Part shown: piece by piece, positions 1 through 64,000 of the stretch | Layout: each line of letters starts with the position of its first letter | Position numbering within the stretch: the stretch's first letter is position 1 | From: Elusimicrobiota bacterium | Lineage (GTDB): Bacteria > Elusimicrobiota > UBA8919 | Length of the DNA: 64,000 nucleotides | NCBI GenBank assembly: GCA_003452965.1 | Contig: DMMW01000002.1 | Location: forward strand, 43,975 to 107,974 | Direction of reading: 5' to 3' | Notes under the pieces: generated by a model | The model's input: the letters and a program-made list of their open reading frames with translations, nothing else | Database searches by the model: none | What the model was told of the DNA's origin: nothing | Position numbers and translations under genes: made by a program

Positions 1-837
1 CCACATACTTTAGGCAATCCATCTAATATAGAGAAAATATTAAATTTATCTAAGAAATACAATCTTTGGTTTATTGAGGATAACTGTGATGCATTAGGTT
101 CAAAGTATAATGGTAAATTTACGGGAACTTTCGGACATATATCAACATTTAGTTTTTATCCTGCACATCACATTACTATGGGTGAGGGCGGAGCTGTAGT
201 GACTAATGATCCGCTTTTGCGCAGAATAATATTATCATTTCGTGATTGGGGCAGAGATTGTTGGTGTGAGCCCGGTCATGACAATACATGTAAAATGAGG
301 TTTAACCAGCAGTTTGGTCAATTGCCGTTTGGCTACGATCATAAATATGTATATTCGCATATAGGATATAATCTTAAAGTAACCGACATGCAGGCAGCGG
401 TAGGCGTCGCACAATTAAAAAAACTTTCGGTGTTTATAGAGTCGCGTAAAAAGAATTTCAAATATCTATATGATAATTTGAAAAAGTATGAAAAAAATTT
501 ATTACTTCCTACTGCGACAAAAAACTCTTCGCCAAGCTGGTTTGGTTTTCCAATAATAGTAAGAGATACATCTACGTTTAATAGGTCGGATATCGTCAAT
601 TTTCTTGAAGAGAATAAAATTGCTACCAGAATGCTGTTTGGCGGAAATCTGATTAAGCAGCCTGCATATAAAAATATTAAATACAGATTGTTCGGTAATT
701 TGAAAAACACGGATTTGGTAATGAATAATTTATTTTGGATAGGGGTATATCCCGGTATAAACAAAGAAAAACTTAAATATATAATAAGTATCTTTAAACT
801 CTTTTTTAATAATATTATTGAGAAACCAAATAAATGA
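1..837 (+). CDS. DegT/DnrJ/EryC1-family PLP/PMP-dependent sugar aminotransferase/dehydrase, RfbH (CDP-6-deoxy-D-xylo-4-hexulose-3-dehydrase)-like; 5' partial, gene starts upstream of window
   Basis: Frame 1 is open from nt 1 (PHTLGNPSNIEKIL..IEDNCDALGSKYNGKFTGTFGHISTFSFYPAHHITMGEGGAV) into the listed ORF; SFRDWGRDCWCEPGHDNTC and YNLK.TDMQAAVG motifs typical of RfbH/DdhC-type DegT enzymes. Confidence 0.75.
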   Translation, partial: PHTLGNPSNIEKILNLSKKYNLWFIEDNCDALGSKYNGKFTGTFGHISTFSFYPAHHITMGEGGAVVTNDPLLRRIILSFRDWGRDCWCEPGHDNTCKMRFNQQFGQLPFGYDHKYVYSHIGYNLKVTDMQAAVGVAQLKKLSVFIESRKKNFKYLYDNLKKYEKNLLLPTATKNSSPSWFGFPIIVRDTSTFNRSDIVNFLEENKIATRMLFGGNLIKQPAYKNIKYRLFGNLKNTDLVMNNLFWIGVYPGINKEKLKYIISIFKLFFNNIIEKPNK

Positions 838-896
838 TAAACACGATGAGAAAAGATGATGAAAACAGATATACTAAAAATTTCTGCTATGACCAT

Positions 897-912
897 ATCT
901 GTGTAATCAGAT
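897..912 (+). repeat. junction motif ATCTGTGTAATCAGAT (+ orientation), 13 nt before ATG 925
   Basis: direct read of sequence. Confidence 0.8.
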
Positions 913-924
913 TCTGAGGTAATT

Positions 925-1887
925 ATGTTAAACGAAGTGAAATCAGTCTATGACAGAAAAAAGATATCAATAATTACAGGTGTATATAATGAAGAATCGA
1001 CTATACAAGAGGTATATGAAGTAATTAAAAAGGTTTTTTCAGAATTATCGGTAAAATATGATTATGAACATATTTTCATGGATAATTGTAGTAATGATAA
1101 TACACTTCCGATTTTAAGAAATATTGCTTCAAAAGATAAAAGAGTTAAGATAATAACATATTCAAAAAACTTTGGTCCAATTAAAAGTGAATTTATCGGA
1201 TACTTAAATGCAACAGGTGATGCGGTTGTAAGTTTTGAAGGAAATCTCAAAGATCCTGCCGAATTGATACCAACTTTTATAGAAAAATGGGAAGAAGGTT
1301 ATGATGTGGTTTATGGGGTAAGGAATAAAACAAGAGATAATTTTTTGATGTTATTTATGCGTAAATTATTTTATAAGTTATGTTCATCTTTGTCAGAAGA
1401 ACCCTTACCATTAAACGCTGGTTCTTTTCGTATTGTAGATAGAAAGGTGGTAAATGAGCTCATAAAATTAAATGATTATAAACCATATATAAGAGGATTA
1501 ATAACTACTATAGGATTTAAACAAATAGGAATAAATTATGAAAGAAAAGCGCGACCTAGAGGTAGGTCTAAAAGCAATTTAACTTATCTTATAGATTTTG
1601 CCATTAATGCATTTATAAGTTATTCTATCATTCCTATAAGATTATGTACATATATCGGTATTATTCTTTCAGTGGTTAGTTTTTTGGTAGCATTAGTTTA
1701 CGCAATAATTAAGATATTTTTTTGGAATATACAAGCACCGGGTATTGCAACGGTTATAGTATTAGTATTATTCTTTTCGGGTGTACAAATGTTTTTTCTT
1801 GGTATAATTGGAGAATATATAGGTGCTATTCATTCACAGGTGCGAAAGAAACCATTCGTAGTAATAAGCGAAAAAATCAATCTTTGA
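925..1887 (+). CDS. GT2-family polyprenyl-phosphate glycosyltransferase (GtrB/ArnC/DPM1-like) with two C-terminal TM helices
   Basis: N-terminal GT2 fold motifs (ISIITGVYNEE, FMDNCSNDNT, DAVVSFEGNLKDP), C-terminal hydrophobic helices; motif copy 897-912 just upstream. Confidence 0.7.
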   Translation: MLNEVKSVYDRKKISIITGVYNEESTIQEVYEVIKKVFSELSVKYDYEHIFMDNCSNDNTLPILRNIASKDKRVKIITYSKNFGPIKSEFIGYLNATGDAVVSFEGNLKDPAELIPTFIEKWEEGYDVVYGVRNKTRDNFLMLFMRKLFYKLCSSLSEEPLPLNAGSFRIVDRKVVNELIKLNDYKPYIRGLITTIGFKQIGINYERKARPRGRSKSNLTYLIDFAINAFISYSIIPIRLCTYIGIILSVVSFLVALVYAIIKIFFWNIQAPGIATVIVLVLFFSGVQMFFLGIIGEYIGAIHSQVRKKPFVVISEKINL

Positions 1888-1898
1888 TAGAAAATTCT

Positions 1899-3065
1899 AT
1901 GAATAAAGGTAAAAATAAGTTATTACTATTAATTGTAATTAACGTTTTAGTAGTAGTTATTGCAGTTCTATATTTTAATAGAGCATGGTTTTTTGAAGAT
2001 GATATAAGTTTAAATATTTTAGCTTCATTTACTACGGTAAGCCAAGTCGGGAAAGTAGAAGGTATAAGTCAAAACATAATAGGAGTGGATGGAAAAGAAG
2101 GGTTTTTATTACACGGCCGAAATATACCGTTAAAAAAAGGTAGTTATAAGGTAAGTTATAAAGTAAAATTGGTTGATATTGAAAATAATGATGATTCCGA
2201 AAAAAGTATAGGATATTGTAAAGTTAACTTGGCAAATGCACCTAAATATAATAAAAAAATAGAATTAAAAGCAAAGGATTTTTTACAAAAAAATCTTAAA
2301 AAAATAATTATAAATTTTACAGTACCCGAAGGTTACCCCTCAATAGAATTTCAGGTTTTTCAATTTTCTGGCAATAATTTATCAATAGAATCACTAAGAT
2401 TGAATTCAATTATCAGTGAACGTATTCCGTTAAGGACGAAAGAGGTTAAAAAAGCAGTTTTAAATATTATCGGTATGATAGTTTTAATTGCTTTTTTTTT
2501 ATTATTCATAATATTACGGTTCAAGAAGCTGGTATTTTTCATATTATTTATAATAATAGCCGAACTATGGTTTTTGAATATTGAACATTCGTCAGATATA
2601 TTAACTGGTTGTGCGATGTACAGTCCTATAGGGAAATTAGATTCGTTTATGCACATAAAGGCGAACGATACCAAAGAAGGATATCTTGCATATGGTCCGT
2701 ATCTTCCGTTAGAGAAGGGGAGATATAGGGTTAATTACAAAGTATTTTTAGATAATCTGGATAGTGGAGATGATATATCTCGCAAGGTAGGGTATTGTGA
2801 TATAGACATAGAGGGGCATCCTGAACTTAGGAAATTTAGTGAATTTACGGTAGGTAGTTTTAAGAAAAGGAATCCGCAGGAAGTGAGTTTAACATTTAGT
2901 GTGCCTGAAGGCATGCCCAAGACACAATATAGGGTATATCAATATGGTGGCAACAAATTAACGCTTTCGTCATTAAAGTTATACGATGTTGATATAACCA
3001 AGTACATCAGGACTCATTTAGACATATTATTAATTGCGATATTTATAACTATAATTTTTATATAA
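1899..3065 (+). CDS. membrane-anchored protein made of two tandem copies of an uncharacterised ~110-aa domain (TM-domain-TM-domain); ATG at 1899 chosen over overlapping upstream extension
   Basis: Two hydrophobic segments each followed by the repeat YGPY...GYC.IDIEGHP...FTVPEG.PK.QYRVYQ(Y/F)GGNNL; no recognisable catalytic motif. Confidence 0.5.
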   Translation: MNKGKNKLLLLIVINVLVVVIAVLYFNRAWFFEDDISLNILASFTTVSQVGKVEGISQNIIGVDGKEGFLLHGRNIPLKKGSYKVSYKVKLVDIENNDDSEKSIGYCKVNLANAPKYNKKIELKAKDFLQKNLKKIIINFTVPEGYPSIEFQVFQFSGNNLSIESLRLNSIISERIPLRTKEVKKAVLNIIGMIVLIAFFLLFIILRFKKLVFFILFIIIAELWFLNIEHSSDILTGCAMYSPIGKLDSFMHIKANDTKEGYLAYGPYLPLEKGRYRVNYKVFLDNLDSGDDISRKVGYCDIDIEGHPELRKFSEFTVGSFKKRNPQEVSLTFSVPEGMPKTQYRVYQYGGNKLTLSSLKLYDVDITKYIRTHLDILLIAIFITIIFI

Positions 3066-3091
3066 GTGTGATTGTTAAAAAACAACAATTA

Positions 3092-3106
3092 CTGATTACA
3101 CAGATT
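3092..3106 (-). repeat. junction motif, minus orientation (CTGATTACACAGATT), 12 nt before ATG 3119
   Basis: direct read of sequence. Confidence 0.8.
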
Positions 3107-3118
3107 AAATGGATAACA

Positions 3119-5476
3119 ATGAAGAAGATTAAAAGTATAATAATATTATCTGTAGTTATATTTTCAGCTGTTTTATATAGTATAGAGAAACAATGGTATG
3201 ACAAAGAGGGCCATATAAACATACTTAAGACTTGTGCTATGTACAGTCCGATAGGGACGGTTGGAGCAAACGGGCAGATAAAGGCGAACGGGATAGACGT
3301 AGGGTATTTGGCATATGGACCTTACGTACAGTTAAAGGCAGGCAAATATGCTATTAAGTATAAATTGATTTTAAATAATCTGAATATGGATGATGATAGT
3401 GGCAGGGTTGTAGGATATTGTGATGTGGATATAGAAGGTCATCCCGAGCCGGCGTATCATATTGATATGACTGTCGGTGATTTCAAGAAAAAGAATCCTA
3501 GAGAGGTAATGTTAAAGTTTACTGTGCCTGACGGGTTGCCGAAGGTACAGTTCAGGGTATATCAGTATTACGGGAATAATCATATGCTTTTAGGATTGAA
3601 GTTATATCCCAAGAGTTTATCATTATTAACAAGTTTATTAAAGAATAATTTTTTGACATATAATGTGATTTTATTTAGTACGATATTTTTCATATTTTTA
3701 TGCATATATTTTAAAATATGGAAGATATATAAATTGAAACTGTTTTTTAATAAATATAAATCTTTTAAGTTTGATGAATTAGAAGAGCATAATAATTCTG
3801 TTTCAATAAACTTCATTGTACAATTATGTATTATATCATTTTTTACTTTATTATCATTGAATGCTTTTTGGATGAACAGAATGGCTATTCCTGTAATTCC
3901 TTTATGGCAAACTGTATTCATAGCTATTGAAATATCAGTATTTGTGTTAATTATTAGAATATTTAATTTAAGATTGGATATTAAAAAATTTGATATATTT
4001 GATATTTCTTTATTCTTTTTAGTATTTCTGTTTATTTTTTATGTTTTAATAATGCCTTCAATACCCTCATTAATGCCAGTCAATTTCAGCAATGATTGTG
4101 TAACTCATTATTCATGGATGGACCATGTTTATAATAAAAGGACGCTTAATGGTTCGGAAATAGCATTTTATCCGTTCGGATATCATGTGACAACTGTAAT
4201 GTTATCAAAACTTACCGGTATCCCTGCGGTAAAAATGATGAGTATTTTATTGGCATTTGTCATAGCATTATCCACGGCTATTACATATGCTATTATAATA
4301 AGGGTTTTTAATTTTAAGAATGACGGTAAATTAGTTGCATTATTGCCGATATTTACATTTTTTTGGGTTAGAGGATATTATGATTTTGTGTTCAACAGGT
4401 TTTTTCATGGTTCTATGGTATTCAGTTATCTTTTTATGGTGTCGTTTTTTTGGGCTTTGATTGAATATAAAAATTATCCTAAATGGTTCAGTTATCTTTC
4501 GCTAAATTTATCAGCAATAGGGTTGGCTTATTCTTATACATCGTATTTGCCGATGTTGGTTATGCCTTTATTTTTAACGATTTTAATGGAAGATAATAGG
4601 AAATTTACCAGACGGCTTAAAGATTTATTGATTACTATATTGCCAGTTGTTATTTTAAGCATTATTCATTTGAAATCAAAAGGGACTTCCAATCTCGGTT
4701 TGGCTGTATTAAACCATGAAGGATATTGCATAAAATTTAATTTTATGAATTTCGGAGATTTTGGGAATAATGTTAAAGGCGGGTGGTTTTTAATTTTATC
4801 TTTAATTGGTATACCTGTAATAATATCAGGATTTAAGAAGAATATTGCTGTTATAAATTTTACTTTAAGTTTCTTATTGTACTTCTTTCTATTTTATATA
4901 TTAAAACATAATTTTGGAAAGTTTTCATATTATCAGGCGTATAAAATATTATATTTTTCTCCATATATAGCGGTTATTTATATTGCAGCAGTTTTATATT
5001 TTATTAGAAAACAATTGATTAAAATATTTAAACCATTTATTGGTGAAAAATTACATATAATATTATTTATTATATGGTTGTTGATTATTATTAATAAAGC
5101 TTCAATTGTTTATGATATGGAGAATTACAGACCTTGCTATCCAGAAATGTTGAAAGAATCGCATTATTTAACGATTGATTGGGCAAGGAAAAATATAAAA
5201 GAAAATTTTGATTACATATATCATCATCCAAATTTAGGCAACTGGATGCGGCACGGATTTATGAAGGATACTCTTAAAAATATAACACCCGATGAATATT
5301 ATTATCAAGTTTTTGTAATGCCTGTTCAAAAATTATCTGATTGGCTAAATAAGTCCAAAAAAGGAAGAATTGCTGTTGTGGATGATTTAAATACACCGCC
5401 ACTGACTGAGAAACAGAAAAGGCAGTTTGAAATATTATATCAAAAAGAAAATAGCGCAGTGATAAAAAAAATATGA
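3119..5476 (+). CDS. large polytopic membrane protein (about 14 predicted TM helices) with N-terminal copy of the same ~110-aa domain; possible glycosyltransferase/polymerase, function unknown
   Basis: N-terminus LKTCAMYSPIG..GYLAYGPYVQLKAGKYAIKYK..VGYCDVDIEGHP..FTVPDGLPKVQFRVYQYYGNNH repeats domain of previous gene; remainder strongly hydrophobic; start placed at MKKIKS after motif 3092-3106. Confidence 0.45.
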   Translation: MKKIKSIIILSVVIFSAVLYSIEKQWYDKEGHINILKTCAMYSPIGTVGANGQIKANGIDVGYLAYGPYVQLKAGKYAIKYKLILNNLNMDDDSGRVVGYCDVDIEGHPEPAYHIDMTVGDFKKKNPREVMLKFTVPDGLPKVQFRVYQYYGNNHMLLGLKLYPKSLSLLTSLLKNNFLTYNVILFSTIFFIFLCIYFKIWKIYKLKLFFNKYKSFKFDELEEHNNSVSINFIVQLCIISFFTLLSLNAFWMNRMAIPVIPLWQTVFIAIEISVFVLIIRIFNLRLDIKKFDIFDISLFFLVFLFIFYVLIMPSIPSLMPVNFSNDCVTHYSWMDHVYNKRTLNGSEIAFYPFGYHVTTVMLSKLTGIPAVKMMSILLAFVIALSTAITYAIIIRVFNFKNDGKLVALLPIFTFFWVRGYYDFVFNRFFHGSMVFSYLFMVSFFWALIEYKNYPKWFSYLSLNLSAIGLAYSYTSYLPMLVMPLFLTILMEDNRKFTRRLKDLLITILPVVILSIIHLKSKGTSNLGLAVLNHEGYCIKFNFMNFGDFGNNVKGGWFLILSLIGIPVIISGFKKNIAVINFTLSFLLYFFLFYILKHNFGKFSYYQAYKILYFSPYIAVIYIAAVLYFIRKQLIKIFKPFIGEKLHIILFIIWLLIIINKASIVYDMENYRPCYPEMLKESHYLTIDWARKNIKENFDYIYHHPNLGNWMRHGFMKDTLKNITPDEYYYQVFVMPVQKLSDWLNKSKKGRIAVVDDLNTPPLTEKQKRQFEILYQKENSAVIKKI

Positions 5477-6786
5477 AACATATGTCAATTTACCAGTTGC
5501 TTGGGAAAATTCCCAATCATATATGGGTTGCGGTAAGCAATTGGTGTAGCAGAATAATTATTGCAATGGTTCAGCTGGTAAGCATACGAATGCTTTTGGC
5601 TGGGTTTGGAAGCGAAAAATTCGCAGTTTTCGTGCTTTTGACGAGTTTAATAGGATGGTATTCTTTATCAGATATGGGAGTGGGCTTAAGTTTACAGAAT
5701 TATATATCGGAAAAAAGGTCACTGAATGAACCATATACGGATTATTTAAGTTCTGCTTTTGTAATTACTTTAGTTCTCTGGTGTTTAGGTATTTTCTTCC
5801 TTTTTTTAATAAGTCCGGTAATAGCTCCAATTTTTCTAAAACAATTTACTTTTATTAGCGACGCTGAGAAGATAAAATATTTTTTTATAATAGGATTCAT
5901 ATATTTTAGCGTAACTTTAAGTAGTACTACTTATAAAATATGGTATGCCGAGCAAAAGGGATATTTGGCTAACATAGTTCCCGCAATTGCATCTTTAATT
6001 GGTTTATTTGGTGTGTGGTATGTTTTAAAATTAGATGTAGAAAACAAATTGTTGATAGCATTAATTGCATTCACTTCACCGGCGATGATTTTAGGGGTAT
6101 TTTTTTTCTTTTTAAAAACCATTGTATTTTCAAAGTTAAGACTGCATAAAGATATATTTGTATTTAAGAATTTGGTGAATCGTGCTGGAAGATTTTTCTT
6201 TTTTGCGTTGATAGGATTATTTATTACACAGATTGATTATTTTGTTTTGTCACAGACAGTAAAAGCATATGATATAGTTATATATAATATTTCAAATAAA
6301 CTTTTTAGTTTTGCATTTTCAATATATGTTGCAGTTCTTACTGCATGGCATCCTGTAAATGCGGAGATGTATGTCAGAAATGAATTTTTCAATATTAGAA
6401 GATATGCAAAAACATATATAATTGCAGGGATATTAGGAATAATATTGTTTACCTTTGGATTTATGATATTTAAACAGAAAATAATAATGATTTTATCGCC
6501 CCAAGAAAACATAATCATACCTGTTGTATTTATATTATTGCTCGGTATTTATTTTGCAATAAGGATTTGGAATGATACTTTTGTTACATTGCTTGTTAGT
6601 ATGAATAAATTTCGTCATATATTTATTATTGCTCCGATTCAAATTGTAATTTCGGCTTTATTACAAATAACATTGGCATATAAATTCGGGATAAACGGTT
6701 TGATTGTTGGCTTGATAATTGCTTATCTTTCAACAAGCGCTTGGTTTTTACCGAAAGTATTCAAAAAACATGTTTTAATGGATTGA
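5473..6786 (+). CDS. wzx: MOP-superfamily polysaccharide flippase (Wzx-like)
   Basis: 437 aa, about 12 hydrophobic helices, Polysacc_synt-like N-terminus; ATGA overlap with upstream stop. Confidence 0.6.
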   Translation: MKHMSIYQLLGKIPNHIWVAVSNWCSRIIIAMVQLVSIRMLLAGFGSEKFAVFVLLTSLIGWYSLSDMGVGLSLQNYISEKRSLNEPYTDYLSSAFVITLVLWCLGIFFLFLISPVIAPIFLKQFTFISDAEKIKYFFIIGFIYFSVTLSSTTYKIWYAEQKGYLANIVPAIASLIGLFGVWYVLKLDVENKLLIALIAFTSPAMILGVFFFFLKTIVFSKLRLHKDIFVFKNLVNRAGRFFFFALIGLFITQIDYFVLSQTVKAYDIVIYNISNKLFSFAFSIYVAVLTAWHPVNAEMYVRNEFFNIRRYAKTYIIAGILGIILFTFGFMIFKQKIIMILSPQENIIIPVVFILLLGIYFAIRIWNDTFVTLLVSMNKFRHIFIIAPIQIVISALLQITLAYKFGINGLIVGLIIAYLSTSAWFLPKVFKKHVLMD

Positions 6787-6799
6787 GGTATAATTAGTT

Positions 6800-7819
6800 A
6801 TGGAAAATAATATTAAATTGTCTATATGTATTCCAACATATAACAGAGCATATTATCTGAAACAATGTCTAGAAACTCTTATCCCACAAGTAAAGAGCAG
6901 AAAAGATGTTGAGGTTATAATTGGTGATAATTTTTCTTCAGATAATACCAATGAAGTTATAATGTCTTTTAAAACCAGTGATGTCCAAATAAGGAATTTT
7001 AGAAATAATGAAAACATGGGATACACTGGAAATCAAATCAAATGTTTTGAAAATGCATCCGGCCGGTATATCGCAATATTATGCGACGATGACGTGTATC
7101 TTGATGGAGAAGTTGAGGAAATATTAAGTGTAATAAGTAAGCGGGACTATGCATATATAGCGCTTAATTATTATAGTTTTTTTTATAATTATAAGCGTCC
7201 ATATAAGGTGGATTTTGCTCCAGAAAAGGATATTATTTTTGAGAAAGCTTTAAACATATTGAATTATCCGACTGTCGGTCACTATTCTGCGATTGTTTTA
7301 AATGCAAAATTAGCTAAAAAATATTTAGCGGAATTGATAGGACAGGGCAAACATATTAAAGCAGAAAAAAGCCGTGGAATAATTACAGGGTTATATATAC
7401 GTTTGCTTGCAAAGACTGATTTGCCTGCCTATTTCATCGGCAAAAGGAAATTAGCGGCAAGAATTCCTGAAGTACTGGATTATGATTTGCTAAGACATCT
7501 ATGCGTTGATTATTATGATATGTATTATGAATTTTATAAAGATGGATTGATTAGTAGGGAAGATTTAAATTTTAGAATCGGTTTGATATTAGCAATGCTA
7601 CCAAAAGCAATAATTAAAGATTTACATAAATTAGATGATAAAGAAGTAAAAAGAATAACTGAAAAATTGATAGACGATTTAAAATATTATAGTAGTTTCA
7701 AATTTATAAGTTTACCATTGTTATTTTTAGGAAGATTTAAAACTATTAGATATTTTTATCGTTTAATATCATTTTTAGTAGATATAAAAAGAAAAATTAT
7801 AAGAAGAATAAAAGGATAA
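6800..7819 (+). CDS. GT2-family glycosyltransferase
   Basis: LSICIPTYNRAYYLKQCLETL...IIGDNFSSDNT, DDD acidic motif (CDDDVY). Confidence 0.7.
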   Translation: MENNIKLSICIPTYNRAYYLKQCLETLIPQVKSRKDVEVIIGDNFSSDNTNEVIMSFKTSDVQIRNFRNNENMGYTGNQIKCFENASGRYIAILCDDDVYLDGEVEEILSVISKRDYAYIALNYYSFFYNYKRPYKVDFAPEKDIIFEKALNILNYPTVGHYSAIVLNAKLAKKYLAELIGQGKHIKAEKSRGIITGLYIRLLAKTDLPAYFIGKRKLAARIPEVLDYDLLRHLCVDYYDMYYEFYKDGLISREDLNFRIGLILAMLPKAIIKDLHKLDDKEVKRITEKLIDDLKYYSSFKFISLPLLFLGRFKTIRYFYRLISFLVDIKRKIIRRIKG

Positions 7820-7832
7820 GTTCGGGGGTGCG

Positions 7833-8561
7833 GTGGAATTTAAATCGAAAAATAGAATTTATGAGAATTATAATGCACATGCATTAGTATATGAGGATAT
7901 AACAGTCAAAGGACTGAAACGTTGGATAGGTTATTATCGCGCGCATTATTTAAAATTGTTACCAAAAAATAAAAATTCTAAAATATTGGACGTGGGTTGT
8001 GGTTACGGACGGATGCTATATTTTCTTAATAACGAAGGATACAGAAATATATATGGCATAGATACAAGCCAGCAGCAAGTAGAGACCGCTATTCAAAATG
8101 GGCTTAACTATGTTGAACATGCATCTGCATTTAAATTCCTTGAAAATAAAAAGGAACAGTATGATACCATAATAATGATAGATGTTTTGGAACATATTGA
8201 AAAAACTGAGGTATTGGAACTTCTCGATAAAGTATATTTTTCGCTAAAAGCCGGCGGTTCAATAATATTACAACTGCCAAATGCCTTGACACCGTTTAAC
8301 GTTTTTTTATACCAGGATTTTACGCATGAAACGGCATATACACGTGCAAGTATCAGTCAGTTATTAAGTACTACAGGGTTTGAAAATATTAGAGTGTTTC
8401 CGATAGTTCCACATATTCATGGTCCAAAGAGTTTAATTTCACATCTGATGTGGAAGGTTGTTTGGCAAAATTTAATCAAATTATATATGTTGACTGCAAA
8501 TGGTAATTTAATGGGAAATATTTATACCAGCAATTTAATCGCATATGCTGAAAAAATGTGA
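7833..8561 (+). CDS. class I SAM-dependent methyltransferase (GTG start as listed)
   Basis: ILDVGCGYGRML motif I; IMIDVLEHI; LKAGGSIIL. Confidence 0.7.
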   Translation: MEFKSKNRIYENYNAHALVYEDITVKGLKRWIGYYRAHYLKLLPKNKNSKILDVGCGYGRMLYFLNNEGYRNIYGIDTSQQQVETAIQNGLNYVEHASAFKFLENKKEQYDTIIMIDVLEHIEKTEVLELLDKVYFSLKAGGSIILQLPNALTPFNVFLYQDFTHETAYTRASISQLLSTTGFENIRVFPIVPHIHGPKSLISHLMWKVVWQNLIKLYMLTANGNLMGNIYTSNLIAYAEKM

Positions 8562-8590
8562 TTGTTGAAACAATCACTAAGAGGAGTAAT

Positions 8591-9541
8591 ATGAAAGTAT
8601 TAATTACCGGGATTTCAGGATTCGCTGGAAATTTTATGTATGATTTTTTAACCAATATAAAAGATATTGATATTTATGGGATGTATTGGGATTTTAATAG
8701 GAAGAATAATATTCAGAAAAAATTTGATAAAGCAAAACTATGGGAAATTGATATGATAAATGATACACAATTATTGGACAATATACTAAAAGAAGTCCAA
8801 CCCGATATAATAATGCATTTTGCTGCATATGTAACTGTAATAGGTTCCTTTAAGAATCCAGGTCCGATATTTCAAACTAATTTAATTGGTACAGTAAATT
8901 TGCTTGAATCTGTAAGGAAAATAATACCGGAATCCAAAGTTTTGATAACCGGTTCGGCAGAGGAATATGGTAAGGTTCCCAATGATAAACTGCCGATAAA
9001 GGAAGAGTATTCGTTAAATCCGGTAAGTCCGTATGCGCTTAGTAAAAAATTTCAGGAAGATATAGGATTATATTATTTCAATAATTACGGAGTAAAGGTG
9101 TATTTTACTAGAACATTTCATACAGCAGGGCCAAAACAACCGATTGGTTATGTCTGCACCGACATAGCCAAGCAGATTGCTGAAATTGAAAAAGGGAACG
9201 CAAAAAGTATCCAAGTCGGTAATTTAATCGCGAAAAGAGATTTTTCCGATATTAGAGATGTTATAAATGCCTATTGGCGAATTATAAATTACGGAAAAGC
9301 GGGAGAGATTTATAATGTGTGCAGCGGGACATCCGTATCTATACAGGAAATATTGGATAGATTGATAAAATATTCAAACAAAACCATTAAAGTTGAAGTG
9401 GATAAAGACAAATTAAGACCGTCCGATGTTCCGGATTTTGTTGGCGATAATACAAATTTAAAAAAAATAGGATGGAGTCAGAAATATACTTTAGAAGATA
9501 CGTTAAGTGCAGTTTTAAATTGGTGGCGAAAAAGCATCTGA
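8591..9541 (+). CDS. NAD-dependent epimerase/dehydratase of the GDP-4-keto-6-deoxy-D-mannose reductase (Rmd)/GMD subfamily
   Basis: MKVLITGISGFAGN Rossmann start after RBS aagaggag; SPYALSK (YxxxK), FHTAGPKQP, VGNLIAKRDFSDIRDVINAY resembling Rmd VGNLEARRDFSDVRD. Confidence 0.6.
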   Translation: MKVLITGISGFAGNFMYDFLTNIKDIDIYGMYWDFNRKNNIQKKFDKAKLWEIDMINDTQLLDNILKEVQPDIIMHFAAYVTVIGSFKNPGPIFQTNLIGTVNLLESVRKIIPESKVLITGSAEEYGKVPNDKLPIKEEYSLNPVSPYALSKKFQEDIGLYYFNNYGVKVYFTRTFHTAGPKQPIGYVCTDIAKQIAEIEKGNAKSIQVGNLIAKRDFSDIRDVINAYWRIINYGKAGEIYNVCSGTSVSIQEILDRLIKYSNKTIKVEVDKDKLRPSDVPDFVGDNTNLKKIGWSQKYTLEDTLSAVLNWWRKSI

Positions 9542-9552
9542 TTACACAGATT
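9536..9552 (-). repeat. junction motif, minus orientation (ATCTGATTACACAGATT), overlaps stop of upstream gene, 4 nt before ATG 9557
   Basis: direct read of sequence. Confidence 0.8.
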
Positions 9553-9556
9553 CATT

Positions 9557-10558
9557 ATGAATTATCCTAAAGTAAGTATATTAGTACCAACATATAATCG
9601 TTCAAAATATTTACAGGAATGTTTAGAAAGTGTTTTGATGCAAGATTATCCGAATTTTGAGGTTATTGTTTCAGATAATGCATCTATTGATGATACGGAT
9701 CAAATAATAAAAAAATATTTAGTTGATAATCGAGTAAAATATTATCGACAAAACAGTAATATAGGTATTGTTTCTAATTGGAAAAAATTATTATATGAAT
9801 ATGCAACAGGTGAATACGGAAAACTTATATGTGACGATGATTATCTAATTGATAAAGAACATGTGAAAAAGTGCATAAATCTAATTTTAAAAAACAAATT
9901 AGATATAGTATTATCGGGTTCTATGGGTAGAATTGAAAATGAAATTGGATTAATAAAAGAGATAGTGATAGACCCTGAAATACCGGAGATTACTAACGCT
10001 GAATGGTGGCTTGAAAATTGGGCGAGAAAAATAAACGGGGCATTTTTATTTTTGAATTTCAATGATGGTGCGGTATTTAATATAAAAAGAGCTAAGGAAT
10101 TAGAAGCATTCGTACCAGATTGTTACGGATTAGATTATGAGATATTGCAAAGATTTATATTGAGCGGCAAAGTCGGATATGTTAGGGGTTGTCACTTCGT
10201 GGCACGTACGCATCCCAATAATGACGGTCGTATAGAGCGTTTTGAAAATGCATTTGCAGGCATGGAAATGTTCAATCGTATTCAAGAATATGGTTTGAGT
10301 TTAGGATTGTCAGAAAAAAAAATGCTAAAATTAAAGAGGCGTAATATTATTGTTTTTACTCTTATTTTTCTTGTTAATAAGTGGTTCTTGGCAAAAGGTG
10401 TTTCACTAAAATCAATATACGAATTTTATAATAGAATGAATAAATTGAATAAAACTGTTTTTATTCCGATAATTACTAATTATGCCACTTTGTCAATGAT
10501 GTTTCAACAAAAGAATATCAAAATGTATAAATTATTAAAAAGAATGGCTGGAAAATGA
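9557..10558 (+). CDS. GT2-family glycosyltransferase
   Basis: VSILVPTYNRSKYLQECLESVLMQDYPNFEVIVSDNAS; CDDDY; ATG 4 nt after motif copy 9536-9552 that overlaps upstream stop. Confidence 0.7.
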   Translation: MNYPKVSILVPTYNRSKYLQECLESVLMQDYPNFEVIVSDNASIDDTDQIIKKYLVDNRVKYYRQNSNIGIVSNWKKLLYEYATGEYGKLICDDDYLIDKEHVKKCINLILKNKLDIVLSGSMGRIENEIGLIKEIVIDPEIPEITNAEWWLENWARKINGAFLFLNFNDGAVFNIKRAKELEAFVPDCYGLDYEILQRFILSGKVGYVRGCHFVARTHPNNDGRIERFENAFAGMEMFNRIQEYGLSLGLSEKKMLKLKRRNIIVFTLIFLVNKWFLAKGVSLKSIYEFYNRMNKLNKTVFIPIITNYATLSMMFQQKNIKMYKLLKRMAGK

Positions 10559-11763
10559 AAATTGCAATAATACATCCTGATTTTAATACGAAAGGTGGGG
10601 CAGAGAATGTAATTTATTGGTTATGCGAAGAATTGTCTAAAAAGAATGATTTAGAAATAGTTTTGTTCAGTGTTAATTTTGCCGATATGAAAGAAAAATT
10701 TAAAAATATAAAGGGTTTGCAAGTAAAAGAGATTTACATACCCAAAGTTTTAAGAAATAATCAGTTAGGAAGATTAATATTCGCGACTTTTTATTTAAAG
10801 AAATATTTAAGAAACTATAATATTATTAATCCGCACAACTATCCTGCATCTCTTTGGGTAGGAATAGCTAATTTATTGTCAGGAAAAAAACTGCCAAAAA
10901 TAGTATGGTCATGTAATGAACCAACCCGTTTTTTATATAGGAAAATTACTAATAAGCATACACCGGAAAATTTACAAGTATTACATTCAGAGCTGGATGA
11001 AAATTTAAATATAAAACTTAAAAGTAAAATAAAATTTATTATAAAAAGTATTTATAAACCAATTTTAAGATACATAGATAAAAAAGCTATCAAGACATTC
11101 AGTAAGACACTGACTTTAAGTAATGCAGTTGCTGAGCAAATTAAGAAAATATACAGAATAAAAAATGTTTTTACATGCTATATGGGTGTTAAAGATATCG
11201 GACAACAGGATATAGTTGGGTGGAATAAAGGATATTTTATTACTGTAAGCCGTTTGGAAGGCTGTAAAAATATTCAAAATGTTATTAAGGCATTTGCACT
11301 TATTAAAGAACTTGGTAGGTTAAAAGATATGAAATATTTTATTATCGGTAATGGTCCAATGGAAAGTTATCTTAAAAATATGATTATAGAAAACAATCTT
11401 TCAGATAGTATAATAATGCTCGGCTATATTTCAAGAGAAGAATTGGTTAATCATTATAAAAACTGCTTATGCATTCTATATCTTCCTTTTGATGAACCTT
11501 TTGGTCTTCCGTATTTGGAAGCAGCAGTATTTTCTAAACCTACAATTGCAAGCAATCACGGCGGTCCTTTGGAATTGGTAGTTGACGGTAAAACTGGTTT
11601 ATTAGCAGATCCATCAAATATCAGGGAAATATCTGAAAAAATAGAAAAAGTATTTCAAAATAAAATTATGGCTGAAGAAATGGGAAACAATGCCAATAAG
11701 TATATTAAAGATAATTTTACTTGGGGAAAATATATAGATAGGTATCTTGGATATATGCAATGA
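10555..11763 (+). CDS. GT4-family (GT-B) glycosyltransferase
   Basis: C-terminal EPFGLPYLEAAVFSKPTIASNHGGPLELVVDGKTGLL (E-x7-E region). Confidence 0.75.
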   Translation: MKIAIIHPDFNTKGGAENVIYWLCEELSKKNDLEIVLFSVNFADMKEKFKNIKGLQVKEIYIPKVLRNNQLGRLIFATFYLKKYLRNYNIINPHNYPASLWVGIANLLSGKKLPKIVWSCNEPTRFLYRKITNKHTPENLQVLHSELDENLNIKLKSKIKFIIKSIYKPILRYIDKKAIKTFSKTLTLSNAVAEQIKKIYRIKNVFTCYMGVKDIGQQDIVGWNKGYFITVSRLEGCKNIQNVIKAFALIKELGRLKDMKYFIIGNGPMESYLKNMIIENNLSDSIIMLGYISREELVNHYKNCLCILYLPFDEPFGLPYLEAAVFSKPTIASNHGGPLELVVDGKTGLLADPSNIREISEKIEKVFQNKIMAEEMGNNANKYIKDNFTWGKYIDRYLGYMQ

Positions 11764-11793
11764 TATTATTATTTTAAGTTGAATATCAAAATT

Positions 11794-14730
11794 ATGAAAA
11801 ATAAAAATATATTATTAATTATATTATCGCTTGTTTTGATAATAATTATTTCAACAATAATAGAATATAATCATTACAGGAAAACAACCACGGTAGACAT
11901 ATTGGGCATGAATATACCGATGTTTAGTGTAATAGGTAAGGTATCAGACAGCCGGATAATCACAGATGGAGAAAAGGAAGGGTATTTGGCATATGGTCCA
12001 TATATACCGTTAGACAAAGGAGAATATGAAGTAAAGTACAAAATAAAATTGAACAAGTCGAATCCGAATATAAGCAGCACAACATTAGTAGGATATTGTG
12101 ATATAGACATAGAAGGACATCCCCAACTTGGGTATCGTGCAGACTTAATAGTCAATAACTTTAAGAATATAAAAGAGAATGAAGTATCGCTTAGGTTTAC
12201 AGTACCTGGAGGTAAACCGAAAATACAATATAGAGTATATCAATATGGTGGCAATAATTTATCGTTAATAGGATTAAAATATTATCCAATAGGTTTAAGA
12301 GATTTTATAATAGATAAAGAAGGAAAATTGAATTTTAAAACAATTCATATATTTATAATAATATTTTTAGTATACATGTATATTAGGCTTATATTGAAAA
12401 CAAAGAAAAATAATCTAATCAAATATTTTATAATAAATACTATTACTATAGTCATTTCCGGATTGATAGTTGCCTTAATTTGGCAATATAAGAATTATTC
12501 GATACATAATTATACAGATTATTATGATATGTGGAAAGTATTTTATGCCCCATTATGGATGTCTCTTTTATTTATATTTTTTAATTTACTTTATTTAATT
12601 AACAATAGTTTTGGGTTTAATGTGCAAATCGAAAAATATCTTAGATATGATAGATATTCTTTAGTAATAATTCCGATATACATATTAGCAGAATTGTTTT
12701 ACAAAAATTTCAACACTCAATTTGTACTCGGTAATTTTTATCTAAGCACTTTGATAATCAAAGGGCTTATATATTTTTCTTTCCTTTGGCAAAATATAAA
12801 AGATAAAAATCAGATAGACAAATATCTGAAATGGAGTATAATTTTAAGTATTTTTACAATATATTTTTTAATTACTCCTTGGGTAAATGCCAGTTTTCAT
12901 AGCGATGGTGATGAGTCACTTTACTTATTACAGACGCAAAGTATAATAAAAGATTTAGATATAGATATAAAAAACAATGTGATACAAAATGATAGTATTT
13001 CTTATCATCCAAATTTACAATGGACTAAATGGCACGGGTCATACAGCAGACCTCTAACGTCATATATATTAATGCCGGGATTTTTACTATTAGGGCGGTT
13101 TGGTGCAACAATGACAATTAATCTGTTCGGTGCATTACTGGCAATTAATATATTATTATTGGCGTATTTATTTTCAAAATCAATAAAAGCAAGTTTTATT
13201 GCAATGATGGTAACTGTTTTTAGTTGTCCTGTCGGTATTTATTCATTTCTTGTATATCCAGAAATAATAGCGTCTTTAATTATGATATACTTAATAAGAA
13301 AAATATTATTAATTAATTTCGAATTGAATAATATAATAGTGCCAGTAATATTAATAATATCAATTATGTTATTAAAAGAAAGATATATTGTTTTGGTGTT
13401 GGCATTAAGTATTTTATTAATAATAAAAGTGGTAAAAAATACGAGAAGATTATTGTTAGTTACTTGTATGTTGATAATCGTATCAATTATATTTTTAATT
13501 TACGATAAAATTATTTGGGAAGGGGATATAGTCAAGAAAATAATGTTTCATTTTAGAAATTATAGTGATTATAGACAATTACTTATTGGCAGTTTAGGAT
13601 TATTGTTAGATCAAGAGAGCGGTTTATTGATTTATGCTCCATTTTATATCTTTAGTACTTTAGGAATGCTTAGTTTATTAAAATATAATAAAAAATATGG
13701 CTGGATGTTATTGTTATTATTTTCATTATACTATTTGACAATTCCTACAAGTGAATTCTGGGCAACATATGGTTCTCCAGCCTCAAGATATATAGTAGTT
13801 GTTATCCCGATATTATCAATAGCATTCAGTATTTATATTATTCATTTAAAAAAAATATTGTTAAAAATATTGACGATTTTTTTACTCGGATGGTCTTTTA
13901 TAATTTATTTTATACTTATCCTTATTCCACAATATAGGGTTCATAGCCCCAATTATGCAACCGGTAAAAATGAGTTACTGGATAGGTTGTATGCTACCGG
14001 ATTGTTCCCAAACTTGACACCATATTTTTCTTCATTCTTAAAAATATCGGATACAACTTATTATTTAATAGTTTTATTTGTGGTTGTATTTGTAGTGCTA
14101 CTAATTTATTATATTAAGCAGGAAAATATTACTGCGGAAACATATGACAAGAAAAAGGTATTAAAAATCACTGCGGTTATAGTTTGTATTATTGGTTTTT
14201 TGCTAGTATTCGCAGAAATCAGTTATTATAAATATCAGGTATTTGAAGTCGAAGATTATTATACCGGTGGTGGGACGATATGGCAAGAAGGTTTGATATA
14301 CAAAGGCAAAGGTTTTTTCTCACTTCTAAAAACATCATTAAGGAAAAATGAAGAAGTGAATGTAAAGATAATAGCAAAAGGTGATATATCTAAGAACTTA
14401 CCTGAAATTAGTGCTGAAACTGTTAATAATAAAGATAGAGAAAAAGTTGGAAAAACTATGATTGACAGCAGAGATTGGAAAGAATATGATATTTTATATA
14501 AATCAACGAAAGGTGATTTAAGTCCTTTTTGGTTTATTTACGATAATTATACTGAAGGTAAAGATGTTCTTATAGATAAAATTATATTTTCATCAATAGA
14601 AAAAAAGTCTTGGTTAGGATTTATAAATTATCAATTAGGCAAAATAGATAGACGTTTGGGTTTAATAGATTATGCACATATTAGATTTGAAAAAGCTGCA
14701 AAATTAGGATATAAAATTGAAAAAAAATAA
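11794..14730 (+). CDS. large polytopic membrane protein with N-terminal ~110-aa repeat domain and C-terminal soluble domain; tentatively GT-C-fold glycosyltransferase (ArnT/PMT-like)
   Basis: N-terminal EGYLAYGPYIPLDKGEYEVKYK..VGYCDIDIEGHP..FTVPGGKPKIQYRVYQYGGNNLSL; about 16 hydrophobic helices; loop motif DGDESLYLL reminiscent of DE..Y motif of GT-C enzymes. Confidence 0.4.
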   Translation: MKNKNILLIILSLVLIIIISTIIEYNHYRKTTTVDILGMNIPMFSVIGKVSDSRIITDGEKEGYLAYGPYIPLDKGEYEVKYKIKLNKSNPNISSTTLVGYCDIDIEGHPQLGYRADLIVNNFKNIKENEVSLRFTVPGGKPKIQYRVYQYGGNNLSLIGLKYYPIGLRDFIIDKEGKLNFKTIHIFIIIFLVYMYIRLILKTKKNNLIKYFIINTITIVISGLIVALIWQYKNYSIHNYTDYYDMWKVFYAPLWMSLLFIFFNLLYLINNSFGFNVQIEKYLRYDRYSLVIIPIYILAELFYKNFNTQFVLGNFYLSTLIIKGLIYFSFLWQNIKDKNQIDKYLKWSIILSIFTIYFLITPWVNASFHSDGDESLYLLQTQSIIKDLDIDIKNNVIQNDSISYHPNLQWTKWHGSYSRPLTSYILMPGFLLLGRFGATMTINLFGALLAINILLLAYLFSKSIKASFIAMMVTVFSCPVGIYSFLVYPEIIASLIMIYLIRKILLINFELNNIIVPVILIISIMLLKERYIVLVLALSILLIIKVVKNTRRLLLVTCMLIIVSIIFLIYDKIIWEGDIVKKIMFHFRNYSDYRQLLIGSLGLLLDQESGLLIYAPFYIFSTLGMLSLLKYNKKYGWMLLLLFSLYYLTIPTSEFWATYGSPASRYIVVVIPILSIAFSIYIIHLKKILLKILTIFLLGWSFIIYFILILIPQYRVHSPNYATGKNELLDRLYATGLFPNLTPYFSSFLKISDTTYYLIVLFVVVFVVLLIYYIKQENITAETYDKKKVLKITAVIVCIIGFLLVFAEISYYKYQVFEVEDYYTGGGTIWQEGLIYKGKGFFSLLKTSLRKNEEVNVKIIAKGDISKNLPEISAETVNNKDREKVGKTMIDSRDWKEYDILYKSTKGDLSPFWFIYDNYTEGKDVLIDKIIFSSIEKKSWLGFINYQLGKIDRRLGLIDYAHIRFEKAAKLGYKIEKK

Positions 14731-14766
14731 TTTTTATGATATAATATATTTTTTATAGGAGGGATC

Positions 14767-17546
<2,780 letters not shown>

Positions 17547-17550
<4 letters not shown>

Positions 17551-19742
17551 ATACAGGTTGGATAAAATTAATTTGCACAATCGGACCAAGCTCTTCAAAT
17601 CCATACGTTTTGAGGCGTATGAAACAACTTGGAGTAAGTTTATTACGTATTAATATGTCGCACACTTCAATAGAACAATTGGATAAAGCAGTAAAATCTA
17701 TAAGGGCTGCGACAGATATTCCTATTTGCATAGATACTGAAGGCGCGCAGATTAGAACAGGTAAAGTTGTAAATAATAACTTAGAATTAAAACAAGGTGC
17801 GATTATAGAGTTAACCAAAAAAAATATTATTGGTGATTCTCAAATATTAACTCTTACACCGGACAGTATTTTTAATCAAATAAAAATAGGCACTATGCTA
17901 TTTTTAGATTTCAACAAAGTCACGATATTGATTGTTGATACTACTGAGACAGGTAGTTTTTTAGCAAAAGTTATGCAAACAGGGATAATCGGCAGTAATA
18001 AAGCTGTTAATATAGATAAAGATATTGATTTACCGAGTATTACAAAAAAGGATTTGAAAGCTATTCAGTACGCTAATAAAAATAATATAGATATTTTCGC
18101 CTTATCTTTTTCTAAAGGAAAAGAAGCAATAAAACGTTTAAGATCGCTTGCGAAAAGGAATGCGACAATTATATCCAAGGTAGAAAGTTGTAAAGGTATA
18201 AATAATATAAATGACATAATACAATATTCGGATGCTATTTTAATAGACAGGGGTGATCTTTCCAGAGAAAAACCTGTAGAGAAAATCCCTGCATTACAAA
18301 AGATGATTATTACTAAAGCACATCAAAAACCTATTCCTGTATATGTTGCAACAAATCTACTTGAATCCATGGTAACCAATCCTTTCCCTTCAAGAGCAGA
18401 AATAAATGATATAGCTAATACTTTGGCAGACGGAGCAAATGGATTAGTTCTTGCTGCAGAAACTGCAATCGGTAAATATCCTGTTCAATGTGTAAACATG
18501 GTAGGAAAAATGATAAAACAATACAATTCTGAAATTGCAGAAATTGCAAAGTTAGGAATTTCGTGGAAGGGTATAGATTTGATAAATAATACCAGGTTGC
18601 CGCATGGCTATAGCTCTGATGATTATAGGATAAGTTTAAAAACATTTAAAAAGAAAAAAAATAGACAAAGTATATCTATCAATTCTTTTGCAATTAGTGA
18701 TATAAATAATATAACGAACGGATGTTACTCGCCGTTAACAGGTTTTATGACAAAAGAAGAAACAGATTGTGTGCTTGATTATTATTCTTTACCTAATGGT
18801 ATTATATGGCCGATGCCTATAGTTTTGCAAACTTCATTAAATAAGATTAATATGGGTATAGGCGAAACTGTAGCATTAGTTGATAGGTATAGCAATAAAC
18901 GTGTAAGTTATATAACTATAAGTGATATATATAAATTAGATAAAAAAGATATTTCAAAAAGATGGTTCAAGACCGATAGTTTGAAGCATCCTGGGGTAAA
19001 AAGGATATTTAATGGCGGTGATTATTTTATAGGCGGTGAGATTAGTCAAGAGGAAGTATATTATAAAATGTCTCCGGAATATTGTTTAACTCCTTCACAA
19101 GTAAGAGCTATATTTGCAAATAGAGGTTGGGATAGAGTTGTAGGGTTTCATACCCGTAATATACCTCATCGTGCCCATGAATATATTCAGATGAAAGCAA
19201 TGGAAAAAGTAGATGCCGATGGTTTATTTATACATCCGGCAATCGGTGAAAAAAAGAGCGGAGATTTTACAATTGATGCAATAATAGAAAGTTATAAAGC
19301 GTATATTGATGCTGCCGGTTTAAGCAGTAAAACCTTGTTAAGCGGTTTTTTGGCGAATAGTTGGTATTCAGGGCCTAGAGAAGCGGTTTTTACGGCTATT
19401 TGCCGTAAAAACTACGGTTGTTCGCATTTTGTCATCGGCAGAGACCATACAGGTGTTGCAGATTTTTACAAGCCGAGTGAAATACATGATTTATTTGATA
19501 AGTTGGGAGATATTGGTATTAAACCTATTTTTTTTGATACGGTTGTTTACGATAGTAAGAAGAAAGCTTATGAAGAAATACCTTTTGAAAAAATATCCAA
19601 AAAATATAAAAAAATATCAGGAACAAAAGTAAGAGATTTACTATCCGAAAGGAAATCTCCGCCAGTATGGATGGTTAGAGAAGAAGTGAGTAAACAACTT
19701 CTGAAAAGCATATCTAAAGGAAAGAATATATTAGTTAAATGA
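17547..19742 (+). CDS. sat: fusion protein: N-terminal pyruvate-kinase-like catalytic domain (about 350 aa, no C-terminal regulatory domain) + C-terminal sulfate adenylyltransferase (ATP sulfurylase, Sat)
   Basis: PK motifs KLICTIGP, RINMSHT, ICIDTEGAQIRTG, ISKVESCKG, LIDRGDLS, NLLESM..NPFPSRAEINDIAN..AAETAIGKYP; Sat motifs CYSPLTGF, GFHTRNIPHRAHE, VIGRDHTGV; single uninterrupted 731-aa ORF. Confidence 0.75.
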
Positions 19743-20269
19743 AAAATGGATTAATTGTGTGGTTAACGGGTTTATCCGGTTCCGGAAAAAGTACTATTGC
19801 AAATATAGCAGTCAAAAAACTAAAAAAAGCAAATATAAAGTCGGAAATAATAGATGGTGATGCCGTAAGAAGTCTAACTACAAAACACTTGAAGTTTTCC
19901 AAATCTGATATATCAGAGAATAATAGAATAATTTCGGATGTTTGTGAAGAAAAAAGAAAATATTTGGATGTGGTTATTGTAACGGTTATAGCACCGTTTA
20001 AAGAAATAAGAAAAGAAATCAGGGATAGATTCGGTAAGTTATACAAAGAAGTGTATGTAAAAGCTTCATTAGATACTGTAATTAAAAGAGATCCGAAAAA
20101 CTTATATGAAAAAGCTAGGCAGGGTCTGATAAAAAATATGATAGGTTTTTCTAAAAGTGTTCCATATGAAGCACCTGATAATCCGGATCTTATATTAGAT
20201 ACCGAGAGAAAAGAAGCGGATGAATTAGCATTAGATTTAAAAAAATTTGTAACGGACAGTATTGATTAG
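19739..20269 (+). CDS. cysC: adenylyl-sulfate (APS) kinase
   Basis: P-loop GLSGSGKST, IDGDAVR, LKFSKSDISENNRIIS, RDPKNLYEKA. Confidence 0.85.
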   Translation: MKNGLIVWLTGLSGSGKSTIANIAVKKLKKANIKSEIIDGDAVRSLTTKHLKFSKSDISENNRIISDVCEEKRKYLDVVIVTVIAPFKEIRKEIRDRFGKLYKEVYVKASLDTVIKRDPKNLYEKARQGLIKNMIGFSKSVPYEAPDNPDLILDTERKEADELALDLKKFVTDSID

Positions 20270-20285
20270 AATTTAAAAAAATATT

Positions 20286-21062
20286 ATGTTATATAAGATA
20301 GTGAAATTAGTAGAAAGAATTTTTAAAAATATATTAATCAAAATTACTGATAAATATAATTATTATCATCCTGCAAGTGTAAAATACAGGAAATCACAGG
20401 AAGAGAATTATAATATTTTTCGAAGAACTTTTCCGGATAAAATATTTTTCAAATACATTATAAATAGGTCTGGAGCCGGCAAGTCACATATGGCAGAGCT
20501 TGCACAGTTTAATTTTGCTTCAAATGAATTATTTGCTCTTAAACCGAAAAAAATACTGGATATCGGCAGTCATTTGTCATGGCTGAGTGGGGTAGGGAGT
20601 CATTATAATTTGAAAACAATTGACATAAGAAAAAAAGATATAGTTTTAAATGCTGAAGAGTCTTTCATTGGTAGGGCAGAAAAGTTGCCGTTTAATAATG
20701 AATCAATTGAATGCATCACCAGTTTATGTTCCATCGAACATTTTGGATTAGGTTCCTATGGTGACGAAATTGACCCGTACGGAGATGTTAAAGCAATAGC
20801 TGAAATTGAAAGAGTTTTAAAAAGAGATGGTAGTTTTATTTTTTCTACTACTTTGACTAGAAATAAATCTTATATCGTATTTAATACTCACCGGGTTTAT
20901 TCAGTACAGGATATAAGAAAAATGCTTAATAAATATTTCAAACCTGCAAAAGAGCAGTTTTATTCAATGAAATTAGAAAAAAATATTAGCGAAGAGCTTG
21001 TTGCGGATAAAATAGGGGCCTCTGAATTTGATATTTATTTAGGCCATTGGAAGAAAAATTAA
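20286..21062 (+). CDS. putative SAM-dependent methyltransferase (DUF268-like)
   Basis: SIEHFGLGSYGDEIDPYGDVKAIAEIERVLKRDGSFIF methyltransferase-type C-terminal block. Confidence 0.4.
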   Translation: MLYKIVKLVERIFKNILIKITDKYNYYHPASVKYRKSQEENYNIFRRTFPDKIFFKYIINRSGAGKSHMAELAQFNFASNELFALKPKKILDIGSHLSWLSGVGSHYNLKTIDIRKKDIVLNAEESFIGRAEKLPFNNESIECITSLCSIEHFGLGSYGDEIDPYGDVKAIAEIERVLKRDGSFIFSTTLTRNKSYIVFNTHRVYSVQDIRKMLNKYFKPAKEQFYSMKLEKNISEELVADKIGASEFDIYLGHWKKN

Positions 21063-21086
21063 TTCAGAATCTATGGTAATTTAAAA

Positions 21087-22571
21087 ATGTCATCTAATAG
21101 TATTTCTGTCGGACACGAAATAATAAAATCGGCAAAATGGCGTATTATTTCATCAGGAACAAGTTATGTGTTTATGTTTGCAAGTATGATAGTACTTGCA
21201 CGTTTTATTAAACCAAGCGAATACGGGACAGCAGCTCTGGTTATAAGCAGTATAGCTTTCTTTAATATAATAAGTCAATTTGGATTTTCACCGTCAATCG
21301 TAGGTATTAAGGATATAGATAAATTATTTATTGACACACTCTTTACTTTTTCTTTAATATTTGCTTCAGTTCTTTACATTATACTATTTATAGTTTCACC
21401 GAAGATAGCGAAATTTTATAATAATCCGATTTTATCTAAATTATTGATTGTAACAGGGTTTACTTTATTTTTAAATATTATTATGTCTATACCGATTGCT
21501 TTGCTTCACCGTTCTTTGAATTATAAAAGAGAAACACAGGTTTTTTTAATTATGTCGCTTATTAGCAGTATTACTGCAATAATAATGGCTATTCTTGGTG
21601 CCGGAGTTTGGGCATTGGTTATACCACCGTTAGTCGGTAATTTATTTAGCGTATTTTTAGCTTTTTATTTTGCTGAATATTATCCAGCATTTAAACTAGA
21701 TATTTCAAGGCTGCGTAAATCCTTAAATTTCGGACTGTCAAGTTTCGTATCCAACATTACGTCATTTTTTTTCCATAATTCAATAGAACTTTTTATGGGA
21801 AAAATATGGCCTTCTGCAATACTCGGTTATTATACATTTGCCAAAGGGAAGTATCTTAAAGTAATTGAAGCTTTTTCATCTGTTTCTATAAGTTCTTTGT
21901 TTCCAATATTATCAAAAGTCAGCGAAGATAAAGTGCGACTAAAAAATGTTTTTTTTAGAATTTCAGAATTATTTAATTCTATTTTAATACCTATTTATGT
22001 TATTTTAATTGTCGGAGCTCACTTTATCTTTAATTTTTTATTTGGTGATATATGGAATCAAGCAATTATTCCGTTCCAGCTTTTGTGTTTTACTCAAATT
22101 ATTCGTTCAATAACTATAGCTGTAAATCATTTGCAATATGCCATAAATCAACCGGATGTTCCTGCAAAGGTACAAATAGTTGTAATTCCTATATATATAT
22201 TTATAATTTACATCTGTTATATTCATAAAACCAATTTAATTACTGTTATAATAATATTCACTATATTTAGCAGCTTGTTACCGTTATTAAATTTAGTAGT
22301 ATGTTTTATAAAATTAAAATTTAGTATAAAAGAGTTTTTTAGGCATACAATGTTATATTCATTATTGTCTAGTCTTGTTTTATTCTTTGTTTTGAATATT
22401 TCTTTTAAATATTTAAGACAAAATTCGAGGTTAAATATTATCAGTTTTATGTCGGTTATTTTTGTTTCTTTATTATTATATGTTTTAGTAAGGTATAAAT
22501 ATTTTTTTAATCAATTTTTAAATATACGCAGCATATTAAGGACAAAAAACATTTCTTTATTAAGTGAATAA
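21087..22571 (+). CDS. second MOP-superfamily polysaccharide flippase (Wzx-like)
   Basis: 494 aa, multi-helix hydrophobic profile typical of Polysacc_synt flippases. Confidence 0.55.
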   Translation: MSSNSISVGHEIIKSAKWRIISSGTSYVFMFASMIVLARFIKPSEYGTAALVISSIAFFNIISQFGFSPSIVGIKDIDKLFIDTLFTFSLIFASVLYIILFIVSPKIAKFYNNPILSKLLIVTGFTLFLNIIMSIPIALLHRSLNYKRETQVFLIMSLISSITAIIMAILGAGVWALVIPPLVGNLFSVFLAFYFAEYYPAFKLDISRLRKSLNFGLSSFVSNITSFFFHNSIELFMGKIWPSAILGYYTFAKGKYLKVIEAFSSVSISSLFPILSKVSEDKVRLKNVFFRISELFNSILIPIYVILIVGAHFIFNFLFGDIWNQAIIPFQLLCFTQIIRSITIAVNHLQYAINQPDVPAKVQIVVIPIYIFIIYICYIHKTNLITVIIIFTIFSSLLPLLNLVVCFIKLKFSIKEFFRHTMLYSLLSSLVLFFVLNISFKYLRQNSRLNIISFMSVIFVSLLLYVLVRYKYFFNQFLNIRSILRTKNISLLSE

Positions 22572-22589
22572 TAATTTAGAGGAGATAAG

Positions 22590-23492
22590 ATGGGATTAGT
22601 GAATGCAGAAGCAAAGATTTTATTAAAAGAATGTCATAAAGAATTAGAAATTGACAAATGCAATTTTAACGGAGCAAAGGCGATTGTTATAGGAACGGTT
22701 GATTATTACGTTGATTACAAATTACTTAAGAAATATGGATTTACTAATAAAGAAGAACATGAAATTCATAAGAAGCTGCCTGTGAATACAAACGAATGGT
22801 ATAATAGTAATAAAAAACTTTGTTCAAATTTTTTTAAACATTTTGGATATGATGATTATAAGGAAATAGATATTAATGAGCGGGCAGATATAAAAATAGA
22901 TTTAAATTATCCTATACCGGAAAATCTGAAAGGGCAATTTGATATTGTTTGGGATCATGGTTCGGTAGAACATATAATGAATATATGCCAGGCAATGAAT
23001 AATTTGGTGGATTTAGTAAAAGTTGGCGGTATAATTTTACATAGTCAGGGGACAGGTGACCAAACCAATGCCGGGTATTGGACGATATCTCCTAATTATT
23101 ATTTAGATTTTTATAAAGCAAATGGTTTTGAAATTAAAAAAATAATACTTCGTGATCGTAGAGGGCATTATGTTAAATATAGTGAAGTCAAAACAAAAAA
23201 TTCAACCATAGGCAGTTTAATTCCATTTTATTTATTGCCAAGTTTTCATCTTCGTCTTTTAAGAGATGATATAGTTTCAGGTATTTTTATTAAGTTTCCA
23301 TTTTTAAATTATGTGTATAACGGTTTAAACAGGCGTGTTCCGAAAATTGCAGGTGTTATTAATTTTATATTAGGCAGGAGTGCCACCGGTGGTGCCGATT
23401 GGTGCATTATGGTTATTGCCAAAAAAATAAAAGAAATTTCAAATAAAAGTTATGAGATACAAAATATATACCGTTCATCAAAAGCTATTTAG
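22590..23492 (+). CDS. putative SAM-dependent methyltransferase
   Basis: DIVWDHGSVEHIMN...LVKVGGIIL block (Methyltransf_11/23-like); RBS gaggag. Confidence 0.35.
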   Translation: MGLVNAEAKILLKECHKELEIDKCNFNGAKAIVIGTVDYYVDYKLLKKYGFTNKEEHEIHKKLPVNTNEWYNSNKKLCSNFFKHFGYDDYKEIDINERADIKIDLNYPIPENLKGQFDIVWDHGSVEHIMNICQAMNNLVDLVKVGGIILHSQGTGDQTNAGYWTISPNYYLDFYKANGFEIKKIILRDRRGHYVKYSEVKTKNSTIGSLIPFYLLPSFHLRLLRDDIVSGIFIKFPFLNYVYNGLNRRVPKIAGVINFILGRSATGGADWCIMVIAKKIKEISNKSYEIQNIYRSSKAI

Positions 23493-23515
23493 TGAAGCTA
23501 TTTGCGGAGTTATTT

Positions 23516-25060
23516 ATGAAAAAAAGTATTACTAAAGGCACAATAGATAAAATCGTTAAATTGAATGATTTATCTAAGATAATAAATAATCTAAAATCAA
23601 AAAATAAATCCGTAGTGCATTGTCACGGTGTTTTTGATTTAGTACATCCAGGTCATATTAAACATTTGGAGTCGGCTAAAAGAGAAGGAGATATTTTGGT
23701 TGTTACTATTACTCCTGACAAATACGTCAACAAAGGTCCCGGACGCCCGATTTTTAACGAGCAATTGCGAGCTGAGACGCTCGCTGCATTGCAGTGTGTG
23801 GATTATGTATCGATAAATAAGTGGCCAATAGCAATAGAAACAATTAAATTGTTGAAACCCAATATTTATGTGAAAGGCAAGGAATATGCTAATCAGAATA
23901 ATGATTTAACAGGCAAGATAGTTGACGAAGAACAGGCAATAGTAGATGTTGGCGGTAGGATACATTTTACTGACGACATTACGTTTAGTTCTTCAAGTTT
24001 AATAAATTCTAATTTTAGTATATATCCGGTTGAGACACAAGAATGGCTTAAAGAATTCCGTTCAAAATATTCAATAGAAGATATCTTGGCTTATTTGAAT
24101 AAGGCATCTGATATTAAATCTTTGGTTATAGGCGAAGCTATTGTAGACGAATATGTTTTTTGCGATGGTTTAGGCAAATCAAATAAAGATCCTATTTTAG
24201 CTTTTAAATACCATTATACTGAAAAATATGCCGGCGGGAGTTTGGCGGTTGCCAATCATTTAGCAGGTTTTTGTTCAAATGTTGGAATCTTGGCATTACT
24301 GGGAGATACAGAACGCGAAGAAGAGTTTATAAAAAGTAAATTATTATCCAATGTCCATCCGTATTTACTCAATCAAAACAACGCCCCGACTATACATAAA
24401 AGAAGGTTTGTGGACACGCATACAAATGCCAGGATGTTTGAAATTTACATTATGGACGATTTGCCGATAAGGCATGATAATGAAGACAGGTTATTAAAAA
24501 CACTGTCAAAAATTGTGAACAACTATGATTTGATAATTGTTACGGATTATGGGCATGGTATGATGACACCTTCTGTTATAAAATTATTATCAAAATCAAA
24601 ACCTTTTTTAGCGGTGAATACCCAGACCAATGCAGGGAATAGGGGTTTTAATACAATTTCCAAATATCCGAGAGCCGATTATGTTTGTTTAGCAGGTCAT
24701 GAAGTTGCGCTTGAAACACGTATGAGGCACGCAGGGTTCAAGGATTTGATGTTAGAAGTCAGTACACGTATCAAATGTTCAAATTTTACCGTTACTCACG
24801 GAAAAGACGGTACTTTGCATTATTCGCCAAAAATAGGATTTACCGAAGTACCGGCGTTGGCTTCCAAAATTACTGACCGTGTGGGAGCCGGTGATGCTGT
24901 TTTAGCAATTACTTCCTTATTAGCCATGCAGAAAGCCTCCTGGGATATCGTCGGTTTCGTCGGCAATGTTGCAGGTGCAGAAATGGTTGCGGAATTGGGT
25001 AATCGTATTTCTTTAAATAAAGTGAATCTATCAAAGCATATAACGGCTTTATTGAAATAA
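23516..25060 (+). CDS. bifunctional sugar-phosphate nucleotidyltransferase (N-terminal) / PfkB-family sugar kinase (C-terminal); HldE/RfaE-like with reversed domain order
   Basis: HCHGVFDLVHPGHIKHLE (HxGH nucleotidyltransferase) at N-terminus; C-terminal TDRVGAGDAVLAIT PfkB signature; RBS ggag before ATG 23516. Confidence 0.65.
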   Translation: MKKSITKGTIDKIVKLNDLSKIINNLKSKNKSVVHCHGVFDLVHPGHIKHLESAKREGDILVVTITPDKYVNKGPGRPIFNEQLRAETLAALQCVDYVSINKWPIAIETIKLLKPNIYVKGKEYANQNNDLTGKIVDEEQAIVDVGGRIHFTDDITFSSSSLINSNFSIYPVETQEWLKEFRSKYSIEDILAYLNKASDIKSLVIGEAIVDEYVFCDGLGKSNKDPILAFKYHYTEKYAGGSLAVANHLAGFCSNVGILALLGDTEREEEFIKSKLLSNVHPYLLNQNNAPTIHKRRFVDTHTNARMFEIYIMDDLPIRHDNEDRLLKTLSKIVNNYDLIIVTDYGHGMMTPSVIKLLSKSKPFLAVNTQTNAGNRGFNTISKYPRADYVCLAGHEVALETRMRHAGFKDLMLEVSTRIKCSNFTVTHGKDGTLHYSPKIGFTEVPALASKITDRVGAGDAVLAITSLLAMQKASWDIVGFVGNVAGAEMVAELGNRISLNKVNLSKHITALLK

Positions 25061-25076
25061 CATTGGGAGACAAAGT

Positions 25077-26033
25077 ATGAAAATATTATTGACAGGTGGG
25101 TGCGGATATGTAGGAACAGTTTTAACAGAAAAGCTTTTAGAAAAAGGGCATGATGTAACCGTGGTTGACGCTATGTGGTTTGGCAATTATTTGAAACCAC
25201 AAAAGAATCTGACTATTATTAAAGAAGATATTCGTAATACCGAAAATATACTGCTTAAAGGAATCGAAACGATAATTCATTTAGCAAACGTGGCAAACGA
25301 TCCCTGCGTAGAATTGGACCCTAGGCTTTCGTGGGAAGTTAATACACTAGCAACTATGCAATTGATTGATAAAGCAGTCCGTTTAAAAGTTAAACAGTTT
25401 ATTTATGCAAGTTCCGGCAGCGTATACGGGGTCACTGATGAACCGAAAGTCACCGAAGAATTGGAATTGAAACCGATATCTGAATACAACAAAACAAAAA
25501 TGGTAAGTGAAAGAGTTCTTTTAAGTTATAAAGATGAAATGATAGTTCAATGTATAAGGCCTGCTACAGTATGCGGATATTCGCCAAGAATGCGGCTGGA
25601 TTTATCGGTTAATATGTTAACTATGCAGGCGATAACAAAAGGTGTTATAACCGTTTTTGGCGGCAATCAGGTGCGTCCGAATATTCATGTTCAGGATATG
25701 GTTGATGTTTATCTATACATGCTGGATCTGGGAAAAAAAGCGGCAGGGGTTTATAATGCAGGTTTTGAGAATATCTCCATTTTAGATATCGCAAAAAGAG
25801 TAACTAACTTTATTCCAGTGAAAATAGTGGTTACTGAATCCAACGATCCAAGGTCTTACCGGATGAATTCTGATAAGCTTTTATCTACAGGATTTAAGCC
25901 TAAAAAAACAGTGGATGATGCCATAAAAGAAATTATGCAGGCATATAAAGACGGTAAAATAAAAGATGAAGAAAGTTGTTACAATGTAAAATGGATGAAA
26001 AAGACAGTGTGCAATTCTTTGACGTCATCCTGA
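25077..26033 (+). CDS. NAD-dependent sugar epimerase/dehydratase (SDR)
   Basis: MKILLTGGCGYVGTVL, YNKTK catalytic YxxxK. Confidence 0.75.
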   Translation: MKILLTGGCGYVGTVLTEKLLEKGHDVTVVDAMWFGNYLKPQKNLTIIKEDIRNTENILLKGIETIIHLANVANDPCVELDPRLSWEVNTLATMQLIDKAVRLKVKQFIYASSGSVYGVTDEPKVTEELELKPISEYNKTKMVSERVLLSYKDEMIVQCIRPATVCGYSPRMRLDLSVNMLTMQAITKGVITVFGGNQVRPNIHVQDMVDVYLYMLDLGKKAAGVYNAGFENISILDIAKRVTNFIPVKIVVTESNDPRSYRMNSDKLLSTGFKPKKTVDDAIKEIMQAYKDGKIKDEESCYNVKWMKKTVCNSLTSS

Positions 26034-26056
26034 TGTCGCCACGGCGACCGAAGGAT
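26027..26056 (+). terminator. GC-rich stem-loop (GTCGCC-AC-GGCGAC core with outer ATCC/GGAT) after SDR gene; terminator-like
   Basis: perfect 6-bp GC stem plus outer pairs immediately after stop 26033; no strong U-tract. Confidence 0.4.
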
Positions 26057-26120
26057 CTCGTCTTGGAAGTTATACTTTGTGTTAAGATATGTAATAACCT
26101 TAACATAATAATTTAAAAAA

Positions 26121-26975
26121 ATGAAAAAAAAATTACAAGGGAACAAAATAGAGGAATTAGAAAAAATTGCTAAAAGAGTAAGAAGCATGATTTTGGCAAT
26201 GGCTTATTATGCTGGCGGTGCTCATATTGCTCCTGCTTTTTCTATTGCTGATATTATTACCGTATTATATACCGAGATATTGAATTTCAGTAGAAAAAAC
26301 GTTAATTCCGAAGAACGTGACCGTTTAATTTTAAGCAAAGGACATGCATGTACAGTGCTATATGCCATACTGGCAGAACAAGGATTTATCAAAAAAGAAA
26401 TATTAAAGAAATATTGTAAAATAGACGGTATTATAGGCGGACATCCTAATATACATGAATTACCCGGTATAGAAGCTACAACCGGTTCGCTAGGTCACGG
26501 ATTTTCTATTGCTTGCGGTGTTGCATTTGCGGGTAAATTAAAAAAAAATAAATATAAGGTTTATACAATTTTAGGTGACGGGGAAAGTCAGGAAGGAACA
26601 ATCTGGGAAGCATCAATGTTTGCAGGTAACCGGAAACTTGATAACTTGATTGCTATCGTTGATTCTAATAAATTACAAGGTATGGGGAAAACTAACGAAA
26701 TTAATAGTTTGGAGCCATTTGCTGAAAAATGGAGAAGCTTTAATTGGAGCGTTAAGGAAATTAACGGTAATAGTATTTCGGAAATATTAAAAGCATTAAA
26801 AAATGTTCCATTTACTAAAAATAAACCAAGTGTTATCATTGCTAATACAATAAAAGGCAAAGGAGTATCTTTTATGGAAGATAAAGCGATATGGCACTAT
26901 AGATTACCAAATAATGAAGAAATGAAAGTCGCCTGTAAAGAACTGAATATTGAAGATATCGAAAAAGTATTATGA
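26121..26975 (+). CDS. transketolase, N-terminal (TPP-binding) subunit of a split transketolase
   Basis: SKGHACTVLYAIL, GGHP, GSLGHGFSIACG, LGDGESQEG, NLIAIVDSNKLQ. Confidence 0.8.
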   Translation: MKKKLQGNKIEELEKIAKRVRSMILAMAYYAGGAHIAPAFSIADIITVLYTEILNFSRKNVNSEERDRLILSKGHACTVLYAILAEQGFIKKEILKKYCKIDGIIGGHPNIHELPGIEATTGSLGHGFSIACGVAFAGKLKKNKYKVYTILGDGESQEGTIWEASMFAGNRKLDNLIAIVDSNKLQGMGKTNEINSLEPFAEKWRSFNWSVKEINGNSISEILKALKNVPFTKNKPSVIIANTIKGKGVSFMEDKAIWHYRLPNNEEMKVACKELNIEDIEKVL

Positions 26976-27002
26976 TATTGTTGGAAAAATATTCGAGATG
27001 TT

Positions 27003-27127
27003 GCCCTGAAAATAGATATTGTGTCGCATTGTAGTTGCCGATCTTGCTTGCCCGAACGTTTTTGTTCTCAGGGCTCGGCTATAAGTCAATCAAGATTGAT
27101 AAATACAGGACAGCGAGGAGACCTCGC
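27003..27127 (+). other. structured GC-richer spacer between split transketolase subunits (several stem-loops: GCCCTGA..TCAGGGC, TCAATC-AA-GATTGA, GCGAGG-AGA-CCTCGC)
   Basis: inverted repeats read directly; about 230-nt non-coding gap in an otherwise tightly packed cluster. Confidence 0.4.
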
Positions 27128-27204
27128 AAATACAATAAAATCCTAAGAATCACTACACAGATACTTATTCAATGGTCTTATAATAACTTTGGAATAATAT
27201 TAAT

Positions 27205-28122
27205 ATGAGAAATGCATTTGTTAGCGAATTAACTGATATATCTAAAGATCCGAAAATATTTACTTTATTGGCTGATAACGGCATAATCGTTTTTGACGAT
27301 TATATAAAACTTTATCCAAAACAATTTTTGAATGTAGGTATTGCGGAATCAAATATGATTGGTGTTGCAGCCGGAATGGCAATGTGCGGTTTCATACCTT
27401 TCGTTTATACTATAATTCCATTTTTAACAATGAGGCCTTTTGAATATATTAGAAACGATATATGCAAGCAGAACCAAAATGTTAAATTAATCGGTATAGG
27501 TGCGGGTTTTAATTACAGTACTCTTGGTCCTACGCATCATGGTACGGAAGACATTTCTATTATGCGGTGTTTACCTAATTTAACGGTATTATCTCCGGCA
27601 GACCCGTTAGAAACGAGAAAAGCTACAATGGCAGCTTACAAAATGAAAGGACCGGTTTATATACGAATAGGGACGGGAAAGAATCCTTCTGTATATAAAA
27701 ACGATTATGAATTTGTCATAGGAAAAGGTATTGTACTTAATGATGGCGATGATGTTACTATTATTTCAACGGGTTTCATAATTCAAGAAACGCAATTAGC
27801 TATAGATGAATTGAAAAAATCTGGAATTTCAGTTAGATTGATAAATATTCATACAATTAAACCTATTGATGAAGAAATAATATTAAAAGCATGCCGGGAA
27901 ACGAAAGCGATTTTAACAGTTGAAGAACATTCTGTTATTGGCGGGCTTGGAAGCGCGGTCGCGGAAGTGATTTTAGAAAAATGCCAGAAACCGATTAAAT
28001 TTAAACGGCTTGGTTTAAATGGTGTATTTGCTTCGGGTTATGGAAATATTCTGGAAATGAGACAATTGAATGGCCTGAGTAAAGATGATATAATTCGTGA
28101 GGCTAAAATATTAGTAAGATAA
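27205..28122 (+). CDS. transketolase, C-terminal (pyrimidine-binding) subunit
   Basis: FLNVGIAESNMIGVAAGMA, GPTHHGTEDISIMRCLPN. Confidence 0.8.
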   Translation: MRNAFVSELTDISKDPKIFTLLADNGIIVFDDYIKLYPKQFLNVGIAESNMIGVAAGMAMCGFIPFVYTIIPFLTMRPFEYIRNDICKQNQNVKLIGIGAGFNYSTLGPTHHGTEDISIMRCLPNLTVLSPADPLETRKATMAAYKMKGPVYIRIGTGKNPSVYKNDYEFVIGKGIVLNDGDDVTIISTGFIIQETQLAIDELKKSGISVRLINIHTIKPIDEEIILKACRETKAILTVEEHSVIGGLGSAVAEVILEKCQKPIKFKRLGLNGVFASGYGNILEMRQLNGLSKDDIIREAKILVR

Positions 28123-28184
28123 AATATTTTAGGTGATAGTGGAAAAGTAAGAAATGATTATTGTTAACGTGCATTGGAGGTAGT

Positions 28185-29138
28185 ATGAAGTATTTTTTTG
28201 TTAATCCAAGTATTTTGTCTCCGTTATCTCAGAGAAAAAGCAGGGCGGTAAGAGCAATAGAGATTATGAATCTGTTATTGAAAGATAAATACTTAAAAGA
28301 TAACCGTTGGGAGCTTTGGGCTCAGAATCATAAGAAAATGACGAATCATATAAATGTCAACACATTATTAAAATTTCAATCAGATTCAATTCTTGGACCG
28401 CATATAATCGGCGGCAGCGGTTTGCATTTTATGGATTTAATGATTAAAAAACTGGGATATTCAAAATATGAATTTATAATGAAAAATTATACGGAAACAA
28501 TTTGCGGCGAGCCAAAAGATTTGACTACATTTGATAGCCGTCAAATAACCCGAACATCTATGAGGCATATTTACCATCTAGCAATGCTGCACGATTATTG
28601 TAAAAATGTTTTTTCTTTTCCAATAGATTTTGTTGAAGTAGGAGGAGGATTTGGTAATTTAGCCCGTTTAGTTACACAATATCATCTTTGTAAAAGATAT
28701 TTTATTTTTGACTATCCTGTAACATTGGCAATTCAATATTTTTATTTAGGGGAATTTTTTAAATCAGGCGAAGTAGCTGTTATCTCTGAAAACGGAGAAT
28801 TTATAGAAGGTGATGAAAACTCCAAAATTATGTTATGTGTTCCTGCTGTGTTAACCAGAGCAACTGAAATGTTAATAACACCTTATGCATTTGTATCGAC
28901 TTTAGCTCTTACTGAAATACCCAAAAAAGGTCAGGATGAATACCTGGAAAAACTTAATCCGGCTTTGATTTATATTTACGGGCAACTGCAGAATTTAGCT
29001 GTAGCTGACGGAGAATCAGCCGGGAAAAACAAGCTTGATAATAATAGTGCACTGTTTTCATTGATAAATAAATATCACACTATCAACTATGATTTTTATG
29101 GTTATAATTTTGAATATATGGGCAGAACATTTTATTAG
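28185..29138 (+). CDS. hypothetical protein, possible sugar O-methyltransferase
   Basis: FVEVGGGFGNLARL GxGxG-type block; RBS ggaggtagtATG; otherwise no recognisable family. Confidence 0.3.
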   Translation: MKYFFVNPSILSPLSQRKSRAVRAIEIMNLLLKDKYLKDNRWELWAQNHKKMTNHINVNTLLKFQSDSILGPHIIGGSGLHFMDLMIKKLGYSKYEFIMKNYTETICGEPKDLTTFDSRQITRTSMRHIYHLAMLHDYCKNVFSFPIDFVEVGGGFGNLARLVTQYHLCKRYFIFDYPVTLAIQYFYLGEFFKSGEVAVISENGEFIEGDENSKIMLCVPAVLTRATEMLITPYAFVSTLALTEIPKKGQDEYLEKLNPALIYIYGQLQNLAVADGESAGKNKLDNNSALFSLINKYHTINYDFYGYNFEYMGRTFY

Positions 29139-29147
29139 GAGGATTTT

Positions 29148-29483
29148 ATGATAAAAATAATTAATGTAAACGATAATAACTTCAATAAAGAAGTAATCAG
29201 TAATAAGGGAATTGTAGTTGTTGATTGTTGGGCGACAAGAAGCGAGGTGTGCAGATTTAATGCTCCGGTTGTTTATGAAACAGCAAAAGCATATAAAAGT
29301 ATTAAATTCGTAAAATTAAATATCGAGGAAAATCCGTATACAGTAAGTAATAATAATATTAAGATGGCTCCGTGCGTAATAATTTATAAAAAAGGGAATA
29401 TCGAGGAGATTATTCTTGGGGTAACCGACAGGAAATATCTTGCTCAGAAGATAGGACAAGCAAATAATATAGTAAGAAAATAG
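29148..29483 (+). CDS. thioredoxin-fold protein with degenerate active site
   Basis: Collinear with thioredoxin (VVVDCWATRSEVC in place of VDFWAEWCGPC; MAPC for cis-Pro region); RBS taggagga. Confidence 0.55.
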   Translation: MIKIINVNDNNFNKEVISNKGIVVVDCWATRSEVCRFNAPVVYETAKAYKSIKFVKLNIEENPYTVSNNNIKMAPCVIIYKKGNIEEIILGVTDRKYLAQKIGQANNIVRK

Positions 29484-29529
29484 CAAAATTGAAAATGCTT
29501 TTAATTTATTTTATGGTGAGGAGCGGGTT

Positions 29530-30192
29530 ATGAATAGTAGTAAACTTTGGCAAAAGGTAAAGAGTTGTGTCGGTAATAAAAAATTTATGTTAGGTCCGTA
29601 TTTTTCAAGACAGTTTTTAGATGATCCCAAACATGCCCTTTTTATTCTATCCAGATATAAATTTGCTGCTAAACTTTTAGGAGAAGAACCAAAATTGAAT
29701 GTTTTAGAGTTAGGTTGTAATGAAGGATTGGGAAGCTTGATTTTGGGAAGTTTTGCTAAAAAGGTTGTTGCGGTTGATTTTGATGAACGTGCAATAAATT
29801 GGGCGAAAGAAAATATAGTAAAAGAAAACATAGCTTTTCAGAAAAGAGATTTTTTTAAAAATAAAATAGGTAAATTTGATGCGATGGTATGCATAGACGT
29901 TATGGAACATTTAAAAAAGAATCAGGAGGAGATATTTTTAAAAACATTATCGGAAAATCTGCAAAAAGACGGATTTTGTATAATCGGGACTCCGAATATA
30001 ACTGCGGCAGAGTACGCTTGCAAAGCAAGTAAAATTGGTCATGTAAATTTGTACGATGCTGGAAGATTGAAAAAATTACTTTTAAAAAAATTTAAGAATG
30101 TTTTTATTTTCGGCATGAACGATGAGGTTGTACATACAGGATTTTATCCTATGTGTCATTACTTGTTTGCGTTAGCTTGTAATAAAAAATAA
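29530..30192 (+). CDS. class I SAM-dependent methyltransferase
   Basis: VLELGCNEGLGS motif I, VVAVDFDE, MVCIDVMEHL. Confidence 0.7.
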   Translation: MNSSKLWQKVKSCVGNKKFMLGPYFSRQFLDDPKHALFILSRYKFAAKLLGEEPKLNVLELGCNEGLGSLILGSFAKKVVAVDFDERAINWAKENIVKENIAFQKRDFFKNKIGKFDAMVCIDVMEHLKKNQEEIFLKTLSENLQKDGFCIIGTPNITAAEYACKASKIGHVNLYDAGRLKKLLLKKFKNVFIFGMNDEVVHTGFYPMCHYLFALACNKK

Positions 30193-30253
30193 GAATGAGT
30201 TGTATAAATAAATAGTTGACTGTACGGATTAATCGCAAGAATAGATTATAGTT

Positions 30254-31141
30254 ATGAATATTTTGCTTACAGGGGTTAGTGGTTTTGCCGGGTCATATCT
30301 CGCTGCCGATTTATTGGAAAGCGGGAATAATGTCATAGGACTCGACAAGATAGATGATTCCGATGTTATAAAGAAGCTGTTAAATCTAAAGAAATTTAGA
30401 ATTATCAAGGCGGATTTAAGCCAGAAATTTAACGGTCCGGACAATGTTGATGCCATAATACATACTGCGGCAGAAGCAAGGCCTTCAGGAGTCCCAGTTG
30501 CAGAATATATAAAAAACAATATGACCGCGGTTGAGAATTTGGCTTTGTATGCGGTAGAAGCCGGTGTTAAAAAAATAATATTTTTTTCCAGCATAAGCGT
30601 ATACGGTGAAATAGAAAATAAAGTGGTTGACGAAGATACTCCAATAATAAATCCTTCTGTATACGGGATTTCAAAATATATCGGGGAGTTATTATTAAAG
30701 GATATTTCAGATAAAATCCCTTCAATAGCCCTTAGGTTACCGGGACTGCTCGGAAAAATGGCTAAGGGACCGTGGCTTGCAAAAGTACTTCAAAAGGTTT
30801 TTAAGGGTGAAGATATAACCGTATATAATCATTCCGAAGGGTTCAATAATGCCATACATCTGTCAGATTTGGCGGCATTTATTCAAAATTTATTAAAAAA
30901 TGATTTAAAAGGATTTGATGTAATTAATTTGGCATGTAGCGAAGTTATAACTGTTGAAGAAACGGTCAAGGAACTTATAAAAAATGCCGGTACGTCTTCT
31001 GAAATTAAAAATAAGGAATCGGAAAATATTTCTTTTATAATTTCTACTGAGAAGGCAAAACGCGTTTATTCGTTTGAATCGTCACCGATAAGAAGCGTTT
31101 TGGAAAGATTTGTCATTGAAAACAAGGAATCTAAAATATGA
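30254..31141 (+). CDS. NAD-dependent sugar epimerase/reductase (SDR)
   Basis: MNILLTGVSGFAGSYL, YGISK. Confidence 0.7.
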   Translation: MNILLTGVSGFAGSYLAADLLESGNNVIGLDKIDDSDVIKKLLNLKKFRIIKADLSQKFNGPDNVDAIIHTAAEARPSGVPVAEYIKNNMTAVENLALYAVEAGVKKIIFFSSISVYGEIENKVVDEDTPIINPSVYGISKYIGELLLKDISDKIPSIALRLPGLLGKMAKGPWLAKVLQKVFKGEDITVYNHSEGFNNAIHLSDLAAFIQNLLKNDLKGFDVINLACSEVITVEETVKELIKNAGTSSEIKNKESENISFIISTEKAKRVYSFESSPIRSVLERFVIENKESKI

Positions 31142-32241
31142 AAAAAGCAATAGTAGTTGGTGGCGGTGTTTGCGGCTGTACTGCTGCATATTTACTTTCA
31201 AAGGATGGCTGGGATGTAACTTTATTTGAAAAGGAAAAGTGCCTTGGTGGTGGAATTAGAACTTTTTTTTATGGCAGTCATCCGTATACGTTTGGTCCAA
31301 GGCCGCTTTATACTCCGTATGAAAAGGTCTATAAATTTTTAAATAAATTTATCCCGGTAAAACCATTCAAGTTATATCTTAATACTTTTATTGAGAGTGA
31401 CGGGCAGTTTTATTCATTTCCTATACATAAAGATGATATACCAAAAATGCCTGATGCCAGGAGTATATACAAAGAATTGGAAAAAAGGCCGGAAATAAAA
31501 GGAAAAATGGATTTTGAAGAATATTATACTAAATCAGTCGGAAAAACACTTTATAAAAAATTTATTAATAATTATTCAAAAAAAATGTGGGCTATTAAAT
31601 CCAATAAGGAATTGGAAGATTTTGAATGGTCTTTAAAAGGTGTTGCATTAAAAACAGGGACAAAACAGGTTCGGACTGATTTGATCCATGCTCACCCGAC
31701 TAATATCGATGGTTATAACAGATATTTTGATATAATTAGCAGAGAATTTAAAGTTAAGTTAAATTGCAATATACAAAAATTTGATGTTGAAAAACGCGGT
31801 ATACAGGTAAATGGTAAATGGCTTTATTCCGATATTTTGGTAAGTACAACTTCAATCGATTCTTTGTTTGATTATTGTTATGGTGAATTAAAATACATCG
31901 GGAGAGATTTTATAAAATTAGTACTACCAGTAAAACAGGTTATTCCTGATCCGGTAATATTTTTACATTATCCAAATGATGAGATATTTACACGGGTAGT
32001 TGAATATAAGAAATTATATCGTTATAAATCAGATACTACATTATTAGGTATGGAAATACCGTCTTTCAATAATAAACTATATCCGTATCCTATTAAAAGT
32101 GAAAAGGAAAAGGCAAAAAAATATATGGATTCGCTGCCAAAGAATGTTTTTTCGATAGGTAGAAAAGGCAGATATGTTTATGATAATATAGGTGAAGTGG
32201 TTATGCAGGGTTTTGAACTAATAGAAAAACTTCGAATTTGA
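31138..32241 (+). CDS. glf: UDP-galactopyranose mutase-like flavoenzyme (Glf family)
   Basis: AIVVGGGVCGCTAAYLL FAD-binding start, YSKKMWA, RVVEYKK blocks collinear with Glf. Confidence 0.6.
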   Translation: MKKAIVVGGGVCGCTAAYLLSKDGWDVTLFEKEKCLGGGIRTFFYGSHPYTFGPRPLYTPYEKVYKFLNKFIPVKPFKLYLNTFIESDGQFYSFPIHKDDIPKMPDARSIYKELEKRPEIKGKMDFEEYYTKSVGKTLYKKFINNYSKKMWAIKSNKELEDFEWSLKGVALKTGTKQVRTDLIHAHPTNIDGYNRYFDIISREFKVKLNCNIQKFDVEKRGIQVNGKWLYSDILVSTTSIDSLFDYCYGELKYIGRDFIKLVLPVKQVIPDPVIFLHYPNDEIFTRVVEYKKLYRYKSDTTLLGMEIPSFNNKLYPYPIKSEKEKAKKYMDSLPKNVFSIGRKGRYVYDNIGEVVMQGFELIEKLRI

Positions 32242-32263
32242 AATATTTTTTGAAGGAGCGAAT

Positions 32264-32488
32264 ATGTCAGAATTGTTAAAAATGCTTCGTTGTCCTCATT
32301 GTGTAACGCGCGGTAAAAAAGGTTTTTTGATGTTTTCAGGAAAATGGTTTATTTGTAAAGAACCGGATTGCCAGCGTAAATACCCTGTTTATAAGGGGAT
32401 TCCGATTATGCTCACAAGGGAAGGAGATTTTTATCATTATAAAAGGGCACTTGAAAAAGCAGATATAAAAGGGAGTAACAATGGCTAA
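32264..32488 (+). CDS. Trm112/YcaR (UPF0434) family small zinc-ribbon-like protein
   Basis: LLKMLRCPHC...FICKEPDC..YPVYKGIPIML matches Trm112-like fold; RBS aaggag. Confidence 0.65.
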   Translation: MSELLKMLRCPHCVTRGKKGFLMFSGKWFICKEPDCQRKYPVYKGIPIMLTREGDFYHYKRALEKADIKGSNNG

Positions 32489-33134
32489 GGTTAATCTTTT
32501 AGATACGTTGCCAAAAACTGTAAGACCTGTTGCAGAGCGTTCGCAAGTAAGTGCTGAAGACCGGTTGTTATCTTGGAAATTAGATAAGGAATATTTTGAC
32601 GGAACCCGTCAGCAAGGATTGGGCGGTTATTATTATGACGGCAGATGGAAATCGGTTGTTAAACGTTTTAAAGAATATTACGAGCTTAATAGTGAAAGTA
32701 AAGTATTAGATGTAGGATGTGCTAAAGGATTCTTAATACACGATTTTTTGGAAGAAATACCGGGTATTACGGTTGCAGGAATTGATATATCAGAATATGC
32801 ACTTAGTAATGCTACTGATAAAGCAAAACCTCATATATGCATGGCTAACGCAAAAGAACTGCCTTTTCCGGATAAATATTTTGATTTAGTAATTTCTATT
32901 AACAGTTTGCATAATATATTGGAATTGGAAGAGGTAAAAAATGCATTAAGAGAGATAGAACGAGTAAGTCGGAGACATAAATATATCAGTATTGGGGCAT
33001 ATAGTAACGGGGAAGAAAAGAATAAACTTGATAAATGGGCGGTAGTCGCTACGACGTATCTTCACTGCGACGAGTGGGAAAAAATGTTTAGAGAAGTCGG
33101 ATATACGGGTGATTATTGGTGGTTTAAACCATAG
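32481..33134 (+). CDS. class I SAM-dependent methyltransferase
   Basis: VLDVGCAKGFL motif I; LVISINSLHNI; overlaps Trm112-like gene by 8 nt. Confidence 0.7.
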   Translation: MAKVNLLDTLPKTVRPVAERSQVSAEDRLLSWKLDKEYFDGTRQQGLGGYYYDGRWKSVVKRFKEYYELNSESKVLDVGCAKGFLIHDFLEEIPGITVAGIDISEYALSNATDKAKPHICMANAKELPFPDKYFDLVISINSLHNILELEEVKNALREIERVSRRHKYISIGAYSNGEEKNKLDKWAVVATTYLHCDEWEKMFREVGYTGDYWWFKP

Positions 33135-33142
33135 CTTTTTCT

Positions 33143-33808
33143 ATGAAAAAAAAGAAAATAATTATTTTAGGTGCAACCGGCGGTTGTGTTGATATTTTAG
33201 ATACAATTAATGATATTAATTTAAATTCATCAAATTGCAGATATGAATGTATCGGTTTTTTGGATGATAATAAATCTTTATGGGGTAAAAAAGTTTTAAA
33301 TTCCAAAGTACTCGGACCATTTGAGAAATCCTCTAAATATTTAAAGGATTGTTATTTTATAACAGGTATAGGCGGTCCTCATAATTTTTGGAAAAAAAAG
33401 TCAATAATTTCAGGATTAAATATTCCTTTGGAAAGATTTGAGACAATTATTCATCCTACTGCTAACCTTTCAAATACGGTAACGTTAGGTTTTGGCTGTG
33501 TAATCCATCAGAACGTAACTATAACAAGAGATGTTCAAATTAGCAATCATGTACTTATTTTGCCAAACACAGTTATTACTCATGGCGATATAATCGGAGA
33601 TTATTCAATTATAAATGCAGGAGTATGTATTTCAGGAGATGTCAATATGGGAAAATCATGTTATATAGGAGCCAATAGTTCTATTAGGCAAAATATCAAA
33701 ATTAGAGATTACTGCCTTATTGGTATGGGGAGCGTCGTTTTGCATGATGTTGCTGAAAATAGCGTCGTCGTAGGAAATCCGGCTAGATTTTTAAGACATA
33801 CTAAATAA
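33143..33808 (+). CDS. sugar N-acetyltransferase of NeuD/PglD family (N-terminal Rossmann-like + left-handed beta-helix)
   Basis: KIIILGATGGCVDIL, hexapeptide repeats VLILPNTVITHGDIIGDYSIINAGVCISGDVNMG. Confidence 0.7.
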   Translation: MKKKKIIILGATGGCVDILDTINDINLNSSNCRYECIGFLDDNKSLWGKKVLNSKVLGPFEKSSKYLKDCYFITGIGGPHNFWKKKSIISGLNIPLERFETIIHPTANLSNTVTLGFGCVIHQNVTITRDVQISNHVLILPNTVITHGDIIGDYSIINAGVCISGDVNMGKSCYIGANSSIRQNIKIRDYCLIGMGSVVLHDVAENSVVVGNPARFLRHTK

Positions 33809-33849
33809 AAATGTTAATTACAAAATTTTAAAATATAAGAGGTTTATAA

Positions 33850-35061
33850 ATGCCAAAATCAAAAGCACCACTAAACAAAGAATATGTCAGGGAATATAAA
33901 GATATTTTAAACAAGGCGAAGCATTACGTGAATCATCCCGATGAATTAAGGCGTGATATTGAACTTGAATATCTTGAAAGAGAAAAAGACAGAGAATTAC
34001 TGAATATTCCGGTTCCCAAACCGGATGAATTTTCGTATAAGATGATTCAGTATAATGGTTTTATTCATTATCCTGAGAGGTTAAAGAATTTTATTATAGC
34101 TAAGAATGAACTGAGAAAGATTACTCGTTCTTTTTTTCCGGTTATTCTTGATATAGAACCGACAAGCCGTTGTAATTTTCGCTGTATAATGTGTCAATTG
34201 AACGATTGGAAAAATGGTAAGAGGGCGGATGATTTAAAATTTGATGATTTTAAAAAGATAATTGACGAGCAATATGGTTTGACTGAAATAAAATTACAGG
34301 GCATGGGTGAACCTTTGTTGAATAAAGAATTCTTTAAAATGATAGAGTATGTAGTAAAAAAATATATATGGATCAGGACGACGGTTAATGGCTCATTGCT
34401 TCATATTAACGATAATTACAGGAAGCTGGTTGATTCCGGTGTAAATGAAATACAAATATCAGTTGATGGAGCGACAAAGAAAGTATTTGAAAAAATCCGA
34501 AGAAATTCTAATTTTGACAAGGTGGTAGAAAACCTAAAAATACTAAATAATTATTCTAATTCCAAAAATAAATTAGTGACAAGAATGTGGGTATTGCTAC
34601 AAGAACATAATAAACATCAGGTATTTGAGTTTTTAGACCTGGCAAAACATATGGAGTTCAAGCGTTTAACTTATTCGATAGGGATGAGTGATTTTGGTCA
34701 GGAGAAATGGAATAAAAATAATAAATCTCTGGAGATAAAAGAATTCTTACCCAAATCAGATTTATCCAAATTGTTGGAAAAAGCAAAAAACTACGGAATA
34801 GAAATTACCCGCTGGAACCTTGAACAAAAATATAATAATGAAACTGTAAATACAAAATGTCCCTGGCCGTTTAATAGGGCATTTATAAGTTCAGATATGA
34901 AAATAGTACCGTGTTGCATGATAGGTAATCCCAATGTTTCCAATCTCGGTGATGCAAGAAAATTTGAAAGTGTATGGAATGGTAAAATTTATCAACATTT
35001 CCGTAAGTCGCATTTAGAAGGTAAAATTCCCAAAATCTGTAAAAATTGTTATAAAATCTAA
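33850..35061 (+). CDS. radical SAM enzyme with C-terminal SPASM-type Cys-rich domain, function unknown
   Basis: CNFRCIMC (CxxxCxxC) after 95-aa N-terminal extension; C-terminal CPWPF...PCCMIGNP...CKNC cysteine cluster. Confidence 0.7.
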   Translation: MPKSKAPLNKEYVREYKDILNKAKHYVNHPDELRRDIELEYLEREKDRELLNIPVPKPDEFSYKMIQYNGFIHYPERLKNFIIAKNELRKITRSFFPVILDIEPTSRCNFRCIMCQLNDWKNGKRADDLKFDDFKKIIDEQYGLTEIKLQGMGEPLLNKEFFKMIEYVVKKYIWIRTTVNGSLLHINDNYRKLVDSGVNEIQISVDGATKKVFEKIRRNSNFDKVVENLKILNNYSNSKNKLVTRMWVLLQEHNKHQVFEFLDLAKHMEFKRLTYSIGMSDFGQEKWNKNNKSLEIKEFLPKSDLSKLLEKAKNYGIEITRWNLEQKYNNETVNTKCPWPFNRAFISSDMKIVPCCMIGNPNVSNLGDARKFESVWNGKIYQHFRKSHLEGKIPKICKNCYKI

Positions 35062-35078
35062 AAGGATTGGTGTTAAAT

Positions 35079-35657
35079 ATGTCTAATGTTGATAAAAATG
35101 TTTTTATTAAAGATTATTTTGGAAATATCAAAAGTGTTTTGGATAATATACCAATAGAAAAAGTAGTATCTGTTATTTCATTACTGGAAGAATCTTATCA
35201 AGACAAAAGACAGATATTTATAGCCGGAAACGGCGGCAGTGCATCAACTGCATCCCATATGGCAAACGATTTTATGATGGGTGTTGCCAAAAAAAGAGAT
35301 AGAGGATTTAAAGCCATTTCACTTTCTGACAGCAATTCTATTATAACAGCAGTAGCAAATGATAATAGTTATGAAGAAATATTTTCTGCACAGTTGGTAG
35401 AATTGGGTAATAAAGATGATATACTTATCGTTTTTTCAGGTAGCGGTAACTCGCCAAATATAGTGCGTGTAGTAGAGATGGCAAAGAAAATTAAAATAAA
35501 AACGATTGCATTTCTTGGCAGAAATGGCGGTGATGTAGGTAAAATAGCTGATTTATGCATAGTAGTTCCCGCAGAGGACTATGGCCCGATAGAAGATATT
35601 CATTTAATATTTGATCATCTTATAACGTCATATTTCTTAAAAACAACCATTAAATGA
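35079..35657 (+). CDS. gmhA: D-sedoheptulose-7-phosphate isomerase (SIS domain, GmhA)
   Basis: IFIAGNGGSASTASHMANDF, ITAVANDNSYEEIF, FSGSGNSPN, IEDIHLIFDHL. Confidence 0.8.
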   Translation: MSNVDKNVFIKDYFGNIKSVLDNIPIEKVVSVISLLEESYQDKRQIFIAGNGGSASTASHMANDFMMGVAKKRDRGFKAISLSDSNSIITAVANDNSYEEIFSAQLVELGNKDDILIVFSGSGNSPNIVRVVEMAKKIKIKTIAFLGRNGGDVGKIADLCIVVPAEDYGPIEDIHLIFDHLITSYFLKTTIK

Positions 35658-35663
35658 AGCGAC

Positions 35664-35680
35664 ACGGGTTAAAAACCCGT
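35664..35680 (+). terminator. stem-loop ACGGGTT-AAA-AACCCGT right after gmhA stop
   Basis: 7-bp perfect stem. Confidence 0.4.
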
Positions 35681-35712
35681 TATATAGTTTACCTTAAGAT
35701 TCTAGGAGCGGA

Positions 35713-35771
35713 ATCCTGCCCGAAGACCATTCACTATCGCTTTTATAAACGTGGTCTTCTGGCTGCAGGAT
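35713..35771 (+). promoter_or_regulatory. long interrupted inverted repeat (ATCCTGCCCGAAGACCA ... TGGTCTTCTGGCTGCAGGAT) ending 16 nt before ATG 35787
   Basis: about 15 bp paired in two blocks around a 21-nt loop. Confidence 0.4.
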
Positions 35772-35786
35772 GAATAAGATCTCATT

Positions 35787-37073
35787 ATGAAAAAATTTAT
35801 TTTAACAATAATCAAATCTATAAATATTATTATTTGTTTCACATATTCTATAGCCAAACTGTTAATAAATATAAATATTATTAGAAAAGCTCAGGTGGTT
35901 GTGTTATTACCTGATGGTGGTTTTGGTCACACTATTACAGGCCCGGACATAACAAGAAAGGTATATAAAGGCCAAAGATGTGTTTTTATAGTTTTTTCAG
36001 AATATAGAAGGCATAATTGGAAAGTGTCGTTAATTTGGACTGATATTGAGGTTATTTTTTTACCATTGAGTATTGGTACCAAATATAGGGTGTTTGGAAA
36101 AGCATTGGTTTTCCCATGGGCTTATTGGTATAGGGAAGGAGTTCCCAATATTGTGAAAAACATTTTTAAATTGTTAAATGCATCGTGTAATATTCACTAT
36201 GTTAACGAAATTTACGGCAATTTGCAGCTACCCAATGAGATAGGAAAAGATGAATCAAAACCGGGGGGATTAAATAATTTTGGCCATTCATGGCCAACGG
36301 GATATTTTAAATTGTCTGAAAAGGTATTTGCACCAAATGTTTATTTGCCTAATAGTTTACAAAGAGATATTGAAAATAAAATATTAAATTATTTGCCGGA
36401 AGAAAAAAAAGATAAAATAAAATTATGTTGTCTGTACTTGCGACAGAAAGGATTGGAAGAAAAAGACGATGCTTCTAATTATACAAGAAGCGGTTCAAAT
36501 TTTGAAGATTATATTATGGCAATAAAAAAACTAAATAATTCCGGTTACATAGTATTGTTAACAGGAGATGTTGTCCCTTCATTATTAAAAATGAAGGAAT
36601 TTAACGGGATGCTCATAGATAATAGACTTATCAAAATTGATAAAAATCTATTTTATATATATGCTGCAACCAATTCAGATATTTTTATCGGAGAACCTGG
36701 TGGAGGGGCATGGTTGCCAAATGTAAATAATATTTTGAAGTTGATTATTAATGCTTTTCCTTTTAGTTATGGTCTCCCAAATTCTTGGGTGTATTATAAA
36801 ACAGTAAGAGATAGAAACGGAAATTTAATGAAGTTCGAAAAATTATTATCCGATTATTCATATCATTATAATTTTGAGGAGTTTGGTTTTAATTTATATA
36901 ATAACTCAGCCGATGAAATTTACAGAGCCGTTTCTTCATTTATAGAAGATATTAATAAGCCTGTTGAATATAATCCCGGTGCAGATATCGTTTCAAAAAT
37001 TTCAAATTATTCGTGGTTGAAGATATCAAAGGCGAAAATTTCTCCGGAATGGTTGCGGTTATACTCTGTTTAA
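35787..37073 (+). CDS. hypothetical protein with N-terminal membrane anchor
   Basis: No recognisable motif; sits between gmhA and neuB-like; preceded by long inverted repeat. Confidence 0.3.
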   Translation: MKKFILTIIKSINIIICFTYSIAKLLININIIRKAQVVVLLPDGGFGHTITGPDITRKVYKGQRCVFIVFSEYRRHNWKVSLIWTDIEVIFLPLSIGTKYRVFGKALVFPWAYWYREGVPNIVKNIFKLLNASCNIHYVNEIYGNLQLPNEIGKDESKPGGLNNFGHSWPTGYFKLSEKVFAPNVYLPNSLQRDIENKILNYLPEEKKDKIKLCCLYLRQKGLEEKDDASNYTRSGSNFEDYIMAIKKLNNSGYIVLLTGDVVPSLLKMKEFNGMLIDNRLIKIDKNLFYIYAATNSDIFIGEPGGGAWLPNVNNILKLIINAFPFSYGLPNSWVYYKTVRDRNGNLMKFEKLLSDYSYHYNFEEFGFNLYNNSADEIYRAVSSFIEDINKPVEYNPGADIVSKISNYSWLKISKAKISPEWLRLYSV

Positions 37074-37197
37074 TTGGCAGAAAAAATGAGATTATATTTG
37101 TCGGTATACAAAATAAAAATTCAGCAAAAATATGTAATTTCATAACTCGTTCAAATGATGAGGATTATCTTAAGTGTAAAAGATATTAGATAAGAAT

Positions 37198-38196
37198 ATG
37201 TTAAACAAAGTTTTAATTATAGCTGAACTTGGAATGACGCATAATGGTTCGGTATCACTTGCAAAAAAATTGATAAATTCCGCAGTAGATTGCGGAGTAG
37301 ATGCTGTTAAATTTCAAATGCATATTTTTGATGAAGAAAGTTTGCCGGATGCACCATCTCCGAAATATTTTACTAATGAAAGCAGGAAAGAGTTTTTTAA
37401 AAGAACATCGTTTACAGAGGAACAATGGATAGGTATTAAAAAGCATATAAAAGATAAAAGAAAGAAATTTGTTTGTTCTCCATTTTCAATTAAAGCAGTG
37501 AAATCATTGGAAAAGATAGGTGTTGATATATATAAAATCCCTTCAGGAGAAGTTACAAATACACCATATTTAGAAATTGTTGCAAAAACTAAAAAACCGA
37601 TTATTTTATCAACAGGAATGAATAATTGGAAGGAATTAGATAGTGCTGTAAAAACTATTAATAAATACAACAAAAATCTATTTATTATGCAATGTACATC
37701 CTCTTATCCTTGTAAATATGAAGAAGTAGGCCTGAATGTTATAAAAGAAATGCAAGCACGATATAAAATGCCGGTAGGTTTATCTGACCATACATTGACT
37801 ATTTATGCTTCTTTTGCAGCAGTGACTTTAGGAGCAAAGATAATTGAGAAACATTTTACTACTCATAAGAATCTTTATGGTCCTGATGCTAAATTTTCCT
37901 TGGAACCAAATGAAATGAAGAATTTAGTAGAAGGTATAAGAAATATTGAAATAATGCTGAATAACAAGGTTGATAAAGATGATATAATTAAATTTAAAGA
38001 TATGAAGTTTATCTTTGAAAAAAGCATTGTTTCTAAAAAATATATAAAAAAAGGTACTGTTATAACTTCCGATTTATTAGATTTTAAAAAACCAGGTGAC
38101 GGTATACGGGCTGATAGAATGAAAGAAATAATAGGGAAAAAAGTAAAGGTTGATATACCGGGAAATACCATGGTTTTGCTGGAGCATGTAAAATGA
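37198..38196 (+). CDS. neuB: NeuB-family nonulosonic acid synthase (PEP-condensing; sialic/legionaminic/pseudaminic acid synthase)
   Basis: IIAELGMTHNGS..AKKLINSAVDCGVDAVKFQ, C-terminal SAF/antifreeze-like domain. Confidence 0.8.
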   Translation: MLNKVLIIAELGMTHNGSVSLAKKLINSAVDCGVDAVKFQMHIFDEESLPDAPSPKYFTNESRKEFFKRTSFTEEQWIGIKKHIKDKRKKFVCSPFSIKAVKSLEKIGVDIYKIPSGEVTNTPYLEIVAKTKKPIILSTGMNNWKELDSAVKTINKYNKNLFIMQCTSSYPCKYEEVGLNVIKEMQARYKMPVGLSDHTLTIYASFAAVTLGAKIIEKHFTTHKNLYGPDAKFSLEPNEMKNLVEGIRNIEIMLNNKVDKDDIIKFKDMKFIFEKSIVSKKYIKKGTVITSDLLDFKKPGDGIRADRMKEIIGKKVKVDIPGNTMVLLEHVK

Positions 38197-38301
38197 AAGT
38201 GAAAAATAGGTACTTTTTTGGAAGTCGCGGAAAGCGGACATTAATTATTTTTAAATGATTGATTGTATGATAAATATAAATTAGTAAAAGGAAATTTTAA
38301 T

Positions 38302-39363
38302 ATGTCAATAGTATTGATTACTGGTTCTGCGGGTTTAATTGGTTCTGAAAGTGTCCGTTTTTTTTCTAAAAAGGATTTTAAAATTGTAGGCATAGATAAT
38401 GATATGCGAAAATATTTTTTCGGTGATGAAGCATCTACCAAATGGAATAGAAATAAAATAGAAAAAGAAATTGAAAATTATAAACATTATGATATTGATA
38501 TAAGAAATCAGGAATCTGTAGAAAAAGTATTCAAAGAATACGGGAAAGATATAAAACTGGTTATTCATACTGCGGCGCAGCCTTCACATGACTGGGCGGC
38601 AAAAGAACCATTCACTGATTTTACGGTTAATGCAAACGGAACATTGACAATATTGGAGATGACCCATACATATTGTCCTGAGGCAGTATTTATATTTACT
38701 TCCACTAATAAAGTGTATGGTGATACTCCCAATAATTTACCTTTGATAGAATTAGAAACAAGATGGGAAGTTGATACAAAACATCAATATTTTAAGTTTG
38801 GCATAGATGAAAGTATGGGTATAGACAATTCAAAACACAGTTTATTTGGTGCATCTAAAGTTGCTGCTGATGTATTAGTTCAGGAATACGGAAAATATTT
38901 TGGAATGAAGACAGCGTGCTTCCGCGGAGGATGTTTGACAGGACCTAACCATTCCGGTACGCAATTACATGGCTTTTTAGCTTATCTGATGAAATGTGCA
39001 ATTTCGGGTGAAAAATACTCCGTATTTGGATATAAAGGAAAACAAGTCAGAGACAATATACATAGTTATGATTTTGTAAATATGTTCTGGAATTTTTATC
39101 AGAAACCGCGTATGGGAGAGGTTTATAATGCAGGCGGAGGCAGGCACTCAAATTGTTCAATGATAGAAGCGATAAAAATGTGCGAAGAAATAACCGGAAA
39201 AAAAATGAATTGGTCTTACAATGAAACAAACCGTATCGGAGATCATATTTGGTGGATTAGTGATGTGCGGAAGTTTAAATCACATTATCCTGATTGGAAT
39301 TATATTTTTAATATTAAAGAGATTTTAGTAGAAATCTATAACGGATTAAGTAAATCCCGCTAA
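38302..39363 (+). CDS. NAD-dependent sugar epimerase/dehydratase (SDR)
   Basis: [15 protein letters not shown] after RBS aaaagga; [16 protein letters not shown]; YGASK. Confidence 0.7.
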
Positions 39364-39407
39364 AAAATGTAGTTTTGTGGAATTTTTATAGCTAAAATAA
39401 TATTAGG

Positions 39408-41096
39408 ATGATATTTAACAAGGTATTTCAAGTGAAATTATCAAATATTTTATATAAAATAAAATATTATTTGTTCAAATTTTTAAAAAGTGAAAATCTA
39501 AATAAATATGATAAAGATATTGTTATGTATACTGAAAAATTTAAGGAAAAATACGGGGAGTTTCTGACAACAAAAAAAAGAAATAGCAAAAACGGCCATA
39601 CGGTCTTAATATTTAGTACGTTAAACAGTCCATATTCAATGAATATAGAATCAATAATTGCAAAAAAGCTGGAAGAATACGGATTTAGTATAGTGATATT
39701 AACTTTTATCCATTTGAAAAAAATGTCCGATATTATACATGGTGAAATATATGATTTTAATGATATTTTATATTTGGAAGATTTTTTAAGCATTGGAAAT
39801 TCACCTGAAGCAAAGAGGTTGTATAATAAGGTATTATTAATAAATGATGTTAATGAAATAAAAAATATGAGATATAAGAATACTTTGGTTGGGATTCATT
39901 CACTTGCGTCATTTAGCGGAATTGTACCTTCAGGTAAAATACAAATTGATAGAAAATCAAGAAAGAATATTGCAAAAATAGTAAGGAGTTCGTGCCGCAT
40001 TGTTGATGGCATAGAGAAAATAATCGAATTAACTAAACCAGAAAAGGTTTTAGTTTTGGATAAGGGAACGGTTGGTGTCTGTGAAATATTTTATGAATCA
40101 ATTTATCGTGAGATAGATTATTTACAATGGGCAAGTTGCCACGAACCAAATTCTATAATAGTTAAGAGATATAACACCGATAATTTCAGAGAACATCCGT
40201 TTTCAGTCTCAGAAAAAACATGGAATAACTATAAAAACAATAATGAAAATTATAGTGAATTTGTACTGGATTATTTTAAAAAAGGATATTTGGACGGCAA
40301 ATGGTTTGAATATAAAAAATTGGCAACGAACAAGGCATTGGTTACCAAAGAGGAAATAATTAAGAGATTAAAATTAAATTCTGACAAGAAAATAGCAATT
40401 ATATTTTCGCATATTTTAAATGATGCAAATTTCTTTTTTGGGAAAGATTTGTTTAAAAATGGATTTACTGAATGGTTGGTAAAAACGGTGGAAGTCGCAA
40501 GTAAAAATAAAGATGTTAATTGGTTGTTGAAATTACATCCAGCTAATATATTCAGACGTAAAAATATGAAATACCAGGGCGAATATGGGGAAATAATCGC
40601 AATAAAAGAATCACTAGGAAAAATTCCGGAAAATATTACCATTATACCTGCCGATATTAATATTAATCCTTATTCTTTTTTTAAGATTGCTGATTATGGG
40701 ATAACTGTAAGGGGAACAATAGGGGCCGAATTACCGTGTTTTGGTGTCCCTGTATTGACAGCAGGGACCGGAAGGTATTCAGGCAGGGGATTTACAATTG
40801 ATTCAGATAGTGTAGAAGAATATTTAGATAAGATAGCAAATATTCAAAAAATACCTGCATTATCAGAATATCAAAAAGATCTGGCTATTAAGCATGCGTA
40901 TCTGTTTTTTAAAGAAAGACCGGCAAAATATGACTCATATATATATGATATTTATCCTTATCCACAAGAACATCCATTAAATAGGGATATTGAGATTGTT
41001 GATAAGAATTTATTTGATAATAAGGATTTAATAAATTTATGTAATTTCATAAAAAATTCTAAAGATGAAGATTATATTTCAAGTAGAATGTATTGA
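39408..41096 (+). CDS. capsule-polysaccharide-biosynthesis-type protein (KpsC/KpsS-like, tentative)
   Basis: C-terminal WLLKLHPAN...ADYGITVRGTIGAELPCFGVPVLTAGTGRYSG resembles Capsule_synth family; weak. Confidence 0.35.
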   Translation: MIFNKVFQVKLSNILYKIKYYLFKFLKSENLNKYDKDIVMYTEKFKEKYGEFLTTKKRNSKNGHTVLIFSTLNSPYSMNIESIIAKKLEEYGFSIVILTFIHLKKMSDIIHGEIYDFNDILYLEDFLSIGNSPEAKRLYNKVLLINDVNEIKNMRYKNTLVGIHSLASFSGIVPSGKIQIDRKSRKNIAKIVRSSCRIVDGIEKIIELTKPEKVLVLDKGTVGVCEIFYESIYREIDYLQWASCHEPNSIIVKRYNTDNFREHPFSVSEKTWNNYKNNNENYSEFVLDYFKKGYLDGKWFEYKKLATNKALVTKEEIIKRLKLNSDKKIAIIFSHILNDANFFFGKDLFKNGFTEWLVKTVEVASKNKDVNWLLKLHPANIFRRKNMKYQGEYGEIIAIKESLGKIPENITIIPADININPYSFFKIADYGITVRGTIGAELPCFGVPVLTAGTGRYSGRGFTIDSDSVEEYLDKIANIQKIPALSEYQKDLAIKHAYLFFKERPAKYDSYIYDIYPYPQEHPLNRDIEIVDKNLFDNKDLINLCNFIKNSKDEDYISSRMY

Positions 41097-41130
41097 TATT
41101 TTTAACTGATTTAAATAAAAGGGGTAGAAT

Positions 41131-41928
41131 ATGTGGGATAAATATTTAATAAGACCCGGTAATAAAAAATTTTTAAATTATTTTAGAATAAAACGATTTA
41201 TTCATAAAGCGGTCTGTCCTCCCGGTGCTGCACTAAAATCATTATTAAAACATATATTAAATAAATCTGAATTGAAACTTGAAATCTATCAAGAAGAATT
41301 ATTAAAAAATAATGTCCTAAAAGAAATTTATCTTAGTGCAGTTAAAAAGGGATGGGTTCCTAAAAAGTGTGATTCATATGAGGATCGTTTTAGCAATCTT
41401 TTCCGTTCAAGCGCAAATATATCCTGGTTTTACGCTTTAATAAGAGAATTAAAACCTAAAAGAGTTGTAGAAACAGGTACAGCTGCTGGTGGTACAACAT
41501 CAATGATTCTTGCTGCTCTTGAAGCAAATAATTCTGGAAAGTTAATCTCTATTGATTTGCCTTCAGAAAAAGGAAAAAATACTATGAATTGGTCTCTGCC
41601 GGAACGGCAGAAAGCAGGTTTTTTAGTACCTGAACAATATAAATATAGATGGGAATTGAGAACAGGTGATTCGAAAGATTTGCTCGTCGAATGTTTAAGA
41701 GAAGAACCTTGCGATATTTTTATACACGATAGTCTGCATACATACGAACATATGATATGGGAATATGTAACTGCCTTTTTGAATATGCAAGACGGTAAAA
41801 TTATAATTTCTGATGATGTTTTGTGGAATAAAGCATGGCTAAATTTTATTACGAACTTTGATCTGAGGAGTTTTCAGGATTTATCAAATCCAAATATAGG
41901 CGTAACTGTTATTAAACATAAAGAATAA
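41131..41928 (+). CDS. class I SAM-dependent O-methyltransferase (TylF/MycF/CmcI-like)
   Basis: VVETGTAAGGTTSMI, SIDL, IFIHDSLHTYEH. Confidence 0.6.
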   Translation: MWDKYLIRPGNKKFLNYFRIKRFIHKAVCPPGAALKSLLKHILNKSELKLEIYQEELLKNNVLKEIYLSAVKKGWVPKKCDSYEDRFSNLFRSSANISWFYALIRELKPKRVVETGTAAGGTTSMILAALEANNSGKLISIDLPSEKGKNTMNWSLPERQKAGFLVPEQYKYRWELRTGDSKDLLVECLREEPCDIFIHDSLHTYEHMIWEYVTAFLNMQDGKIIISDDVLWNKAWLNFITNFDLRSFQDLSNPNIGVTVIKHKE

Positions 41929-41992
41929 TAAGAACATAAATATACATTAAAAGATTTTAGTGATAGAAGAAATTAGGATGATTCAAGATAGT

Positions 41993-42002
41993 TCTGTGTA
42001 AT
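41993..42002 (+). repeat. partial junction motif TCTGTGTAAT(TTGTA), 57 nt before neuC-like ATG
   Basis: shares TCTGTGTAATTTGTA 15-mer with copy at 60474. Confidence 0.5.
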
Positions 42003-42059
42003 TTGTAAAATCAATTAATTCAGTAATAGCTTGCAGAGCATTTTAATGGAGAATATAAA

Positions 42060-43253
42060 ATGAAAAGAAAAAGAAAAAGAAAAATAGGTATTGTTATCGG
42101 AAGCCGGGCAAATTATGCGAGCATTAAATCTGTGGCACGGGAACTTAAGAAAAATAGGAATATTGAGCTTCATATTTATGCGGGTGCTTCTGCAATTTTA
42201 GATAAATATGGTAAGGTTGAAGATATCATAGAAAAGGATGGATTTCATATAGATGAGAGATTCTATATGTTGGTTGAAGGTGAAACACCTGAAACAATGG
42301 CTATGTCCACCGGTTTGGGGATTATACGTCTGGTTGATATATTTCAAAATCAAAGGCCAGATATCGTAATTACGGTAGGAGATAGGTTTGAGACAATGGC
42401 CACCGCTATTTCTGCCGCATATCTTAATATATTTTTAGCGCATACTATGGGCGGAGAGGTCTCGGGAACAGTTGACGAGTCTATAAGGCATGCTGTTACA
42501 AAATTCGCACATATTCATTTCCCTGCAAATAAAAGGGCATCAGACAGAATTATAAAAATGGGAGAAGAACCAAAAAATGTTTTTGTAACCGGATGTCCGA
42601 GAATAGATATAGTTAAAGAAGTTATAGAAGAAAGCAGAAAAAGTAACAATTTTAATGAAGATAATTTTTGGAAGAAGTATAAAGGAGTAGGCGGCAATTT
42701 TTCATTAAAAAAAGAAAAATTTCTATTAGTATTACAACATCCTGTTACTACCGAATTTCATAAAAATAGGGAACATATAAATGAGACATTAATGGCTTTA
42801 AATGAGTTAAAGATACCGACTATAATGCTTTGGCCGAATGCAGATGCAGGTAGTGATGAAATCTCTAAAGGAATACGAACTTTTAGAGAAGAATATAAGC
42901 CGGATTGGTTTCATATTTTTAAAAATTTACCTATGGAAGTTTTTGTGCAGTTAATGGATATGTGTAAAGTATTAATAGGAAATACGAGCAGTGCCATAAG
43001 AGAAGGCGCTATCGTAGGAGTTCCTGTGGTAAATATTGGTACCAGGCAACAGGGGAGATGTAGGGGAAAGAACGTTTTTGATGTTAATTATAATAAAAAT
43101 GAAATAGTAAATGCAATTAAAAAACAAATAGAACATGGAAAATATAAGCCGGATTATATATATGGTGATGGTAAAGCCGGTAAGAAAATAGCAAAAATTT
43201 TAAGTGAAATAGATTTAAATAAAGTTGATATACAAAAAAGGATTTTAATATAA
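42060..43253 (+). CDS. neuC: UDP-N-acetylglucosamine 2-epimerase (hydrolysing), NeuC-like
   Basis: KIGIVIGSRANYASIK, VGDRFETMATAISAAYLNI, HTMGGEVSGTVDESIRHAVTKFAHIHF. Confidence 0.75.
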   Translation: MKRKRKRKIGIVIGSRANYASIKSVARELKKNRNIELHIYAGASAILDKYGKVEDIIEKDGFHIDERFYMLVEGETPETMAMSTGLGIIRLVDIFQNQRPDIVITVGDRFETMATAISAAYLNIFLAHTMGGEVSGTVDESIRHAVTKFAHIHFPANKRASDRIIKMGEEPKNVFVTGCPRIDIVKEVIEESRKSNNFNEDNFWKKYKGVGGNFSLKKEKFLLVLQHPVTTEFHKNREHINETLMALNELKIPTIMLWPNADAGSDEISKGIRTFREEYKPDWFHIFKNLPMEVFVQLMDMCKVLIGNTSSAIREGAIVGVPVVNIGTRQQGRCRGKNVFDVNYNKNEIVNAIKKQIEHGKYKPDYIYGDGKAGKKIAKILSEIDLNKVDIQKRILI

Positions 43254-43319
43254 TAGAAAGGAAAGTGCGATAGTGGGATTGTGGGATAGGGGGTAGTCAT
43301 GATTTCTTCTACTTGTAGT

Positions 43320-43337
43320 TGCTAATCTTGATTAGCA
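43320..43337 (+). promoter_or_regulatory. 18-bp perfect palindrome TGCTAATCTTGATTAGCA upstream of neuA-like gene (operator-like)
   Basis: 8-bp arms, 2-nt centre; 19 nt before ATG 43356. Confidence 0.45.
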
Positions 43338-43355
43338 TAGATACCAAATGTTTAT

Positions 43356-44054
43356 ATGAAAAAAATATTAGCAATTATTCCTGCTCGCGGTGGATCAAAG
43401 GGAATTCCAGGAAAGAATTTATCTAATTTATGTAGGAAACCTTTGATAAAATGGACTATAGATGAGGCAAAAAAAAGTAATTTAATAGATAAGATAATTT
43501 TATCAAGTGATGATGACGAAATAATGGAATATTGCAGAAAACAGGGGATAGAAGTTCCTTTTAAAAGGCCGAAAAACTTTGCTAAAGATAATACACCGAT
43601 GCTTCCGGTGATAAAACATGCAATTAATTTTTTAAAAGTTAATAAAAAGTATGTTCCTGATTATATTTTGCTTTTGCAGCCTACCTCACCGCTAAGAACT
43701 TACAAGCATATAGACGAGGCTTTGAATTTATTAATGAGTTCGGATGCTGATTCTGTCGTAAGTGTAGTTGAGGTTCCTCACAATTTCAATCCTTACTCGG
43801 TGATGAAACTAAAAAACGGATATTTAAAACCGTTTTTAAAATATAATGAAAATATGAACTTACGTCAGAAAAAACCGAAATTTTATGCCAGAAACGGAGC
43901 TGCAATATATGCTTTTACAAATAATTGTTTAATTAAAAAAAATAGCATTTATGGCGATAAAATATTGCCGTATTTTATGAAAAGGGAAGAAAGTATTGAT
44001 ATAGATGAAAAATTTGATATCGAATTAGCCGAAGTTATTATAAAAAATAATTAG
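43356..44054 (+). CDS. neuA: CMP-nonulosonic acid synthetase (acylneuraminate cytidylyltransferase, NeuA-like)
   Basis: KILAIIPARGGSKGIPGKNL, ILSSDDDEI, LLQPTSPLR. Confidence 0.8.
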   Translation: MKKILAIIPARGGSKGIPGKNLSNLCRKPLIKWTIDEAKKSNLIDKIILSSDDDEIMEYCRKQGIEVPFKRPKNFAKDNTPMLPVIKHAINFLKVNKKYVPDYILLLQPTSPLRTYKHIDEALNLLMSSDADSVVSVVEVPHNFNPYSVMKLKNGYLKPFLKYNENMNLRQKKPKFYARNGAAIYAFTNNCLIKKNSIYGDKILPYFMKREESIDIDEKFDIELAEVIIKNN

Positions 44055-44059
44055 TTCCT

Positions 44060-45493
44060 ATGGGCATAGAAAGCATACTAACAAACTATCAAGTCGGCGT
44101 TGTAAAAGATGAATCTTTAATTTACCCTAAAGAATTTAGTATTAATCTCGACGGAAGTTTGCCTTCCTACAAACGTATTGAGGAACAGATACGCTCAGTA
44201 ATCGCACTTTCTTTAAATACTCCTTATGATGATCCATTAATAAATACAGTTTTTTCCGGAGATTCTGTCTTAATCAAACCTAATCTTGTTTTTCATTATA
44301 AAGAAGGCGGTCCGCCGATTGAATGTTTAGTTACACATTGGTCTGTAATATATGAAGTGGCAAAATTGGTATTAAAAAAATTGGGAAATAACGGTCGTTT
44401 GATTATCGGAGATGCTCCTATTCAGGGATGTGATTTTAAACTATTAACCGAAAAGCAAACGCCATTAAAAGAAATTGTTAAACATCTAAATAGTTTTTTT
44501 CATGTTTCCGTGGAATTGGTAGATTTTAGAGAATTAACATCAGAATACAAATCGGCACTTTTAGTAAATAAATCTAGTAAAATTGAACATGCTAAAGAAA
44601 TTAAATTAAACAATGATAGTTTGTTGCATAATACAAAGCAAGATATCAAGAGATATAGAACTATTGATTATCCGTTCAAACTAACAAGGAAGTATCATAA
44701 TATAGAATATCATGTGTTTAAACTAAATAATTATGTAATAGAATCAGATGTTATTATTAATATGCCAAAATTAAAAACACATTGTAAGACAGGAATTACA
44801 GCTTCTTTAAAAAATTTAGTAGGTACTTTAGCAGATAAGCAGTCTTTACCTCATCATAGGCAAGGTTCATCTTCCAGTGGAGGAGATGAATATTGTAATG
44901 CAGAGTTATTACCTTATATTGAATCAAAAATGTGGGATATAATTAATTTAACAAAAAAATATTCTTTAAAATCATTCATATATTTACTTTTGAGAATAAT
45001 AAAAAAAATATTTAAAATATTCGGCAAAGTAAGCGATCCGTTAAATATATATGGAGGAAGTTGGTATGGGAATGATACTTTGTGGCGGGGTATTCTTGAT
45101 ATAAATCGTTTGTGTTTTTATACCGATAAATATGGTTTTTTATCAGAAAATATCAAAAGAAGATATATAACAATAATAGATGGGATAGTGGCTGGCGAAG
45201 GGGAAGGTCCGCTTTTTAACATTTCAAGAAATACCGGTTTGTTATTGTCAGCAGAAAATCCAGTTGCTTTAGATGCTGTATCAGCAAATATAATTGGATT
45301 TGATTATAATAAAATTCCTCTTATTTTTAATGCACTTAAAATTAAAAAATATCCTATAATGAAATTTGATTTTAATGATATAATTATTCATTCAAATGAT
45401 AAAATATTAAATAACAAAAAATTAAACGAAATTAATTATTTATTTAAATTTAAACCTAGTAAAAACTGGGTTAATCATATAGAGAAGGAATAG
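44060..45493 (+). CDS. DUF362-domain protein (paralog of 57638..59089)
   Basis: SVLIKPNLV, IGDAPIQG, MPKLKTHCKTGITASLKNLVG, GSWYGND, IIDGIVAGEGEGP shared with second copy. Confidence 0.6.
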   Translation: MGIESILTNYQVGVVKDESLIYPKEFSINLDGSLPSYKRIEEQIRSVIALSLNTPYDDPLINTVFSGDSVLIKPNLVFHYKEGGPPIECLVTHWSVIYEVAKLVLKKLGNNGRLIIGDAPIQGCDFKLLTEKQTPLKEIVKHLNSFFHVSVELVDFRELTSEYKSALLVNKSSKIEHAKEIKLNNDSLLHNTKQDIKRYRTIDYPFKLTRKYHNIEYHVFKLNNYVIESDVIINMPKLKTHCKTGITASLKNLVGTLADKQSLPHHRQGSSSSGGDEYCNAELLPYIESKMWDIINLTKKYSLKSFIYLLLRIIKKIFKIFGKVSDPLNIYGGSWYGNDTLWRGILDINRLCFYTDKYGFLSENIKRRYITIIDGIVAGEGEGPLFNISRNTGLLLSAENPVALDAVSANIIGFDYNKIPLIFNALKIKKYPIMKFDFNDIIIHSNDKILNNKKLNEINYLFKFKPSKNWVNHIEKE

Positions 45494-45509
45494 TAGTTGA
45501 GAATTAATT

Positions 45510-47357
45510 ATGGCAGGTATATTCGGTATAGTTGAAAAAAATAGTGAAAAATCGGCAAGTTTTACATTGAATAAAGTCACATCAATGGTGAAGCATTTCC
45601 CTTGGTTGAAGGTTCATTCTATTTCTAATAATGAATTCAAAGGATTTTTAGTATTACCTGATTGTTTGAGCGTTAAAGATTATTTATATGAAGATGATGA
45701 TTTAATAATGTTACTTTACGGTAATATTTCAAGAAAGCATCTTAAAAACACAAAATTGGATGTTTTTATTAATAATTTAAGCGAATTGGCAAGTTTATAT
45801 AAGACAAAGGGTGTTGAATCATTAGTGCATATGGACGGAAGTTATACACTCTGTATATGGGATAAAAAGAAACATTGCTTATATATTGCAAATGATTGGC
45901 TGGGATCGCGAAAATTATATTATTGGCAATCAACTACGGGTATTGTTTTTGGCAGTGAGTATAAAATATGCTTGTTGCATCCGGATTTTAAACCAAAGCT
46001 TGATAAGTTTAGCCTGGTTCAATTTCTTAGAAGAAATTATTTGATACAAGATAACAATATGTATGAGAATATGAAATTAATTCCTTCAGATAGTTTGCTT
46101 AAATACTTTCAGGGTAAACAAGAAATTAAAGTATTTAATTGGGCTAAATTTACTGATGACCGATATAATTGTGATATGGCTGATTTAATTGAAGAATATT
46201 ATCAAATTATATCGAATACGGTTTCTGATTGTCTAATAGGAGCAAAAAAAGTATTGGTTCCGCTATCCGGAGGCCTTGATTCAAGATTATTACTTATTAT
46301 TGCAAATAATATAAAATCAAAAAGTGATTTTGCATTAACAGCTATAAATCATGGGAGAAAATCCAGCGCTGAATCAAAAGCAGCGGATTTGGTAGCGAAA
46401 AAAGTAAAAGTCCCTTTTATTCAAGTTACTTTAAAAGATAATTTTTTGTCGGATTATATTGAAGAACAGAATTGGATAAGTGAATTGGCAGTAGATAGTC
46501 ATGCTACACATTGGTTTCCGACATTATATAAGGTGAAAAGTGAATATGATTGTATTTTATCCGGATACATAGGAGATGTTTTTGCAGGTTCATACCTTAA
46601 TTTATCTGAAGGCATTGATAAAAATAATTTACCTATGTCAGAAAAAGCTAAAATTGTTTTACAAAGATATACCGGAAGAATGCCGATGGAAACCTGCAGT
46701 AAGTTACTTAAAAGAGATTTTGTAGAATTATTAAATGAAGAGGAAAAATCTTCAAGGTGTTATTTGGAAAATACATATGGTAATACAATTAAGGAAAAAT
46801 GGACATTATATTTATTAAATACTCAGATGCGCCGTTTTATATCTTATATTTTAGATTATAATTCTAATTTAGGTGAAGTGGTAGCTCCTTATATTAGCCA
46901 TTCAAATGTAAACTTTTTCTTTTCACTTTCTCCTGCAATTTTACATAACCGTTTATTTTTTAAGGAATTTATGCGATCAAAATTCAAAGGTTTTTCAGAG
47001 GTTATGACTACAGCTGATCCTATGCCCATAGTAAAACCTAGTTCTTTTGATACACATTATATTTATATTAAGCAAATGTTGTTTTATTATTTGTTTTGTA
47101 TTCTAAAGAAACAGATACCGGGAGAAAGAACTTATAATTTGGTATATTATCCGGATATTATTAAGTTTAATAAAAAATATGTTTATAATTCTATATTTAA
47201 TAATCCTTTATTTCCCGAAATATTTAATATGGATATGATGCAGAAACATTGGGATGAATTTCTTTTTGAAAATGATAGTTTGTATTGGCAATGGTTTGAA
47301 TTGTTAGCTTTTGATAAATGGAGTAGAAAGTTTTTAACCAATTATGATGGAATATAA
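45510..47357 (+). CDS. asparagine-synthetase-like ATP-dependent amidotransferase (PP-loop), N-terminal GATase-II-like domain with Ala replacing nucleophilic Cys2
   Basis: Starts MAGIFGIV (canonical MCGI); VLVPLSGGLDSRLLL PP-loop motif. Confidence 0.65.
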   Translation: MAGIFGIVEKNSEKSASFTLNKVTSMVKHFPWLKVHSISNNEFKGFLVLPDCLSVKDYLYEDDDLIMLLYGNISRKHLKNTKLDVFINNLSELASLYKTKGVESLVHMDGSYTLCIWDKKKHCLYIANDWLGSRKLYYWQSTTGIVFGSEYKICLLHPDFKPKLDKFSLVQFLRRNYLIQDNNMYENMKLIPSDSLLKYFQGKQEIKVFNWAKFTDDRYNCDMADLIEEYYQIISNTVSDCLIGAKKVLVPLSGGLDSRLLLIIANNIKSKSDFALTAINHGRKSSAESKAADLVAKKVKVPFIQVTLKDNFLSDYIEEQNWISELAVDSHATHWFPTLYKVKSEYDCILSGYIGDVFAGSYLNLSEGIDKNNLPMSEKAKIVLQRYTGRMPMETCSKLLKRDFVELLNEEEKSSRCYLENTYGNTIKEKWTLYLLNTQMRRFISYILDYNSNLGEVVAPYISHSNVNFFFSLSPAILHNRLFFKEFMRSKFKGFSEVMTTADPMPIVKPSSFDTHYIYIKQMLFYYLFCILKKQIPGERTYNLVYYPDIIKFNKKYVYNSIFNNPLFPEIFNMDMMQKHWDEFLFENDSLYWQWFELLAFDKWSRKFLTNYDGI

Positions 47358-49035
47358 AATCTATTTTCTGGAATCTATAAAGGGACAATTAAAATATCAC
47401 AAGAATTATTTGTTTTTAATGATTTCGATAATATTTGTTTCTATGCCGTTTTTTTTGTTTAGGACAGGGTTAGGGCAGGACGATTGTGCGATTATATTAG
47501 CCGGGTTAAAACAATTAGAATATAAAATATTTTCATTCAAGCCGATGGAAAGCGTTTTTTTTAGGTTATTCGATTTTTCACACGGCGGATTTAATTTGAT
47601 ATGGATTCTTGGATTCTATGTAACCGCGGCTTTTTTTAAAATTTCTCTTTACACATGGATATTTACCTTGCCGGCAGCTATTTCTGCATGGTTAACAGCG
47701 ATAGTTATTTATTTATTTACTTATAAAATAACGAAAAAACGTTTTATATCATTTTTAGCATTTTTAATTTATATTTTTATTCCAATCGCTATTGGTATGG
47801 GTAGACAATATTTTTATCCGTTAACTTTTATTAGGATATTTTTTCTTTATTCTCTCGCAATATCTCTCTCAAAAAATTCCGTATTTTGGAAAAAGATTGC
47901 GATTCTAATATTAGGGCTTATGATTTTTTCCGACAATGGATTTCCGATTTTTCTTTTTTTAGGTTTATTATTAATATTTTTTAATAAGTTGAAAGATTTT
48001 CCTGGAGCGAATTTATTAAAAAAAATATTTTTATCAGTATATAGGACATTTTTGTATTTTGCCGATATTTCCATACTGCTACCTGTTTTTATTATTGTAG
48101 TATATATAGTCCTATATATAAAACCTGTACATGCCGGATACGGATTTATTTACTATACATTACAAAAGAAAATGTCATATGCTTTTTCTTTCCATAAGGA
48201 TATTTTTGCATCGTTATTCGAAAATTACGGGTATGGAATCGGACTAATATTTCCTGTAGTTTTATTTTTTTCAGTTTATCTAATATATATTAAAGACTAT
48301 ATTGAAAAAAGAGCAGATATCTTTGTGATTTATTTATGGTTTTTAATTTGGATAATTTTGGGCTTTGCTGTTCAACCATGGGCATTAGGAAAAATGTATT
48401 TATTTGAATTTACTCCTATACCGGTTGCAATATTAGGAGCAATTAATATAGATTATTTTTTAAATAGATTTAAACGTTCAACGGTAAATGTATTGATCAT
48501 TATTATATTTTTGAATATTATATCGTGTACAAGTATGATTTTTGAATTTCCATATTCATCGCCTCAAAATGTTTATGGTACTCCTAAAGGATACGATTAT
48601 ACTAAAACATATAAAGCGGTGGGTGCTTTATTGCGTTCGGAGGGTTATCATCCTTTGAAAATGAGAGATTTACCTTTAGAAAATGTTCCTATAGTTTTAT
48701 GTGCTAATCCAAGTTATTGGACTCCTTATCCTGCAATATTTTACTGGGGGGTTGATACTTCAAAAATGCCTAATAATTATACAAATACAATTGTATATCT
48801 TAAGGATAGTGGTGGTGACAAAAAACAATTGGAATCTTGCTTAGTTTTTGTAAAAAAGAATAAATTTAATATTAAATATATAATATATAAAAATGAAAAG
48901 CCAATTGCCTGGTTGTATTATAGAAATTATAATATGAAACCAATAAAACATGAAAGAGATTATTTAATAAAAGAGTGGGACAAAAAATATGCTAATCTTA
49001 GAGATATTAAAACAACTGGTCCCCATGCTCTTTAA
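47344..49035 (+). CDS. polytopic membrane protein (about 10-12 TM) with C-terminal soluble domain; possible polymerase/GT-C, unknown
   Basis: Strongly hydrophobic profile; no diagnostic motif. Confidence 0.3.
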   Translation: MMEYKIYFLESIKGQLKYHKNYLFLMISIIFVSMPFFLFRTGLGQDDCAIILAGLKQLEYKIFSFKPMESVFFRLFDFSHGGFNLIWILGFYVTAAFFKISLYTWIFTLPAAISAWLTAIVIYLFTYKITKKRFISFLAFLIYIFIPIAIGMGRQYFYPLTFIRIFFLYSLAISLSKNSVFWKKIAILILGLMIFSDNGFPIFLFLGLLLIFFNKLKDFPGANLLKKIFLSVYRTFLYFADISILLPVFIIVVYIVLYIKPVHAGYGFIYYTLQKKMSYAFSFHKDIFASLFENYGYGIGLIFPVVLFFSVYLIYIKDYIEKRADIFVIYLWFLIWIILGFAVQPWALGKMYLFEFTPIPVAILGAINIDYFLNRFKRSTVNVLIIIIFLNIISCTSMIFEFPYSSPQNVYGTPKGYDYTKTYKAVGALLRSEGYHPLKMRDLPLENVPIVLCANPSYWTPYPAIFYWGVDTSKMPNNYTNTIVYLKDSGGDKKQLESCLVFVKKNKFNIKYIIYKNEKPIAWLYYRNYNMKPIKHERDYLIKEWDKKYANLRDIKTTGPHAL

Positions 49036-49040
49036 TGTGT

Positions 49041-49115
49041 TACCGTTAAAAAAGTCATTAACGGTATCGATTACATCCATCCTCCGTAGCAGTAGTCTGC
49101 TACTGCGGAGGATGG
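49041..49115 (+). terminator. two consecutive stem-loops (TACCGTTAA..TTAACGGTA; CCATCCTCCG-TA-GCAGTAG-TCTG-CTACTGC-GGAGGATGG) after membrane-protein gene
   Basis: second is a 17-bp GC-rich stem followed by GCAGATTTT. Confidence 0.5.
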
Positions 49116-49131
49116 GCAGATTTTAAAAATA

Positions 49132-49144
49132 GATTACACAGATT
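49132..49144 (-). repeat. junction motif, minus orientation (GATTACACAGATT), 21 nt before ATG 49166
   Basis: direct read of sequence. Confidence 0.75.
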
Positions 49145-49165
49145 GTTGGGTTAAAATTTTATAAA

Positions 49166-50131
49166 ATGAATATTAAATTATCTACAAAAAACGATAAAAA
49201 ACTTTGGGATGAATTTGTGAAACAATCAAATAATGGAACGATATTCCATTTATTACGTTTTCAGGAGTATCATCCTATCGAAAGATTTAGTTTTCATAAT
49301 TTAATGTTTTATGATAATAATAAGTTAGTCGCTGTTCTACCTGGGCAATTAAAAGAAAATGAATTTGTTTCGCCCGCAGGAGCAAGTTATGGTTCGTTTA
49401 TAATCGGAGATACTGATTTGGATACAAGTAATAAAATAGTTTTAGCTTTTCACGAATATTGTTTGGAAAAAGGAATTAACAAAATAAAAATGACACAAGT
49501 ACCACTTCCATATATTAAAAATTTAAATCAAAACATAGAGTTTACAATGCTTTACCATGGATATAATTATTTGCACCATTTGTTTACTTCTGTCGTTGAC
49601 TTAAAACTTTTTAATAAAGAAAATATTATTGAGAATTTCTATCCTAACGCAAGACGCAATGTTAAGAAATCATTCAAATTTCCGGAATTACGGGTGGAGA
49701 TAAATAAGGATTATAAAAGTTATTATCCGATATTGTTAAAAAATAAGCAAAAATTTAAATTAATTCCAACTCATACCGAACAGGAAATGTTAAAATTAGT
49801 AGAACTTTTTCCTGATGATATTATATTATATATGTGTTACCTTAGAGATATTCCAATTGCGGGTGTCTGGATTATGAAATGTAATCCATCTGTTATTTTA
49901 ACTTTTTATATTGCAAGCTTGCATGAATATCAGGAGTACCGGCCTGTAAACCGGCTTTTTTACGAAATAATAAAATGGGCTATTTCAAATAAGTTCAAAT
50001 ATATAGATCTTGGAGTATCTATGAATACGGCAAGCGATAATCCGATGGAACCTTCACCAAATTTAGTTGCATTTAAAGAAAGTCATAATTCGAGAGGATT
50101 CTTACGGAGTACTTTGGGAAAAATATTTTAA
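49166..50131 (+). CDS. FemAB-like / GNAT-fold acyl- or aminoacyl-transferase
   Basis: YPNARRNVKKSFK (FemAB RRNIRKA-type block), two-lobe length about 320 aa. Confidence 0.45.
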   Translation: MNIKLSTKNDKKLWDEFVKQSNNGTIFHLLRFQEYHPIERFSFHNLMFYDNNKLVAVLPGQLKENEFVSPAGASYGSFIIGDTDLDTSNKIVLAFHEYCLEKGINKIKMTQVPLPYIKNLNQNIEFTMLYHGYNYLHHLFTSVVDLKLFNKENIIENFYPNARRNVKKSFKFPELRVEINKDYKSYYPILLKNKQKFKLIPTHTEQEMLKLVELFPDDIILYMCYLRDIPIAGVWIMKCNPSVILTFYIASLHEYQEYRPVNRLFYEIIKWAISNKFKYIDLGVSMNTASDNPMEPSPNLVAFKESHNSRGFLRSTLGKIF

Positions 50132-51001
50132 ATGAAAAAAAATATTCAATCAGTTGCTTTACTTGGTTGGAATGACAGTACTGTAGAATGTTTGCGAGAA
50201 TTATTACAAAATTCACTAAAACCGAAAATAATTATTATTCCAGAAAATTTTGATTCAAGAAAATTGATTTTTTTGGGCAAAAAAGCAAATATCAAAATTA
50301 TAAAATCTGTTTACAAACGTTCTTTAATACCTTATTTAAGTGATTGTGATATAATAGTTAGTGCCTCATGGCCGTTTATAATACGAAATGAAGTTCTGCG
50401 GATGTTTCCCGGAAGGGTACTAAATGTACATGCTTCTCTTTTGCCTAAATACCGCGGTCAACATCCGTTAAATTGGGCTTTATTGAATGATGAAAAAGAA
50501 GTCGGGGTTACTATTCATCTTGTTTCTGAAGAATTGGATGCAGGAAATATACTAATACAGAAGAGTATTAATATTAAAGATAAAGATGATCTGCAATATA
50601 TCAGGAAAAAAATTCACTTATTGGGCGCCAGACTTCTGGTTGAAAGTATTAAAAAATTTAATAGATTACGGCCTAAACTGCAAGATAGCAGTTCGATTTC
50701 AAATGCACCTAAAAGAGTACCTTCGGATGGATATATACAATGGAAAAAAACAGCCAGAGAAATATTTTGTTTAATTCGTGCCTCTTCTCATCCGGGCCCG
50801 GGATCTTATGCTTTTAAAGATGGAAAAAAAGTAATAATATGGAAAACATTGCCTACAAGAAAGTTTATAGAAAGGGGAATACCAGGTGAAATAATATCAA
50901 CACTAAAAAAATCGTTTTTAATAAAATGCGGTAATAATGAATTGTTAAAAATATTTGAGTACAAAGGAGAGAAACCTAAAATTGGGCAGATTTTAAAATG
51001 A
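50132..51001 (+). CDS. formyltransferase (Fmt/ArnA-N-like sugar N-formyltransferase)
   Basis: VLNVHASLLPKYRGQHPLNWALLN, IHLVSEELDAGNIL; C-terminal Fmt-C-like domain; starts at nucleotide after upstream stop. Confidence 0.7.
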   Translation: MKKNIQSVALLGWNDSTVECLRELLQNSLKPKIIIIPENFDSRKLIFLGKKANIKIIKSVYKRSLIPYLSDCDIIVSASWPFIIRNEVLRMFPGRVLNVHASLLPKYRGQHPLNWALLNDEKEVGVTIHLVSEELDAGNILIQKSINIKDKDDLQYIRKKIHLLGARLLVESIKKFNRLRPKLQDSSSISNAPKRVPSDGYIQWKKTAREIFCLIRASSHPGPGSYAFKDGKKVIIWKTLPTRKFIERGIPGEIISTLKKSFLIKCGNNELLKIFEYKGEKPKIGQILK

Positions 51002-51696
51002 ATAAAATAAGTATTGTTATTCCTGCATATAACGAAGAATATAATATTGAATATGTTGTAAACGAAGCAATAGAAGTGTTGAAAAATGCGACTGATTGTC
51101 CGGAAATAATTATAGTTGATGATGGCAGTAATGATTCAACCGGAAAAAAACTAAACAAACTAAAAGAAAAATTCAATTATCTTAAAATAATTCAGCACAG
51201 TTATAACAAGGGTGTCGGAGAATCTATTGTAGACGGTTTTATGGCTGCATCGGGTGATTTAATATTTTTTAATTCTGCAGATAGACAGGCACCAATGTCT
51301 TATTTACTAGAAATGTTACCTATGATAAATAATTATGATTTGGTCGTTGCAGGTTATTATAATCGCAAAGATTCTTTTATTAGAATATTATTTTCGCGAT
51401 GTTACCATTTTTTAATTAGAATACTATTTAACATTAAATTACATAATGTGAACGCAATGAAGCTATTGAAAAAAGAAGTTTTTAATAAAAATATTAAATG
51501 GGGCAAAAATCTATGCATAGATACTGAAATTGTTGTGAGAGCAAAAAAGAAAAATTATAAAATAGGAGAAGTTACTTTAGAGCATTATCCAAGGGTAAAA
51601 GGTGAAACTAAAGTTGTAAATGTTAAAAATGCATTAGTGACGTTTATTAATTTATTTATTTTATATTTTAAATTACAAAAGGAAAATTTAAATTGA
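50998..51696 (+). CDS. GT2-family glycosyltransferase (soluble, DPM1-like)
   Basis: ISIVIPAYNEEYNIEYVVNE, IIVDDGSNDST, NSADRQ. Confidence 0.75.
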   Translation: MNKISIVIPAYNEEYNIEYVVNEAIEVLKNATDCPEIIIVDDGSNDSTGKKLNKLKEKFNYLKIIQHSYNKGVGESIVDGFMAASGDLIFFNSADRQAPMSYLLEMLPMINNYDLVVAGYYNRKDSFIRILFSRCYHFLIRILFNIKLHNVNAMKLLKKEVFNKNIKWGKNLCIDTEIVVRAKKKNYKIGEVTLEHYPRVKGETKVVNVKNALVTFINLFILYFKLQKENLN

Positions 51697-52925
51697 CTTC
51701 AATATTACATATAAGCACAACTGATTGCATCGGCGGTTCAGGTAGGTCTGCATACAGAATTCATAACGGATTACGCATTTCAGGATATAATTCCAAGATG
51801 CTAGTAAGTCGGAAAATAACTATTGATAGAGAAGTCGATTTTATAAGCAAGGGAACATATAAATATTATGATAGATTCTGTGGGAGAGTATTAAATAGAA
51901 TTGGTTTGAATGATGTTTTTTATCCGTCATCATATAATTTAAAAAATAACAAATGGTTTAAAGAAGCAGATATTATTCAACTCTATAACCTTCATGGCAA
52001 TTATTTTTCTTTTACAGCATTATCACAAATAAGCAAATATAAAACAATTGTTTGGCGTCTTTCAGATATGTGGCCAATTACAGGGCATTGTGCATATAGT
52101 TATGATTGTGAAAAATGGAAAACTGGCTGTGGGAAATGTCCTTATCCTGAAGAATATCCTGAATTACAAACTGACACTACTAAATATTTATGGAAGTTAA
52201 AAAAAATAACCTTTGATAAAATTGAAAATATGGTTATTGTTGCACCATCGTTATGGATAAAAAAAAATGTTGAGCAAAGTCCAATCTTAGATGGTTTTAA
52301 AGTCCTTTACATACCTAATGGGGTGGATACTAATATTTTTAAGCAAAAGGATAAAAATGAAGCAAAGCAGAAATATAATATTTCAAAAGATAGTAAAGTA
52401 GTTTTATTTATAGCAGAGCAACTAAATACGGATAAGAGAAAAGGCGGTGCATATTTGGTAAAAGCATTAAATTCTTTAAATGAATCGCTAAAGAAAAACA
52501 TAGTATTATTAATGATTGGTAAAGAAGAAATGACTAATTGTGGAATAGACAAAAATATAAAGATTTATAAAGCGGGGTATATAAATAATGACATAGATTT
52601 AGCAGGTTTATATCAAGCTGCGGATATTATGGTTTTACCAACATTAGCAGATAATCTCCCTAATACAATTTTGGAAAGTATGGCTTGCGGTACACCGGTA
52701 GTTTCTTTTAATGTTGGCGGAATACCTGAAATTGTGAAACATAAAGAGACAGGTTATTTAGCGGAATTAAAAAATGTTAATGATTTAAAAAATGGTATTG
52801 AAAAACTTTTAATTGATGATGATTTGAGAACAAATTTATCTAAACAGTCAGTAATTTTGATAAATAACAACTTTAAATTAAAAAATGAAGTAAAAGGTTA
52901 TATTGAGTTATATAAACAAATATGA
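51693..52925 (+). CDS. GT4-family glycosyltransferase
   Basis: LPNTILESMACGTPVVSFNVGGIPEIVKHKETGYL. Confidence 0.8.
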   Translation: MTSILHISTTDCIGGSGRSAYRIHNGLRISGYNSKMLVSRKITIDREVDFISKGTYKYYDRFCGRVLNRIGLNDVFYPSSYNLKNNKWFKEADIIQLYNLHGNYFSFTALSQISKYKTIVWRLSDMWPITGHCAYSYDCEKWKTGCGKCPYPEEYPELQTDTTKYLWKLKKITFDKIENMVIVAPSLWIKKNVEQSPILDGFKVLYIPNGVDTNIFKQKDKNEAKQKYNISKDSKVVLFIAEQLNTDKRKGGAYLVKALNSLNESLKKNIVLLMIGKEEMTNCGIDKNIKIYKAGYINNDIDLAGLYQAADIMVLPTLADNLPNTILESMACGTPVVSFNVGGIPEIVKHKETGYLAELKNVNDLKNGIEKLLIDDDLRTNLSKQSVILINNNFKLKNEVKGYIELYKQI

Positions 52926-53794
52926 ATAAAGAAAAGCCGAATATTTGGCCTAAAATATCAATAGTAACACCATCTTTTAACCAATGTAAATATCTGGAAA
53001 GGACGATAGAAAGTGTTTTATCACAGAATTATCCTAATCTTGAATATTTAATTATTGATGGTGGTTCTACTGACAGTAGCATAGAAATAATAAAACAATA
53101 TGCTGATAAAATAAGTTTTTGGGTTAGTGAAAAAGATAATGGTCAGGCAGATTCTATAAAAAAGGGTTTGGATAGGGCTACAGGAGATATTTTTGCTTTT
53201 CTTAACTCCGATGATGTTTTGACGGAAAAATCACTATTTATTGTTGCAGAAGAGTTTAATAACAACAAGGATTTAGGTGTTTTAGCAGGTGCCGGTGGAA
53301 TGATAGACAGTAATGATAATTTTTTATATGGTACTTATCCTTTAGGGTGGAATAGGTATATTTTACTTTCTTCACAAAGTAGATATATGCAACCTAGCGT
53401 ATTTTATTCGAAAAAATCTTATAAACAAGCTGGTGGTATCAATCCTGATATGAAATGTTGTCTCGATTTTGAATTTTTTGTTAGATTGGCAGATACAAAA
53501 ATTAAACATAAAATAATTTACAAAAAATTATCTTATACCAGGTTACATCCTTTGACAAAGACTGCAACTTGGCAAGAAATATCTGATAAAGAAAAATATG
53601 AAATATACAAAAAATATAATTTTAATGATAATAATATAAAGTATAAGTTATTTTTTATGTATAATAGAGTAAAACATTTTTTATTTAGAATTTATTATGA
53701 AGGTATTTTAAATACTTTAAAAAAAAGATCAAGAAAAATATTGTATGAACATAATACCGGTAATAATAATATACATAAAAGAGATAATTTTTAG
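52922..53794 (+). CDS. GT2-family glycosyltransferase (tandem paralog 1)
   Basis: ISIVTPSFNQCKYLERTIESVLSQNYPNLEYLIIDGGSTD, AFLNSDD. Confidence 0.75.
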   Translation: MNKEKPNIWPKISIVTPSFNQCKYLERTIESVLSQNYPNLEYLIIDGGSTDSSIEIIKQYADKISFWVSEKDNGQADSIKKGLDRATGDIFAFLNSDDVLTEKSLFIVAEEFNNNKDLGVLAGAGGMIDSNDNFLYGTYPLGWNRYILLSSQSRYMQPSVFYSKKSYKQAGGINPDMKCCLDFEFFVRLADTKIKHKIIYKKLSYTRLHPLTKTATWQEISDKEKYEIYKKYNFNDNNIKYKLFFMYNRVKHFLFRIYYEGILNTLKKRSRKILYEHNTGNNNIHKRDNF

Positions 53795-53873
53795 TTAAAT
53801 AACTTTCTATTGCAGATGAAAATTAAAAAAAAAATATACTATGGATAATATATTATAAGGTTTTGATAATTTA

Positions 53874-54794
53874 ATGGAAAAACAATCGCCTTTAGTTTCA
53901 ATAATTACGCCTACTTTTAATCAATCAAAATTTCTCTCAGAAACAATAGAAAGTGTTTTGAAACAGGATTACGATAATGTTGAATACATGGTTATTAATG
54001 ATGGTTCAACAGATAATACGGAAGAAATTTTAAAAAAATATGGGGATAGGATTACTTGGGAAACTCAGAAAAACATCGGACAAACACCAACGATTAATAA
54101 AGGTTGGAAAAAATCAAAAGGTTCAATTTTAGCTTACATTAATTCTGATGATACTTATTATTCTGAAAATGTAATATCTATAATAGTTGATTATTTTCAA
54201 AAAAATCCGGATGTTTATATTTTATACGGTAATAGTGTATATATAGATGAAAATAGCGATGAATTGGGTATGTATGATTCATACGAATTTAATTATGATA
54301 AAATATTCAGCACTTGCTCGAACCCCATTCCGCAACCTTCGGCATTTATAAGGAAAGAGGTATTAGATAAGGTTGGATATTTAGATGAAAGGATATATTA
54401 TGCAATGGATTTGGATTTATGGTTAAGAGCCGGAATGCATTTTAAAATTGGATACATACCTGAAAAGTTATCAACATATCGATTGCACAAGGACGCAAAA
54501 AGTGTTTCTTCAATGGCGAGATCTGCAAATGATGTAGTATATATCTATAATAAATTATTTAGAGATAAAGATTTGCCAAAACATTTTATAGAACAAAAAA
54601 AGAAAATTATGGGACGTGCATATTTATTATCAGCCGAACAATATTTTATGGGTAAAGATTGGAATAAATCTTATCAAGCATTTATCGAAGTTATAAAAAT
54701 GGACATTAGTAGTATGGGAATCCGATGTTGTGTAAAATTTATGTTTTCATATATTTTATCACTAATAAAAATTTTTAGAAAAAATAATAAGTAA
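53874..54794 (+). CDS. GT2-family glycosyltransferase (tandem paralog 2)
   Basis: VSIITPTFNQSKFLSETIESVLKQDYDNVEYMVINDGSTD, AYINSDD. Confidence 0.75.
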   Translation: MEKQSPLVSIITPTFNQSKFLSETIESVLKQDYDNVEYMVINDGSTDNTEEILKKYGDRITWETQKNIGQTPTINKGWKKSKGSILAYINSDDTYYSENVISIIVDYFQKNPDVYILYGNSVYIDENSDELGMYDSYEFNYDKIFSTCSNPIPQPSAFIRKEVLDKVGYLDERIYYAMDLDLWLRAGMHFKIGYIPEKLSTYRLHKDAKSVSSMARSANDVVYIYNKLFRDKDLPKHFIEQKKKIMGRAYLLSAEQYFMGKDWNKSYQAFIEVIKMDISSMGIRCCVKFMFSYILSLIKIFRKNNK

Positions 54795-54844
54795 ACTAAA
54801 TATTCTAAAAATGATGGAGAATAATTATATAAGGAAATAAATTT

Positions 54845-56314
54845 ATGAAATCACAAAATATCAGCGATTATACGAATGAAGATGATAAATTTATAAATTT
54901 TTCAACAATATTAAAAGCAAGCACTTTGATATTATGGATAATGTTCAGCATTTTGTTTACATTTCAAAAATTTATAAAAGTTAAAATCTATGCTGATTTT
55001 AAGACCTTTTTAGTAATAACACTATTTAGTTTATTCCTTTATATTTTTATTAGTTCAAAAAATGAACATTATGAAAATAGTTTAAGATTAGGTATTGGGT
55101 TTATTTTAATAATAATATTCCTTCAAAGAATAATATTTCTAACAATATATCCAATAGATTTTGAATATAATTTTTATAAAATTTATACGTTAAAAGAGTT
55201 TAATTATGGGATATTTGCATTCAGTATATTATTATTTGCAAGTTTTATAGCAATAAAAACTGTAAAATTTATTCCTTTTAAGGAGCCAAAGATAATATAC
55301 ACATTACCTTCCTATACTAAAATAAGATATGTTTTGTATATCATTGCATATTTGTCTTTAATTATAAGTATAAATCTTGGTTATTTTTTGAATTGGAAAA
55401 TGGGTACAAAATGGGAATATGGTTGGTTATCTAAATTGTTTCCGAATTCTTTGTATACTACGATGATGGTTTTATTATGGGTATTTTACGGACAATATTT
55501 AAAAATAAAAGACAAAATATTAATATCAATATATTTATTGTTGACTATTATGTTTGGTTTAATACAGGGTAGTAGAAGTGGTATTTTCGGAATAGTAATG
55601 ACATTTTTTAATGTTATAGTAGTTGTAAAAGGTAATTTTAAAATATCTAAAAATATTTTTATTATATTGGTTATTATTAATTTAATATTAGGTCCATCTT
55701 TATGGTTTGTAGGAAATGCAATTAGATATAAAAAAAGCATAAGTTATATTTATAAAACATCAAGTTTATTAAAAATAACCAGTGCTATTTCATATAGAGT
55801 AGGTTCGGCTACCGATGATTTTTTAATAGAAGTTAATAATTGGGGTGATAAAGAAATTATTAAATCATTGTTTACTTTAGAAAACGTTATAAAAGCAGGG
55901 ATAAATGCAGCAGTTCCAGGTGAGGTGTTTAAGGATGCCCCGTTTGAAAGCAGCGGTAACTTATGGCTTTCAATATTCATGAGTGAACAATTGGGCAGTA
56001 GAGTGCAAGGTACAGTTTGGTCAGGTTTTGGTTTTATGTATACTTTATTTGGGAAATGGGTTTTATTACATGTATTTTTATGGTTTTTGGGAATAAGTTA
56101 TATTTTAAAAATATTAATTACTAGAAAAACAATATTTCATAATTTGATAGCAGTTTATATTTTTAATATATTTATTATAGAATATTTTATGAATGGCAAT
56201 TTAGATGCTTTTATTACCGGAGTATTTTCAGTATTTCTTTTAATATTTATATTATATTTTATAATAACTATTGGAATAAATGCTCTCAATAAACCTGTAA
56301 AACAATCCCGATAA
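54845..56314 (+). CDS. polytopic membrane protein, putative O-antigen/repeat-unit polymerase (Wzy-like)
   Basis: 489 aa, more than 10 hydrophobic helices with one larger loop; typical of divergent Wzy; no conserved motif. Confidence 0.35.
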   Translation: MKSQNISDYTNEDDKFINFSTILKASTLILWIMFSILFTFQKFIKVKIYADFKTFLVITLFSLFLYIFISSKNEHYENSLRLGIGFILIIIFLQRIIFLTIYPIDFEYNFYKIYTLKEFNYGIFAFSILLFASFIAIKTVKFIPFKEPKIIYTLPSYTKIRYVLYIIAYLSLIISINLGYFLNWKMGTKWEYGWLSKLFPNSLYTTMMVLLWVFYGQYLKIKDKILISIYLLLTIMFGLIQGSRSGIFGIVMTFFNVIVVVKGNFKISKNIFIILVIINLILGPSLWFVGNAIRYKKSISYIYKTSSLLKITSAISYRVGSATDDFLIEVNNWGDKEIIKSLFTLENVIKAGINAAVPGEVFKDAPFESSGNLWLSIFMSEQLGSRVQGTVWSGFGFMYTLFGKWVLLHVFLWFLGISYILKILITRKTIFHNLIAVYIFNIFIIEYFMNGNLDAFITGVFSVFLLIFILYFIITIGINALNKPVKQSR

Positions 56315-56425
56315 TTCAAAAAAAGTTGATTTTAGTAAATAAAAATTCTATAATACTAAAGTGAATGTGATTGGTTTAGAATTGTATTTATTGTTATTTT
56401 TGAAAAGTGTAGTAATGGAGCTAAA

Positions 56426-57634
56426 TTGAAATTATTGTTCGTTTCACAGCATTTTCCGTATCCTCCATATAGTGACGGTTCAAGATTGATCGAATATAAT
56501 CTTTTAAAAAATATTTCTAAATATAATAATATATATTTCATTTCTTTTTTAATTCCGGGCGAAGAAAAATATATCAATCAAATTAAACCATTTTGTGATG
56601 AATTTATTGCTATTCCATTAAAATATAGTAAATTGGGTAGAATTAAAAAATATGTACATGACATATTTTCACCTAAAAGATTTGAATCGGTTTTAATGAA
56701 AAATGAAATTAATGAAGCCGTCAAGAAATTCAATCCGGATGTCGTGCATGTTGATTTACCAATGATGTCACAATATTGGAAGTGTTTTGATAATATTCCA
56801 AAATTAATTAATTCAGTTGATGCAATATCATTATTAGCTTATAAAAATATTAAAGATAATAAGAATTTAATAAAGAAACTTATGTGGTATTTGCTTTATA
56901 AACAGCGAAAATATATAGAGAGCAAATATTTTTTAAACTATAATATTTGCACAGTAGTTTCAGGAGAAGATAAGGAAATGTTAGAAAAACATAGTCCTAA
57001 TCTGAAGATAGAAGTTATACCAAATGGTGTAGATATAGAATATTTTGAAGCAAATAAAGTAGATGTTGATATAAATGATTATGATGACGCAATCTTAGGT
57101 ATCTTTGGGGGAATGGATTTTTTTCCTAATGAAGATGCTTCAATATTTTTTATATCGGATATTTTTCCTTTAGTTAAGAAAGAATATCCGCAAGTTAAAC
57201 TGTACTTAGTCGGCAGGAAACCATCGGAAAGATTGAGTAATTTCGTGAAAAATAGAAGGGATATTATAATGACGGGTGAAGTTGAAGATATTAGGGAATA
57301 TTATAAGAAGGTTTCCATAGTAATATCTCCGATCCGGTTAGGTTCAGGTATAAAGAATACGGTTTTACAGGCGATGTCGATGTCTAAGGCTATCGTATGT
57401 ACATCGCAGGCAGTGAAAGCTATTGATATTATAAATGGAAAACATGTTTTGGTAACAGATAAAAATGTAGAATTTGCTGAAAAAATTATTAATCTAATTA
57501 AAAATAAGGAACTTAGAAAAAATATTGGAGATAATGCGCGTAATCTTATTGTTGAAAAGTACTCATGGGAAATTCACGCAAAACATTTCCAAAAAATTTA
57601 TAAAGATATAAGTTTAGAAAAAGATGTAAGGTGA
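56426..57634 (+). CDS. GT4-family glycosyltransferase (TTG start as listed, RBS ggag 7 nt upstream)
   Basis: MKLLFVSQHFPYPP, IRLGSGIKNTVLQAMSMSKAIVCT. Confidence 0.7.
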   Translation: MKLLFVSQHFPYPPYSDGSRLIEYNLLKNISKYNNIYFISFLIPGEEKYINQIKPFCDEFIAIPLKYSKLGRIKKYVHDIFSPKRFESVLMKNEINEAVKKFNPDVVHVDLPMMSQYWKCFDNIPKLINSVDAISLLAYKNIKDNKNLIKKLMWYLLYKQRKYIESKYFLNYNICTVVSGEDKEMLEKHSPNLKIEVIPNGVDIEYFEANKVDVDINDYDDAILGIFGGMDFFPNEDASIFFISDIFPLVKKEYPQVKLYLVGRKPSERLSNFVKNRRDIIMTGEVEDIREYYKKVSIVISPIRLGSGIKNTVLQAMSMSKAIVCTSQAVKAIDIINGKHVLVTDKNVEFAEKIINLIKNKELRKNIGDNARNLIVEKYSWEIHAKHFQKIYKDISLEKDVR

Positions 57635-57637
57635 AAA

Positions 57638-59089
57638 ATGTCTTTTATTATTTTTGATAAAAACATCGAATATCCATCAAATGAATATTATTTTTCACCA
57701 AGTGAAAAATATCCGGAATATAACTTTGGACATATTTCTAAGAATCCGAATAATGTATACGGGGCAGTCAGAAAATGCTTGATAAACGCAGGTCTGGATA
57801 AGGAAAATTATGGAAAATCAAATTGGAATCCGCTAAGTTCGTTAATTTCTAAAGGAAATAATGTTTTTGTGTTATGCAATTTTGTTTATCATAAAAAAAA
57901 CGATGAGACAGAAGAAGAGTTTTTTGCAAAATGTACACACGGTTCAGTTATCAGGGCAGTAACTGACTACATTTTACTGGCTGTCGGAGAAAATGGTTCT
58001 GTTTCTTTCGGGAATTCACCTTTGCAATCTTGTGATTGGGATAAAGTATTGCAAGATACCAGGGCAAATAAGATTGTCGAATTTTATAACAAATATAAAA
58101 ATAAGAATTTTAAAGTTAGTGCGGTTGACCTAAGACTTTATAAAACCGTAAGAGATAATTTAGGTAGAATATTATCAATTAATGATGAAAAAGAAAACGG
58201 TTTAAATATTAATATTGATATTGGTAAGGACAGTTTGCTGGAGGTATTATATAATGATAATAAAAAGCCGGAGTTCAGGGTTTCAGATTATAATCCCCGA
58301 AGTATAATGGAATGTCATGATATCGGGAAACATATTTATATGTTGAATAAAAAAATATTAGAATCCAATGTGATAGTAAGTATTCCAAAGCTTAAAACAC
58401 ACGAGAAAGTTGGGATAACGTGCGGGTTGAAAGGTTGTGTAGGTGCAATCACATATAAGAAGTGTTTAGTGCATCACCGTTTTGGTTCATTAAAAACTGG
58501 AGGAGATGAGTATTTAGAAAATTTTTTCTTATTGAAATGGTTTTCAATATTTCACGATTATGTTAATAAAAAGAGTATTGGTTTATTTGAAAATATTTTG
58601 CATATTTGTGATAAAATGTTCTGGAAATTTTCAAGAATAATTGGTATTAATGTATTTGGCAGCTGGTACGGAAACGATAGTGCGTGGCGTATGACTTTAG
58701 ATATTGCAAGAATTTTGAGGTATTCTACTGTTTCAGGTGAATTGAAAAATGAACCGCAAAGAAAACATATGCTTTTTACTGACGGTATTATTGCCGGGGA
58801 CGGTAATGGTCCTCTATCTCCTAATCCTGTAAAAAGCGGAATTCTTAATTTTTGTGATGATATTGTAATTGGGGACTACGTTAGCAGTTTAATTATGGGA
58901 TTCAATCCTGATAAAATTAAAATGATAAAAGAAGCATTTCGGATGAATAAATATAATTTAACTGAAAAATTACCAAAAGATATAATAGTAAAAGTAAATG
59001 GCGAATTGATACCTCTAAATAAATTAAACTCGCATTTGAAATTAAAGTTTATCCCTCCTAAAGGTTGGAAAAATCATATAGAATTATAA
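57638..59089 (+). CDS. DUF362-domain protein (paralog of 44060..45493)
   Basis: SIPKLKTHEKVGITCGLKGCVG, GSWYGNDSAWR, TDGIIAGDGNGP, KGWKNHIEL (matches SKNWVNHIEKE of paralog). Confidence 0.6.
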   Translation: MSFIIFDKNIEYPSNEYYFSPSEKYPEYNFGHISKNPNNVYGAVRKCLINAGLDKENYGKSNWNPLSSLISKGNNVFVLCNFVYHKKNDETEEEFFAKCTHGSVIRAVTDYILLAVGENGSVSFGNSPLQSCDWDKVLQDTRANKIVEFYNKYKNKNFKVSAVDLRLYKTVRDNLGRILSINDEKENGLNINIDIGKDSLLEVLYNDNKKPEFRVSDYNPRSIMECHDIGKHIYMLNKKILESNVIVSIPKLKTHEKVGITCGLKGCVGAITYKKCLVHHRFGSLKTGGDEYLENFFLLKWFSIFHDYVNKKSIGLFENILHICDKMFWKFSRIIGINVFGSWYGNDSAWRMTLDIARILRYSTVSGELKNEPQRKHMLFTDGIIAGDGNGPLSPNPVKSGILNFCDDIVIGDYVSSLIMGFNPDKIKMIKEAFRMNKYNLTEKLPKDIIVKVNGELIPLNKLNSHLKLKFIPPKGWKNHIEL

Positions 59090-59101
59090 AATAAAATTCA
59101 A

Positions 59102-60418
59102 ATGACACTATTCGGTACTATCAGAAAAAAAATATTATCAAAAAATATTGAAAAAAGAAATCTTGAATATCTTCAAGTTATGGAAGATAAACAAAGATTA
59201 TTTTTTCAGTTGGGAAAATTTAATAAATGCTGGCAGAAAATAATTAAAAATATTCAATATTATTCAGATTTAGTTAATGATAAGAAACTTCCAAAAAGAT
59301 TTGAGACATGGAAAGAGTTTTTAGAAAAAGTGCCGGTTATTACTAAAAAAACTATACAAGAGAGTAAAAATATAATGTTTGATAAGTCAAGGAATATTGA
59401 TTTTGTACGTACTACAGGAGGAACAACCTCACAGCCGATTCAATTACCTGCATGGAATTCGGAGATGAGAATAACAGAGCTGGATATGTGGTTCGCAAGA
59501 AGTTGGTATGGAATATATCCAAATAGCAAATTATTTCTGATATGGGGTCACAGCCATTTGTTGGGGGCAGGAATAAAAGGAAAAATTAACAAATTTAAAA
59601 GAAAATTTAAAGATTATCTTTTGGGATATTACAGGTTTTCAGCATATAATATGAATGAAGAAAATATGCGTAGAGCAGCTTTGGAAATGTTGGATTTTCA
59701 TCCGGATTATATTATTGGTTACAGCGTGGTTTTAGATTCTTTTGTAAGAGCAAATAGAGATTTAATAACGGAACTAAGAAAAATAGGGGTTAAGGTAGTA
59801 ATAGGCGCTGCCGAATCATTTCCTTCAGATAATACCGAAGAAATACTTGGTAAAATGTTTAATTGTCCGGTTGGTATGGAATATGGTTCGGTTGAAACAA
59901 ATTTAATTGCCCATACTCATCCTGATGGCGGATACAAGGTTTTTTGGCAAAACTATTTTGTAGAAGCAATTGATAACGGATTACAAAATGGCAAAATAAT
60001 AAGGGTGACTAGTCTTTATCCGAGATGTTTTCCTTTGATTCGTTATGAGATTGGCGACGCTGCGCAATTATTTGAAGGGGATAACGGGATTGGATTAACC
60101 CGTTTTCAGAAGGTTATCGGCAGATGTAATTTATCTGTTAATTTGAAAGATGGAAGTATAATTCATTCCGAAGTTTTTACACATGCTTTACGTGATTGCG
60201 AAGGTATTATTCGTTATCAGGTGATACAGAATAAAGATTCAATAAGATTGTTAATAATTAAAAATGAAAAATTTAATAATAATATGGAAATAAGAATTAA
60301 AGAAAAATTTTCTAAAATTCATCCTGATTTAAATAAAGTAAAAATTGAAGTAGTGCAGAATTTGGAACAAACTTTAGCAGGTAAAACACCGATGATAATA
60401 AGACATACTGTGGATTGA
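59102..60418 (+). CDS. adenylate-forming enzyme of the CapK / phenylacetate-CoA-ligase / F390-synthetase-like family
   Basis: RTTGGTTSQP (AMP-binding TSGTTG-type), length and topology of PaaK-like enzymes. Confidence 0.55.
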   Translation: MTLFGTIRKKILSKNIEKRNLEYLQVMEDKQRLFFQLGKFNKCWQKIIKNIQYYSDLVNDKKLPKRFETWKEFLEKVPVITKKTIQESKNIMFDKSRNIDFVRTTGGTTSQPIQLPAWNSEMRITELDMWFARSWYGIYPNSKLFLIWGHSHLLGAGIKGKINKFKRKFKDYLLGYYRFSAYNMNEENMRRAALEMLDFHPDYIIGYSVVLDSFVRANRDLITELRKIGVKVVIGAAESFPSDNTEEILGKMFNCPVGMEYGSVETNLIAHTHPDGGYKVFWQNYFVEAIDNGLQNGKIIRVTSLYPRCFPLIRYEIGDAAQLFEGDNGIGLTRFQKVIGRCNLSVNLKDGSIIHSEVFTHALRDCEGIIRYQVIQNKDSIRLLIIKNEKFNNNMEIRIKEKFSKIHPDLNKVKIEVVQNLEQTLAGKTPMIIRHTVD

Positions 60419-60473
60419 TTTTATTTAATTACGTTAATTTAAAAGCAGATTATCCGTATTCTATTGTTTAGTT

Positions 60474-60485
60474 AATCTGTGTAAT
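60474..60485 (+). repeat. junction motif AATCTGTGTAAT (+), left copy of a direct pair
   Basis: direct read of sequence. Confidence 0.8.
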
Positions 60486-60496
60486 TTGTACACGGA

Positions 60497-60543
60497 GCTC
60501 GTAGCCACTGCAACGAGCGAGTATGCAACCCCGTTTTACGGGG
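60497..60543 (+). other. two GC-rich hairpins (GCTCGT..ACGAGC; CCCCGT-TTT-ACGGGG) between direct motif copies
   Basis: read directly. Confidence 0.5.
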
Positions 60544-60555
60544 CAAACATCATCT

Positions 60556-60570
60556 AATCTGTGTAATCAG
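60556..60570 (+). repeat. junction motif AATCTGTGTAATCAG (+), right copy, 18 nt before ATG 60589
   Basis: direct read of sequence. Confidence 0.8.
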
Positions 60571-60588
60571 GTTTTACAAGGAAGGATA

Positions 60589-61710
60589 ATGAAGATAGTA
60601 ATTAATGCTTATTCTGCGCGAAGGGGTGGTGGGCAAACATATTTAACAAACCTGCTTAAAAATATAGATTCAAATCCCAGATTGGAAGTTTATATTTTCG
60701 CTGACGAATCACAGTATATACCCAACCATCCAAATATTAAAAAGATAAAAACAAACTGGTCGACTTGCAATCCTTTTTTTAGAACAATATGGGAAAAGTT
60801 TATATTGCCTATATTTTTAAAAAAGATAAAAGCGGATGTTCTTTTTTGTCCTGGCGGACTAGTGAATACAAGAGTTCCGGTTGGATGTAAAATTGTTACA
60901 ATGTTCCGTAATATGATTCCGTTTGATATTGAGCAAAGGAAAAAATACCCGTTTGGATATATGAGGTTTCGTAATTGGTTATTGGAGAAACTTTTTTTGA
61001 AAAGCATGCTAAAAGCGGATTTGGTTATTTTTATATCGGAATATGCTAAAAAAGTTATTGAAAATAGAATACCCATTAAATTAAAAAAAACAGTATTAAT
61101 ACCTCATGGTATAAACGAAGAATTTAAGGTTTCTGATAGGACCAATATGATAAGACCTAATCAATTACCAAAAGAAGATTATATTCTTTACGTTTCTTTG
61201 TTTGACGTATATAAAAATCAGATTGAAGTTGTGCAAGCATATAATTTATTGAAAGAAAGGCGTAAAACTTTCGAAAAACTGGTTTTTGTCGGTTTTAATG
61301 ATACGCAATATGGTGAAAGAGTTAAAAAAGAAATATTGAGATTAGGCTTGAAAAATGATATAATCCTGCTTGGCAATATTGATTATAAAGATTTGCCAAG
61401 TATATATAAGTTTGCTAAAATCAATATATTTGCATCTGAATGTGAAAATTGCCCAAATATACTGCTTGAAGCAATGGGAGCAGGAAGGCCTTTAGTTGTC
61501 TCAAATAAGCCACCGATGCCTGAATTTGGCGGTGATTCTGCGATTTATTTTAATCCTAGGTCACCGGAAGATTTATGCAATAAAATTTTTACTATTATTG
61601 ATAAGCCCGGGGAATTGAATGGGTTATCTAAAAAAGTCTTTGAGCGTTCCTTGTTATATGATTGGAAAGAAACTTCAAGAAAAACATGGGAAGCGTTAAA
61701 AAGTTTGTAA
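60589..61710 (+). CDS. GT4-family glycosyltransferase
   Basis: MKIVINAY after RBS aggaagg; CPNILLEAMGAGRPLVVSN E-x7-E region. Confidence 0.75.
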   Translation: MKIVINAYSARRGGGQTYLTNLLKNIDSNPRLEVYIFADESQYIPNHPNIKKIKTNWSTCNPFFRTIWEKFILPIFLKKIKADVLFCPGGLVNTRVPVGCKIVTMFRNMIPFDIEQRKKYPFGYMRFRNWLLEKLFLKSMLKADLVIFISEYAKKVIENRIPIKLKKTVLIPHGINEEFKVSDRTNMIRPNQLPKEDYILYVSLFDVYKNQIEVVQAYNLLKERRKTFEKLVFVGFNDTQYGERVKKEILRLGLKNDIILLGNIDYKDLPSIYKFAKINIFASECENCPNILLEAMGAGRPLVVSNKPPMPEFGGDSAIYFNPRSPEDLCNKIFTIIDKPGELNGLSKKVFERSLLYDWKETSRKTWEALKSL

Positions 61711-61713
61711 AAA

Positions 61714-62958
61714 ATGAATATTTTAATTGTTTCACATTATTTTTGGCCGGAAAATTTACGTATAAATGATTTAGCTTTGGGGTTGGTTGATAAAGGTCAT
61801 TTTGTGACGGTTCTAACGGGAATACCTAATTATCCCGAAGGTAAGTTCTATGAAGGTTACAGTTTTTTTAAAAAACTAAAAGAGAATTATAAAAATATTA
61901 AGATAATAAGGGTGCCGGTAATACCGCGAGGCAAGGCAAGAAAAATAGATATGATATTAAACTATCTGTCATATCCGCTTATGGGAAGTTTATTAGGTCC
62001 TTTTTTATGTAAAGATAAATATGATGTAATTTTTGTTCCGCAGTATTCGCCTTTTACCGTAGGAATTCCTGCGGTAGTTTTAAAATGGTTTAAGAAAAGT
62101 CCTATTTTGTTTTGGGTCCAGGATTTATGGCCCGAAAGTGTTGTTACTGCAAAGGATTCAATAAAATCACCTTTTATACTAAAGCTTATTGAAAAAATGG
62201 TAAGATTTGTATATAAAAATTGTGATAAGGTTTTAATTCAATCAAAAGCGTTTATAGATAATTTGGAAAAAATGGGAGTCAATCAAGAAAAAATTTATTA
62301 TTTTCCTAACTGGGCGGGCGAGTTTTCTCAACAGGATTCAGTATCTGAAAAAAAAGAAAAAGTACCGGATTTGCCAAAAGGTTTCCGCTTGATGTATGCA
62401 GGTAATATCGGTACGATTCAGGATTTTGAAACTATATTAACTTCTATGGAAAAATTGAAAAATTATACTGATATACATTTAATTGTAATAGGAGAAGGGC
62501 GAAATAGCGGGTGGGTAAGAGAACAAGTTAAACTAAGAAATTTAGATAAGAACGTTCATTTATTAGGCAGGAAACCGATAAATGAAATGCCTTATTACTA
62601 TTCACAGGCGGATGCGATGTTGGTAACACTCAAGACCGAACCGATATTTGCATTAACTATTCCAAATAGAGTCCAGTCGTATCTTGCGAGCGGCAGGCCT
62701 ATTATTGCAGGTTTAGATGGTGAAGGTGCAAGGGTTATTAATGAAGCCGGAGGGGGTTTGACCTGCCCGAGTTCAAGACCTGAAGAACTAAAGGATATAA
62801 TTTTAAAACTTTATAAAAAAACACCGACAGAACGGACTGAAATGGGATCCAAGGGTTTGGATTATTACAGAAAAAATTTTGATTATAATATGTTAATGGA
62901 TAAATTAGTAAATTTAATGGCTAATATCAGTGAGTGTCCCATTAGGAAAGCCTATTAG
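61714..62958 (+). CDS. GT4-family glycosyltransferase (WcaI-like)
   Basis: MNILIVSHYFWPENLRINDLALGL, GNIG, C-terminal GT-B region. Confidence 0.7.
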   Translation: MNILIVSHYFWPENLRINDLALGLVDKGHFVTVLTGIPNYPEGKFYEGYSFFKKLKENYKNIKIIRVPVIPRGKARKIDMILNYLSYPLMGSLLGPFLCKDKYDVIFVPQYSPFTVGIPAVVLKWFKKSPILFWVQDLWPESVVTAKDSIKSPFILKLIEKMVRFVYKNCDKVLIQSKAFIDNLEKMGVNQEKIYYFPNWAGEFSQQDSVSEKKEKVPDLPKGFRLMYAGNIGTIQDFETILTSMEKLKNYTDIHLIVIGEGRNSGWVREQVKLRNLDKNVHLLGRKPINEMPYYYSQADAMLVTLKTEPIFALTIPNRVQSYLASGRPIIAGLDGEGARVINEAGGGLTCPSSRPEELKDIILKLYKKTPTERTEMGSKGLDYYRKNFDYNMLMDKLVNLMANISECPIRKAY

Positions 62959-62971
62959 GGTGTCATTATGA

Positions 62972-62987
62972 TCCCGATTTATCGGGA
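62972..62987 (+). promoter_or_regulatory. 16-bp perfect palindrome TCCCGATTTATCGGGA after GT4 gene / before RmlD-like gene
   Basis: 7-bp arms, 2-nt centre. Confidence 0.4.
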
Positions 62988-63050
62988 GAAGAATCTTAAA
63001 ACCGAGATACTTCGCTATCGCTCAGTATGACAAAGAAAGTATATAAGAAA

Positions 63051-63917
63051 ATGAAGATAATAATTTTGGGTGGGACTGGATTGCTCGGGCATACACTTTG
63101 GGAATATCTTTCCTTGAAAAATTCCGATACTTATACTACTGTAAGATTATCGCGATCCAATTATGAAAATTATAAGAGTAATAAAGTTATAGATAATGTT
63201 GATATAACTGATATTGAAAATGTTGAAAAGATACTTAATAAAATTAAACCGGATATTATTCTGAACTGTATAGGTGTAACTAAAAGAAGGGAAAATATAG
63301 ATAATTATCAATATCTAAGTATTCTTTTGAATGCCTTATTCCCGATAAGATTATCGCAGTGGGCTAAAAAAAATAATTCAAAAGTTATCAATTTCAGTAC
63401 CGATTGTGTATTTGACGGTAAAATCGGAAATTATTCGGAAGATAGTCCTACAAATGCAACAGATGTTTATGGAAAAACGAAATCACTCGGAGAAATTAGG
63501 GATGATAATGCTCTTACATTACGTTCTTCGTTTATTGGCTTTGAACTTTATCATAAGACAGAATTATTGGAATGGTTTCTATCGCAAAAAGTAACAGTGA
63601 AAGGTTTTAAAAATGCGATATATTCAGGATTAACCACTTTGGAATTAAGCAGGGTAGTTGAGAATATATTATTATCATATCCTAAAATGACCGGACTTTA
63701 CAATATCTCAAGCGAGTCGATAAATAAATATGATTTATTGATGTTGATTAGAAAAAAGTTTAAACTTGTTACGAAAATAATACCGGATGAAACTTTCTCT
63801 TGTGACAGAAGTTTAAATTCTTCAAAATTTAGAAAAGAACTTAATTATAATCCGCCTTCATGGGAATCTATGATTGCCGAATTATCTGAAAAATATTTAC
63901 AAAAAAAGGATGTTTGA
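63051..63917 (+). CDS. dTDP-4-dehydrorhamnose reductase-like SDR (RmlD family)
   Basis: MKIIILGGTGLLG, ILNCIGVTK, INFSTDCVFDG, YGKTKSLGE. Confidence 0.6.
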   Translation: MKIIILGGTGLLGHTLWEYLSLKNSDTYTTVRLSRSNYENYKSNKVIDNVDITDIENVEKILNKIKPDIILNCIGVTKRRENIDNYQYLSILLNALFPIRLSQWAKKNNSKVINFSTDCVFDGKIGNYSEDSPTNATDVYGKTKSLGEIRDDNALTLRSSFIGFELYHKTELLEWFLSQKVTVKGFKNAIYSGLTTLELSRVVENILLSYPKMTGLYNISSESINKYDLLMLIRKKFKLVTKIIPDETFSCDRSLNSSKFRKELNYNPPSWESMIAELSEKYLQKKDV

Positions 63918-63928
63918 TTGCACAGATT
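63917..63928 (-). repeat. junction motif variant, minus orientation (ATTGCACAGATT), starts at last base of upstream stop codon
   Basis: one mismatch to ATTACACAGATT. Confidence 0.6.
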
Positions 63929-63975
63929 ATTATAATCAGGTTACTAAGGTTCTTAAGAAAAAAGATTTTGGTTCT

Positions 63976-63987
63976 AATCTGTGTAAT
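63976..63987 (+). repeat. junction motif AATCTGTGTAAT (+), inverted partner of 63917 copy
   Basis: direct read of sequence. Confidence 0.75.
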
Positions 63988-64000
63988 TGGTTTAGAAAAT

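Follow-up and report, generated by a model that had tools for sequence, protein, structure and literature searches.

Why should one short DNA motif recur, in both orientations, at the gene junctions of a glycan cluster and stand so close to the start codons there? The question arises from a 64,000-nt stretch of an Elusimicrobiota genome (the window, meaning the whole stretch analysed), for which a first-pass annotation had offered three candidate roles: the binding site of a cluster-specific regulator or antiterminator, the recognition site of a recombinase mediating cassette exchange, and the terminal repeats of decayed miniature elements. The last is the one backed by evidence. The motif is probably the terminal or sub-terminal repeat of small cassettes that are bounded by inverted repeats and form a cross-phylum family, of which the window would hold gene-less miniature derivatives and solo ends.

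Copies of the motif in the window and in the same species

On both strands together, the 12-mer AATCTGTGTAAT occurs in the window in seven exact and three one-mismatch copies against 0.69 expected, and none of 100 shuffles of the window reached ten copies at up to one mismatch, so that the recurrence described by the first-pass annotation is far above chance. All the coordinates it listed were confirmed, the one at 41991-42012 as a degenerate copy. It had overlooked an exact copy at 6223-6234 within the coding ORF 5473-6786 and a one-mismatch copy at 12509-12520 within ORF 11779-14730; an extra copy from 63998 crosses the window end and is visible in contig L127. The claim that the motif is found solely at real intergenic gaps stands in part: eight of the nine window sites of the 13-mer AATCTGTGNAATC (up to one mismatch) are intergenic or at a gene edge, intergenic DNA making up about 2.4 kb of the 64 kb (3.7%), but the exact 12-mer at 6223-6234 is coding, and an exact copy lies in about 6 of the 18 gaps of at least 50 nt, with degenerate copies in two or three more. 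The start codons at 925, 3119, 9557 and 60589 follow a copy by 12, 12, 4 and 18 nt, within the 4-21 nt noted before, and the remark that this is too close for a promoter is fair. Long repeats around the motif were absent from the window, where only paralogous coding repeats were seen.

Table 1. Motif copies in the window and the element parts to which they are provisionally assigned
Feature	Position	Strand	Sequence and context
Solo right-end copy	896-912	+	TATCTGTGTAATCAGAT; 12 nt before ATG 925 (GT2 glycosyltransferase); no partner within 60 nt
Solo left-end copy	3092-3106	-	CTGATTACACAGATT; 12 nt before ATG 3119
Copy in coding DNA	6222-6234	-	TATTACACAGATT; in flippase-like ORF 5473-6786; sole good coding-DNA copy
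Solo left-end copy	9538-9552	-	CTGATTACACAGATT; occupies the entire 15-nt junction
Degenerate nonamer run	41991-42012	+	GTTCTGTGT AATTTGTAA AATC; upstream of UDP-GlcNAc 2-epimerase gene
Left half-array	49113-49144	-	Degenerate outer copy GGGCAGATT, spacer TTAAAAATA, exact GATTACACAGATT (49133-49144)
Rearranged gene-less element	60446-60570	+	Degenerate (-) CAGATTATCCGTAT ~60446-60460; (+) 60474-60485; (+) AATCTGTGTAATCAG 60556-60570
Complete gene-less miniature element	63914-~64012 (window ends at 64000)		TTGATTGCACAGATT (-), 47-nt centre, AATCTGTGTAAT (+) 63976, AATCTGTGTAATCAG (+) from 63998

Two of these copies contain the stop codon of the gene upstream: TGA 9539-9541 ends ORF 8558-9541, with ATG 9557 4 nt beyond the copy, and TGA 63915-63917 within TTGATTGCACAGATT ends ORF 63027-63917. 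The complete element shows a same-strand spacing of 22 nt (63916(-)/63976(+)/63998(+)) and folds into a long hairpin (DNA z = -3.7). The half-array measures 21 nt from CAGATT to CAGATT, and its AAAAATA spacer recurs in two other arrays of the same species (L135 and L228). The rearranged element holds a 70-nt structured insert (60486-60555) and is kept in the divergent strain L130, and the nonamer run at 41991-42012 is a decayed right-hand array. Whether the copy at 6222-6234 belongs to the family is uncertain, as it could be a chance match or an absorbed copy. Structured units of 70-80 nt beside some copies were considered as part of the cross-phylum family and rejected, as they were found in this organism alone among the loci compared. 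With regard to the gene start behind the copy at 3092, ATG 3119 yields MKKIKSIIILS, a typical N-terminus; metagenome gene callers chose GTG 3068, which puts that copy into the coding region.

Elsewhere in this species, the motif separates a plsC-like gene from ispH and also follows a gene for an ABC-transporter permease. L127, L135, L149 and L228 contain arrays whose spacing has the canonical value of 21-22 nt; the array of L135 reads 1625(-)/1646(-)/1692(+), with a 21-nt spacing. The gene-less elements at 63914-~64012 of the window and 1620-1706 of L135 are both about 90-100 nt long, end in CTGATTNCACAGATT and AATCTGTGNAATCAG and lack coding capacity. No additional copies were found in 16 kb of other DNA of the species. 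About 40 metagenome contigs of the locus are colinear at every motif site. The comparison of strains gave no breakpoint there: the differences in L130, L355 and L356 fall within genes, with the arrays unchanged, and the divergence boundary of L130 lies in a glycosyltransferase gene. No recombinase, integrase or transposase gene was found in the window and no recombinase in its flanks. Cassette exchange by a recombinase thus finds no backing, and neither do sites of the invertible-promoter or site-specific recombination type.

Arrays across phyla and their GxxExxY genes

The tandem-pair pattern AATCTGTGNAATN{0,30}AATCTGTGNAAT, which has 22 specified bases and for which we estimate about two chance matches in 596 Gb, was found in at least 118 stretches of that volume. 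Among the matches listed, more than 15 phyla are represented, cultured isolates included; the source groups comprise Bacteroidota, Omnitrophota, Elusimicrobia, Desulfobacterota, Planctomycetota, Clostridia, Cyanobacteria, Verrucomicrobia, Methanocella and others, and the neighbours of the arrays include genes for ATP synthase, tRNA synthetase and ribosomal proteins as well as ftsA, obg and gatCAB. The window copies are identical to copies in the 118 listed loci from other phyla, and across phyla 11 of the 12 motif positions are constant, with position 9 alone varying freely. A few of the listed matches are unrelated repeats, such as a coding repeat in L143. A scan of viral contigs with the 14-mer ATCTGTGTAATCAG was discarded: chance matches dominate those listed, and the sole double match among them (L041) is a GC-rich coding repeat. 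An apparent 100-nt indel in L315, considered as an element, is a tandem duplication instead. Rfam returned nothing at the gathering score for the window, its flanks and ten array loci, with chance-level weak matches at E up to 10. A full-text literature search with the motif and end strings matched only unrelated primers and siRNAs.

The copies follow a fixed order, namely one or more of GATTNCACAGATT, a short centre and one or more of AATCTGTGNAATC. In the listed loci, 63 adjacent (-)/(+) pairs were counted, mostly 15-100 nt apart, and over short distances the (+)/(-) order is nearly absent. Copies on one strand are most often 21-22 nt apart, and a second group is spaced by 9 nt; the repeat unit is the nonamer AATCYGYGN, for which the window has CTGATTNCACAGATT at left ends and AATCTGTGNAATCAG at right ends. 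Where the centre is about 410-445 nt long, three of five loci encode a GxxExxY protein (TIGR04256; E 1e-36 to 1e-43), and a GxxExxY gene or its C-terminal fragment lies directly at the array in 11 of the 118 listed loci. The product is about 120 aa long, belongs to PF13366/TIGR04256 and has a PD-(D/E)XK nuclease fold. In a full cassette of about 0.42-0.52 kb, one to four left copies are followed by a short leader and a single GxxExxY gene, whose stop codon leads straight into one or two right copies; the ends TCCRCAGATTA...TAATCTGYGGA were found in 31 loci, with unit lengths mostly of 414-520 nt. Most cassettes are co-directional and lie between a host stop codon and the ribosome-binding site of the next gene, and about half of the full ones directly adjoin the stop codon of an upstream gene that runs in the same direction, as do the window copies at 9538 and 63914. 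The motif hugs the start codons because the cassettes occupy this position in tight operons.

The association was also examined in reverse, from 80 GxxExxY loci chosen by the protein alone, of which 71 were scored, with an upstream window of up to 200 nt. In the expected orientation, a (-) copy lies upstream in 27 of the 71 and a (+) copy downstream in 32, as compared with 5 and 5 in the wrong orientation and a background of 18 motif copies in 210 kb. Unbiased 8-mer counts at GxxExxY loci likewise gave AATCTGCG/AATCTGTG downstream and their complements upstream. Whether the search starts from the motif or from the protein, the motif and GxxExxY genes thus go together, and their relative orientation is fixed. 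This motif class accompanies 44% of the sampled GxxExxY genes, and other subfamilies have other flanking inverted repeats, e.g., GAACACGAAT. The D, E and K of D...ExK are invariant in both GxxExxY alignments, which makes an active nuclease probable.

At 50% identity, the family falls into 17,713 clusters (E up to 0.001). It is rare both on plasmids, with eight records of which none is mobilisable, and in viral contigs, with three loci, and searches of PADLOC and PHROGs gave no matches. A survey of 2012 (PMC3424549) gave no known function for it and recorded that it had been transferred multiple times between divisions. Literature naming GxxExxY contains nothing on the repeats, and the names PF13366 and intervening-sequence protein add nothing here; a cassette with conserved end repeats, present in many bacterial phyla and some archaea, seems undescribed.

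Origin of the window copies

Orthologous junctions were found in filled, empty and repeat-only states. At the leuC/leuD junction, L314 is empty, with neither repeats nor gene, and L310, L192, L302 and L328 carry both; the flanks of L310 and L314 are about 93-97% identical, as judged by eye in the alignment. At an orthologous site, the repeats and the gene are therefore either both there or both missing, and the array and the gene arrived together at leuC/leuD, because the empty site is without any array. Between rpsK and rpsD, L219 and L341-L350 carry a filled junction and L220 the repeats alone; the repeats are still there in places where the gene is absent or fragmentary. The leuC/leuD insertions are flanked by TTAA and TTGA direct repeats, and matching 3-4-nt flanking direct repeats were found in only five of about 25 cassettes, so that no consistent target-site duplication emerges.

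It is the association of motif and gene in both directions, together with these empty, filled and repeat-only sites, that leads us to read the window copies as gene-less derivatives (63914-~64012, the rearranged 60446-60570 and the half-array 49113-49144) and solo ends (896, 3092 and 9538). Their descent from a gene-carrying cassette would rest on family resemblance: neither tblastn nor a six-frame HMM search found a GxxExxY gene or relic in about 94 kb of the species (the window, L127, L135, L149 and L228). The repeats may serve as sites for the recognition and movement of the cassette, a task that would most likely fall to its own nuclease, after the model of transposon ends with several binding sites or of a homing-endonuclease target split by its gene. 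Those in the window would now be passive leftovers, and their visible effects would be incidental, such as the upstream TGA stop supplied by two copies and the hairpins that complete arrays can form. On the other side of the balance, at 120 aa the protein is very short to be a complete transposase, and the repeats might spread on their own, about 90% of the sampled arrays being gene-less.

That last proportion equally suits an independent family of miniature inverted repeats moved in trans by an unrelated transposase, with GxxExxY as a passenger or as a gene that prefers to insert into palindromic arrays. Such a family would also account for compact four-site arrays whose centres of 13-22 nt are shorter than the flanks left after simple gene loss, for copies within one genome that are alike beyond the motif (L251 and L182), and for a Saprospiraceae genome in which an array lies within an element of 345 nt that has terminal repeats of its own, 30 nt long. 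However, GxxExxY is almost the sole cargo between the arms, the exception being L247 with a 931-nt centre and a 215-aa HEAT-repeat-like ORF; the orientation of the gene to the arms is fixed (27:5 and 32:5), different protein subfamilies go with different flank motifs, the empty leuC/leuD site has no array, and no transposase was seen beside the arrays in about 0.9 Mb of sampled loci, for which the commonest families were viewed. We therefore consider movement in trans improbable.

A role in RNA is judged slightly less probable again. The arms would pair into a long stem that encloses the small gene, so that the cassette transcript is cut out of the operon message, in the manner of the RNase III processing of intervening sequences; gene-less arrays would serve as hairpins that stabilise or separate messages, and the conservation would reflect common descent only. 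Co-directional cassettes do occur in operons where downstream expression must go on, including rpsM-rpsK-rpsD-rpoA, and complete arrays form long hairpins (z = -3.3 to -6.7). Yet a stem needs complementarity alone, whereas the phyla agree at 11 of 12 positions; solo copies are unable to pair, the regular 21-22-nt or 9-nt same-strand spacing resembles an array of protein-binding sites, and the spread of the cassettes is left unexplained. Such a role would in any case be compatible with the cassette-end reading.

That the motif serves the glycan cluster as a regulator or antiterminator operator, or for site-specific recombination, is very improbable: copies do stand at cluster gene junctions in both orientations, with the regular spacing typical of protein binding sites, but the cluster-specific regulator put forward in the first-pass annotation is dismissed because the 12-13-mer, arranged in the same way, is found beside housekeeping genes in more than 15 phyla, this species included, and moreover the window has no regulator or recombinase gene, strain variants are not broken at the motif, and both exact matches to the RfaH ops element GGCGGTAG (23951 and 33038) are in coding DNA.

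Relation to known systems and implications

Several known elements share features with the cassettes. MITEs and solo terminal repeats, such as Correia of Neisseria and ERIC, are likewise non-coding, about 60-110 nt long, bounded by inverted repeats, intergenic and often within operons; MITEs also form hairpins, reach many copies per genome and have ends in common with a larger gene-carrying relative. In our case, however, that relative encodes only a 120-aa PD-(D/E)XK protein rather than a DDE or HUH transposase, and the ends are iterated nonamers whose sequence is common to many phyla, not one genus. REP/REPIN sequences with RAYT resemble the arrays as short, very numerous intergenic palindromic repeats in inverted pairs that flank one small dedicated gene, but RAYT is an IS200-related HUH tyrosine transposase and its repeats are species-specific with a GTAG head, as against PF13366/TIGR04256 and a cross-phylum repeat here. 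Free-standing homing endonuclease genes (seg and mob of phage T4) are comparable as lone small nuclease genes that stand between host genes, co-directional and non-disruptive, occupy a given site in some relatives and not in others, and decay and are lost over time; they differ in having no terminal inverted repeats and no leftover arrays, in belonging to the GIY-YIG, HNH and LAGLIDADG families, and in spreading from allele to allele at a single locus instead of across many unrelated ones. The ends of Mu, Tn7 and IS21 also carry several direct copies of one site, inverted between the ends and about two helical turns apart, whereas those elements are kilobases long and use DDE transposases with helper proteins.

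Two further candidates were rejected. The RfaH ops/JUMPStart leader element is used in one orientation, and the motif is unrelated to it in sequence and occurs in both. DNA uptake sequences (the DUS of Neisseria and the USS of Haemophilus) are confined to one family and dense also within genes, in contrast to a motif of more than 15 phyla with eight of nine window copies intergenic or at a gene edge.

Beyond the reading of the repeats as cassette ends, we raise tentatively the possible, if doubtful, proposal that GxxExxY cassettes form a new class of minimal autonomous mobile element of about 0.45 kb, in which a dimeric 120-aa PD-(D/E)XK nuclease would recognise the end nonamers and promote either insertion at positions immediately behind stop codons (possibly TTRA) or homing into arrays that lack the gene. 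If so, the copies in the window would be potential landing or mobilisation sites and not dead relics, and the identical 12-mer from Elusimicrobia to Methanocella would be explained. A cassette that moves would rank among the smallest self-mobilising elements known, and it would colonise essential operons, ribosomal protein operons included, without harm.

For the window, the analysis removes a glycan-specific control or shuffling signal as a reading and explains the closeness of the motif to stop and start codons. Annotators could use the repeat to recognise insertions and to correct the starts and ends of adjoining genes. In addition, a large protein family of unknown function is linked to a precise, conserved DNA signature and to a presence/absence polymorphism, and the function of the GxxExxY family thereby becomes directly testable.

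Motif copies in the window and elsewhere in the species

The window contains seven exact and three one-mismatch copies of AATCTGTGTAAT on both strands, against 0.69 expected, and none of 100 shuffles of the window matched these ten copies. The recurrence described in the first-pass annotation is thereby confirmed, and the copy coordinates it gave are correct; however, its list of intergenic copies overlooked two in coding regions. The conserved unit is slightly longer than the 12-mer and has one free position, AATCTGTGNAATC, with A and G often next. Allowing one mismatch, this 13-mer has nine sites in the window, eight of them intergenic or at a gene edge, and the intergenic share amounts to only ~2.4 kb of 64 kb. 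Two ORFs, 8558-9541 and 63027-63917, terminate at the TGA within CTGATT or TTGATT. At the right end of the window the copies form a cluster of ATTGCACAGATT, 47 nt, AATCTGTGTAAT, 10 nt and AATCTGTGTAATCAG.

Further copies occur outside the window: 10 kb upstream of it, two left-end (-) copies 21 nt apart are followed by a right-end (+) copy, in the gap between genes for acetaldehyde dehydrogenase and an aldolase. In the same species from the genome collection, tandem copies separate a plsC-like acyltransferase gene from ispH (in the row cmk-plsC-ispH-rpsA) and also follow an ABC-transporter permease gene. Therefore, the motif is not tied to glycan genes, contrary to the proposal of a cluster-specific site. 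Every long ORF of the window lies on the + strand and serves a polysaccharide function (glycosyltransferases, sugar epimerases and dehydratases, NeuB, flippases and a sulfation module). Genes for a regulator, a recombinase or a transposase are absent from the set; the suggested roles as a regulator or antiterminator site or a recombinase site find no partner gene here. Of the three suggestions, only the third, terminal repeats of decayed miniature elements, is supported. Because no GxxExxY gene, the nuclease gene that such repeats flank in other genomes, nor any relic of one was detectable in ~94 kb of the species' DNA searched, the window copies are read as gene-less elements, half or decayed arrays and solo ends (Table). 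Three arrays of this species have the spacer AAAAATA in front of their inner left copy, which points to a common source within the genome.

Table. Coordinates of motif-related and neighbouring features
Feature	Location	Remark
Coding-region copy	window 6223-6234	exact; overlooked earlier
Coding-region copy	window 12509-12520	one mismatch; overlooked earlier
Further copy	window 63998	start; runs past window end
Complete gene-less miniature element	window 63914 to ~64012	
Element interrupted by insert	window 60446-60570	insert of 70 nt, structured
Left half-array	window 49113-49144	
Decayed right array	window 41991-42012	
Three solo ends	window 896, 3092, 9538	
Sulfation module	window 16717-20269	
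Three large paralogous ORFs	window 1899-3065, 3119-5476, 11779-14730	
Structured unit	window 60486-60555; L127 10996-11072, 11089-11168	L127 copies just beyond window end, ~64022-64194
GIY-YIG nuclease gene	L127 12301-12576	~2.3 kb past window end
Strain variant	L130 1-4899	compared with window 60228-64000
Saprospiraceae 345-nt element	L172 263-760, 5819-6315; L205 314-810; L239 6444-6940	
Insert at leuC/leuD	L305 1583-1776	

The window proteins are identical to GenBank entries of Elusimicrobia bacterium, including RIFOXYD2_FULL_34_15, and near-identical versions of the locus recur in groundwater metagenomes. The sulfation module (sulfotransferase, a pyruvate-kinase-like domain-ATP sulfurylase fusion and APS kinase) lies inside the glycan locus, which suggests a sulfated polysaccharide. 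The three paralogous ORFs share repeated segments with 68-75% DNA identity and have no Pfam match, and metagenome contigs of the locus tend to end at them. In L127, the same locus extending past the window end, a small (91-aa) GIY-YIG nuclease gene is placed in the glycan locus between FnlA-like and UDP-GlcNAc 2-epimerase-like genes, with no motif copy adjoining it. In the strain variant L130, a glycosyltransferase gene is only 86% identical, with divergence beginning ~20-30 nt inside the gene, and an additional methyltransferase gene is inserted after it; the upstream sequence, both motif copies included, and the downstream sequence are 98-100% identical to the window. A GC-richer structured unit of 70-80 nt occurs in three copies, one exactly between two motif copies and two in tandem in the leader of an FnlA/CapE-like gene. 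Its layout is GCUAA, a hairpin and then CAGCRACCC-loop-GGGYAAA; the hairpin stem is kept while its sequence varies between copies (RNA fold z-scores -4.0 to -5.8). It has no Rfam match and, among the loci compared, was found only in this organism.

Arrays across phyla and their GxxExxY cargo

A scan of 596 Gb, in which each species was represented by a single genome, for pairs of copies separated by 0-30 nt (22 specified bases) returned at least 118 stretches; we estimate a chance expectation of ~2, assuming equal base frequencies. The matches listed come from Bacteroidota, Omnitrophota, Elusimicrobia, Desulfobacterota, Planctomycetota, Clostridia, Cyanobacteria, Verrucomicrobia, Gemmatimonadota, Chloroflexota, several candidate phyla and Methanocella, span 34-68% GC, and include cultured isolates and one complete genome; a few are unrelated repeats, such as a coding repeat in L143. 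Among them, ~88% of the arrays are intergenic. Housekeeping genes of diverse kinds start just 3′ of arrays (ATP synthase, tRNA synthetases, carbamoyl-phosphate synthase, ftsA, obg), and in one Clostridia genome arrays lie between gatC, gatA and gatB. Among the matches listed, 63 adjacent pairs have the (-) copy first and the (+) copy second, in most cases at a distance of 15-100 nt; the reverse order is almost absent at short range. Copies on the same strand follow each other at 21-22 nt or, in tandem runs of AATCYGYGN, at 9 nt, and complete arrays fold into long hairpins. A Saprospiraceae genome has, in at least four copies, an element of 345 nt that is bounded by 30-nt terminal inverted repeats of its own (TATACTTCGCGTCGTCAAGTTTCGAGCATG) and holds the nonamer array in its centre, so that the repeat is nested in another mobile element.

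Among the matches listed, five loci have a centre of ~410-445 nt, which in three is an ORF of 122-132 aa matching TIGR04256 'GxxExxY protein' (E 1e-36 to 1e-43; Pfam counterpart PF13366, PDDEXK_3). The gene or a C-terminal fragment lies directly against the array in 11 of the 118 array loci among the matches listed, and fragments in L161, L206 and L208 show that arrays outlast the gene. Conversely, among 80 metagenomic GxxExxY loci chosen by protein similarity alone, 71 had enough flank: ATCYGYGNAAT lay within 200 nt upstream as (-) in 27 and downstream as (+) in 32, with wrong-orientation matches in 5 and 5, a background of 18 copies in 210 kb farther off, and an estimated chance of ~0.002 per flank. 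Unbiased 8-mer counts gave AATCTGCG/AATCTGTG downstream and their complements upstream. Motif and gene are associated in a fixed orientation. The ends of the unit read TCCRCAGATTA ... TAATCTGYGGA in 31 loci, where its length is mostly 414-520 nt. In a cultured Treponema, CACGGAT and ATCCGTG enclose an annotated GxxExxY gene. More distant GxxExxY proteins have other inverted flank motifs, e.g. GAACACGAAT; therefore, protein and repeat travel and diverge together.

Filled, empty and gene-less sites

All-against-all flank comparison yielded two informative sites. At leuC/leuD, L314 is empty: it lacks the repeat, and ~20 nt accommodate the stop codon, the ribosome-binding site and the start. L310 carries a full cassette between flanks ~93-97% identical to those of L314 (alignment, by eye), as L192, L302 and L328 also carry one. 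The cassette follows the stop codon of leuC immediately and stops short of the ribosome-binding site of leuD, with TTAA (L310) or TTGA (L192, L302) on both sides. The rpsK/rpsD site is filled in L219, and L220 has the arrays without the gene. Therefore, repeats and gene arrive together as one unit, and the repeats can outlast a gene that is lost. One GxxExxY subfamily (70-100% identical proteins) lies between rpsK and rpsD in 10 of the 10 independent metagenome contexts returned (L341-L350); these cassettes, like that of L219, sit in the operon rpsM-rpsK-rpsD-rpoA-rplQ, flanked by one (-) and one (+) copy. Roughly half of the full cassettes adjoin the stop of an upstream gene that runs in the same direction, the same pattern as at window ORFs 8558-9541 and 63027-63917. 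L305 has at leuC/leuD an unrelated ~190-nt insert of short AT-rich repeats, and this junction seems to receive insertions repeatedly.

Possible mechanism and relation to known systems

The end repeats are putative sites for a sequence-specific protein, since they are iterated at both ends with two-helical-turn or 9-nt spacing, have one free position and are identical across phyla. The candidate binder would be the GxxExxY nuclease, the only protein always present, and the cassette may either transpose, possibly duplicating TTRA, or home into arrays. The catalytic D...ExK residues are conserved. Weak points of a nuclease-driven reading are that the target duplication is not shared by cassettes in general, that most arrays lack the gene, that the protein is very small and that its structure model (pLDDT 68) gave only weak restriction-endonuclease-like matches. 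Clustering at 50% identity divides the family (E up to 0.001) into 17,713 clusters; many representatives have 250-300 aa (mostly 260-280) with two matched stretches, i.e. tandem two-nuclease-domain fusions, which fits a protein normally working as a dimer. A further weak point is that the gene is rarely present on plasmids and phages and matches no defence-system or phage family. The sole functional statement found for PDDEXK_3 gives the function as 'unknown' and notes that the family was transferred between divisions multiple times (PMC3424549).

In their behaviour the copies in the window resemble MITEs and solo terminal repeats. The parent cassette resembles free-standing homing endonuclease genes in layout but, having terminal repeats, falls outside their definition; it resembles REP-RAYT in linking a dedicated gene to a repeat, whereas the gene there is HUH and here PD-(D/E)XK. 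The repeat was found neither in Rfam nor in the full-text papers searched, and the cassette family, which is widespread, is apparently undescribed. The copies in the window are probably leftover DNA, ordinary in effect, and they point to a cassette whose function can be tested.

Follow-up and report, generated by a model that had tools for sequence, protein, structure and literature searches.

A membrane-tethered jelly-roll domain resembling carbohydrate-binding modules on polytopic proteins of an Elusimicrobiota polysaccharide island

Introduction

What a domain repeated in three membrane proteins of a single polysaccharide locus may contribute to the assembly of surface glycans is the question raised by the 64-kb stretch of DNA analysed here (hereafter, the window). 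GT-C glycosyltransferases make and decorate O-antigens, cell-wall polymers and glycoproteins and, to our knowledge, the choice of acceptor is understood for only a few of them, e.g. EmbC and AftD. An earlier note, made from the sequence alone, had proposed that the domain is an extracytoplasmic, probably carbohydrate-binding or acceptor-recognition module of GT-C-like enzymes. This interpretation is partly supported: the four copies, the fold class, the logic of the topology, the GT-C fold of one of the enzymes and the fusion partners stand, while carbohydrate binding, acceptor recognition and the role of the stand-alone protein pA are inferred.

Copies of the domain and their age

Searches with tblastn and BLASTP using the four domain segments recovered exactly four paralogous copies, in agreement with the earlier note, and no fifth copy elsewhere in the 64-kb window. 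All are located on the plus strand: A1 (2004-2420) and A2 (2589-3002) in the ORF 1899-3065 (pA), B (3206-3625) in the ORF 3119-5476 (pB), and C (11881-12303), the copy used for structure modelling, in the ORF 11794-14730 (pC). Their pairwise identity is 35-58% (BLASTP, E 1e-25 to 1e-54). The HMM envelope gives a length of approximately 135-140 residues, including a beta-sandwich core of about 118 residues, instead of the ~110 residues proposed before. Each of the four copies has TM helices on both sides; the description of the domain as lying directly after an N-terminal TM helix is correct for pB and pC, which possess such an anchor, but not for A2, which is preceded by an internal TM hairpin.

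The signature of the domain is G.L.YGPY..L..G.Y ... EFRV.Q.GGN. The fuller motif string given previously (YGPY, GYCD.D.EGHP, YRVYQYGGN) applies to the canonical copy A2 and to B and C, but not to the divergent A1 (HGRN, CKVNLANAP), in which G-R/Q-N replaces GPY and the EGHP loop is absent. The A1 subtype is kept in relatives, namely in the first copies of L001 pA, P0006 and P0009 and in the second copy of P0007.

Nearly identical nucleotide stretches had been taken as a sign that the copies were duplicated recently or underwent gene conversion. These stretches are short: exact matches extend over 13-20 nt at most, and the codon-aligned domains are 50-63% identical over their full length. The two 25-mers quoted as an example are present and identical at 23 of 25 positions, but start at 2610 and 3233 rather than at 2612 and 3235. 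Synonymous sites are saturated, the paralogs are older than the related genomes, and identical codons at identical residues (16-44) compare with 23-38 expected from codon usage; a recent origin or gene conversion of the four copies was therefore rejected. The peptide GCPSMSISQYPT is indeed present in both minus-strand ORFs pointed out earlier, which reflects the conservation of the VGYCDIDIEGHP coding stretch and nothing more.

Fold and topology

The structure prediction suggested by the earlier note for the domain of the 11794 ORF yielded a model of domain C resembling a carbohydrate-binding module: a two-sheet beta-jelly-roll of the ~120-140-residue class, which superposes on known galactose-binding-domain-like and CBM6-35-36-type members. 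As modelled, the domain belongs to the galactose-binding-domain-like/CBM6-35-type jelly-rolls. It shares this fold with CBM6, CBM35, CBM36, CBM15, CBM16 and CBM22-type jelly-rolls, although the sequence identity is only 5-12%. The domain is extracytoplasmic and tethered to the membrane, with one TM helix leading from inside to outside, the domain outside and another TM helix leading back. Classical CBMs, in contrast, are soluble appendages of secreted hydrolases, whereas the core-clade domain described here is held between two TM helices.

A large family without a curated model

The domain had no significant match in Pfam-A 2025, NCBIfam 20.0 or PDB sequences, in line with the earlier note, which could not assign it to any known family. 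None of the Pfam CBM models matched it, even at E <=1, and in 88 scanned relatives the domain region was covered by no family model. An exhaustive HMMER search nevertheless recovered 813 cluster representatives (clustering at 50% identity; 813 is a lower bound), so this is a real family that lacks a model. Against PDB, a 52-sequence domain profile gave E 0.011 to the GH98 C-terminal domain (9h6h 814-898). A narrow profile gave nothing meaningful against PDB; its matches to multicystatin and eS12 (E 0.006-0.08) were dismissed as short and implausible.

In relatives, the domain is joined to the membrane parts of GT87 (PF09594), PMT_2 (PF13231) and DUF2079 (PF09852) proteins. DUF2079, on which literature searches found no papers, is presumably a member of the GT-C clan. 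The same cassette of TM helix, jelly-roll and TM helix occurs at the N-terminus of at least four unrelated membrane-protein families. As a sequence family the domain is new; the idea of a CBM-type module on GT-C enzymes is not.

Remote members of the family form up to 5-10 repeats in secreted proteins, alongside glycoside hydrolases, CHAP and dockerin domains. This bears on the possibility that the domain mediates protein-protein interaction, by which pA, pB and pC would hetero-oligomerise via their common ectodomain, with pA as the scaffold of an assembly complex on the periplasmic face and no glycan bound. Such a context is the usual setting of substrate-binding modules and not of specific heteromer interfaces, and an interaction role is considered unlikely.

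Proteins carrying the domain

The gene at 925-1887 (plus strand) encodes a PgfS/ArnC/GtrB-like GT2 glycosyltransferase with C-terminal TM helices (Pfam Glycos_transf_2, 1.2e-19). Over its full length it matched the NCBIfam models PgfS (1.2e-69) and ArnC-type (1.9e-40), both under the equivalog cut-offs (for PgfS, 235 bits against 500), so that it is assigned at the family level only. Its product is a probable polyprenyl-phosphate-sugar synthase, making a lipid-linked donor. The gene lies directly upstream of the double-domain gene, an arrangement kept in L001, L002/L010 and L009.

The double-domain gene (1899-3065, plus strand) encodes pA, a non-catalytic membrane protein of 388 aa, consisting of a TM helix, A1, a TM hairpin with an RFKK turn, A2 and a C-terminal TM helix. 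Orthologs were found in L001 (385 aa), P0006 and L009. Weak Pfam matches of pA to CopC and Big_14 were dismissed, since both lie below the cut-off and contain no significant stretch (CopC, the best, 21.2 bits; cut-off 23.3).

pB (3119-5476, plus strand) is a polytopic protein of 785 aa with an N-terminal TM anchor followed by domain B. A loop located just after a TM helix contains the invariant residues D326 and H330. pB had no Pfam match at E <=1, the best in its family being DUF6541 (E 0.22, two of eight members), and its family profile matched no PDB sequence. The next gene (5473-6786, plus strand) encodes a candidate Wzx-like (MOP) flippase with at least nine TM segments and a weak match to Polysacc_synt (Pfam, 2.6e-4); it also follows pB in L001, L003 and L011.

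pC (11794-14730, plus strand) is a 978-aa glycosyltransferase with an N-terminal TM anchor, domain C, a polytopic part of GT-C fold and a C-terminal CBM6/35/36-like sandwich. The polytopic part superposes on solved GT-C enzymes, sharing the fold of ArnT, PMT and ALG12, which agrees with the proposal of a GT-C-like enzyme. No Pfam match was found at E <=1, and neither pC nor pB is matched by the GT87, PMT_2 and DUF2079 models of the relatives. The family profile of pC had no match among PDB sequences, and a Foldseek search with full-length pC against PDB returned CBM matches only. A DGDE motif (aa 371-374; 12904-12915, plus strand) stands directly after the TM helix 343-367, at the start of the predicted first extracytoplasmic loop of the core, and is followed by short loop helices; among 18 family members, conservation of its G372 and D373 is 90% or more. 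Judged by this conservation, DGDE is a candidate for the acidic catalytic motif of the GT-C core, and since the loop preceding helix 343-367 is K-rich, it is argued to face outward. The C-terminal sandwich (aa 814-933; 14233-14592, plus strand) is CBM36/6/35-like; it belongs to another family than the N-terminal domain and is not a fifth copy. Downstream, a candidate Wzz-like chain-length regulator (14767-15801, plus strand) has two TM segments (residues 34 and 318), and its ortholog in L001 gave a weak match to Wzz (PF02706).

Homology between the membrane parts of pB and pC reached an hhalign probability of 97.6% with one pair of alignment and option, but 0.2-0.3% in four other set-ups, and was treated as an artefact. 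The negative values carry little weight, because the same shallow profiles also failed to link known GT-C families.

Locus and strain variation

The 64-kb locus is a polysaccharide island with Wzx-like, Wzz-like, sulfotransferase, NeuB and Glf genes; a second Wzx-like MOP protein is encoded at 21087-22571. Scans of the window for tRNA and Rfam families returned nothing. An explanation in which the domain docks a protein acceptor, the enzymes being PMT/PgfM-like protein O-glycosyltransferases acting on a surface or S-layer protein, fits poorly with such a gene content. The PgfS score of the GT2 enzyme is far under its equivalog cut-off, and ALG12 and ArnT, which are not protein glycosylators, score equal to Pmt enzymes. 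A protein acceptor thus appears quite improbable.

In one sister strain the cassette on pC is duplicated in tandem, the copies being 98% identical. The region 3346-3745 is 94-99% identical to the pB allele of another sister strain, with the flanks of this patch 57-80% identical, and the GT2-pA-pB block is a hypervariable part with near-identical flanks on either side. Between near-identical strains the number of cassettes differs with no obvious harm. A structural spacer or ruler without a specific ligand, setting the distance between enzyme and envelope or serving membrane insertion and spreading since TM-bracketed units are easily duplicated, would accommodate such differences, as well as the location of the most conserved residues in the core strands and the retention of A1 despite the loss of its YGPY and EGHP motifs. 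However, the loop motifs D.D.EGHP and GGN are strongly conserved throughout the core clade, and some family members reside on hydrolases and secreted proteins without a membrane enzyme; a mere spacer seems very improbable.

The variation between strains might also mean that the TM-jelly-roll-TM unit acts as a mobile cassette for specificity, which is duplicated, lost and recombined between GT-C enzymes within the population and supplied in trans by pA, re-targeting the glycan or the position modified. The 98%-identical tandem copy on pC, the mosaic patch in pB and the presence of the cassette on at least four unrelated membrane-protein families make this reading compatible with the data, although we regard it as speculative and rather unlikely. 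If true, surface glycans (serotypes) would be diversified by the shuffling of a domain, comparable to the swapping of receptor-binding domains in phage tail fibres.

Proposed role

The explanation favoured here, with some confidence and by analogy, is that the jelly-roll on surface-glycan enzymes binds an acceptor glycan or cell-wall polysaccharide and keeps the polymer near the GT-C active site. The cassette is prefixed to pB and pC, putative enzymes of surface-glycan assembly, and occurs twice in the stand-alone pA. The PgfS/GtrB-like GT2 may load a sugar onto polyprenyl phosphate; the lipid-linked sugar would be flipped, and a GT-C enzyme may then move it to a polymer at the outer face. In the manner of the EmbC and AftD CBMs, the jelly-roll would hold the acceptor by the active site, and pA might add two further binding modules in trans.

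Members of the family would mark the acceptor side, outside the membrane, of three or more recognised GT-C families (GT87, PMT_2 and, presumably, DUF2079) and of two orphan polytopic families, of which that of pC has a GT-C fold; secreted cell-wall hydrolases carry the domain as well. With a family model, many "hypothetical" membrane proteins could be annotated better, and the ligands of enzymes that are otherwise intractable could be sought with a soluble domain that can be expressed. The change in cassette number and the mosaicism between strains point to the cassette as a possible place where surface-glycan diversity is generated.

Comparison with known systems

The locus resembles the three-component periplasmic glycosylation systems (GtrA/GtrB/GtrC and relatives) in that a GtrB/ArnC/PgfS-like GT2 with C-terminal TM helices adjoins large polytopic proteins in an O-antigen-like cluster (PMC11127046), and the hypervariable GT2-pA-pB block fits the expectation for a serotype-modifying module. 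It differs in that no small GtrA-type flippase was found, all plus-strand ORFs of at least 80 aa in 1-16 kb being assigned and only Wzx-like MOP proteins being present; in that pB beside the GT2 is a candidate GT-C only; and in that the non-catalytic pA is an additional component for which Gtr systems have no counterpart.

The EmbC C-terminal domain and CBM1-3 of AftD are extracytoplasmic lectin-like beta-sandwiches on GT-C enzymes, which bind the acceptor polymer and are required for activity (PMC3044687; bioRxiv 10.1101/2019.12.22.885152). The domain described here differs in being N-terminal with its own signal-anchor helix, in belonging to another sequence family, in its additional occurrence in a stand-alone tandem protein, in its source, uncultured Elusimicrobia-like bacteria, and in that its binding is putative. 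The likeness extends to the second, C-terminal sandwich of pC, which occupies the same position as in mycobacterial arabinofuranosyltransferases.

Sequence family and copies of the domain

The repeated domain occurs four times on the plus strand of the window, in three membrane proteins defined by ORF listing and translation: pA (1899-3065, 388 aa), with copies A1 (2004-2420) and A2 (2589-3002); pB (3119-5476, 785 aa), with copy B (3206-3625); and pC (11794-14730, 978 aa), with copy C (11881-12303). Pairwise BLASTP gave 35-58% identity between copies (E 1e-25 to 1e-54) and tblastn across the 64 kb of the window revealed no additional copy, which bears out the four homologous segments claimed by the earlier note. 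The two minus-strand ORFs said to share the peptide GCPSMSISQYPT do contain it, and the two quoted 25-mers both exist and are identical at 23 of 25 positions, although their starts, 2610 and 3233, each differ by two bases from the positions reported. By its envelope the domain spans about 135-140 aa, not 110 aa, and A2 does not directly follow an N-terminal helix, as had been stated for every copy, but is preceded by an internal TM hairpin.

In agreement with the earlier view that the domain cannot be assigned to a known family, neither it nor the membrane parts of pB and pC had a significant match in Pfam-A or NCBIfam, and a PDB sequence search with the four-copy profile returned only weak, implausible matches. 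A word-indexed search of 5.8 billion proteins found only 5 relatives; when 1.84 billion cluster representatives were searched exhaustively with HMMER, 813 matched at E <=1e-3 (115 at E <=1e-10 and 20 at E <=1e-30). None of 88 relatives scanned had a Pfam model over the domain region. The family is marked by the signature G.L.YGPY..L..G.Y ... D(V/I) ... L.F ... EFRV...G. One copy per double-domain protein belongs to a conserved subtype, in which G-(Q/R)-N replaces G-P-Y and the D.D.EGHP loop is absent; it is the first copy in pA (2004-2420), in pA of the related contig L001 and in the related proteins P0006 and P0009, and the second in P0007. This looks like functional divergence, not decay.

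Topology and host proteins

The N-termini of the host proteins (MNKGKNK, MKKIKS and MKNKN) carry a charge of +2 or +3 with no acidic residues and lead into a hydrophobic helix, beyond which the sequence is neutral or acidic. Behind each domain come a second TM helix and a K-rich stretch (KTKKNN in pC, KIWKIYKLK in pB), and a TM-RFKK-TM hairpin links the two domains of pA. The positive-inside rule predicts that all four domains face outward, which upholds the extracytoplasmic location proposed before. The best 150 relatives include 68 soluble or single-anchor proteins, frequently with several repeats, 44 polytopic proteins with C-terminal copies and about 14 with N-terminal ones. Among the partner domains in relatives are GH25+CHAP+dockerin, GxGYxYP and peptidase S8, all of them inherently extracytoplasmic.

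The N-terminal cassette (TM helix, domain, TM helix) is fused to Pfam GT87 in three relatives (P0013, P0014, P0095) and to PMT_2 in two (P0016, P0017), while 13 of 78 relatives scanned carry domain copies C-terminal to DUF2079, which we take to be a member of the GT-C clan of membrane glycosyltransferases. One structure-comparison method and a motif place pC itself among the predicted GT-C proteins. For pB, 8 homologs were found, with no Pfam or PDB match. Its membrane part was aligned with that of pC by hhalign at 97.6% probability (E 3e-12) with one alignment/option pair only; re-cut or re-aligned inputs gave 0.2-0.3%, so the similarity is not reproducible, and the discrepancy calls for caution in profile comparison of shallow, hydrophobic alignments.

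Age and strain-level dynamics of the cassette

Codon-aligned DNA identity among the four copies is 50-63%. Identical codons at shared residues number 16-44, against 23-38 predicted from codon usage alone, indicating that synonymous sites are saturated. Exact nucleotide matches run to 13-20 nt at most, and for each paralog there is a separate ortholog in the Logan contig L001 and in Elusimicrobia bacterium RIFOXYD2_FULL_34_15. The four copies are therefore old, and the recent duplication or gene conversion suggested for them is not sustained. Domain C (11881-12303) is 60% identical to the pB domain of L001 versus 45% to its pC domain, which hints at an older cassette exchange between paralogous host genes.

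Between strains the picture is different. Contigs from an ENA sample (L014, with protein P0157; ERZ28563792, 3001-6525) and a JGI sample (L012; Ga0208373_1005135, 1-3216) match the window at 99.5-99.8% identity, yet their pC has 1174 aa and carries the N-terminal cassette twice instead of once, in the same layout as pA. The doubled segment corresponds to window 11860-12309; its copies share 98.2% identity over 453 nt, and between them lies a unique spacer of 135 nt that encodes a TM-RNR-TM hairpin. This may be either a recent duplication in the sister strain or a recent loss in the lineage of the window. A second strain, represented in two samples by contigs with a 100% identical overlap (L009, Ga0208246_1003660; L011, Ga0208373_1005563), is 97-100% identical to the window in DegT and from Wzx onward. 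Its GT2-pA-pB block, compared with window 897-5445, shows only 57-80% identity. The exception is a stretch of roughly 400 nt covering the 3' part of domain B and its TM (3346-3745), where identity rises to 94-99%. The block is thus a mosaic allele and, as such, acts like a replaceable serotype-type module. Given the doubled pC and the mosaic patch, the cassette does undergo recent duplication or loss and recombination between strains, not among the four paralogs of the window.

Gene neighbourhood and glycan island

The plus-strand gene order is DegT aminotransferase, PgfS/ArnC-like GT2 (925-1887, with C-terminal TM helices), pA, pB and a Wzx-like protein. Next come genes for GT2, methyltransferase, dehydratase, GT2 and GT4 and then pC, which is followed by a Wzz-like protein, epimerase, sulfotransferase, genes for PAPS synthesis and another Wzx, with Glf, NeuB and additional GT4 genes further along. 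The order GT2, double-domain gene, pB is shared with L001, L002/L010 (where the double-domain gene encodes a 1027-aa fusion protein) and L009, and the order pC, Wzz with L001, L005/L013 and L012. The Wzz-like protein (14767-15801) is 95% identical to that of RIFOXYD2_FULL_34_15 (L005, MGVS01000061.1), whereas pC is only 57-60% identical. The window probably derives from a near relative of that groundwater lineage, with the GT-C genes as the part of the locus that diverges fast.

Genes at 16717-20269 encode a sulfotransferase, an unusual 731-aa fusion of pyruvate-kinase barrel, PUA_2 and ATP sulfurylase, and an APS kinase, implying a supply of PAPS for a sulfated glycan. Two polytopic proteins with 8-10 TM segments and no Pfam match (47344-49035, 563 aa; 54845-56314, 489 aa) are candidate Wzy-type polymerases or ligases for this island. 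Radical SAM/SPASM, two DUF362 and asparagine-synthase-like proteins, several GT4 and sugar methyltransferases are also encoded. Nearly all scanned genes belong to glycan synthesis, every assigned gene in the first 16 kb and every ORF of at least 150 aa beyond lies on the plus strand, and no tRNA or Rfam match was found in 1-64000. At 25-36% GC, the window forms a single-strand glycan island of unusual length.

Proposed role and comparison with known systems

The best-supported reading is that the domain may be an outward-facing, membrane-tethered glycan-binding module: the adjacent GT2 would make a polyprenyl-phosphate sugar, GT-C transferases would use it, and the module would hold out the acceptor polymer to them. 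Carbohydrate binding is inferred; alternatively, the domain might be a protein-protein scaffold, recognise a protein acceptor or act as an inert spacer. GT-C enzymes that bear a carbohydrate-binding module (CBM) are a known concept; the novelty lies in the sequence family, in the bracketing of the cassette by TM helices, in a tandem protein that stands alone and in the dynamics between strains. The proposed role has its analogue in the CBMs of EmbC (PMC3044687) and AftD (bioRxiv 10.1101/2019.12.22.885152), and its setting resembles a Gtr-type scheme of periplasmic modification (PMC11127046).

Follow-up and report, generated by a model that had tools for sequence, protein, structure and literature searches.

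On the forward strand of the window, the whole 64-kb stretch of Elusimicrobiota DNA analyzed here, positions 17547-19742 form a single open reading frame (ORF) of 731 amino acids with a GTG start, a TGA stop, and zero internal stops. Pfam orders the domains of the encoded protein as a pyruvate kinase (PK) A+B barrel, a PUA-like domain, and an ATP-sulfurylase (Sat) catalytic domain, and the AF2 model has a mean pLDDT of 85.3. A first-pass annotation of this DNA had described a complete PK-type barrel ahead of a complete ATP sulfurylase in one ORF. That structural reading is right: the ORF is unbroken, Pfam places PF00224 in the N-terminal half and PUA_2 and ATP-sulfurylase in the C-terminal half, and all of the motifs quoted in the annotation are found in the translation.

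Both neighboring genes lie on the forward strand and overlap the fusion gene, in agreement with the coupling that had been proposed for them. The upstream gene, which encodes a 277-aa sulfotransferase (16717-17550; Pfam Sulfotransfer_1, E 1.2e-11, aa 26-265), runs 4 nt into the fusion gene, so that its stop codon and the GTG start share the sequence GTGA. Downstream, the ATG of a 176-aa APS kinase, CysC (19739-20269; Pfam APS_kinase, E 1.5e-42; TIGR00455, 166.9 bits against a cutoff of 138.7), overlaps the TGA stop of the fusion by 4 nt (ATGA); APS kinase in the window is thus a separate ORF and not part of the Sat polypeptide. The fusion gene sits within a long cell-surface glycan cluster. 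Genes for PAPS/APS reductase and sulfite reductase are absent from its neighborhood in the window, and an Rfam scan of the window returned zero RNA families.

The PK half spans aa 7-333 (17565-18545, forward strand) and comprises the A domain, a TIM barrel, and the B or cap domain, as judged from Pfam, phmmer searches of the PDB, conservation in 119 relatives, and Foldseek. The cap domain was placed at aa 72-165 (17760-18041, forward strand) by alignment to E. coli PykF and the Geobacillus stearothermophilus PK, and is beta-rich in the AF2 model. PF00224 matches aa 7-316 over positions 5-328 of a 328-position profile (E 6.5e-73, 246 bits), PKs in the PDB are matched over the A and B domains only, at about 33% identity (E ~1e-57 to 1e-52), and Foldseek aligns the AF2 model to PKs with an rmsd of 2.3-2.8 Å; the TIGR01064 score of 288.2 is under the cutoff of 306.4. 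The allosteric C-terminal domain is missing, as had been noted: Pfam gives zero matches to PK_C (PF02887) in the 731-aa protein, and the PK match ends at aa 316-333, after which the Sat half begins. The catalytic residues are R34, N36, S38, H39, D63, T64, R70, K152, K211, E213, D237, and T269. The positions equivalent to rabbit R72, N74, S76, D112, T113, R119, K206, K269, E271, D295, and T327 are all kept, including the nucleotide-phosphate ligand in the B domain, K152 (rabbit K206).

The Sat half consists of the PUA-like N-terminal domain of ATP sulfurylase at aa 367-500 (18645-19046, forward strand; Pfam PUA_2, E 9.3e-35), aligned to 8a8d and 1v47, and the catalytic domain at aa 511-720 (19077-19706, forward strand; Pfam, E 1.1e-68). 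Its best PDB match is 8a8d (E 3e-80), and Foldseek gives TM scores of 0.88-0.91 to 8a8d and 1v47. Four motifs, HTRNIPHRAHE (a variant of QxRN plus HxxH), HPAIGEKKSGD, GPREA, and GRDHTG, are conserved across the family. Within them, HxxH (as HRAH) and the RN pair are kept, the Gln of QxRN is His (HTRN) in 119 of 119 relatives, and GRDHAG has become GRDHTG; the TIGR00339 score of 299.3 is under the cutoff of 322.95. From these motifs and the CysC and sulfotransferase context, we infer that this half converts ATP and sulfate to APS and PPi.

Between the halves, aa 334-372 (18546-18662, forward strand) form an inter-domain linker together with the first residues of the Sat half, recognizable in the sequence by weak conservation (mean pairwise identity of the linker in the family, 0.20) and in the model by pLDDT below 50 at aa 334-348 and aa 357-372. 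The linker holds PHG (aa 352-354), a remnant of the PHGG motif of the Sat N-terminus, and an A-rich run at 18648-18662 that is in frame and codes for KKKK (aa 367-370). An indel error in assembly or sequencing could in principle have fused two genes at such a homopolymer-rich stretch, and one low-coverage contig (L085, 2.5x) does depart right after the A-run, giving rise to a spurious PK+OmpA protein (P0014). Against an error of this kind, contig L082, from an independent metagenome assembly, matches at 99.5% identity and has an identical A-run, an Elusimicrobia orthologue (L001) that is 82% identical has the same 731-aa ORF, and the ORF is unbroken in all of more than 100 relatives, whose linkers are unrelated in sequence. 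The stop or frameshift that the first-pass annotation considered in the A-rich linker, splitting the gene in two, was therefore not found, and a merged two-gene artifact is excluded, with only a vanishing residual probability, because the same sequence occurs in an independent contig and the architecture is unbroken in 119 relatives and 80 genome loci. The PK+OmpA protein was considered as an alternative architecture and rejected because its low-coverage contig is a chimera, with the break at the A-run.

Relatives with the same architecture are widespread. Among the best 120, 119 are full-length proteins with 41-99% identity, all carrying PK, PUA_2, and ATP-sulfurylase without interruption. 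A search of genome contigs returned 80 loci, all unbroken, when the family alignment was the query and zero when a single protein was used, and species-level genomes with the full-length architecture number at least 80 and represent more than 12 phyla, which answers in the negative the earlier question of whether it is lineage-specific. Cultured carriers include Sinorhizobium (S. saheli LMG 7837), Mesorhizobium (M. amorphae CCBAU 01570), Halobacteriovorax (sp. HLS), and Salsipaludibacter (S. albus AS10), and a plasmid collection contains two full-length matches on rhizobial chromids. Database names of family members are generic, either 'pyruvate kinase' or 'sulfate adenylyltransferase'. A full-text literature search turned up no paper describing a fusion of PK to Sat or to CysC, and a Nitrospinota genomics paper containing all of the relevant terms does not mention the fusion. 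The earlier remark that no PK-Sat fusion is known thus agrees with the literature search, but the architecture itself is common and filed under generic names.

The genomic context of these relatives was drawn from 75 genome loci. APS kinase is immediately downstream in 25 of 70 related loci, a sulfotransferase is immediately upstream in about 18 of 66, and the remaining neighbors are nucleotide-sugar and glycan genes. PAPS reductase and sulfite reductase are both missing from the 25 most frequent Pfam families per neighbor set (239 neighboring ORFs). About half of the related loci have no APS kinase within 8 kb, and at one locus PK-Sat is followed by a second gene encoding Sat-CysC.

Residue conservation was assessed in 119 aligned full-length relatives that share only about 45% identity. 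Invariant or near-invariant positions of the PK half, in PykF numbering, are R32, N34, S36, H37, D66, T67, R73, K156, K220, E222, R244, G245, D246, T278, and E314. Mean pairwise identity is 0.51 in the PK half versus 0.54 in the Sat catalytic domain, and columns conserved at 95% or more number 65 of 324 in the former versus 51 of 220 in the latter. Catalytic residues are intact in both halves, apart from the changes in QxRN and GRDHAG of the Sat half described above, and both halves are under purifying selection.

These observations bear on whether the PK half is a catalyst or a non-catalytic regulatory or scaffold domain that senses PEP or adenylate status or drives oligomerization. Degenerate kinase domains on ATP sulfurylases have precedent: fungal ATP sulfurylase ends in an APS-kinase-like domain that is a degenerate allosteric or regulatory module, and fungal enzymes (1i2d, 1m8p) are among the matches of the Sat half. 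A PK without its C domain also lacks the usual tetramer interface, and the residues that determine the K+ site have changed. Pseudoenzymes normally lose their catalytic residues, however, and here the catalytic Lys, Glu, Asp, and Thr and both Arg are kept in 118-119 of 119 relatives across more than 12 phyla, in a PK half whose conservation equals that of the Sat catalytic domain. A regulatory or scaffold role is accordingly considered improbable. A decaying pseudo-kinase was set aside as a leading view on the same invariance of catalytic residues and the same level of conservation.

Although the direct ligands are kept, the PK half departs from canonical PKs in a fixed set of positions, and it is best described, on its sequence features, as a distinct subfamily and not a generic PK. 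The subfamily signature reads DTEGxQIR, DRGDLS(R/K), ATN, and LAAET, and is represented in the window protein by E65, Q68, D234, S239, R240, N270, A303, and A304. In rabbit numbering, the changes K114 to E, E117 to Q, A292 to D, G297 to S, I298 to R or K, Q328 to N, S361 to A, and G362 to A are present in 116-119 of 119 relatives; those near the active site are A to D before RGD, Q to N after the catalytic Thr, and SG to AA before the catalytic Glu. Two of them concern the K+ site, where the family determinants are T113/E114/Q117/T120, with E114 and Q117 in 119 of 119 aligned relatives and likewise in about 128 representative clusters. Characterized PK cation signatures are T113/K114/E117/T120 in K+-dependent enzymes and L113/Q114/K117/(L,I,V)120 in K+-independent enzymes (PMC8835810, PMC4374775), and the family pattern matches neither. 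The earlier claim that PEP, K+, and Mg2+ ligand positions are retained stands for the direct ligands, with the correction that the two residues governing K+ dependence (rabbit K114 and E117) are changed. With a fixed variant K+ site and the other signature changes, neither the kinetics nor the cation dependence of canonical PKs can be taken for granted, and substrate or cation preference may differ from that of canonical PKs.

The same subfamily also occurs outside PK-Sat proteins. When the PK half was searched against 1.84 billion representatives, about 128 top clusters shared the signature and canonical PKs appeared only after them. The majority architecture among these clusters is PK+PUA_2+Sat, and others are triple fusions of PK, Sat, and APS kinase (P0194, P0201, P0225) or fusions of PK and APS kinase without Sat (P0177, P0206), one of which, P0206, is present as a full-length gene within a sulfotransferase and glycan cluster on each of two independent contigs. 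PK+CBS and PK+unknown-domain members also occur, outside obvious PAPS contexts, and stand-alone members adjoin unrelated genes (Wzt, GFO_IDH_MocA, DapB) on short contigs. That the subfamily is repeatedly found together with Sat, CysC, and sulfotransferases is a direct observation.

An active PK half might nevertheless catalyze a different reaction, in which PEP serves to phosphorylate something other than ADP, for example a different nucleotide of the sulfation cycle, or in which altered cation or substrate specificity makes it something other than a simple ATP regenerator. The signature changes surrounding the active site would fit such an enzyme, as would the members outside PAPS contexts and the roughly half of loci where sulfotransferases occur but no APS kinase is close by. 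Yet all known residues binding PEP, Mg2+, K+, and the phosphate and ribose of ADP are kept, as is the nucleotide-capping B domain, and we know of no PK-fold enzyme that uses a nucleoside monophosphate or a ribose 3'-OH as its phosphate acceptor. The subfamily is moreover fused to genuine APS kinases and hence is no replacement for them; PK acting in place of APS kinase was judged unlikely on this ground. A different reaction is overall an unlikely explanation, somewhat less so than a regulatory domain.

Nor does a general glycolytic PK, joined to Sat by an incidental fusion with no functional coupling, account well for the distribution. Many members are named simply 'pyruvate kinase' in databases, and the 64-kb window contains no second PK, as would be compatible with a housekeeping role. 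The subfamily is found almost only in sulfation and glycan clusters, however, repeatedly fused to Sat, CysC, or both; the regulatory C domain of glycolytic PKs is missing; and the fusion occurs in rhizobia, which possess a canonical pyk. We regard a glycolytic role as very improbable.

PAPS is the universal sulfate donor. Making it runs uphill thermodynamically and is readily inhibited by its products. The reading that we favor, and to which we assign a probability of roughly 55%, is that the fusion is a two-enzyme sulfation protein that serves PAPS synthesis specifically, using PEP to regenerate ATP and remove ADP. The C-terminal half would act as a working ATP sulfurylase (ATP + sulfate to APS + PPi) and the N-terminal half as a working, unregulated PK of a specialized subfamily (PEP + ADP to pyruvate + ATP). 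With the APS kinase encoded by the overlapping gene (APS + ATP to PAPS + ADP), PK-Sat would form a PAPS-making module supplying the adjacent sulfotransferase for decoration of surface glycans. As APS kinase releases ADP, the PK half would convert it directly to ATP and spend PEP in doing so, for a predicted net reaction of ATP + PEP + sulfate to PAPS + PPi + pyruvate. Removal of ADP would prevent the dead-end complex of APS kinase, ADP, and APS, would keep the local ATP/ADP ratio high, and would let an unfavorable pathway draw on the large free-energy drop of PEP. PK activity, the use of ADP and PEP as substrates, a physical or kinetic coupling with CysC, and a physiological benefit are all inferred from sequence and gene arrangement.

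Comparative support for this reading comes from the fusion of CysC to the PK subfamily; CysC is the only ADP producer of the pathway, and for this reason a PK-CysC fusion would be expected if ADP is recycled. Unless PK and PEP regenerate ATP, PAPS synthesis in vitro comes close to failing, owing to a dead-end complex of ADP and APS on APS kinase (PMC9885120). The PEP-driven regeneration suggested in the first-pass annotation thus has the best comparative support, from fusions of the PK subfamily to CysC and to Sat plus CysC, although it would recycle only one of the two ATP consumed per PAPS. The annotation's other suggestion, a pull on the sulfurylase equilibrium, can apply only indirectly because Sat releases PPi and APS, not ADP.

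Several observations count against regeneration. The usual partner of PK is Sat, a producer of PPi and not of ADP, rather than CysC, and the loci without APS kinase within 8 kb make up about half of the total. The K+ site is of neither characterized type, with invariant changes near the active site, and stand-alone members lie next to unrelated genes. Simple regeneration also gives no account of the locus at which PK-Sat precedes Sat-CysC.

Known systems offer partial parallels. Bifunctional Sat/APS kinases (Aquifex aeolicus 2gks; the metazoan PAPS synthases PAPSS1/2) likewise fuse Sat to an enzyme of the PAPS pathway and co-locate consecutive steps; 2gks aligns to the Sat half at E 5.5e-55, and relatives such as P0194 add a C-terminal APS kinase. 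In the window protein, by contrast, the partner is an N-terminal PK barrel that would regenerate energy instead of performing a pathway step, with APS kinase on a separate overlapping gene. In CysDN/NodPQ, unfavorable APS formation is driven by GTP hydrolysis on CysN, a second high-energy phosphate, and the system resembles the proposed one in this respect and in its frequent fusion to APS kinase (CysNC); NCBIfam PRK05506 (CysNC) is among the matches of the window CysC. The CysDN sulfurylase fold is unrelated, however (CysD is a PAPS-reductase-like ATP pyrophosphatase), and its coupling is mechanistic, through a GTPase switch, whereas PK-Sat pairs a Sat-type enzyme with a PEP-dependent kinase proposed to act via the ADP/ATP pool. 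Canonical PKs (E. coli PykF 1pky, G. stearothermophilus 2e28, rabbit M1 1a49) share the A+B fold and all catalytic and ligand residues with the PK half, which differs by lacking the C-terminal allosteric and tetramerization domain and by its fixed K114E/E117Q, DRGDLS(R/K), ATN, and LAAET. Fungal ATP sulfurylases (Penicillium 1i2d/1m8p) also carry an extra kinase-fold domain and align to the Sat half at E ~1e-45, but the PK half of the window protein keeps its full catalytic set. Unlike assimilatory sulfate-reduction operons (cysDN/sat-cysC-cysH-cysIJ), PK-Sat is surrounded by sulfotransferases and glycan genes, with reductases found neither near it in the window nor among the most frequent neighbor families of related loci. 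In-vitro PAPS systems with PK and PEP are identical in proposed chemistry and purpose, with ADP removed, dead-end inhibition relieved, and PAPS yield raised (PMC9885120), and differ as engineered mixes of separate commercial enzymes from one natural polypeptide, with PK-CysC and PK-Sat-CysC among its relatives.

A stronger version of the favored reading is tentative, and we hold it at less than even odds: that the PK subfamily without a C domain is a dedicated, physically coupled PEP energy module of bacterial PAPS synthases, in which ADP would pass from APS kinase to the PK and ATP on to Sat and CysC inside one complex. It would represent a third natural drive for sulfate activation, beside PPi hydrolysis and the CysN GTPase, and would make PAPS supply for surface-glycan sulfation independent of cell energy charge. 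In a bolder variant, the altered PK active site may accept a nucleotide of the sulfation cycle other than ADP.

Because of their generic labels, these proteins can lead reconstructions of uncultured lineages (Omnitrophota, Elusimicrobia, Nitrospinota, and Planctomycetota, for example) to call glycolysis or dissimilatory sulfur metabolism wrongly. If the favored reading is true, a third cation-site class of pyruvate kinases would be defined, and PK-Sat, PK-CysC, and PK-Sat-CysC would be candidate ready-made catalysts for enzymatic heparin- and chondroitin-type sulfation. PEP coupling would join the known drives of sulfate activation, namely the pull by pyrophosphatase, the CysN GTPase, and Sat-CysC fusion, and bacteria would have evolved the enzymologists' in-vitro fix of PK and PEP as a single polypeptide, spread over more than 12 phyla.

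The fusion gene is a single ORF at 17547-19742 (+), which starts at GTG and runs for 731 codons uninterrupted by any stop. Pfam places a pyruvate kinase (PK) barrel at aa 7-316 (E 6.5e-73, covering profile positions 5-328 of 328, the whole profile), a PUA_2 domain at aa 367-500, and an ATP sulfurylase (Sat) catalytic domain at aa 511-720, and it detects no PK_C domain in the ORF. These assignments uphold the first-pass annotation in describing an uninterrupted frame and a PK part that is complete save for its C-terminal domain. Both pyruvate kinase and sulfate adenylyltransferase NCBIfam models match the ORF strongly, all below their cutoffs, as fits two incomplete or divergent halves in one chain. 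An AlphaFold2 model built from the family alignment is confident in both halves (mean pLDDT 85.3) and shows disorder where they join, at aa 334-372. In Foldseek searches, ATP sulfurylases (TM 0.88-0.91) and pyruvate kinases matched this model separately, and no single solved structure among the 50 best matches listed spanned both halves.

A frameshift in the A-rich linker, suggested earlier as a way in which two separate genes might appear as one, was not found. The A-run at 18648-18662 encodes KKKK in frame, and the A-run recurs unchanged in L082, a JGI metagenome contig of independent origin that matches the entire gene at 99.5% identity. The closest genome relative, Elusimicrobia bacterium RIFOXYD2_FULL_34_15, also carries a 731-aa ORF (82% aa identity), flanked by sulfotransferase and APS kinase genes. 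Among the 120 best database matches, all 119 full-length relatives share the PK, PUA_2, and ATP sulfurylase architecture at 41-99% identity and lengths of ∼710-765 aa, with inter-domain linkers unrelated in sequence to one another. An assembly artefact is therefore rejected, and the fusion is real. The sole exception among the 120, protein P0014, was considered as an alternative PK+OmpA architecture and rejected as chimeric. Its contig (L085:1-6007, 2.5x coverage) is 99.6% identical to window 16498-18661 and diverges past base 18661, where the A-run ends; because agreement ends at that base, P0014 is attributed to a chimeric assembly, which probably arose at the homopolymer-rich stretch.

By fold and catalytic residues, the N-terminal half belongs to the PK superfamily, and its alignment with pyruvate kinases of solved structure is confined to the A and B domains (E ∼1e-57 to 1e-52, ∼33% identity). 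When the 119 family members were aligned with E. coli PykF and Geobacillus stearothermophilus PK, the catalytic and ligand residues R32, N34, S36, H37, D66, T67, R73, K156, K220, E222, R244, G245, D246, T278, and E314 (PykF numbering) were invariant or nearly so. Other positions, close to the active site, differ invariably from canonical PKs: G38 to T; K68 to E and E71 to Q (rabbit K114 and E117); A243 to D, G248 to S, and V249 to R/K (DRGDLSR); Q279 to N (ATN); and S312/G313 to AA (LAAET). Residue 117, together with 113, 114, and 120, determines the K+ dependence of PKs, with T/K/E/T in K+-dependent and L/Q/K/(L,I,V) in K+-independent enzymes (PMC8835810, PMC4374775). The fusion has T/E/Q/T at positions 113/114/117/120, which falls in neither published class, so its cation behavior is not predictable. 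Two features that define classical pyruvate kinases are thus missing from the PK half: the allosteric C-terminal domain and a cation signature of either known type. Mean pairwise identity within the family is 0.51 for the PK half, 0.54 for the Sat catalytic domain, and 0.20 for the linker; conservation of the PK half as strong as that of the Sat domain points to purifying selection on it as an enzyme.

Fold and motifs assign the C-terminal half, which has one variant residue, to the Sat family, and the solved structures nearest to it are ATP sulfurylases from Methanothermococcus thermolithotrophicus (8a8d, E 3e-80) and Thermus (1v47). The family retains the N-terminal PHGG motif immediately behind the linker (PHGY in the window protein), as well as HxxH, HPxxGxKKxGD, GPREA, and GRDH(T)G, the last corresponding to the GRDHAG motif and reading GRDHTG at 19443-19460 (aa 633-638). 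The only fixed oddity lies within 19149-19181 (aa 535-545), where the sulfate-contacting Gln of the QxRN motif is replaced by His (HTRN) in 119 of 119 members.

The translational coupling noted in the first pass agrees with gene overlaps at both junctions: the stop of the upstream Sulfotransfer_1 gene (16717-17550) overlaps the GTG of the fusion (GTGA), and the ATG of the downstream APS kinase gene (CysC; 19739-20269, above the TIGR00455 cutoff) overlaps its stop (ATGA). The AT-rich window (G+C ∼30% over 64 kb) is a surface-glycan cluster encoded nearly all on the plus strand, with family 2 and family 4 glycosyltransferases, sugar epimerases and dehydratases, UDP-galactopyranose mutase, several methyltransferases, a Wzx-type flippase, and a radical-SAM enzyme. 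Among its 55 ORFs of 150 aa or longer, 54 lie on the plus strand, GC skew is positive in all 2-kb bins, and no Rfam family reached its gathering score across 1-64000. Elsewhere in the cluster, a 522-aa protein (23492-25060, +) has a cytidylyltransferase-like domain (aa 45-140) followed by a PfkB sugar-kinase domain (aa 209-508), the opposite of the order in classical HldE. A split transketolase-like pair (26121-26975, Transketolase_N; 27205-28122, Transket_pyr and Transketolase_C; both +) suggests an unusual sugar-modifying step. Five plus-strand ORFs in the cluster (1722-3065, 3068-5476, 5473-6786, 11779-14730, and 14767-15801) have no significant Pfam match, and two of them are large (802 and 983 aa).

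Similar surroundings recur among relatives. Across 75 genome loci, counting same-strand adjacent genes, APS kinase lies directly downstream in 25/70 and a sulfotransferase directly upstream in ∼18/66, and second neighbors include epimerases, aminotransferases, glycosyltransferases, methyltransferases, and more sulfotransferases. In Halobacteriovorax sp. HLS, Sulfotransfer_3, the fusion, and APS kinase follow in that order within an LPS/capsule-type cluster. At about half of the loci, no gene for APS kinase lies closer than 8 kb. For each neighbor set at these 75 loci, the list of the 25 commonest families contains neither PAPS reductase nor sulfite reductase. Such neighborhoods place the family in PAPS-dependent sulfation and outside sulfur assimilation and dissimilation.

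The question raised earlier, whether the architecture is lineage-specific, was answered in the negative by a database search. With the family alignment as query, a scan that sampled each species by a single genome gave 513 confirmed relatives, a count that does not imply fusion throughout because one of the two scan patterns was Sat-specific; the fusion was present in all 80 loci examined, giving at least 80 full-length loci. These span Elusimicrobia, Omnitrophota, Planctomycetota, Deltaproteobacteria, Bdellovibrionota, Chloroflexota, Nitrospinota, Alphaproteobacteria, Actinomycetota, Verrucomicrobiota, Gemmatimonadota, Cytophagia, Calditrichaceae, and Methylococcaceae, and the fusion is known from cultured bacteria such as Sinorhizobium saheli LMG 7837, Mesorhizobium amorphae, M. 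album, and Salsipaludibacter albus, as well as from Halobacteriovorax sp. HLS.

With nothing but the PK half as query, an exhaustive phmmer search against 1.84 billion representatives returned ∼128 top clusters (385 down to ∼217 bits), all bearing a signature of E/Q, DRGD, ATN, and LAAET; only below them do canonical PKs (KPE or QPK, ARGDLG, ATQ, SG) begin, and a crude neighbor-joining tree separates every signature protein from canonical PKs. Most members of this subfamily are PK+PUA_2+Sat proteins. Others add APS kinase to that arrangement (P0194, 918 aa; P0201; P0225), join PK to APS kinase without Sat (P0177, P0206) or to CBS (P0158), or carry a C-terminal region without Pfam assignment (P0148, P0149, P0153, P0180, P0236), which in the first four spans 150-300 aa. 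The P0206 gene is complete on two independent contigs (L086:3070-4671 and L087:1805-3406), within a glycan cluster that also encodes a sulfotransferase. Approximately 25 clusters are short stand-alone PKs (324-376 aa), among them P0122, P0132 (L089:832-1908), and P0155 (L088:89-1132), complete genes for ∼350-aa proteins on short contigs. Their respective neighbors encode a Wzt-type ABC ATPase, DapB, and a GFO_IDH_MocA oxidoreductase.

In the proposed scheme, the Sat half would convert ATP and sulfate to APS and PPi, CysC would convert APS and ATP to PAPS and ADP, and the PK half would use PEP to return that ADP to ATP with release of pyruvate, for a predicted net reaction of ATP + PEP + SO4 → PAPS + PPi + pyruvate. 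By reaction balance, the original proposal of PEP-driven regeneration of the ATP used by both enzymes can thus apply only to the CysC-derived ADP, one of the two ATP spent, and not to both. The Sat equilibrium is very unfavorable (Keq ∼1e-8) and the PK reaction strongly exergonic (∼-31 kJ/mol), so PK would make the overall pathway much more favorable and free it from dependence on the ADP/ATP ratio in the cell. In vitro, PAPS synthesis by PAPSS1 nearly stops without PK/PEP regeneration as ADP builds up, owing to a dead-end complex of ADP and APS on APS kinase (PMC9885120). PK-CysC and PK-Sat-CysC fusions within one PK subfamily are exactly as a regeneration model predicts. Against it stands that PK is more often joined to Sat, which releases PPi, than to CysC, as does the lack of a nearby APS kinase at about half of the loci. 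At one locus (L084:10001-14018; ENA ERZ26166453 contig_2), a second gene encoding a bifunctional Sat-APS kinase (PUA_2+ATP-sulfurylase+APS_kinase, 585 aa) lies 20 nt downstream of the fusion, an operon with two ATP sulfurylase domains for which a simple regeneration scheme offers no explanation.

Full-text literature searches found no published description of the PK-Sat fusion, which is abundant in sequence databases; it is not categorically new. The proposed chemistry would be of an expected kind: the fusion may be a natural counterpart of the PK/PEP systems that regenerate ATP in enzymatic PAPS synthesis, and it appears analogous in purpose to the CysN GTPase, Sat-CysC fusions, and pyrophosphatase in pulling sulfate activation. 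Database entries label these proteins "pyruvate kinase", "ATP sulfurylase", or "sulfate adenylyltransferase" (e.g., P0030, P0072, P0074, P0106, P0116, and P0118), labels that could misguide metabolic reconstructions of MAGs with respect to glycolysis or dissimilatory sulfur metabolism. The family would be useful for biocatalysis, PK cation-site biology, and MAG annotation, and the surprise for specialists in sulfation and PKs is a dedicated, widespread PK subfamily, devoid of the C-terminal domain, that appears wired into PAPS synthesis.

Follow-up and report, generated by a model that had tools for sequence, protein, structure and literature searches.

The two DUF362 genes in the 64,000-nucleotide stretch of Elusimicrobiota DNA that was analysed (the window) are each followed directly by an ATP-dependent carboxylate-activating enzyme, and at roughly even confidence we read both gene pairs as a conserved glycan-tailoring module, in which a constant DUF362 protein of LarA (lactate racemase) fold would be combined with an interchangeable ATP-dependent carboxylate ligase acting on the same residue. 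Gene linkage, fusions, fold, conserved residues and partner homologies are the observations behind this reading.

DUF362a (44060..45493, 477 aa) and DUF362b (57638..59089, 483 aa), both on the + strand, match PF04015 with 93.8 and 65.6 bits, respectively (gathering threshold 24 bits), and the alignment is confined in both to the C-terminal half of the model (profile positions about 84–199). The paralogs are 34% identical over 427 aa (E = 1e-65), and 16 nt separate DUF362a from its AsnB-like neighbour and 12 nt DUF362b from its CapK-like neighbour. All four open reading frames of an earlier sequence-only reading are present on the + strand at the coordinates given here, and the motifs PKLKTH, LK..VG, GSWYGND, DGI(V/I)AG(E/D)G.GP and (N/G)W.NHIE are common to DUF362a and DUF362b. 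Against an HMM of 66 relatives both paralogs give E values of about 1e-138, which places them in the long-form DUF362 subfamily: proteins of about 480–500 aa that align over their full length to a profile of about 489 positions and carry the invariant residues K237, K239, H241, K251, H265, D276, W335, N338, D347 and D374. Sixteen positions, mainly charged or polar, are invariant across 70 sequences; DUF362b departs from two nearly universal residues (K73L and D118N, numbered as in DUF362a). Clustered at 50% identity, one and the same profile retrieves 1335 long-form clusters at E ≤ 1e-30 and 8912 DUF362 clusters at E ≤ 1e-3.

That DUF362 pairs with an ATP-dependent carboxylate-activating enzyme, as the sequence-only reading had proposed, is borne out by a neighbourhood survey and by gene fusions. 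The survey covered 80 loci with 81 long DUF362 genes, drawn from more than 20 phyla. Of these 81 genes, 50 have a CapK-like gene on the same strand within 400 bp, and a ligase of any kind lies within 400 bp of 54 and within 3 kb of 63. The pairing of DUF362 with CapK is not by chance, as 37 CapK adjacencies were observed against 7.4 ± 2.3 when gene order was shuffled within loci, and none of 5000 shuffles reached 37. The median gap between the two genes is −4 nt, and the association with a partner is distributed across the whole DUF362 tree. GT4 genes stand no more than two genes from DUF362 in 27 of 65 loci. Canonical Cys-bearing AsnB is adjacent at chance level (3 adjacencies observed, 2.2 expected under within-locus permutation). 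This, the mosaic nature of glycan loci and the 18 of 81 DUF362 genes with no recognised ligase within 3 kb (several of them at contig ends) would fit an adjacency that has no mechanistic meaning, with independent tailoring enzymes merely co-occurring in hypervariable glycan loci. Such a reading is strongly disfavoured, and we consider it highly improbable, in view of the permutation result, the overlapping genes, the persistence of the association across phyla and tree, and fusions in both domain orders.

The partner of DUF362b is a CapK/PaaK/VpsH-like adenylate-forming ligase of 438 aa (59102..60418, + strand) with the motif TTGGTTSQP at aa 104–112. It has no Pfam match; PaaK-like NCBIfam models give E values of 1e-13 to 3e-4, all far under their cutoffs, and the best of the PaaK-like PDB chains, 6siw, gives 2.9e-5. 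An HMM of 47 DUF362-linked homologs matches it with E = 5e-65. Judged from these matches, the protein is a superfamily-level relative of PaaK and CapK, outside any curated family. VpsH, the CapK-like protein of Vibrio cholerae VPS, is implicated in the addition of glycine to the carboxylate of L-GulNAcA, and VpsJ is proposed to carry out a C5 epimerisation before that step (PMC13463779). Using proteins of Vibrio sp. THAF191d in place of those of V. cholerae, we found 24% identity over 337 aa (E = 4e-14) between the window protein and the gene at the VpsH position of a syntenic Vibrio vps-like cluster. Cluster and window have the same local composition, in that each combines its CapK-like ligase with a GT4 and with an epimerase-like protein that belongs to no assigned family. 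The protein at the VpsJ position (388 aa) has no PF04015 match, only weak (α/α)6-type matches, and an hhalign probability of 0.5% against the DUF362 profile. The VpsJ-like protein is not a DUF362; if the two roles are analogous, DUF362 would be a non-homologous replacement.

The partner of DUF362a is an AsnB-like PP-loop adenylating enzyme with GATase_7 and Asn_synthase domains (45510..47357, + strand; PF00733 46.5 bits, cutoff 21; PP-loop SGGLDS at aa 253–258). Its N-terminus reads MAGIFG and an earlier start codon is impossible, so that the protein lacks the N-terminal Cys nucleophile (Cys1). Orthologs with 45% identity lie directly 3′ of the DUF362a orthologs in two further loci, L085 and L087, and begin with MAGLFG and MAGVFC (VAGVFC when translated from the L087 DNA), Cys1 being absent in both. 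All three known members of the DUF362a clade are thus followed by a Cys-less AsnB-like gene, and in none of them can glutamine supply the nitrogen. The three proteins share about 25% identity with their next relatives, and no further close relatives of this Cys-less subfamily were found among 5.8e9 proteins. The AsnB-type sugar amidotransferases WbpS (Pseudomonas aeruginosa O6) and MoeF5/MoeH5 (moenomycin) resemble the window enzyme in domain composition, PP-loop and, in setting, a glycan locus, but differ from it in the MAG(I/L/V)F start without Cys1. This partner is therefore not of WbpS type, contrary to the comparison drawn in the sequence-only reading.

In another reading, DUF362 would itself be a nitrogen-donor subunit that generates or delivers ammonia or an amine for a glutaminase-less ligase, as GatD does for MurT. 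All three types of partner lack a working glutaminase, the AsnB-like one having specifically lost Cys1 in the three members of the DUF362a clade. AsnB genes of the canonical MCGI kind show no preference for a place beside DUF362, and the tight coupling and fusions are compatible with substrate channelling. We nevertheless judge this role improbable: no amidohydrolase is known to have the fold of DUF362, the protein has neither a conserved Cys nor an obvious Ser-Lys nucleophile pair, VpsH and the C-terminal domain of Cj1438 work with free glycine or phospho-amines and so without a donor subunit, and in some of the surveyed loci DUF362 is accompanied by a canonical AsnB that depends on glutamine.

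In one Clostridia clade a third ligase superfamily substitutes: a TupA-like ATP-grasp gene adjoins DUF362 in loci L009, L023, L042, L051 and L057. The window has no ATP-grasp partner. Ligase and DUF362 are also found in single polypeptides, as DUF362-TupA (P0197), as TupA-DUF362 (P0212), so that both domain orders occur, and as TOD1/MUCI70-GT2-TupA-DUF362 (P0249); DUF362-GT4 fusions are found in P0181 and in L042. An ATP-grasp of the same family forms the C-terminal domain of Cj1438 from the Campylobacter jejuni HS:2 capsule, where it makes the amide at the C6 carboxylate of GlcA; the other two domains of Cj1438 are a GT2 and an unassigned middle domain, with no DUF362 among them (PMC11800379). 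The combination of glycosyltransferase and ATP-grasp is repeated in P0249. The amine donors for Cj1438 are made by PLP enzymes. Since the partners are homologous to VpsH and to the C-terminal domain of Cj1438, amidation of sugar carboxylates, which the sequence-only reading had suggested, appears the most plausible chemistry of the ligases.

Long-form DUF362 has the two-domain fold of LarA and, apparently, part of its active-site constellation. LarA chemistry requires the nicotinic-acid-derived NPN cofactor, which is tethered at Lys184; His200 is a nickel ligand, His108 and His174 are catalytic and Arg75 binds phosphate. In a weak hhalign profile alignment (E = 0.042), DUF362a residues 220–266 fall on LarA 153–200, placing H241, K251 and H266 on LarA H174, K184 and H200, and D374..P384 on D278..P288. 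The core motif in question, PKLKTH241-x9-K251-NLVG-x9-H265H266 (44765..44860, + strand), corresponds to LarA H174-x9-K184...H200 and, by sequence comparison, to PKLKTH-x9-K-GCVG-x9-HH in DUF362b (58385..58480, + strand); in the extended hhalign, D374-GIVAGEGEGP384 (45179..45211, + strand) is co-linear with LarA D278...G285..P288-L289. H241, K251, H265, D374 and P384 do not vary among 70 relatives, while position 266 is His in 53 of the 70; H265, although invariant, misses LarA H200 by one residue in a register that is weak and draws on the hhalign and on spacing identities. LarA His108 aligns with I121, followed by Q122, and no Arg stands at the Arg75 position, both in a low-confidence region of the alignment; 9q3k is a LarA-like enzyme with one histidine. 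Structural alignments of DUF362 with LarA give 9–14% identity. Compared with LarA, DUF362 has large insertions at about residues 150–230 and 280–330 and a C-terminal extension, and its genes lie in loci for glycan assembly, next to an ATP-dependent ligase, and not in a setting of hydroxy-acid metabolism. Neither window protein matches PF09861 (DUF2088) at E ≤ 0.01, and PDB sequence and profile searches with DUF362 retrieved no LarA chains. DUF362 and LarA belong to one Pfam clan, CL0471 (PMC11770544). The earlier statement that DUF362 has no assigned function stands in that the literature searched assigns none, but the family is structurally characterised, with the LarA fold.

Two further roles are conceivable for the pair. 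In one, DUF362 would be a small-molecule racemase or epimerase for a 2-hydroxy acid, or a similar acid or amine, that supplies the stereoisomer used as co-substrate by the ligase, the glycan not being its substrate. Remoter Cys-less AsnB-like ligases of glycan loci have as neighbours not DUF362 but enzymes of co-substrate supply, an Asp/Glu racemase in L092 and an alanine dehydrogenase with an ATP-grasp in L095, which speaks for this role. The fusions of DUF362 to glycosyltransferases and the Cj1438-type polypeptide of glycosyltransferase, GT2 and ATP-grasp suggest action at the assembly site and not soluble metabolism, the His108 equivalent is missing, and nothing points to an NPN cofactor, as LarB, LarC and LarE queries gave no tblastn match in the window and 1.53 Mb of flanking sequence. 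On this balance we regard such a role as unlikely.

In the other, the ligase would be a maturation factor that adenylates a carboxylate-bearing cofactor and attaches it to Lys251, and holo-DUF362 would then carry out a glycan reaction. The alignment sets Lys251 on the residue that tethers the cofactor in LarA and the His residues on the nickel ligand. The maturase of LarA, LarE, is a PP-loop ATP pyrophosphatase, as is the C-terminal domain of AsnB; the window AsnB-like protein is a weak match to the LarE model (E = 2e-5, far under the model cutoff), and one-to-one gene pairing and fusions would suit a dedicated maturase. Still, three generic amidoligases for glycans are a more parsimonious assumption than three unrelated superfamilies that converge on one specialised modification of a protein, the relatives that have been characterised (VpsH and the Cj1438 C-terminal domain) work on glycans, and larB and larC are absent nearby, so we give this role a low probability.

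Further genes around the two pairs lie on the + strand as well. Upstream of the DUF362a pair lie a NeuB-type nonulosonic acid synthase (37198..38196; PF03102, E = 2e-79), a 562-aa protein without a Pfam match (39408..41096), a NeuC-like member of the UDP-GlcNAc 2-epimerase family (42060..43253; PF02350, E = 1e-70) and, 5 nt before DUF362a, a NeuA-like CMP-sugar-acid cytidylyltransferase (43356..44054; PF02348, E = 3e-25). NeuB and the 562-aa protein are part of a conserved NeuB/NeuC/NeuA/DUF362a/AsnB-like block that recurs in L085, where the gene immediately upstream of DUF362 encodes a protein 33% identical to the 562-aa protein (E = 6e-79). Downstream, a hydrophobic, apparently polytopic membrane protein of 563 aa (47344..49035), without a Pfam or NCBIfam match, overlaps the stop codon of the AsnB-like gene by 14 nt; its position is not conserved, as in L085 the place after the AsnB-like gene is taken by a GT4 gene. 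A GT4 glycosyltransferase (56426..57634) stops 3 nt upstream of DUF362b, and two more (60523..62958) lie downstream of the CapK-like gene. NeuB, the NeuC-like protein and the CMP-transferase bear out the nonulosonic half of the earlier label "nonulosonic/uronic-acid-rich"; the uronic half is unsupported, since no UDP-sugar 6-dehydrogenase was found within the window.

For the glycan-tailoring module we infer a substrate, an order of steps and a DUF362 reaction as follows. The constant part would be long-form DUF362, a cytoplasmic enzyme on the LarA fold; the ligase would be CapK/PaaK/VpsH-like in most lineages, TupA-like in the Clostridia clade and Cys-less AsnB-like in the DUF362a clade. By homology, the ligase may activate the carboxylate of a sugar acid as an acyl-adenylate or acyl-phosphate, the sugar acid being a uronic acid, or here possibly a nonulosonic acid, on a lipid-linked or growing glycan, and would then join the activated acid to an amine or amino acid, as reported for VpsH and the Cj1438 C-terminal domain. 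DUF362 might act on the same residue or intermediate in physical association with the ligase, which is the weakest step; its activity would most likely be of the epimerase/isomerase type, through the His241/Lys251/His265-266 pocket, and might either prepare the acid sugar for ligation or make use of its carboxylate once this has been activated. To abstract a hydride from C5 of a pyranuronate is awkward chemistry, which counts against the module, and the module is further weakened by the poor LarA register with no visible His108 and Arg75 equivalents, by the missing lar genes, by the roughly one fifth of loci with no ligase within 3 kb, by a bi-domain oxidoreductase that is an alternative close partner in 7–9 loci and by the lack of a UDP-sugar 6-dehydrogenase in the window.

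The coupling to three ligase classes, the fusions and a LarA-like Lys/His pocket point to one setting for DUF362, in which acidic sugars of surface glycans are tailored, and with it to the first concrete, testable clue to its role. Acidic sugars decorated with amides influence biofilm matrices, capsules and antigenicity, so that a widespread and unrecognised DUF362 component is relevant to predicting glycan structure from genomes. It is also relevant to the question of whether chemistry of the LarA type reaches past 2-hydroxy-acid metabolism. More speculatively, and with little confidence on our part, long-form DUF362 could be a second catalytic branch of the LarA superfamily that has kept the Lys tether and His ligand and uses a covalent pyridinium-type cofactor (NPN-like or new), perhaps installed by the adjoining adenylating enzyme, for redox-neutral epimerisation of acidic sugars in glycan assembly. 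If true, this would reveal a missing class of enzymes that use organometallic chemistry of the LarA type and provide a function for a family with thousands of members.

The glycan biosynthesis locus in the window is encoded on a single strand with a low GC content (~30%), and groundwater metagenome contigs match its sequence. According to the sequence-only reading, it holds two DUF362 paralogs, each directly followed by a carboxylate-activating enzyme of a different superfamily. All four ORFs were confirmed: DUF362a (44060–45493) with an AsnB-like partner (45510–47357), and DUF362b (57638–59089) with a CapK-like partner (59102–60418). Both paralogs match DUF362 in Pfam (93.8 bits for DUF362a, 65.6 for DUF362b; cutoff 24) and share 34% identity over 427 residues (E 1e-65), with every motif quoted for them present. 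The AsnB-like protein combines GATase_7 with Asn_synthase, and its PP-loop reads SGGLDS. The CapK/PaaK-like assignment stands at the superfamily level: the protein carries the TTGGTTSQP motif and is related to PaaK-type ligases, with sub-cutoff NCBIfam matches (E 1e-13) and a PDB match to 6siw (3e-5), but a Pfam search with it gave no match. The gaps between DUF362 and partner are 16 nt (AsnB-like) and 12 nt (CapK-like), and the genes on the 5′ side stop 5 nt and 3 nt before DUF362a and DUF362b, respectively. The AsnB-like partner starts with MAGIFG and has no N-terminal cysteine; it therefore lacks the glutamine-hydrolysing Cys of class II amidotransferases. That DUF362 might serve as a nitrogen-donor subunit is a reading we consider improbable.

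Several other genes of the locus are of note. A 731-aa fusion of a pyruvate-kinase barrel domain, PUA_2 and ATP-sulfurylase (17547–19742) is flanked by a sulfotransferase and an APS kinase (16717–17550 and 19739–20269); the three form a PAPS-supply module with an unusual kinase fusion within the glycan locus. At 23492–25060, a cytidylyltransferase-like domain precedes a PfkB sugar kinase domain, whereas HldE usually has the two in the opposite order. The regions 26121–28122 and 33850–35657 contain a transketolase split into separate genes for its N and C halves, and a radical SAM/SPASM enzyme adjoining a SIS-domain protein. Just downstream of the DUF362a/AsnB-like pair, a FemAB/GNAT-like protein (weak PEP-CTERM FemAB match) and a formyltransferase (49166–51001) hint at further aminoacyl or N-acyl tailoring.

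The pairing with a ligase is not peculiar to the window. A profile built from 40 DUF362 proteins of the long form was searched against contigs from one genome per species, and the best 80 of >547 matching loci, spanning >20 phyla and including one archaeon, were surveyed. In these best 80 loci, a frame-independent domain search placed a same-strand CapK-like domain no more than 400 bp from 50 of the 81 DUF362 genes, 38 upstream and 12 downstream. The median CapK–DUF362 intergenic distance is −4 nt, as is typical where the stop codon of one gene overlaps the start codon of the next, and the association is spread over every major branch of a neighbour-joining tree of DUF362 proteins. When gene order was permuted inside each of 65 loci and adjacency counted by gene, 37 CapK adjacencies were observed against 7.4 ± 2.3 in shuffled loci, and none of 5000 shuffles reached 37. 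Counting any ligase (CapK-like, AsnB-like or ATP-grasp), 54/81 DUF362 genes have one at most 400 bp away and 63/81 at most 3 kb away; among the remainder, several lie at contig ends. Chance co-location of DUF362 and ligases is effectively excluded. The proposed association with AsnB did not extend to the canonical enzyme: AsnB starting with MCGI is frequent in the loci, but its adjacency to DUF362 (3 observed versus 2.2 expected) is close to expectation. A test for covariation between partner type and variable DUF362 positions gave no signal beyond phylogeny. Of the ManNAcA genes tested for enrichment, WecB (four loci) and WecG (two) were both rare; UDP-sugar 6-dehydrogenases, present in 19/65 loci, were uninformative. 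No long DUF362 was found among 72,556 plasmids searched.

Ligases of three superfamilies replace one another beside DUF362. A Clostridia clade of DUF362 has no CapK neighbour; its ligase is a TupA-like ATP-grasp, which brings in a third superfamily of ATP-dependent carboxylate ligases, unrelated to the other two. The DUF362a clade is small, with two further known members (proteins P0002 and P0003, 47–48% identity), each directly followed by an AsnB-like gene of 614–617 aa whose product is 45% identical to that of the window. Both orthologs also lack Cys1, starting with MAGLFG and MAGVFC (the latter translating as VAGVFC from the DNA of locus L087), and they are the only close relatives of the window protein among 5.8 billion proteins searched, the next being at ~25% identity. 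In one fetched locus (L085), the DUF362/AsnB-like pair lies inside a block of NeuB, 2-epimerase, CMP-transferase and a ~550-aa protein, as in the window. This ~550-aa protein, which has no family match (window 39408–41096; L085 8352–9986; 33% identity, E 6e-79), is thus conserved between two different organisms as part of the NeuB/NeuC/NeuA/DUF362/AsnB-like block. A ~715-aa bi-domain oxidoreductase (Zn-ADH + GFO/IDH/MocA) lies at most two genes from a long DUF362 in 9/9 loci having it; it is just downstream of DUF362 in L034, L052, L056, L064 and L068, and the gene after it in Myxococcota is a canonical AsnB.

Two DUF362-free glycan/exosortase loci contain distant Cys-less AsnB-like proteins (~25% identity), one adjoining an Asp/Glu racemase (L092, 6001–8656) and the other with an alanine dehydrogenase and an ATP-grasp nearby (L095, 4803–10234). 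These neighbours speak for an alternative in which DUF362 makes a small-molecule co-substrate of the ligase, a role that we regard as unlikely, though less so than that of nitrogen donor.

When 1.84 billion representatives were searched exhaustively with the profile, 1335 clusters matched at E ≤ 1e-30, and fusions were recognised among the longest matches. DUF362 is joined to a TupA-type ATP-grasp in both orders (DUF362-TupA in P0197; TupA-DUF362 in P0212), and a 1409-aa protein (P0249) combines a TOD1/MUCI70-like glycosyltransferase, GT2, TupA and DUF362. Further fusions are DUF362-GT4 (P0181 and locus L042), DUF362-TOD1/MUCI70 (P0175) and DUF362-PGA_cap (P0268). Apparent fusions of 1000+ aa joining CapK to DUF362, or DUF362 to AsnB or the oxidoreductase (L081, L055 and L038), were rejected as longest-ORF artefacts in high-GC loci. 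The ATP-grasp fusions in both domain orders, together with the glycosyltransferase fusions, argue for DUF362 and ligase being a physical and functional unit where the glycan is assembled.

PDB searches by sequence, with DUF362 or its profile, gave no match. The AlphaFold2 model of DUF362a, built on the long-form alignment (mean pLDDT 91.8, pTM 0.93), has LarA-family chains as all of its top 18 Foldseek matches, consistent with the placement of DUF362 and DUF2088 (LarA) in one Pfam clan (PMC11770544). In LarA, the nickel-pincer nucleotide (NPN) is held by Lys184, Arg75 and His200, and catalysis is by His108 and His174 (PMC11770544). A profile–profile comparison of the long-form alignment with three LarA homologs gave one weak alignment (E 0.042), whose confident core places D230, H241, K251 and H266 of DUF362a on LarA D163, H174, K184 and H200; the extended alignment places D374..G381..P384-L385 on D278..G285..P288-L289, and a plain HMM alignment has an identical register. 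All of the 70 long-form sequences compared have H241, K251 and H265, and position 266 is His in 53/70. LarA His108 pairs with an aliphatic residue, and no Arg is seen opposite Arg75. DUF362b keeps the H/K/H core despite Leu replacing the Lys of the IKPN motif (57869–57880; Lys in 67/70 relatives) and Asn replacing the Asp of GDAP (58010–58021; Asp/Glu in 69/70). Lys251 of DUF362a could also be imagined as an attachment site on which the ligase installs a cofactor, but we give this little credence.

Full-length LarA, LarB, LarC and LarE encoded on a Lacticaseibacillus plasmid served as references. No larB, larC or larE homologs were found in the window or 1.53 Mb of flanks, and no lar genes among the window ORFs. 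The sole Lar-related match in these flanks is a genuine LarA homolog on a Spirochaetales contig (L075, ~20039–20983; 31% identity to L. plantarum LarA), ~9 kb from a DUF362 gene. On the Foldseek, residue alignment and lar gene results, DUF362 is a LarA-fold protein retaining part of the cofactor/catalytic constellation, but it differs from NPN-dependent racemases on several counts.

Relatives of the ligases have described roles in surface glycans. In the C. jejuni capsule, the C-terminal TupA-like ATP-grasp of Cj1438 amidates glucuronic acid at its C6 carboxylate (PMC11800379), and TupA-like enzymes are predicted in general to decorate surface polysaccharides with amino acids (PMC12632600). 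In V. cholerae, a 2026 study assigned glycine addition to L-GulNAcA to the CapK-like VpsH, following a C5 epimerisation proposed for VpsJ (PMC13463779). We found a complete, syntenic and unannotated vps-like exopolysaccharide cluster in Vibrio sp. THAF191d (L097; NZ_CP046066.1, 1032985–1051944), on a 1.85-Mb replicon recorded as a “plasmid” with PLSDB annotation nearly absent. The protein in the VpsH position of this cluster and the CapK-like protein of the window are homologs (24% identity, E 4e-14). The possibility that VpsJ is a DUF362 was rejected: the protein in the VpsJ position is not one, and has only weak Pfam matches of the (α/α)6-barrel type. The vps-like cluster and the DUF362 loci are alike in combining a CapK-like ligase with a GT4 and an epimerase-like protein, whereas this last component is unrelated between them.

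By homology, the ligase would activate a sugar-acid carboxylate and join it in amide linkage to an amine or amino acid. For the Cys-less AsnB-like enzyme, which would be unable to use glutamine, this would have to be an external amine. Through its His/Lys/His pocket, DUF362 may carry out an epimerase/isomerase-type reaction on the residue or intermediate that the ligase acts on, a role that we propose with low confidence. Equally tentatively, this step might either precede ligation, as proposed for VpsJ, or act on the activated carboxylate.

The clan-level relationship between DUF362 and LarA and the chemistries of the ligases were already known. Literature searches on DUF362, PF04015, COG2006 and F390 synthetase turned up no functional study, and full-text searches no description of the DUF362–ligase pairing. 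In glycan loci, a LarA-fold protein and an ATP-dependent carboxylate ligase are conserved as a unit, in many cases translationally coupled and in some fused, which would add a previously unrecognised LarA-fold component to glycan-acid amidation systems.
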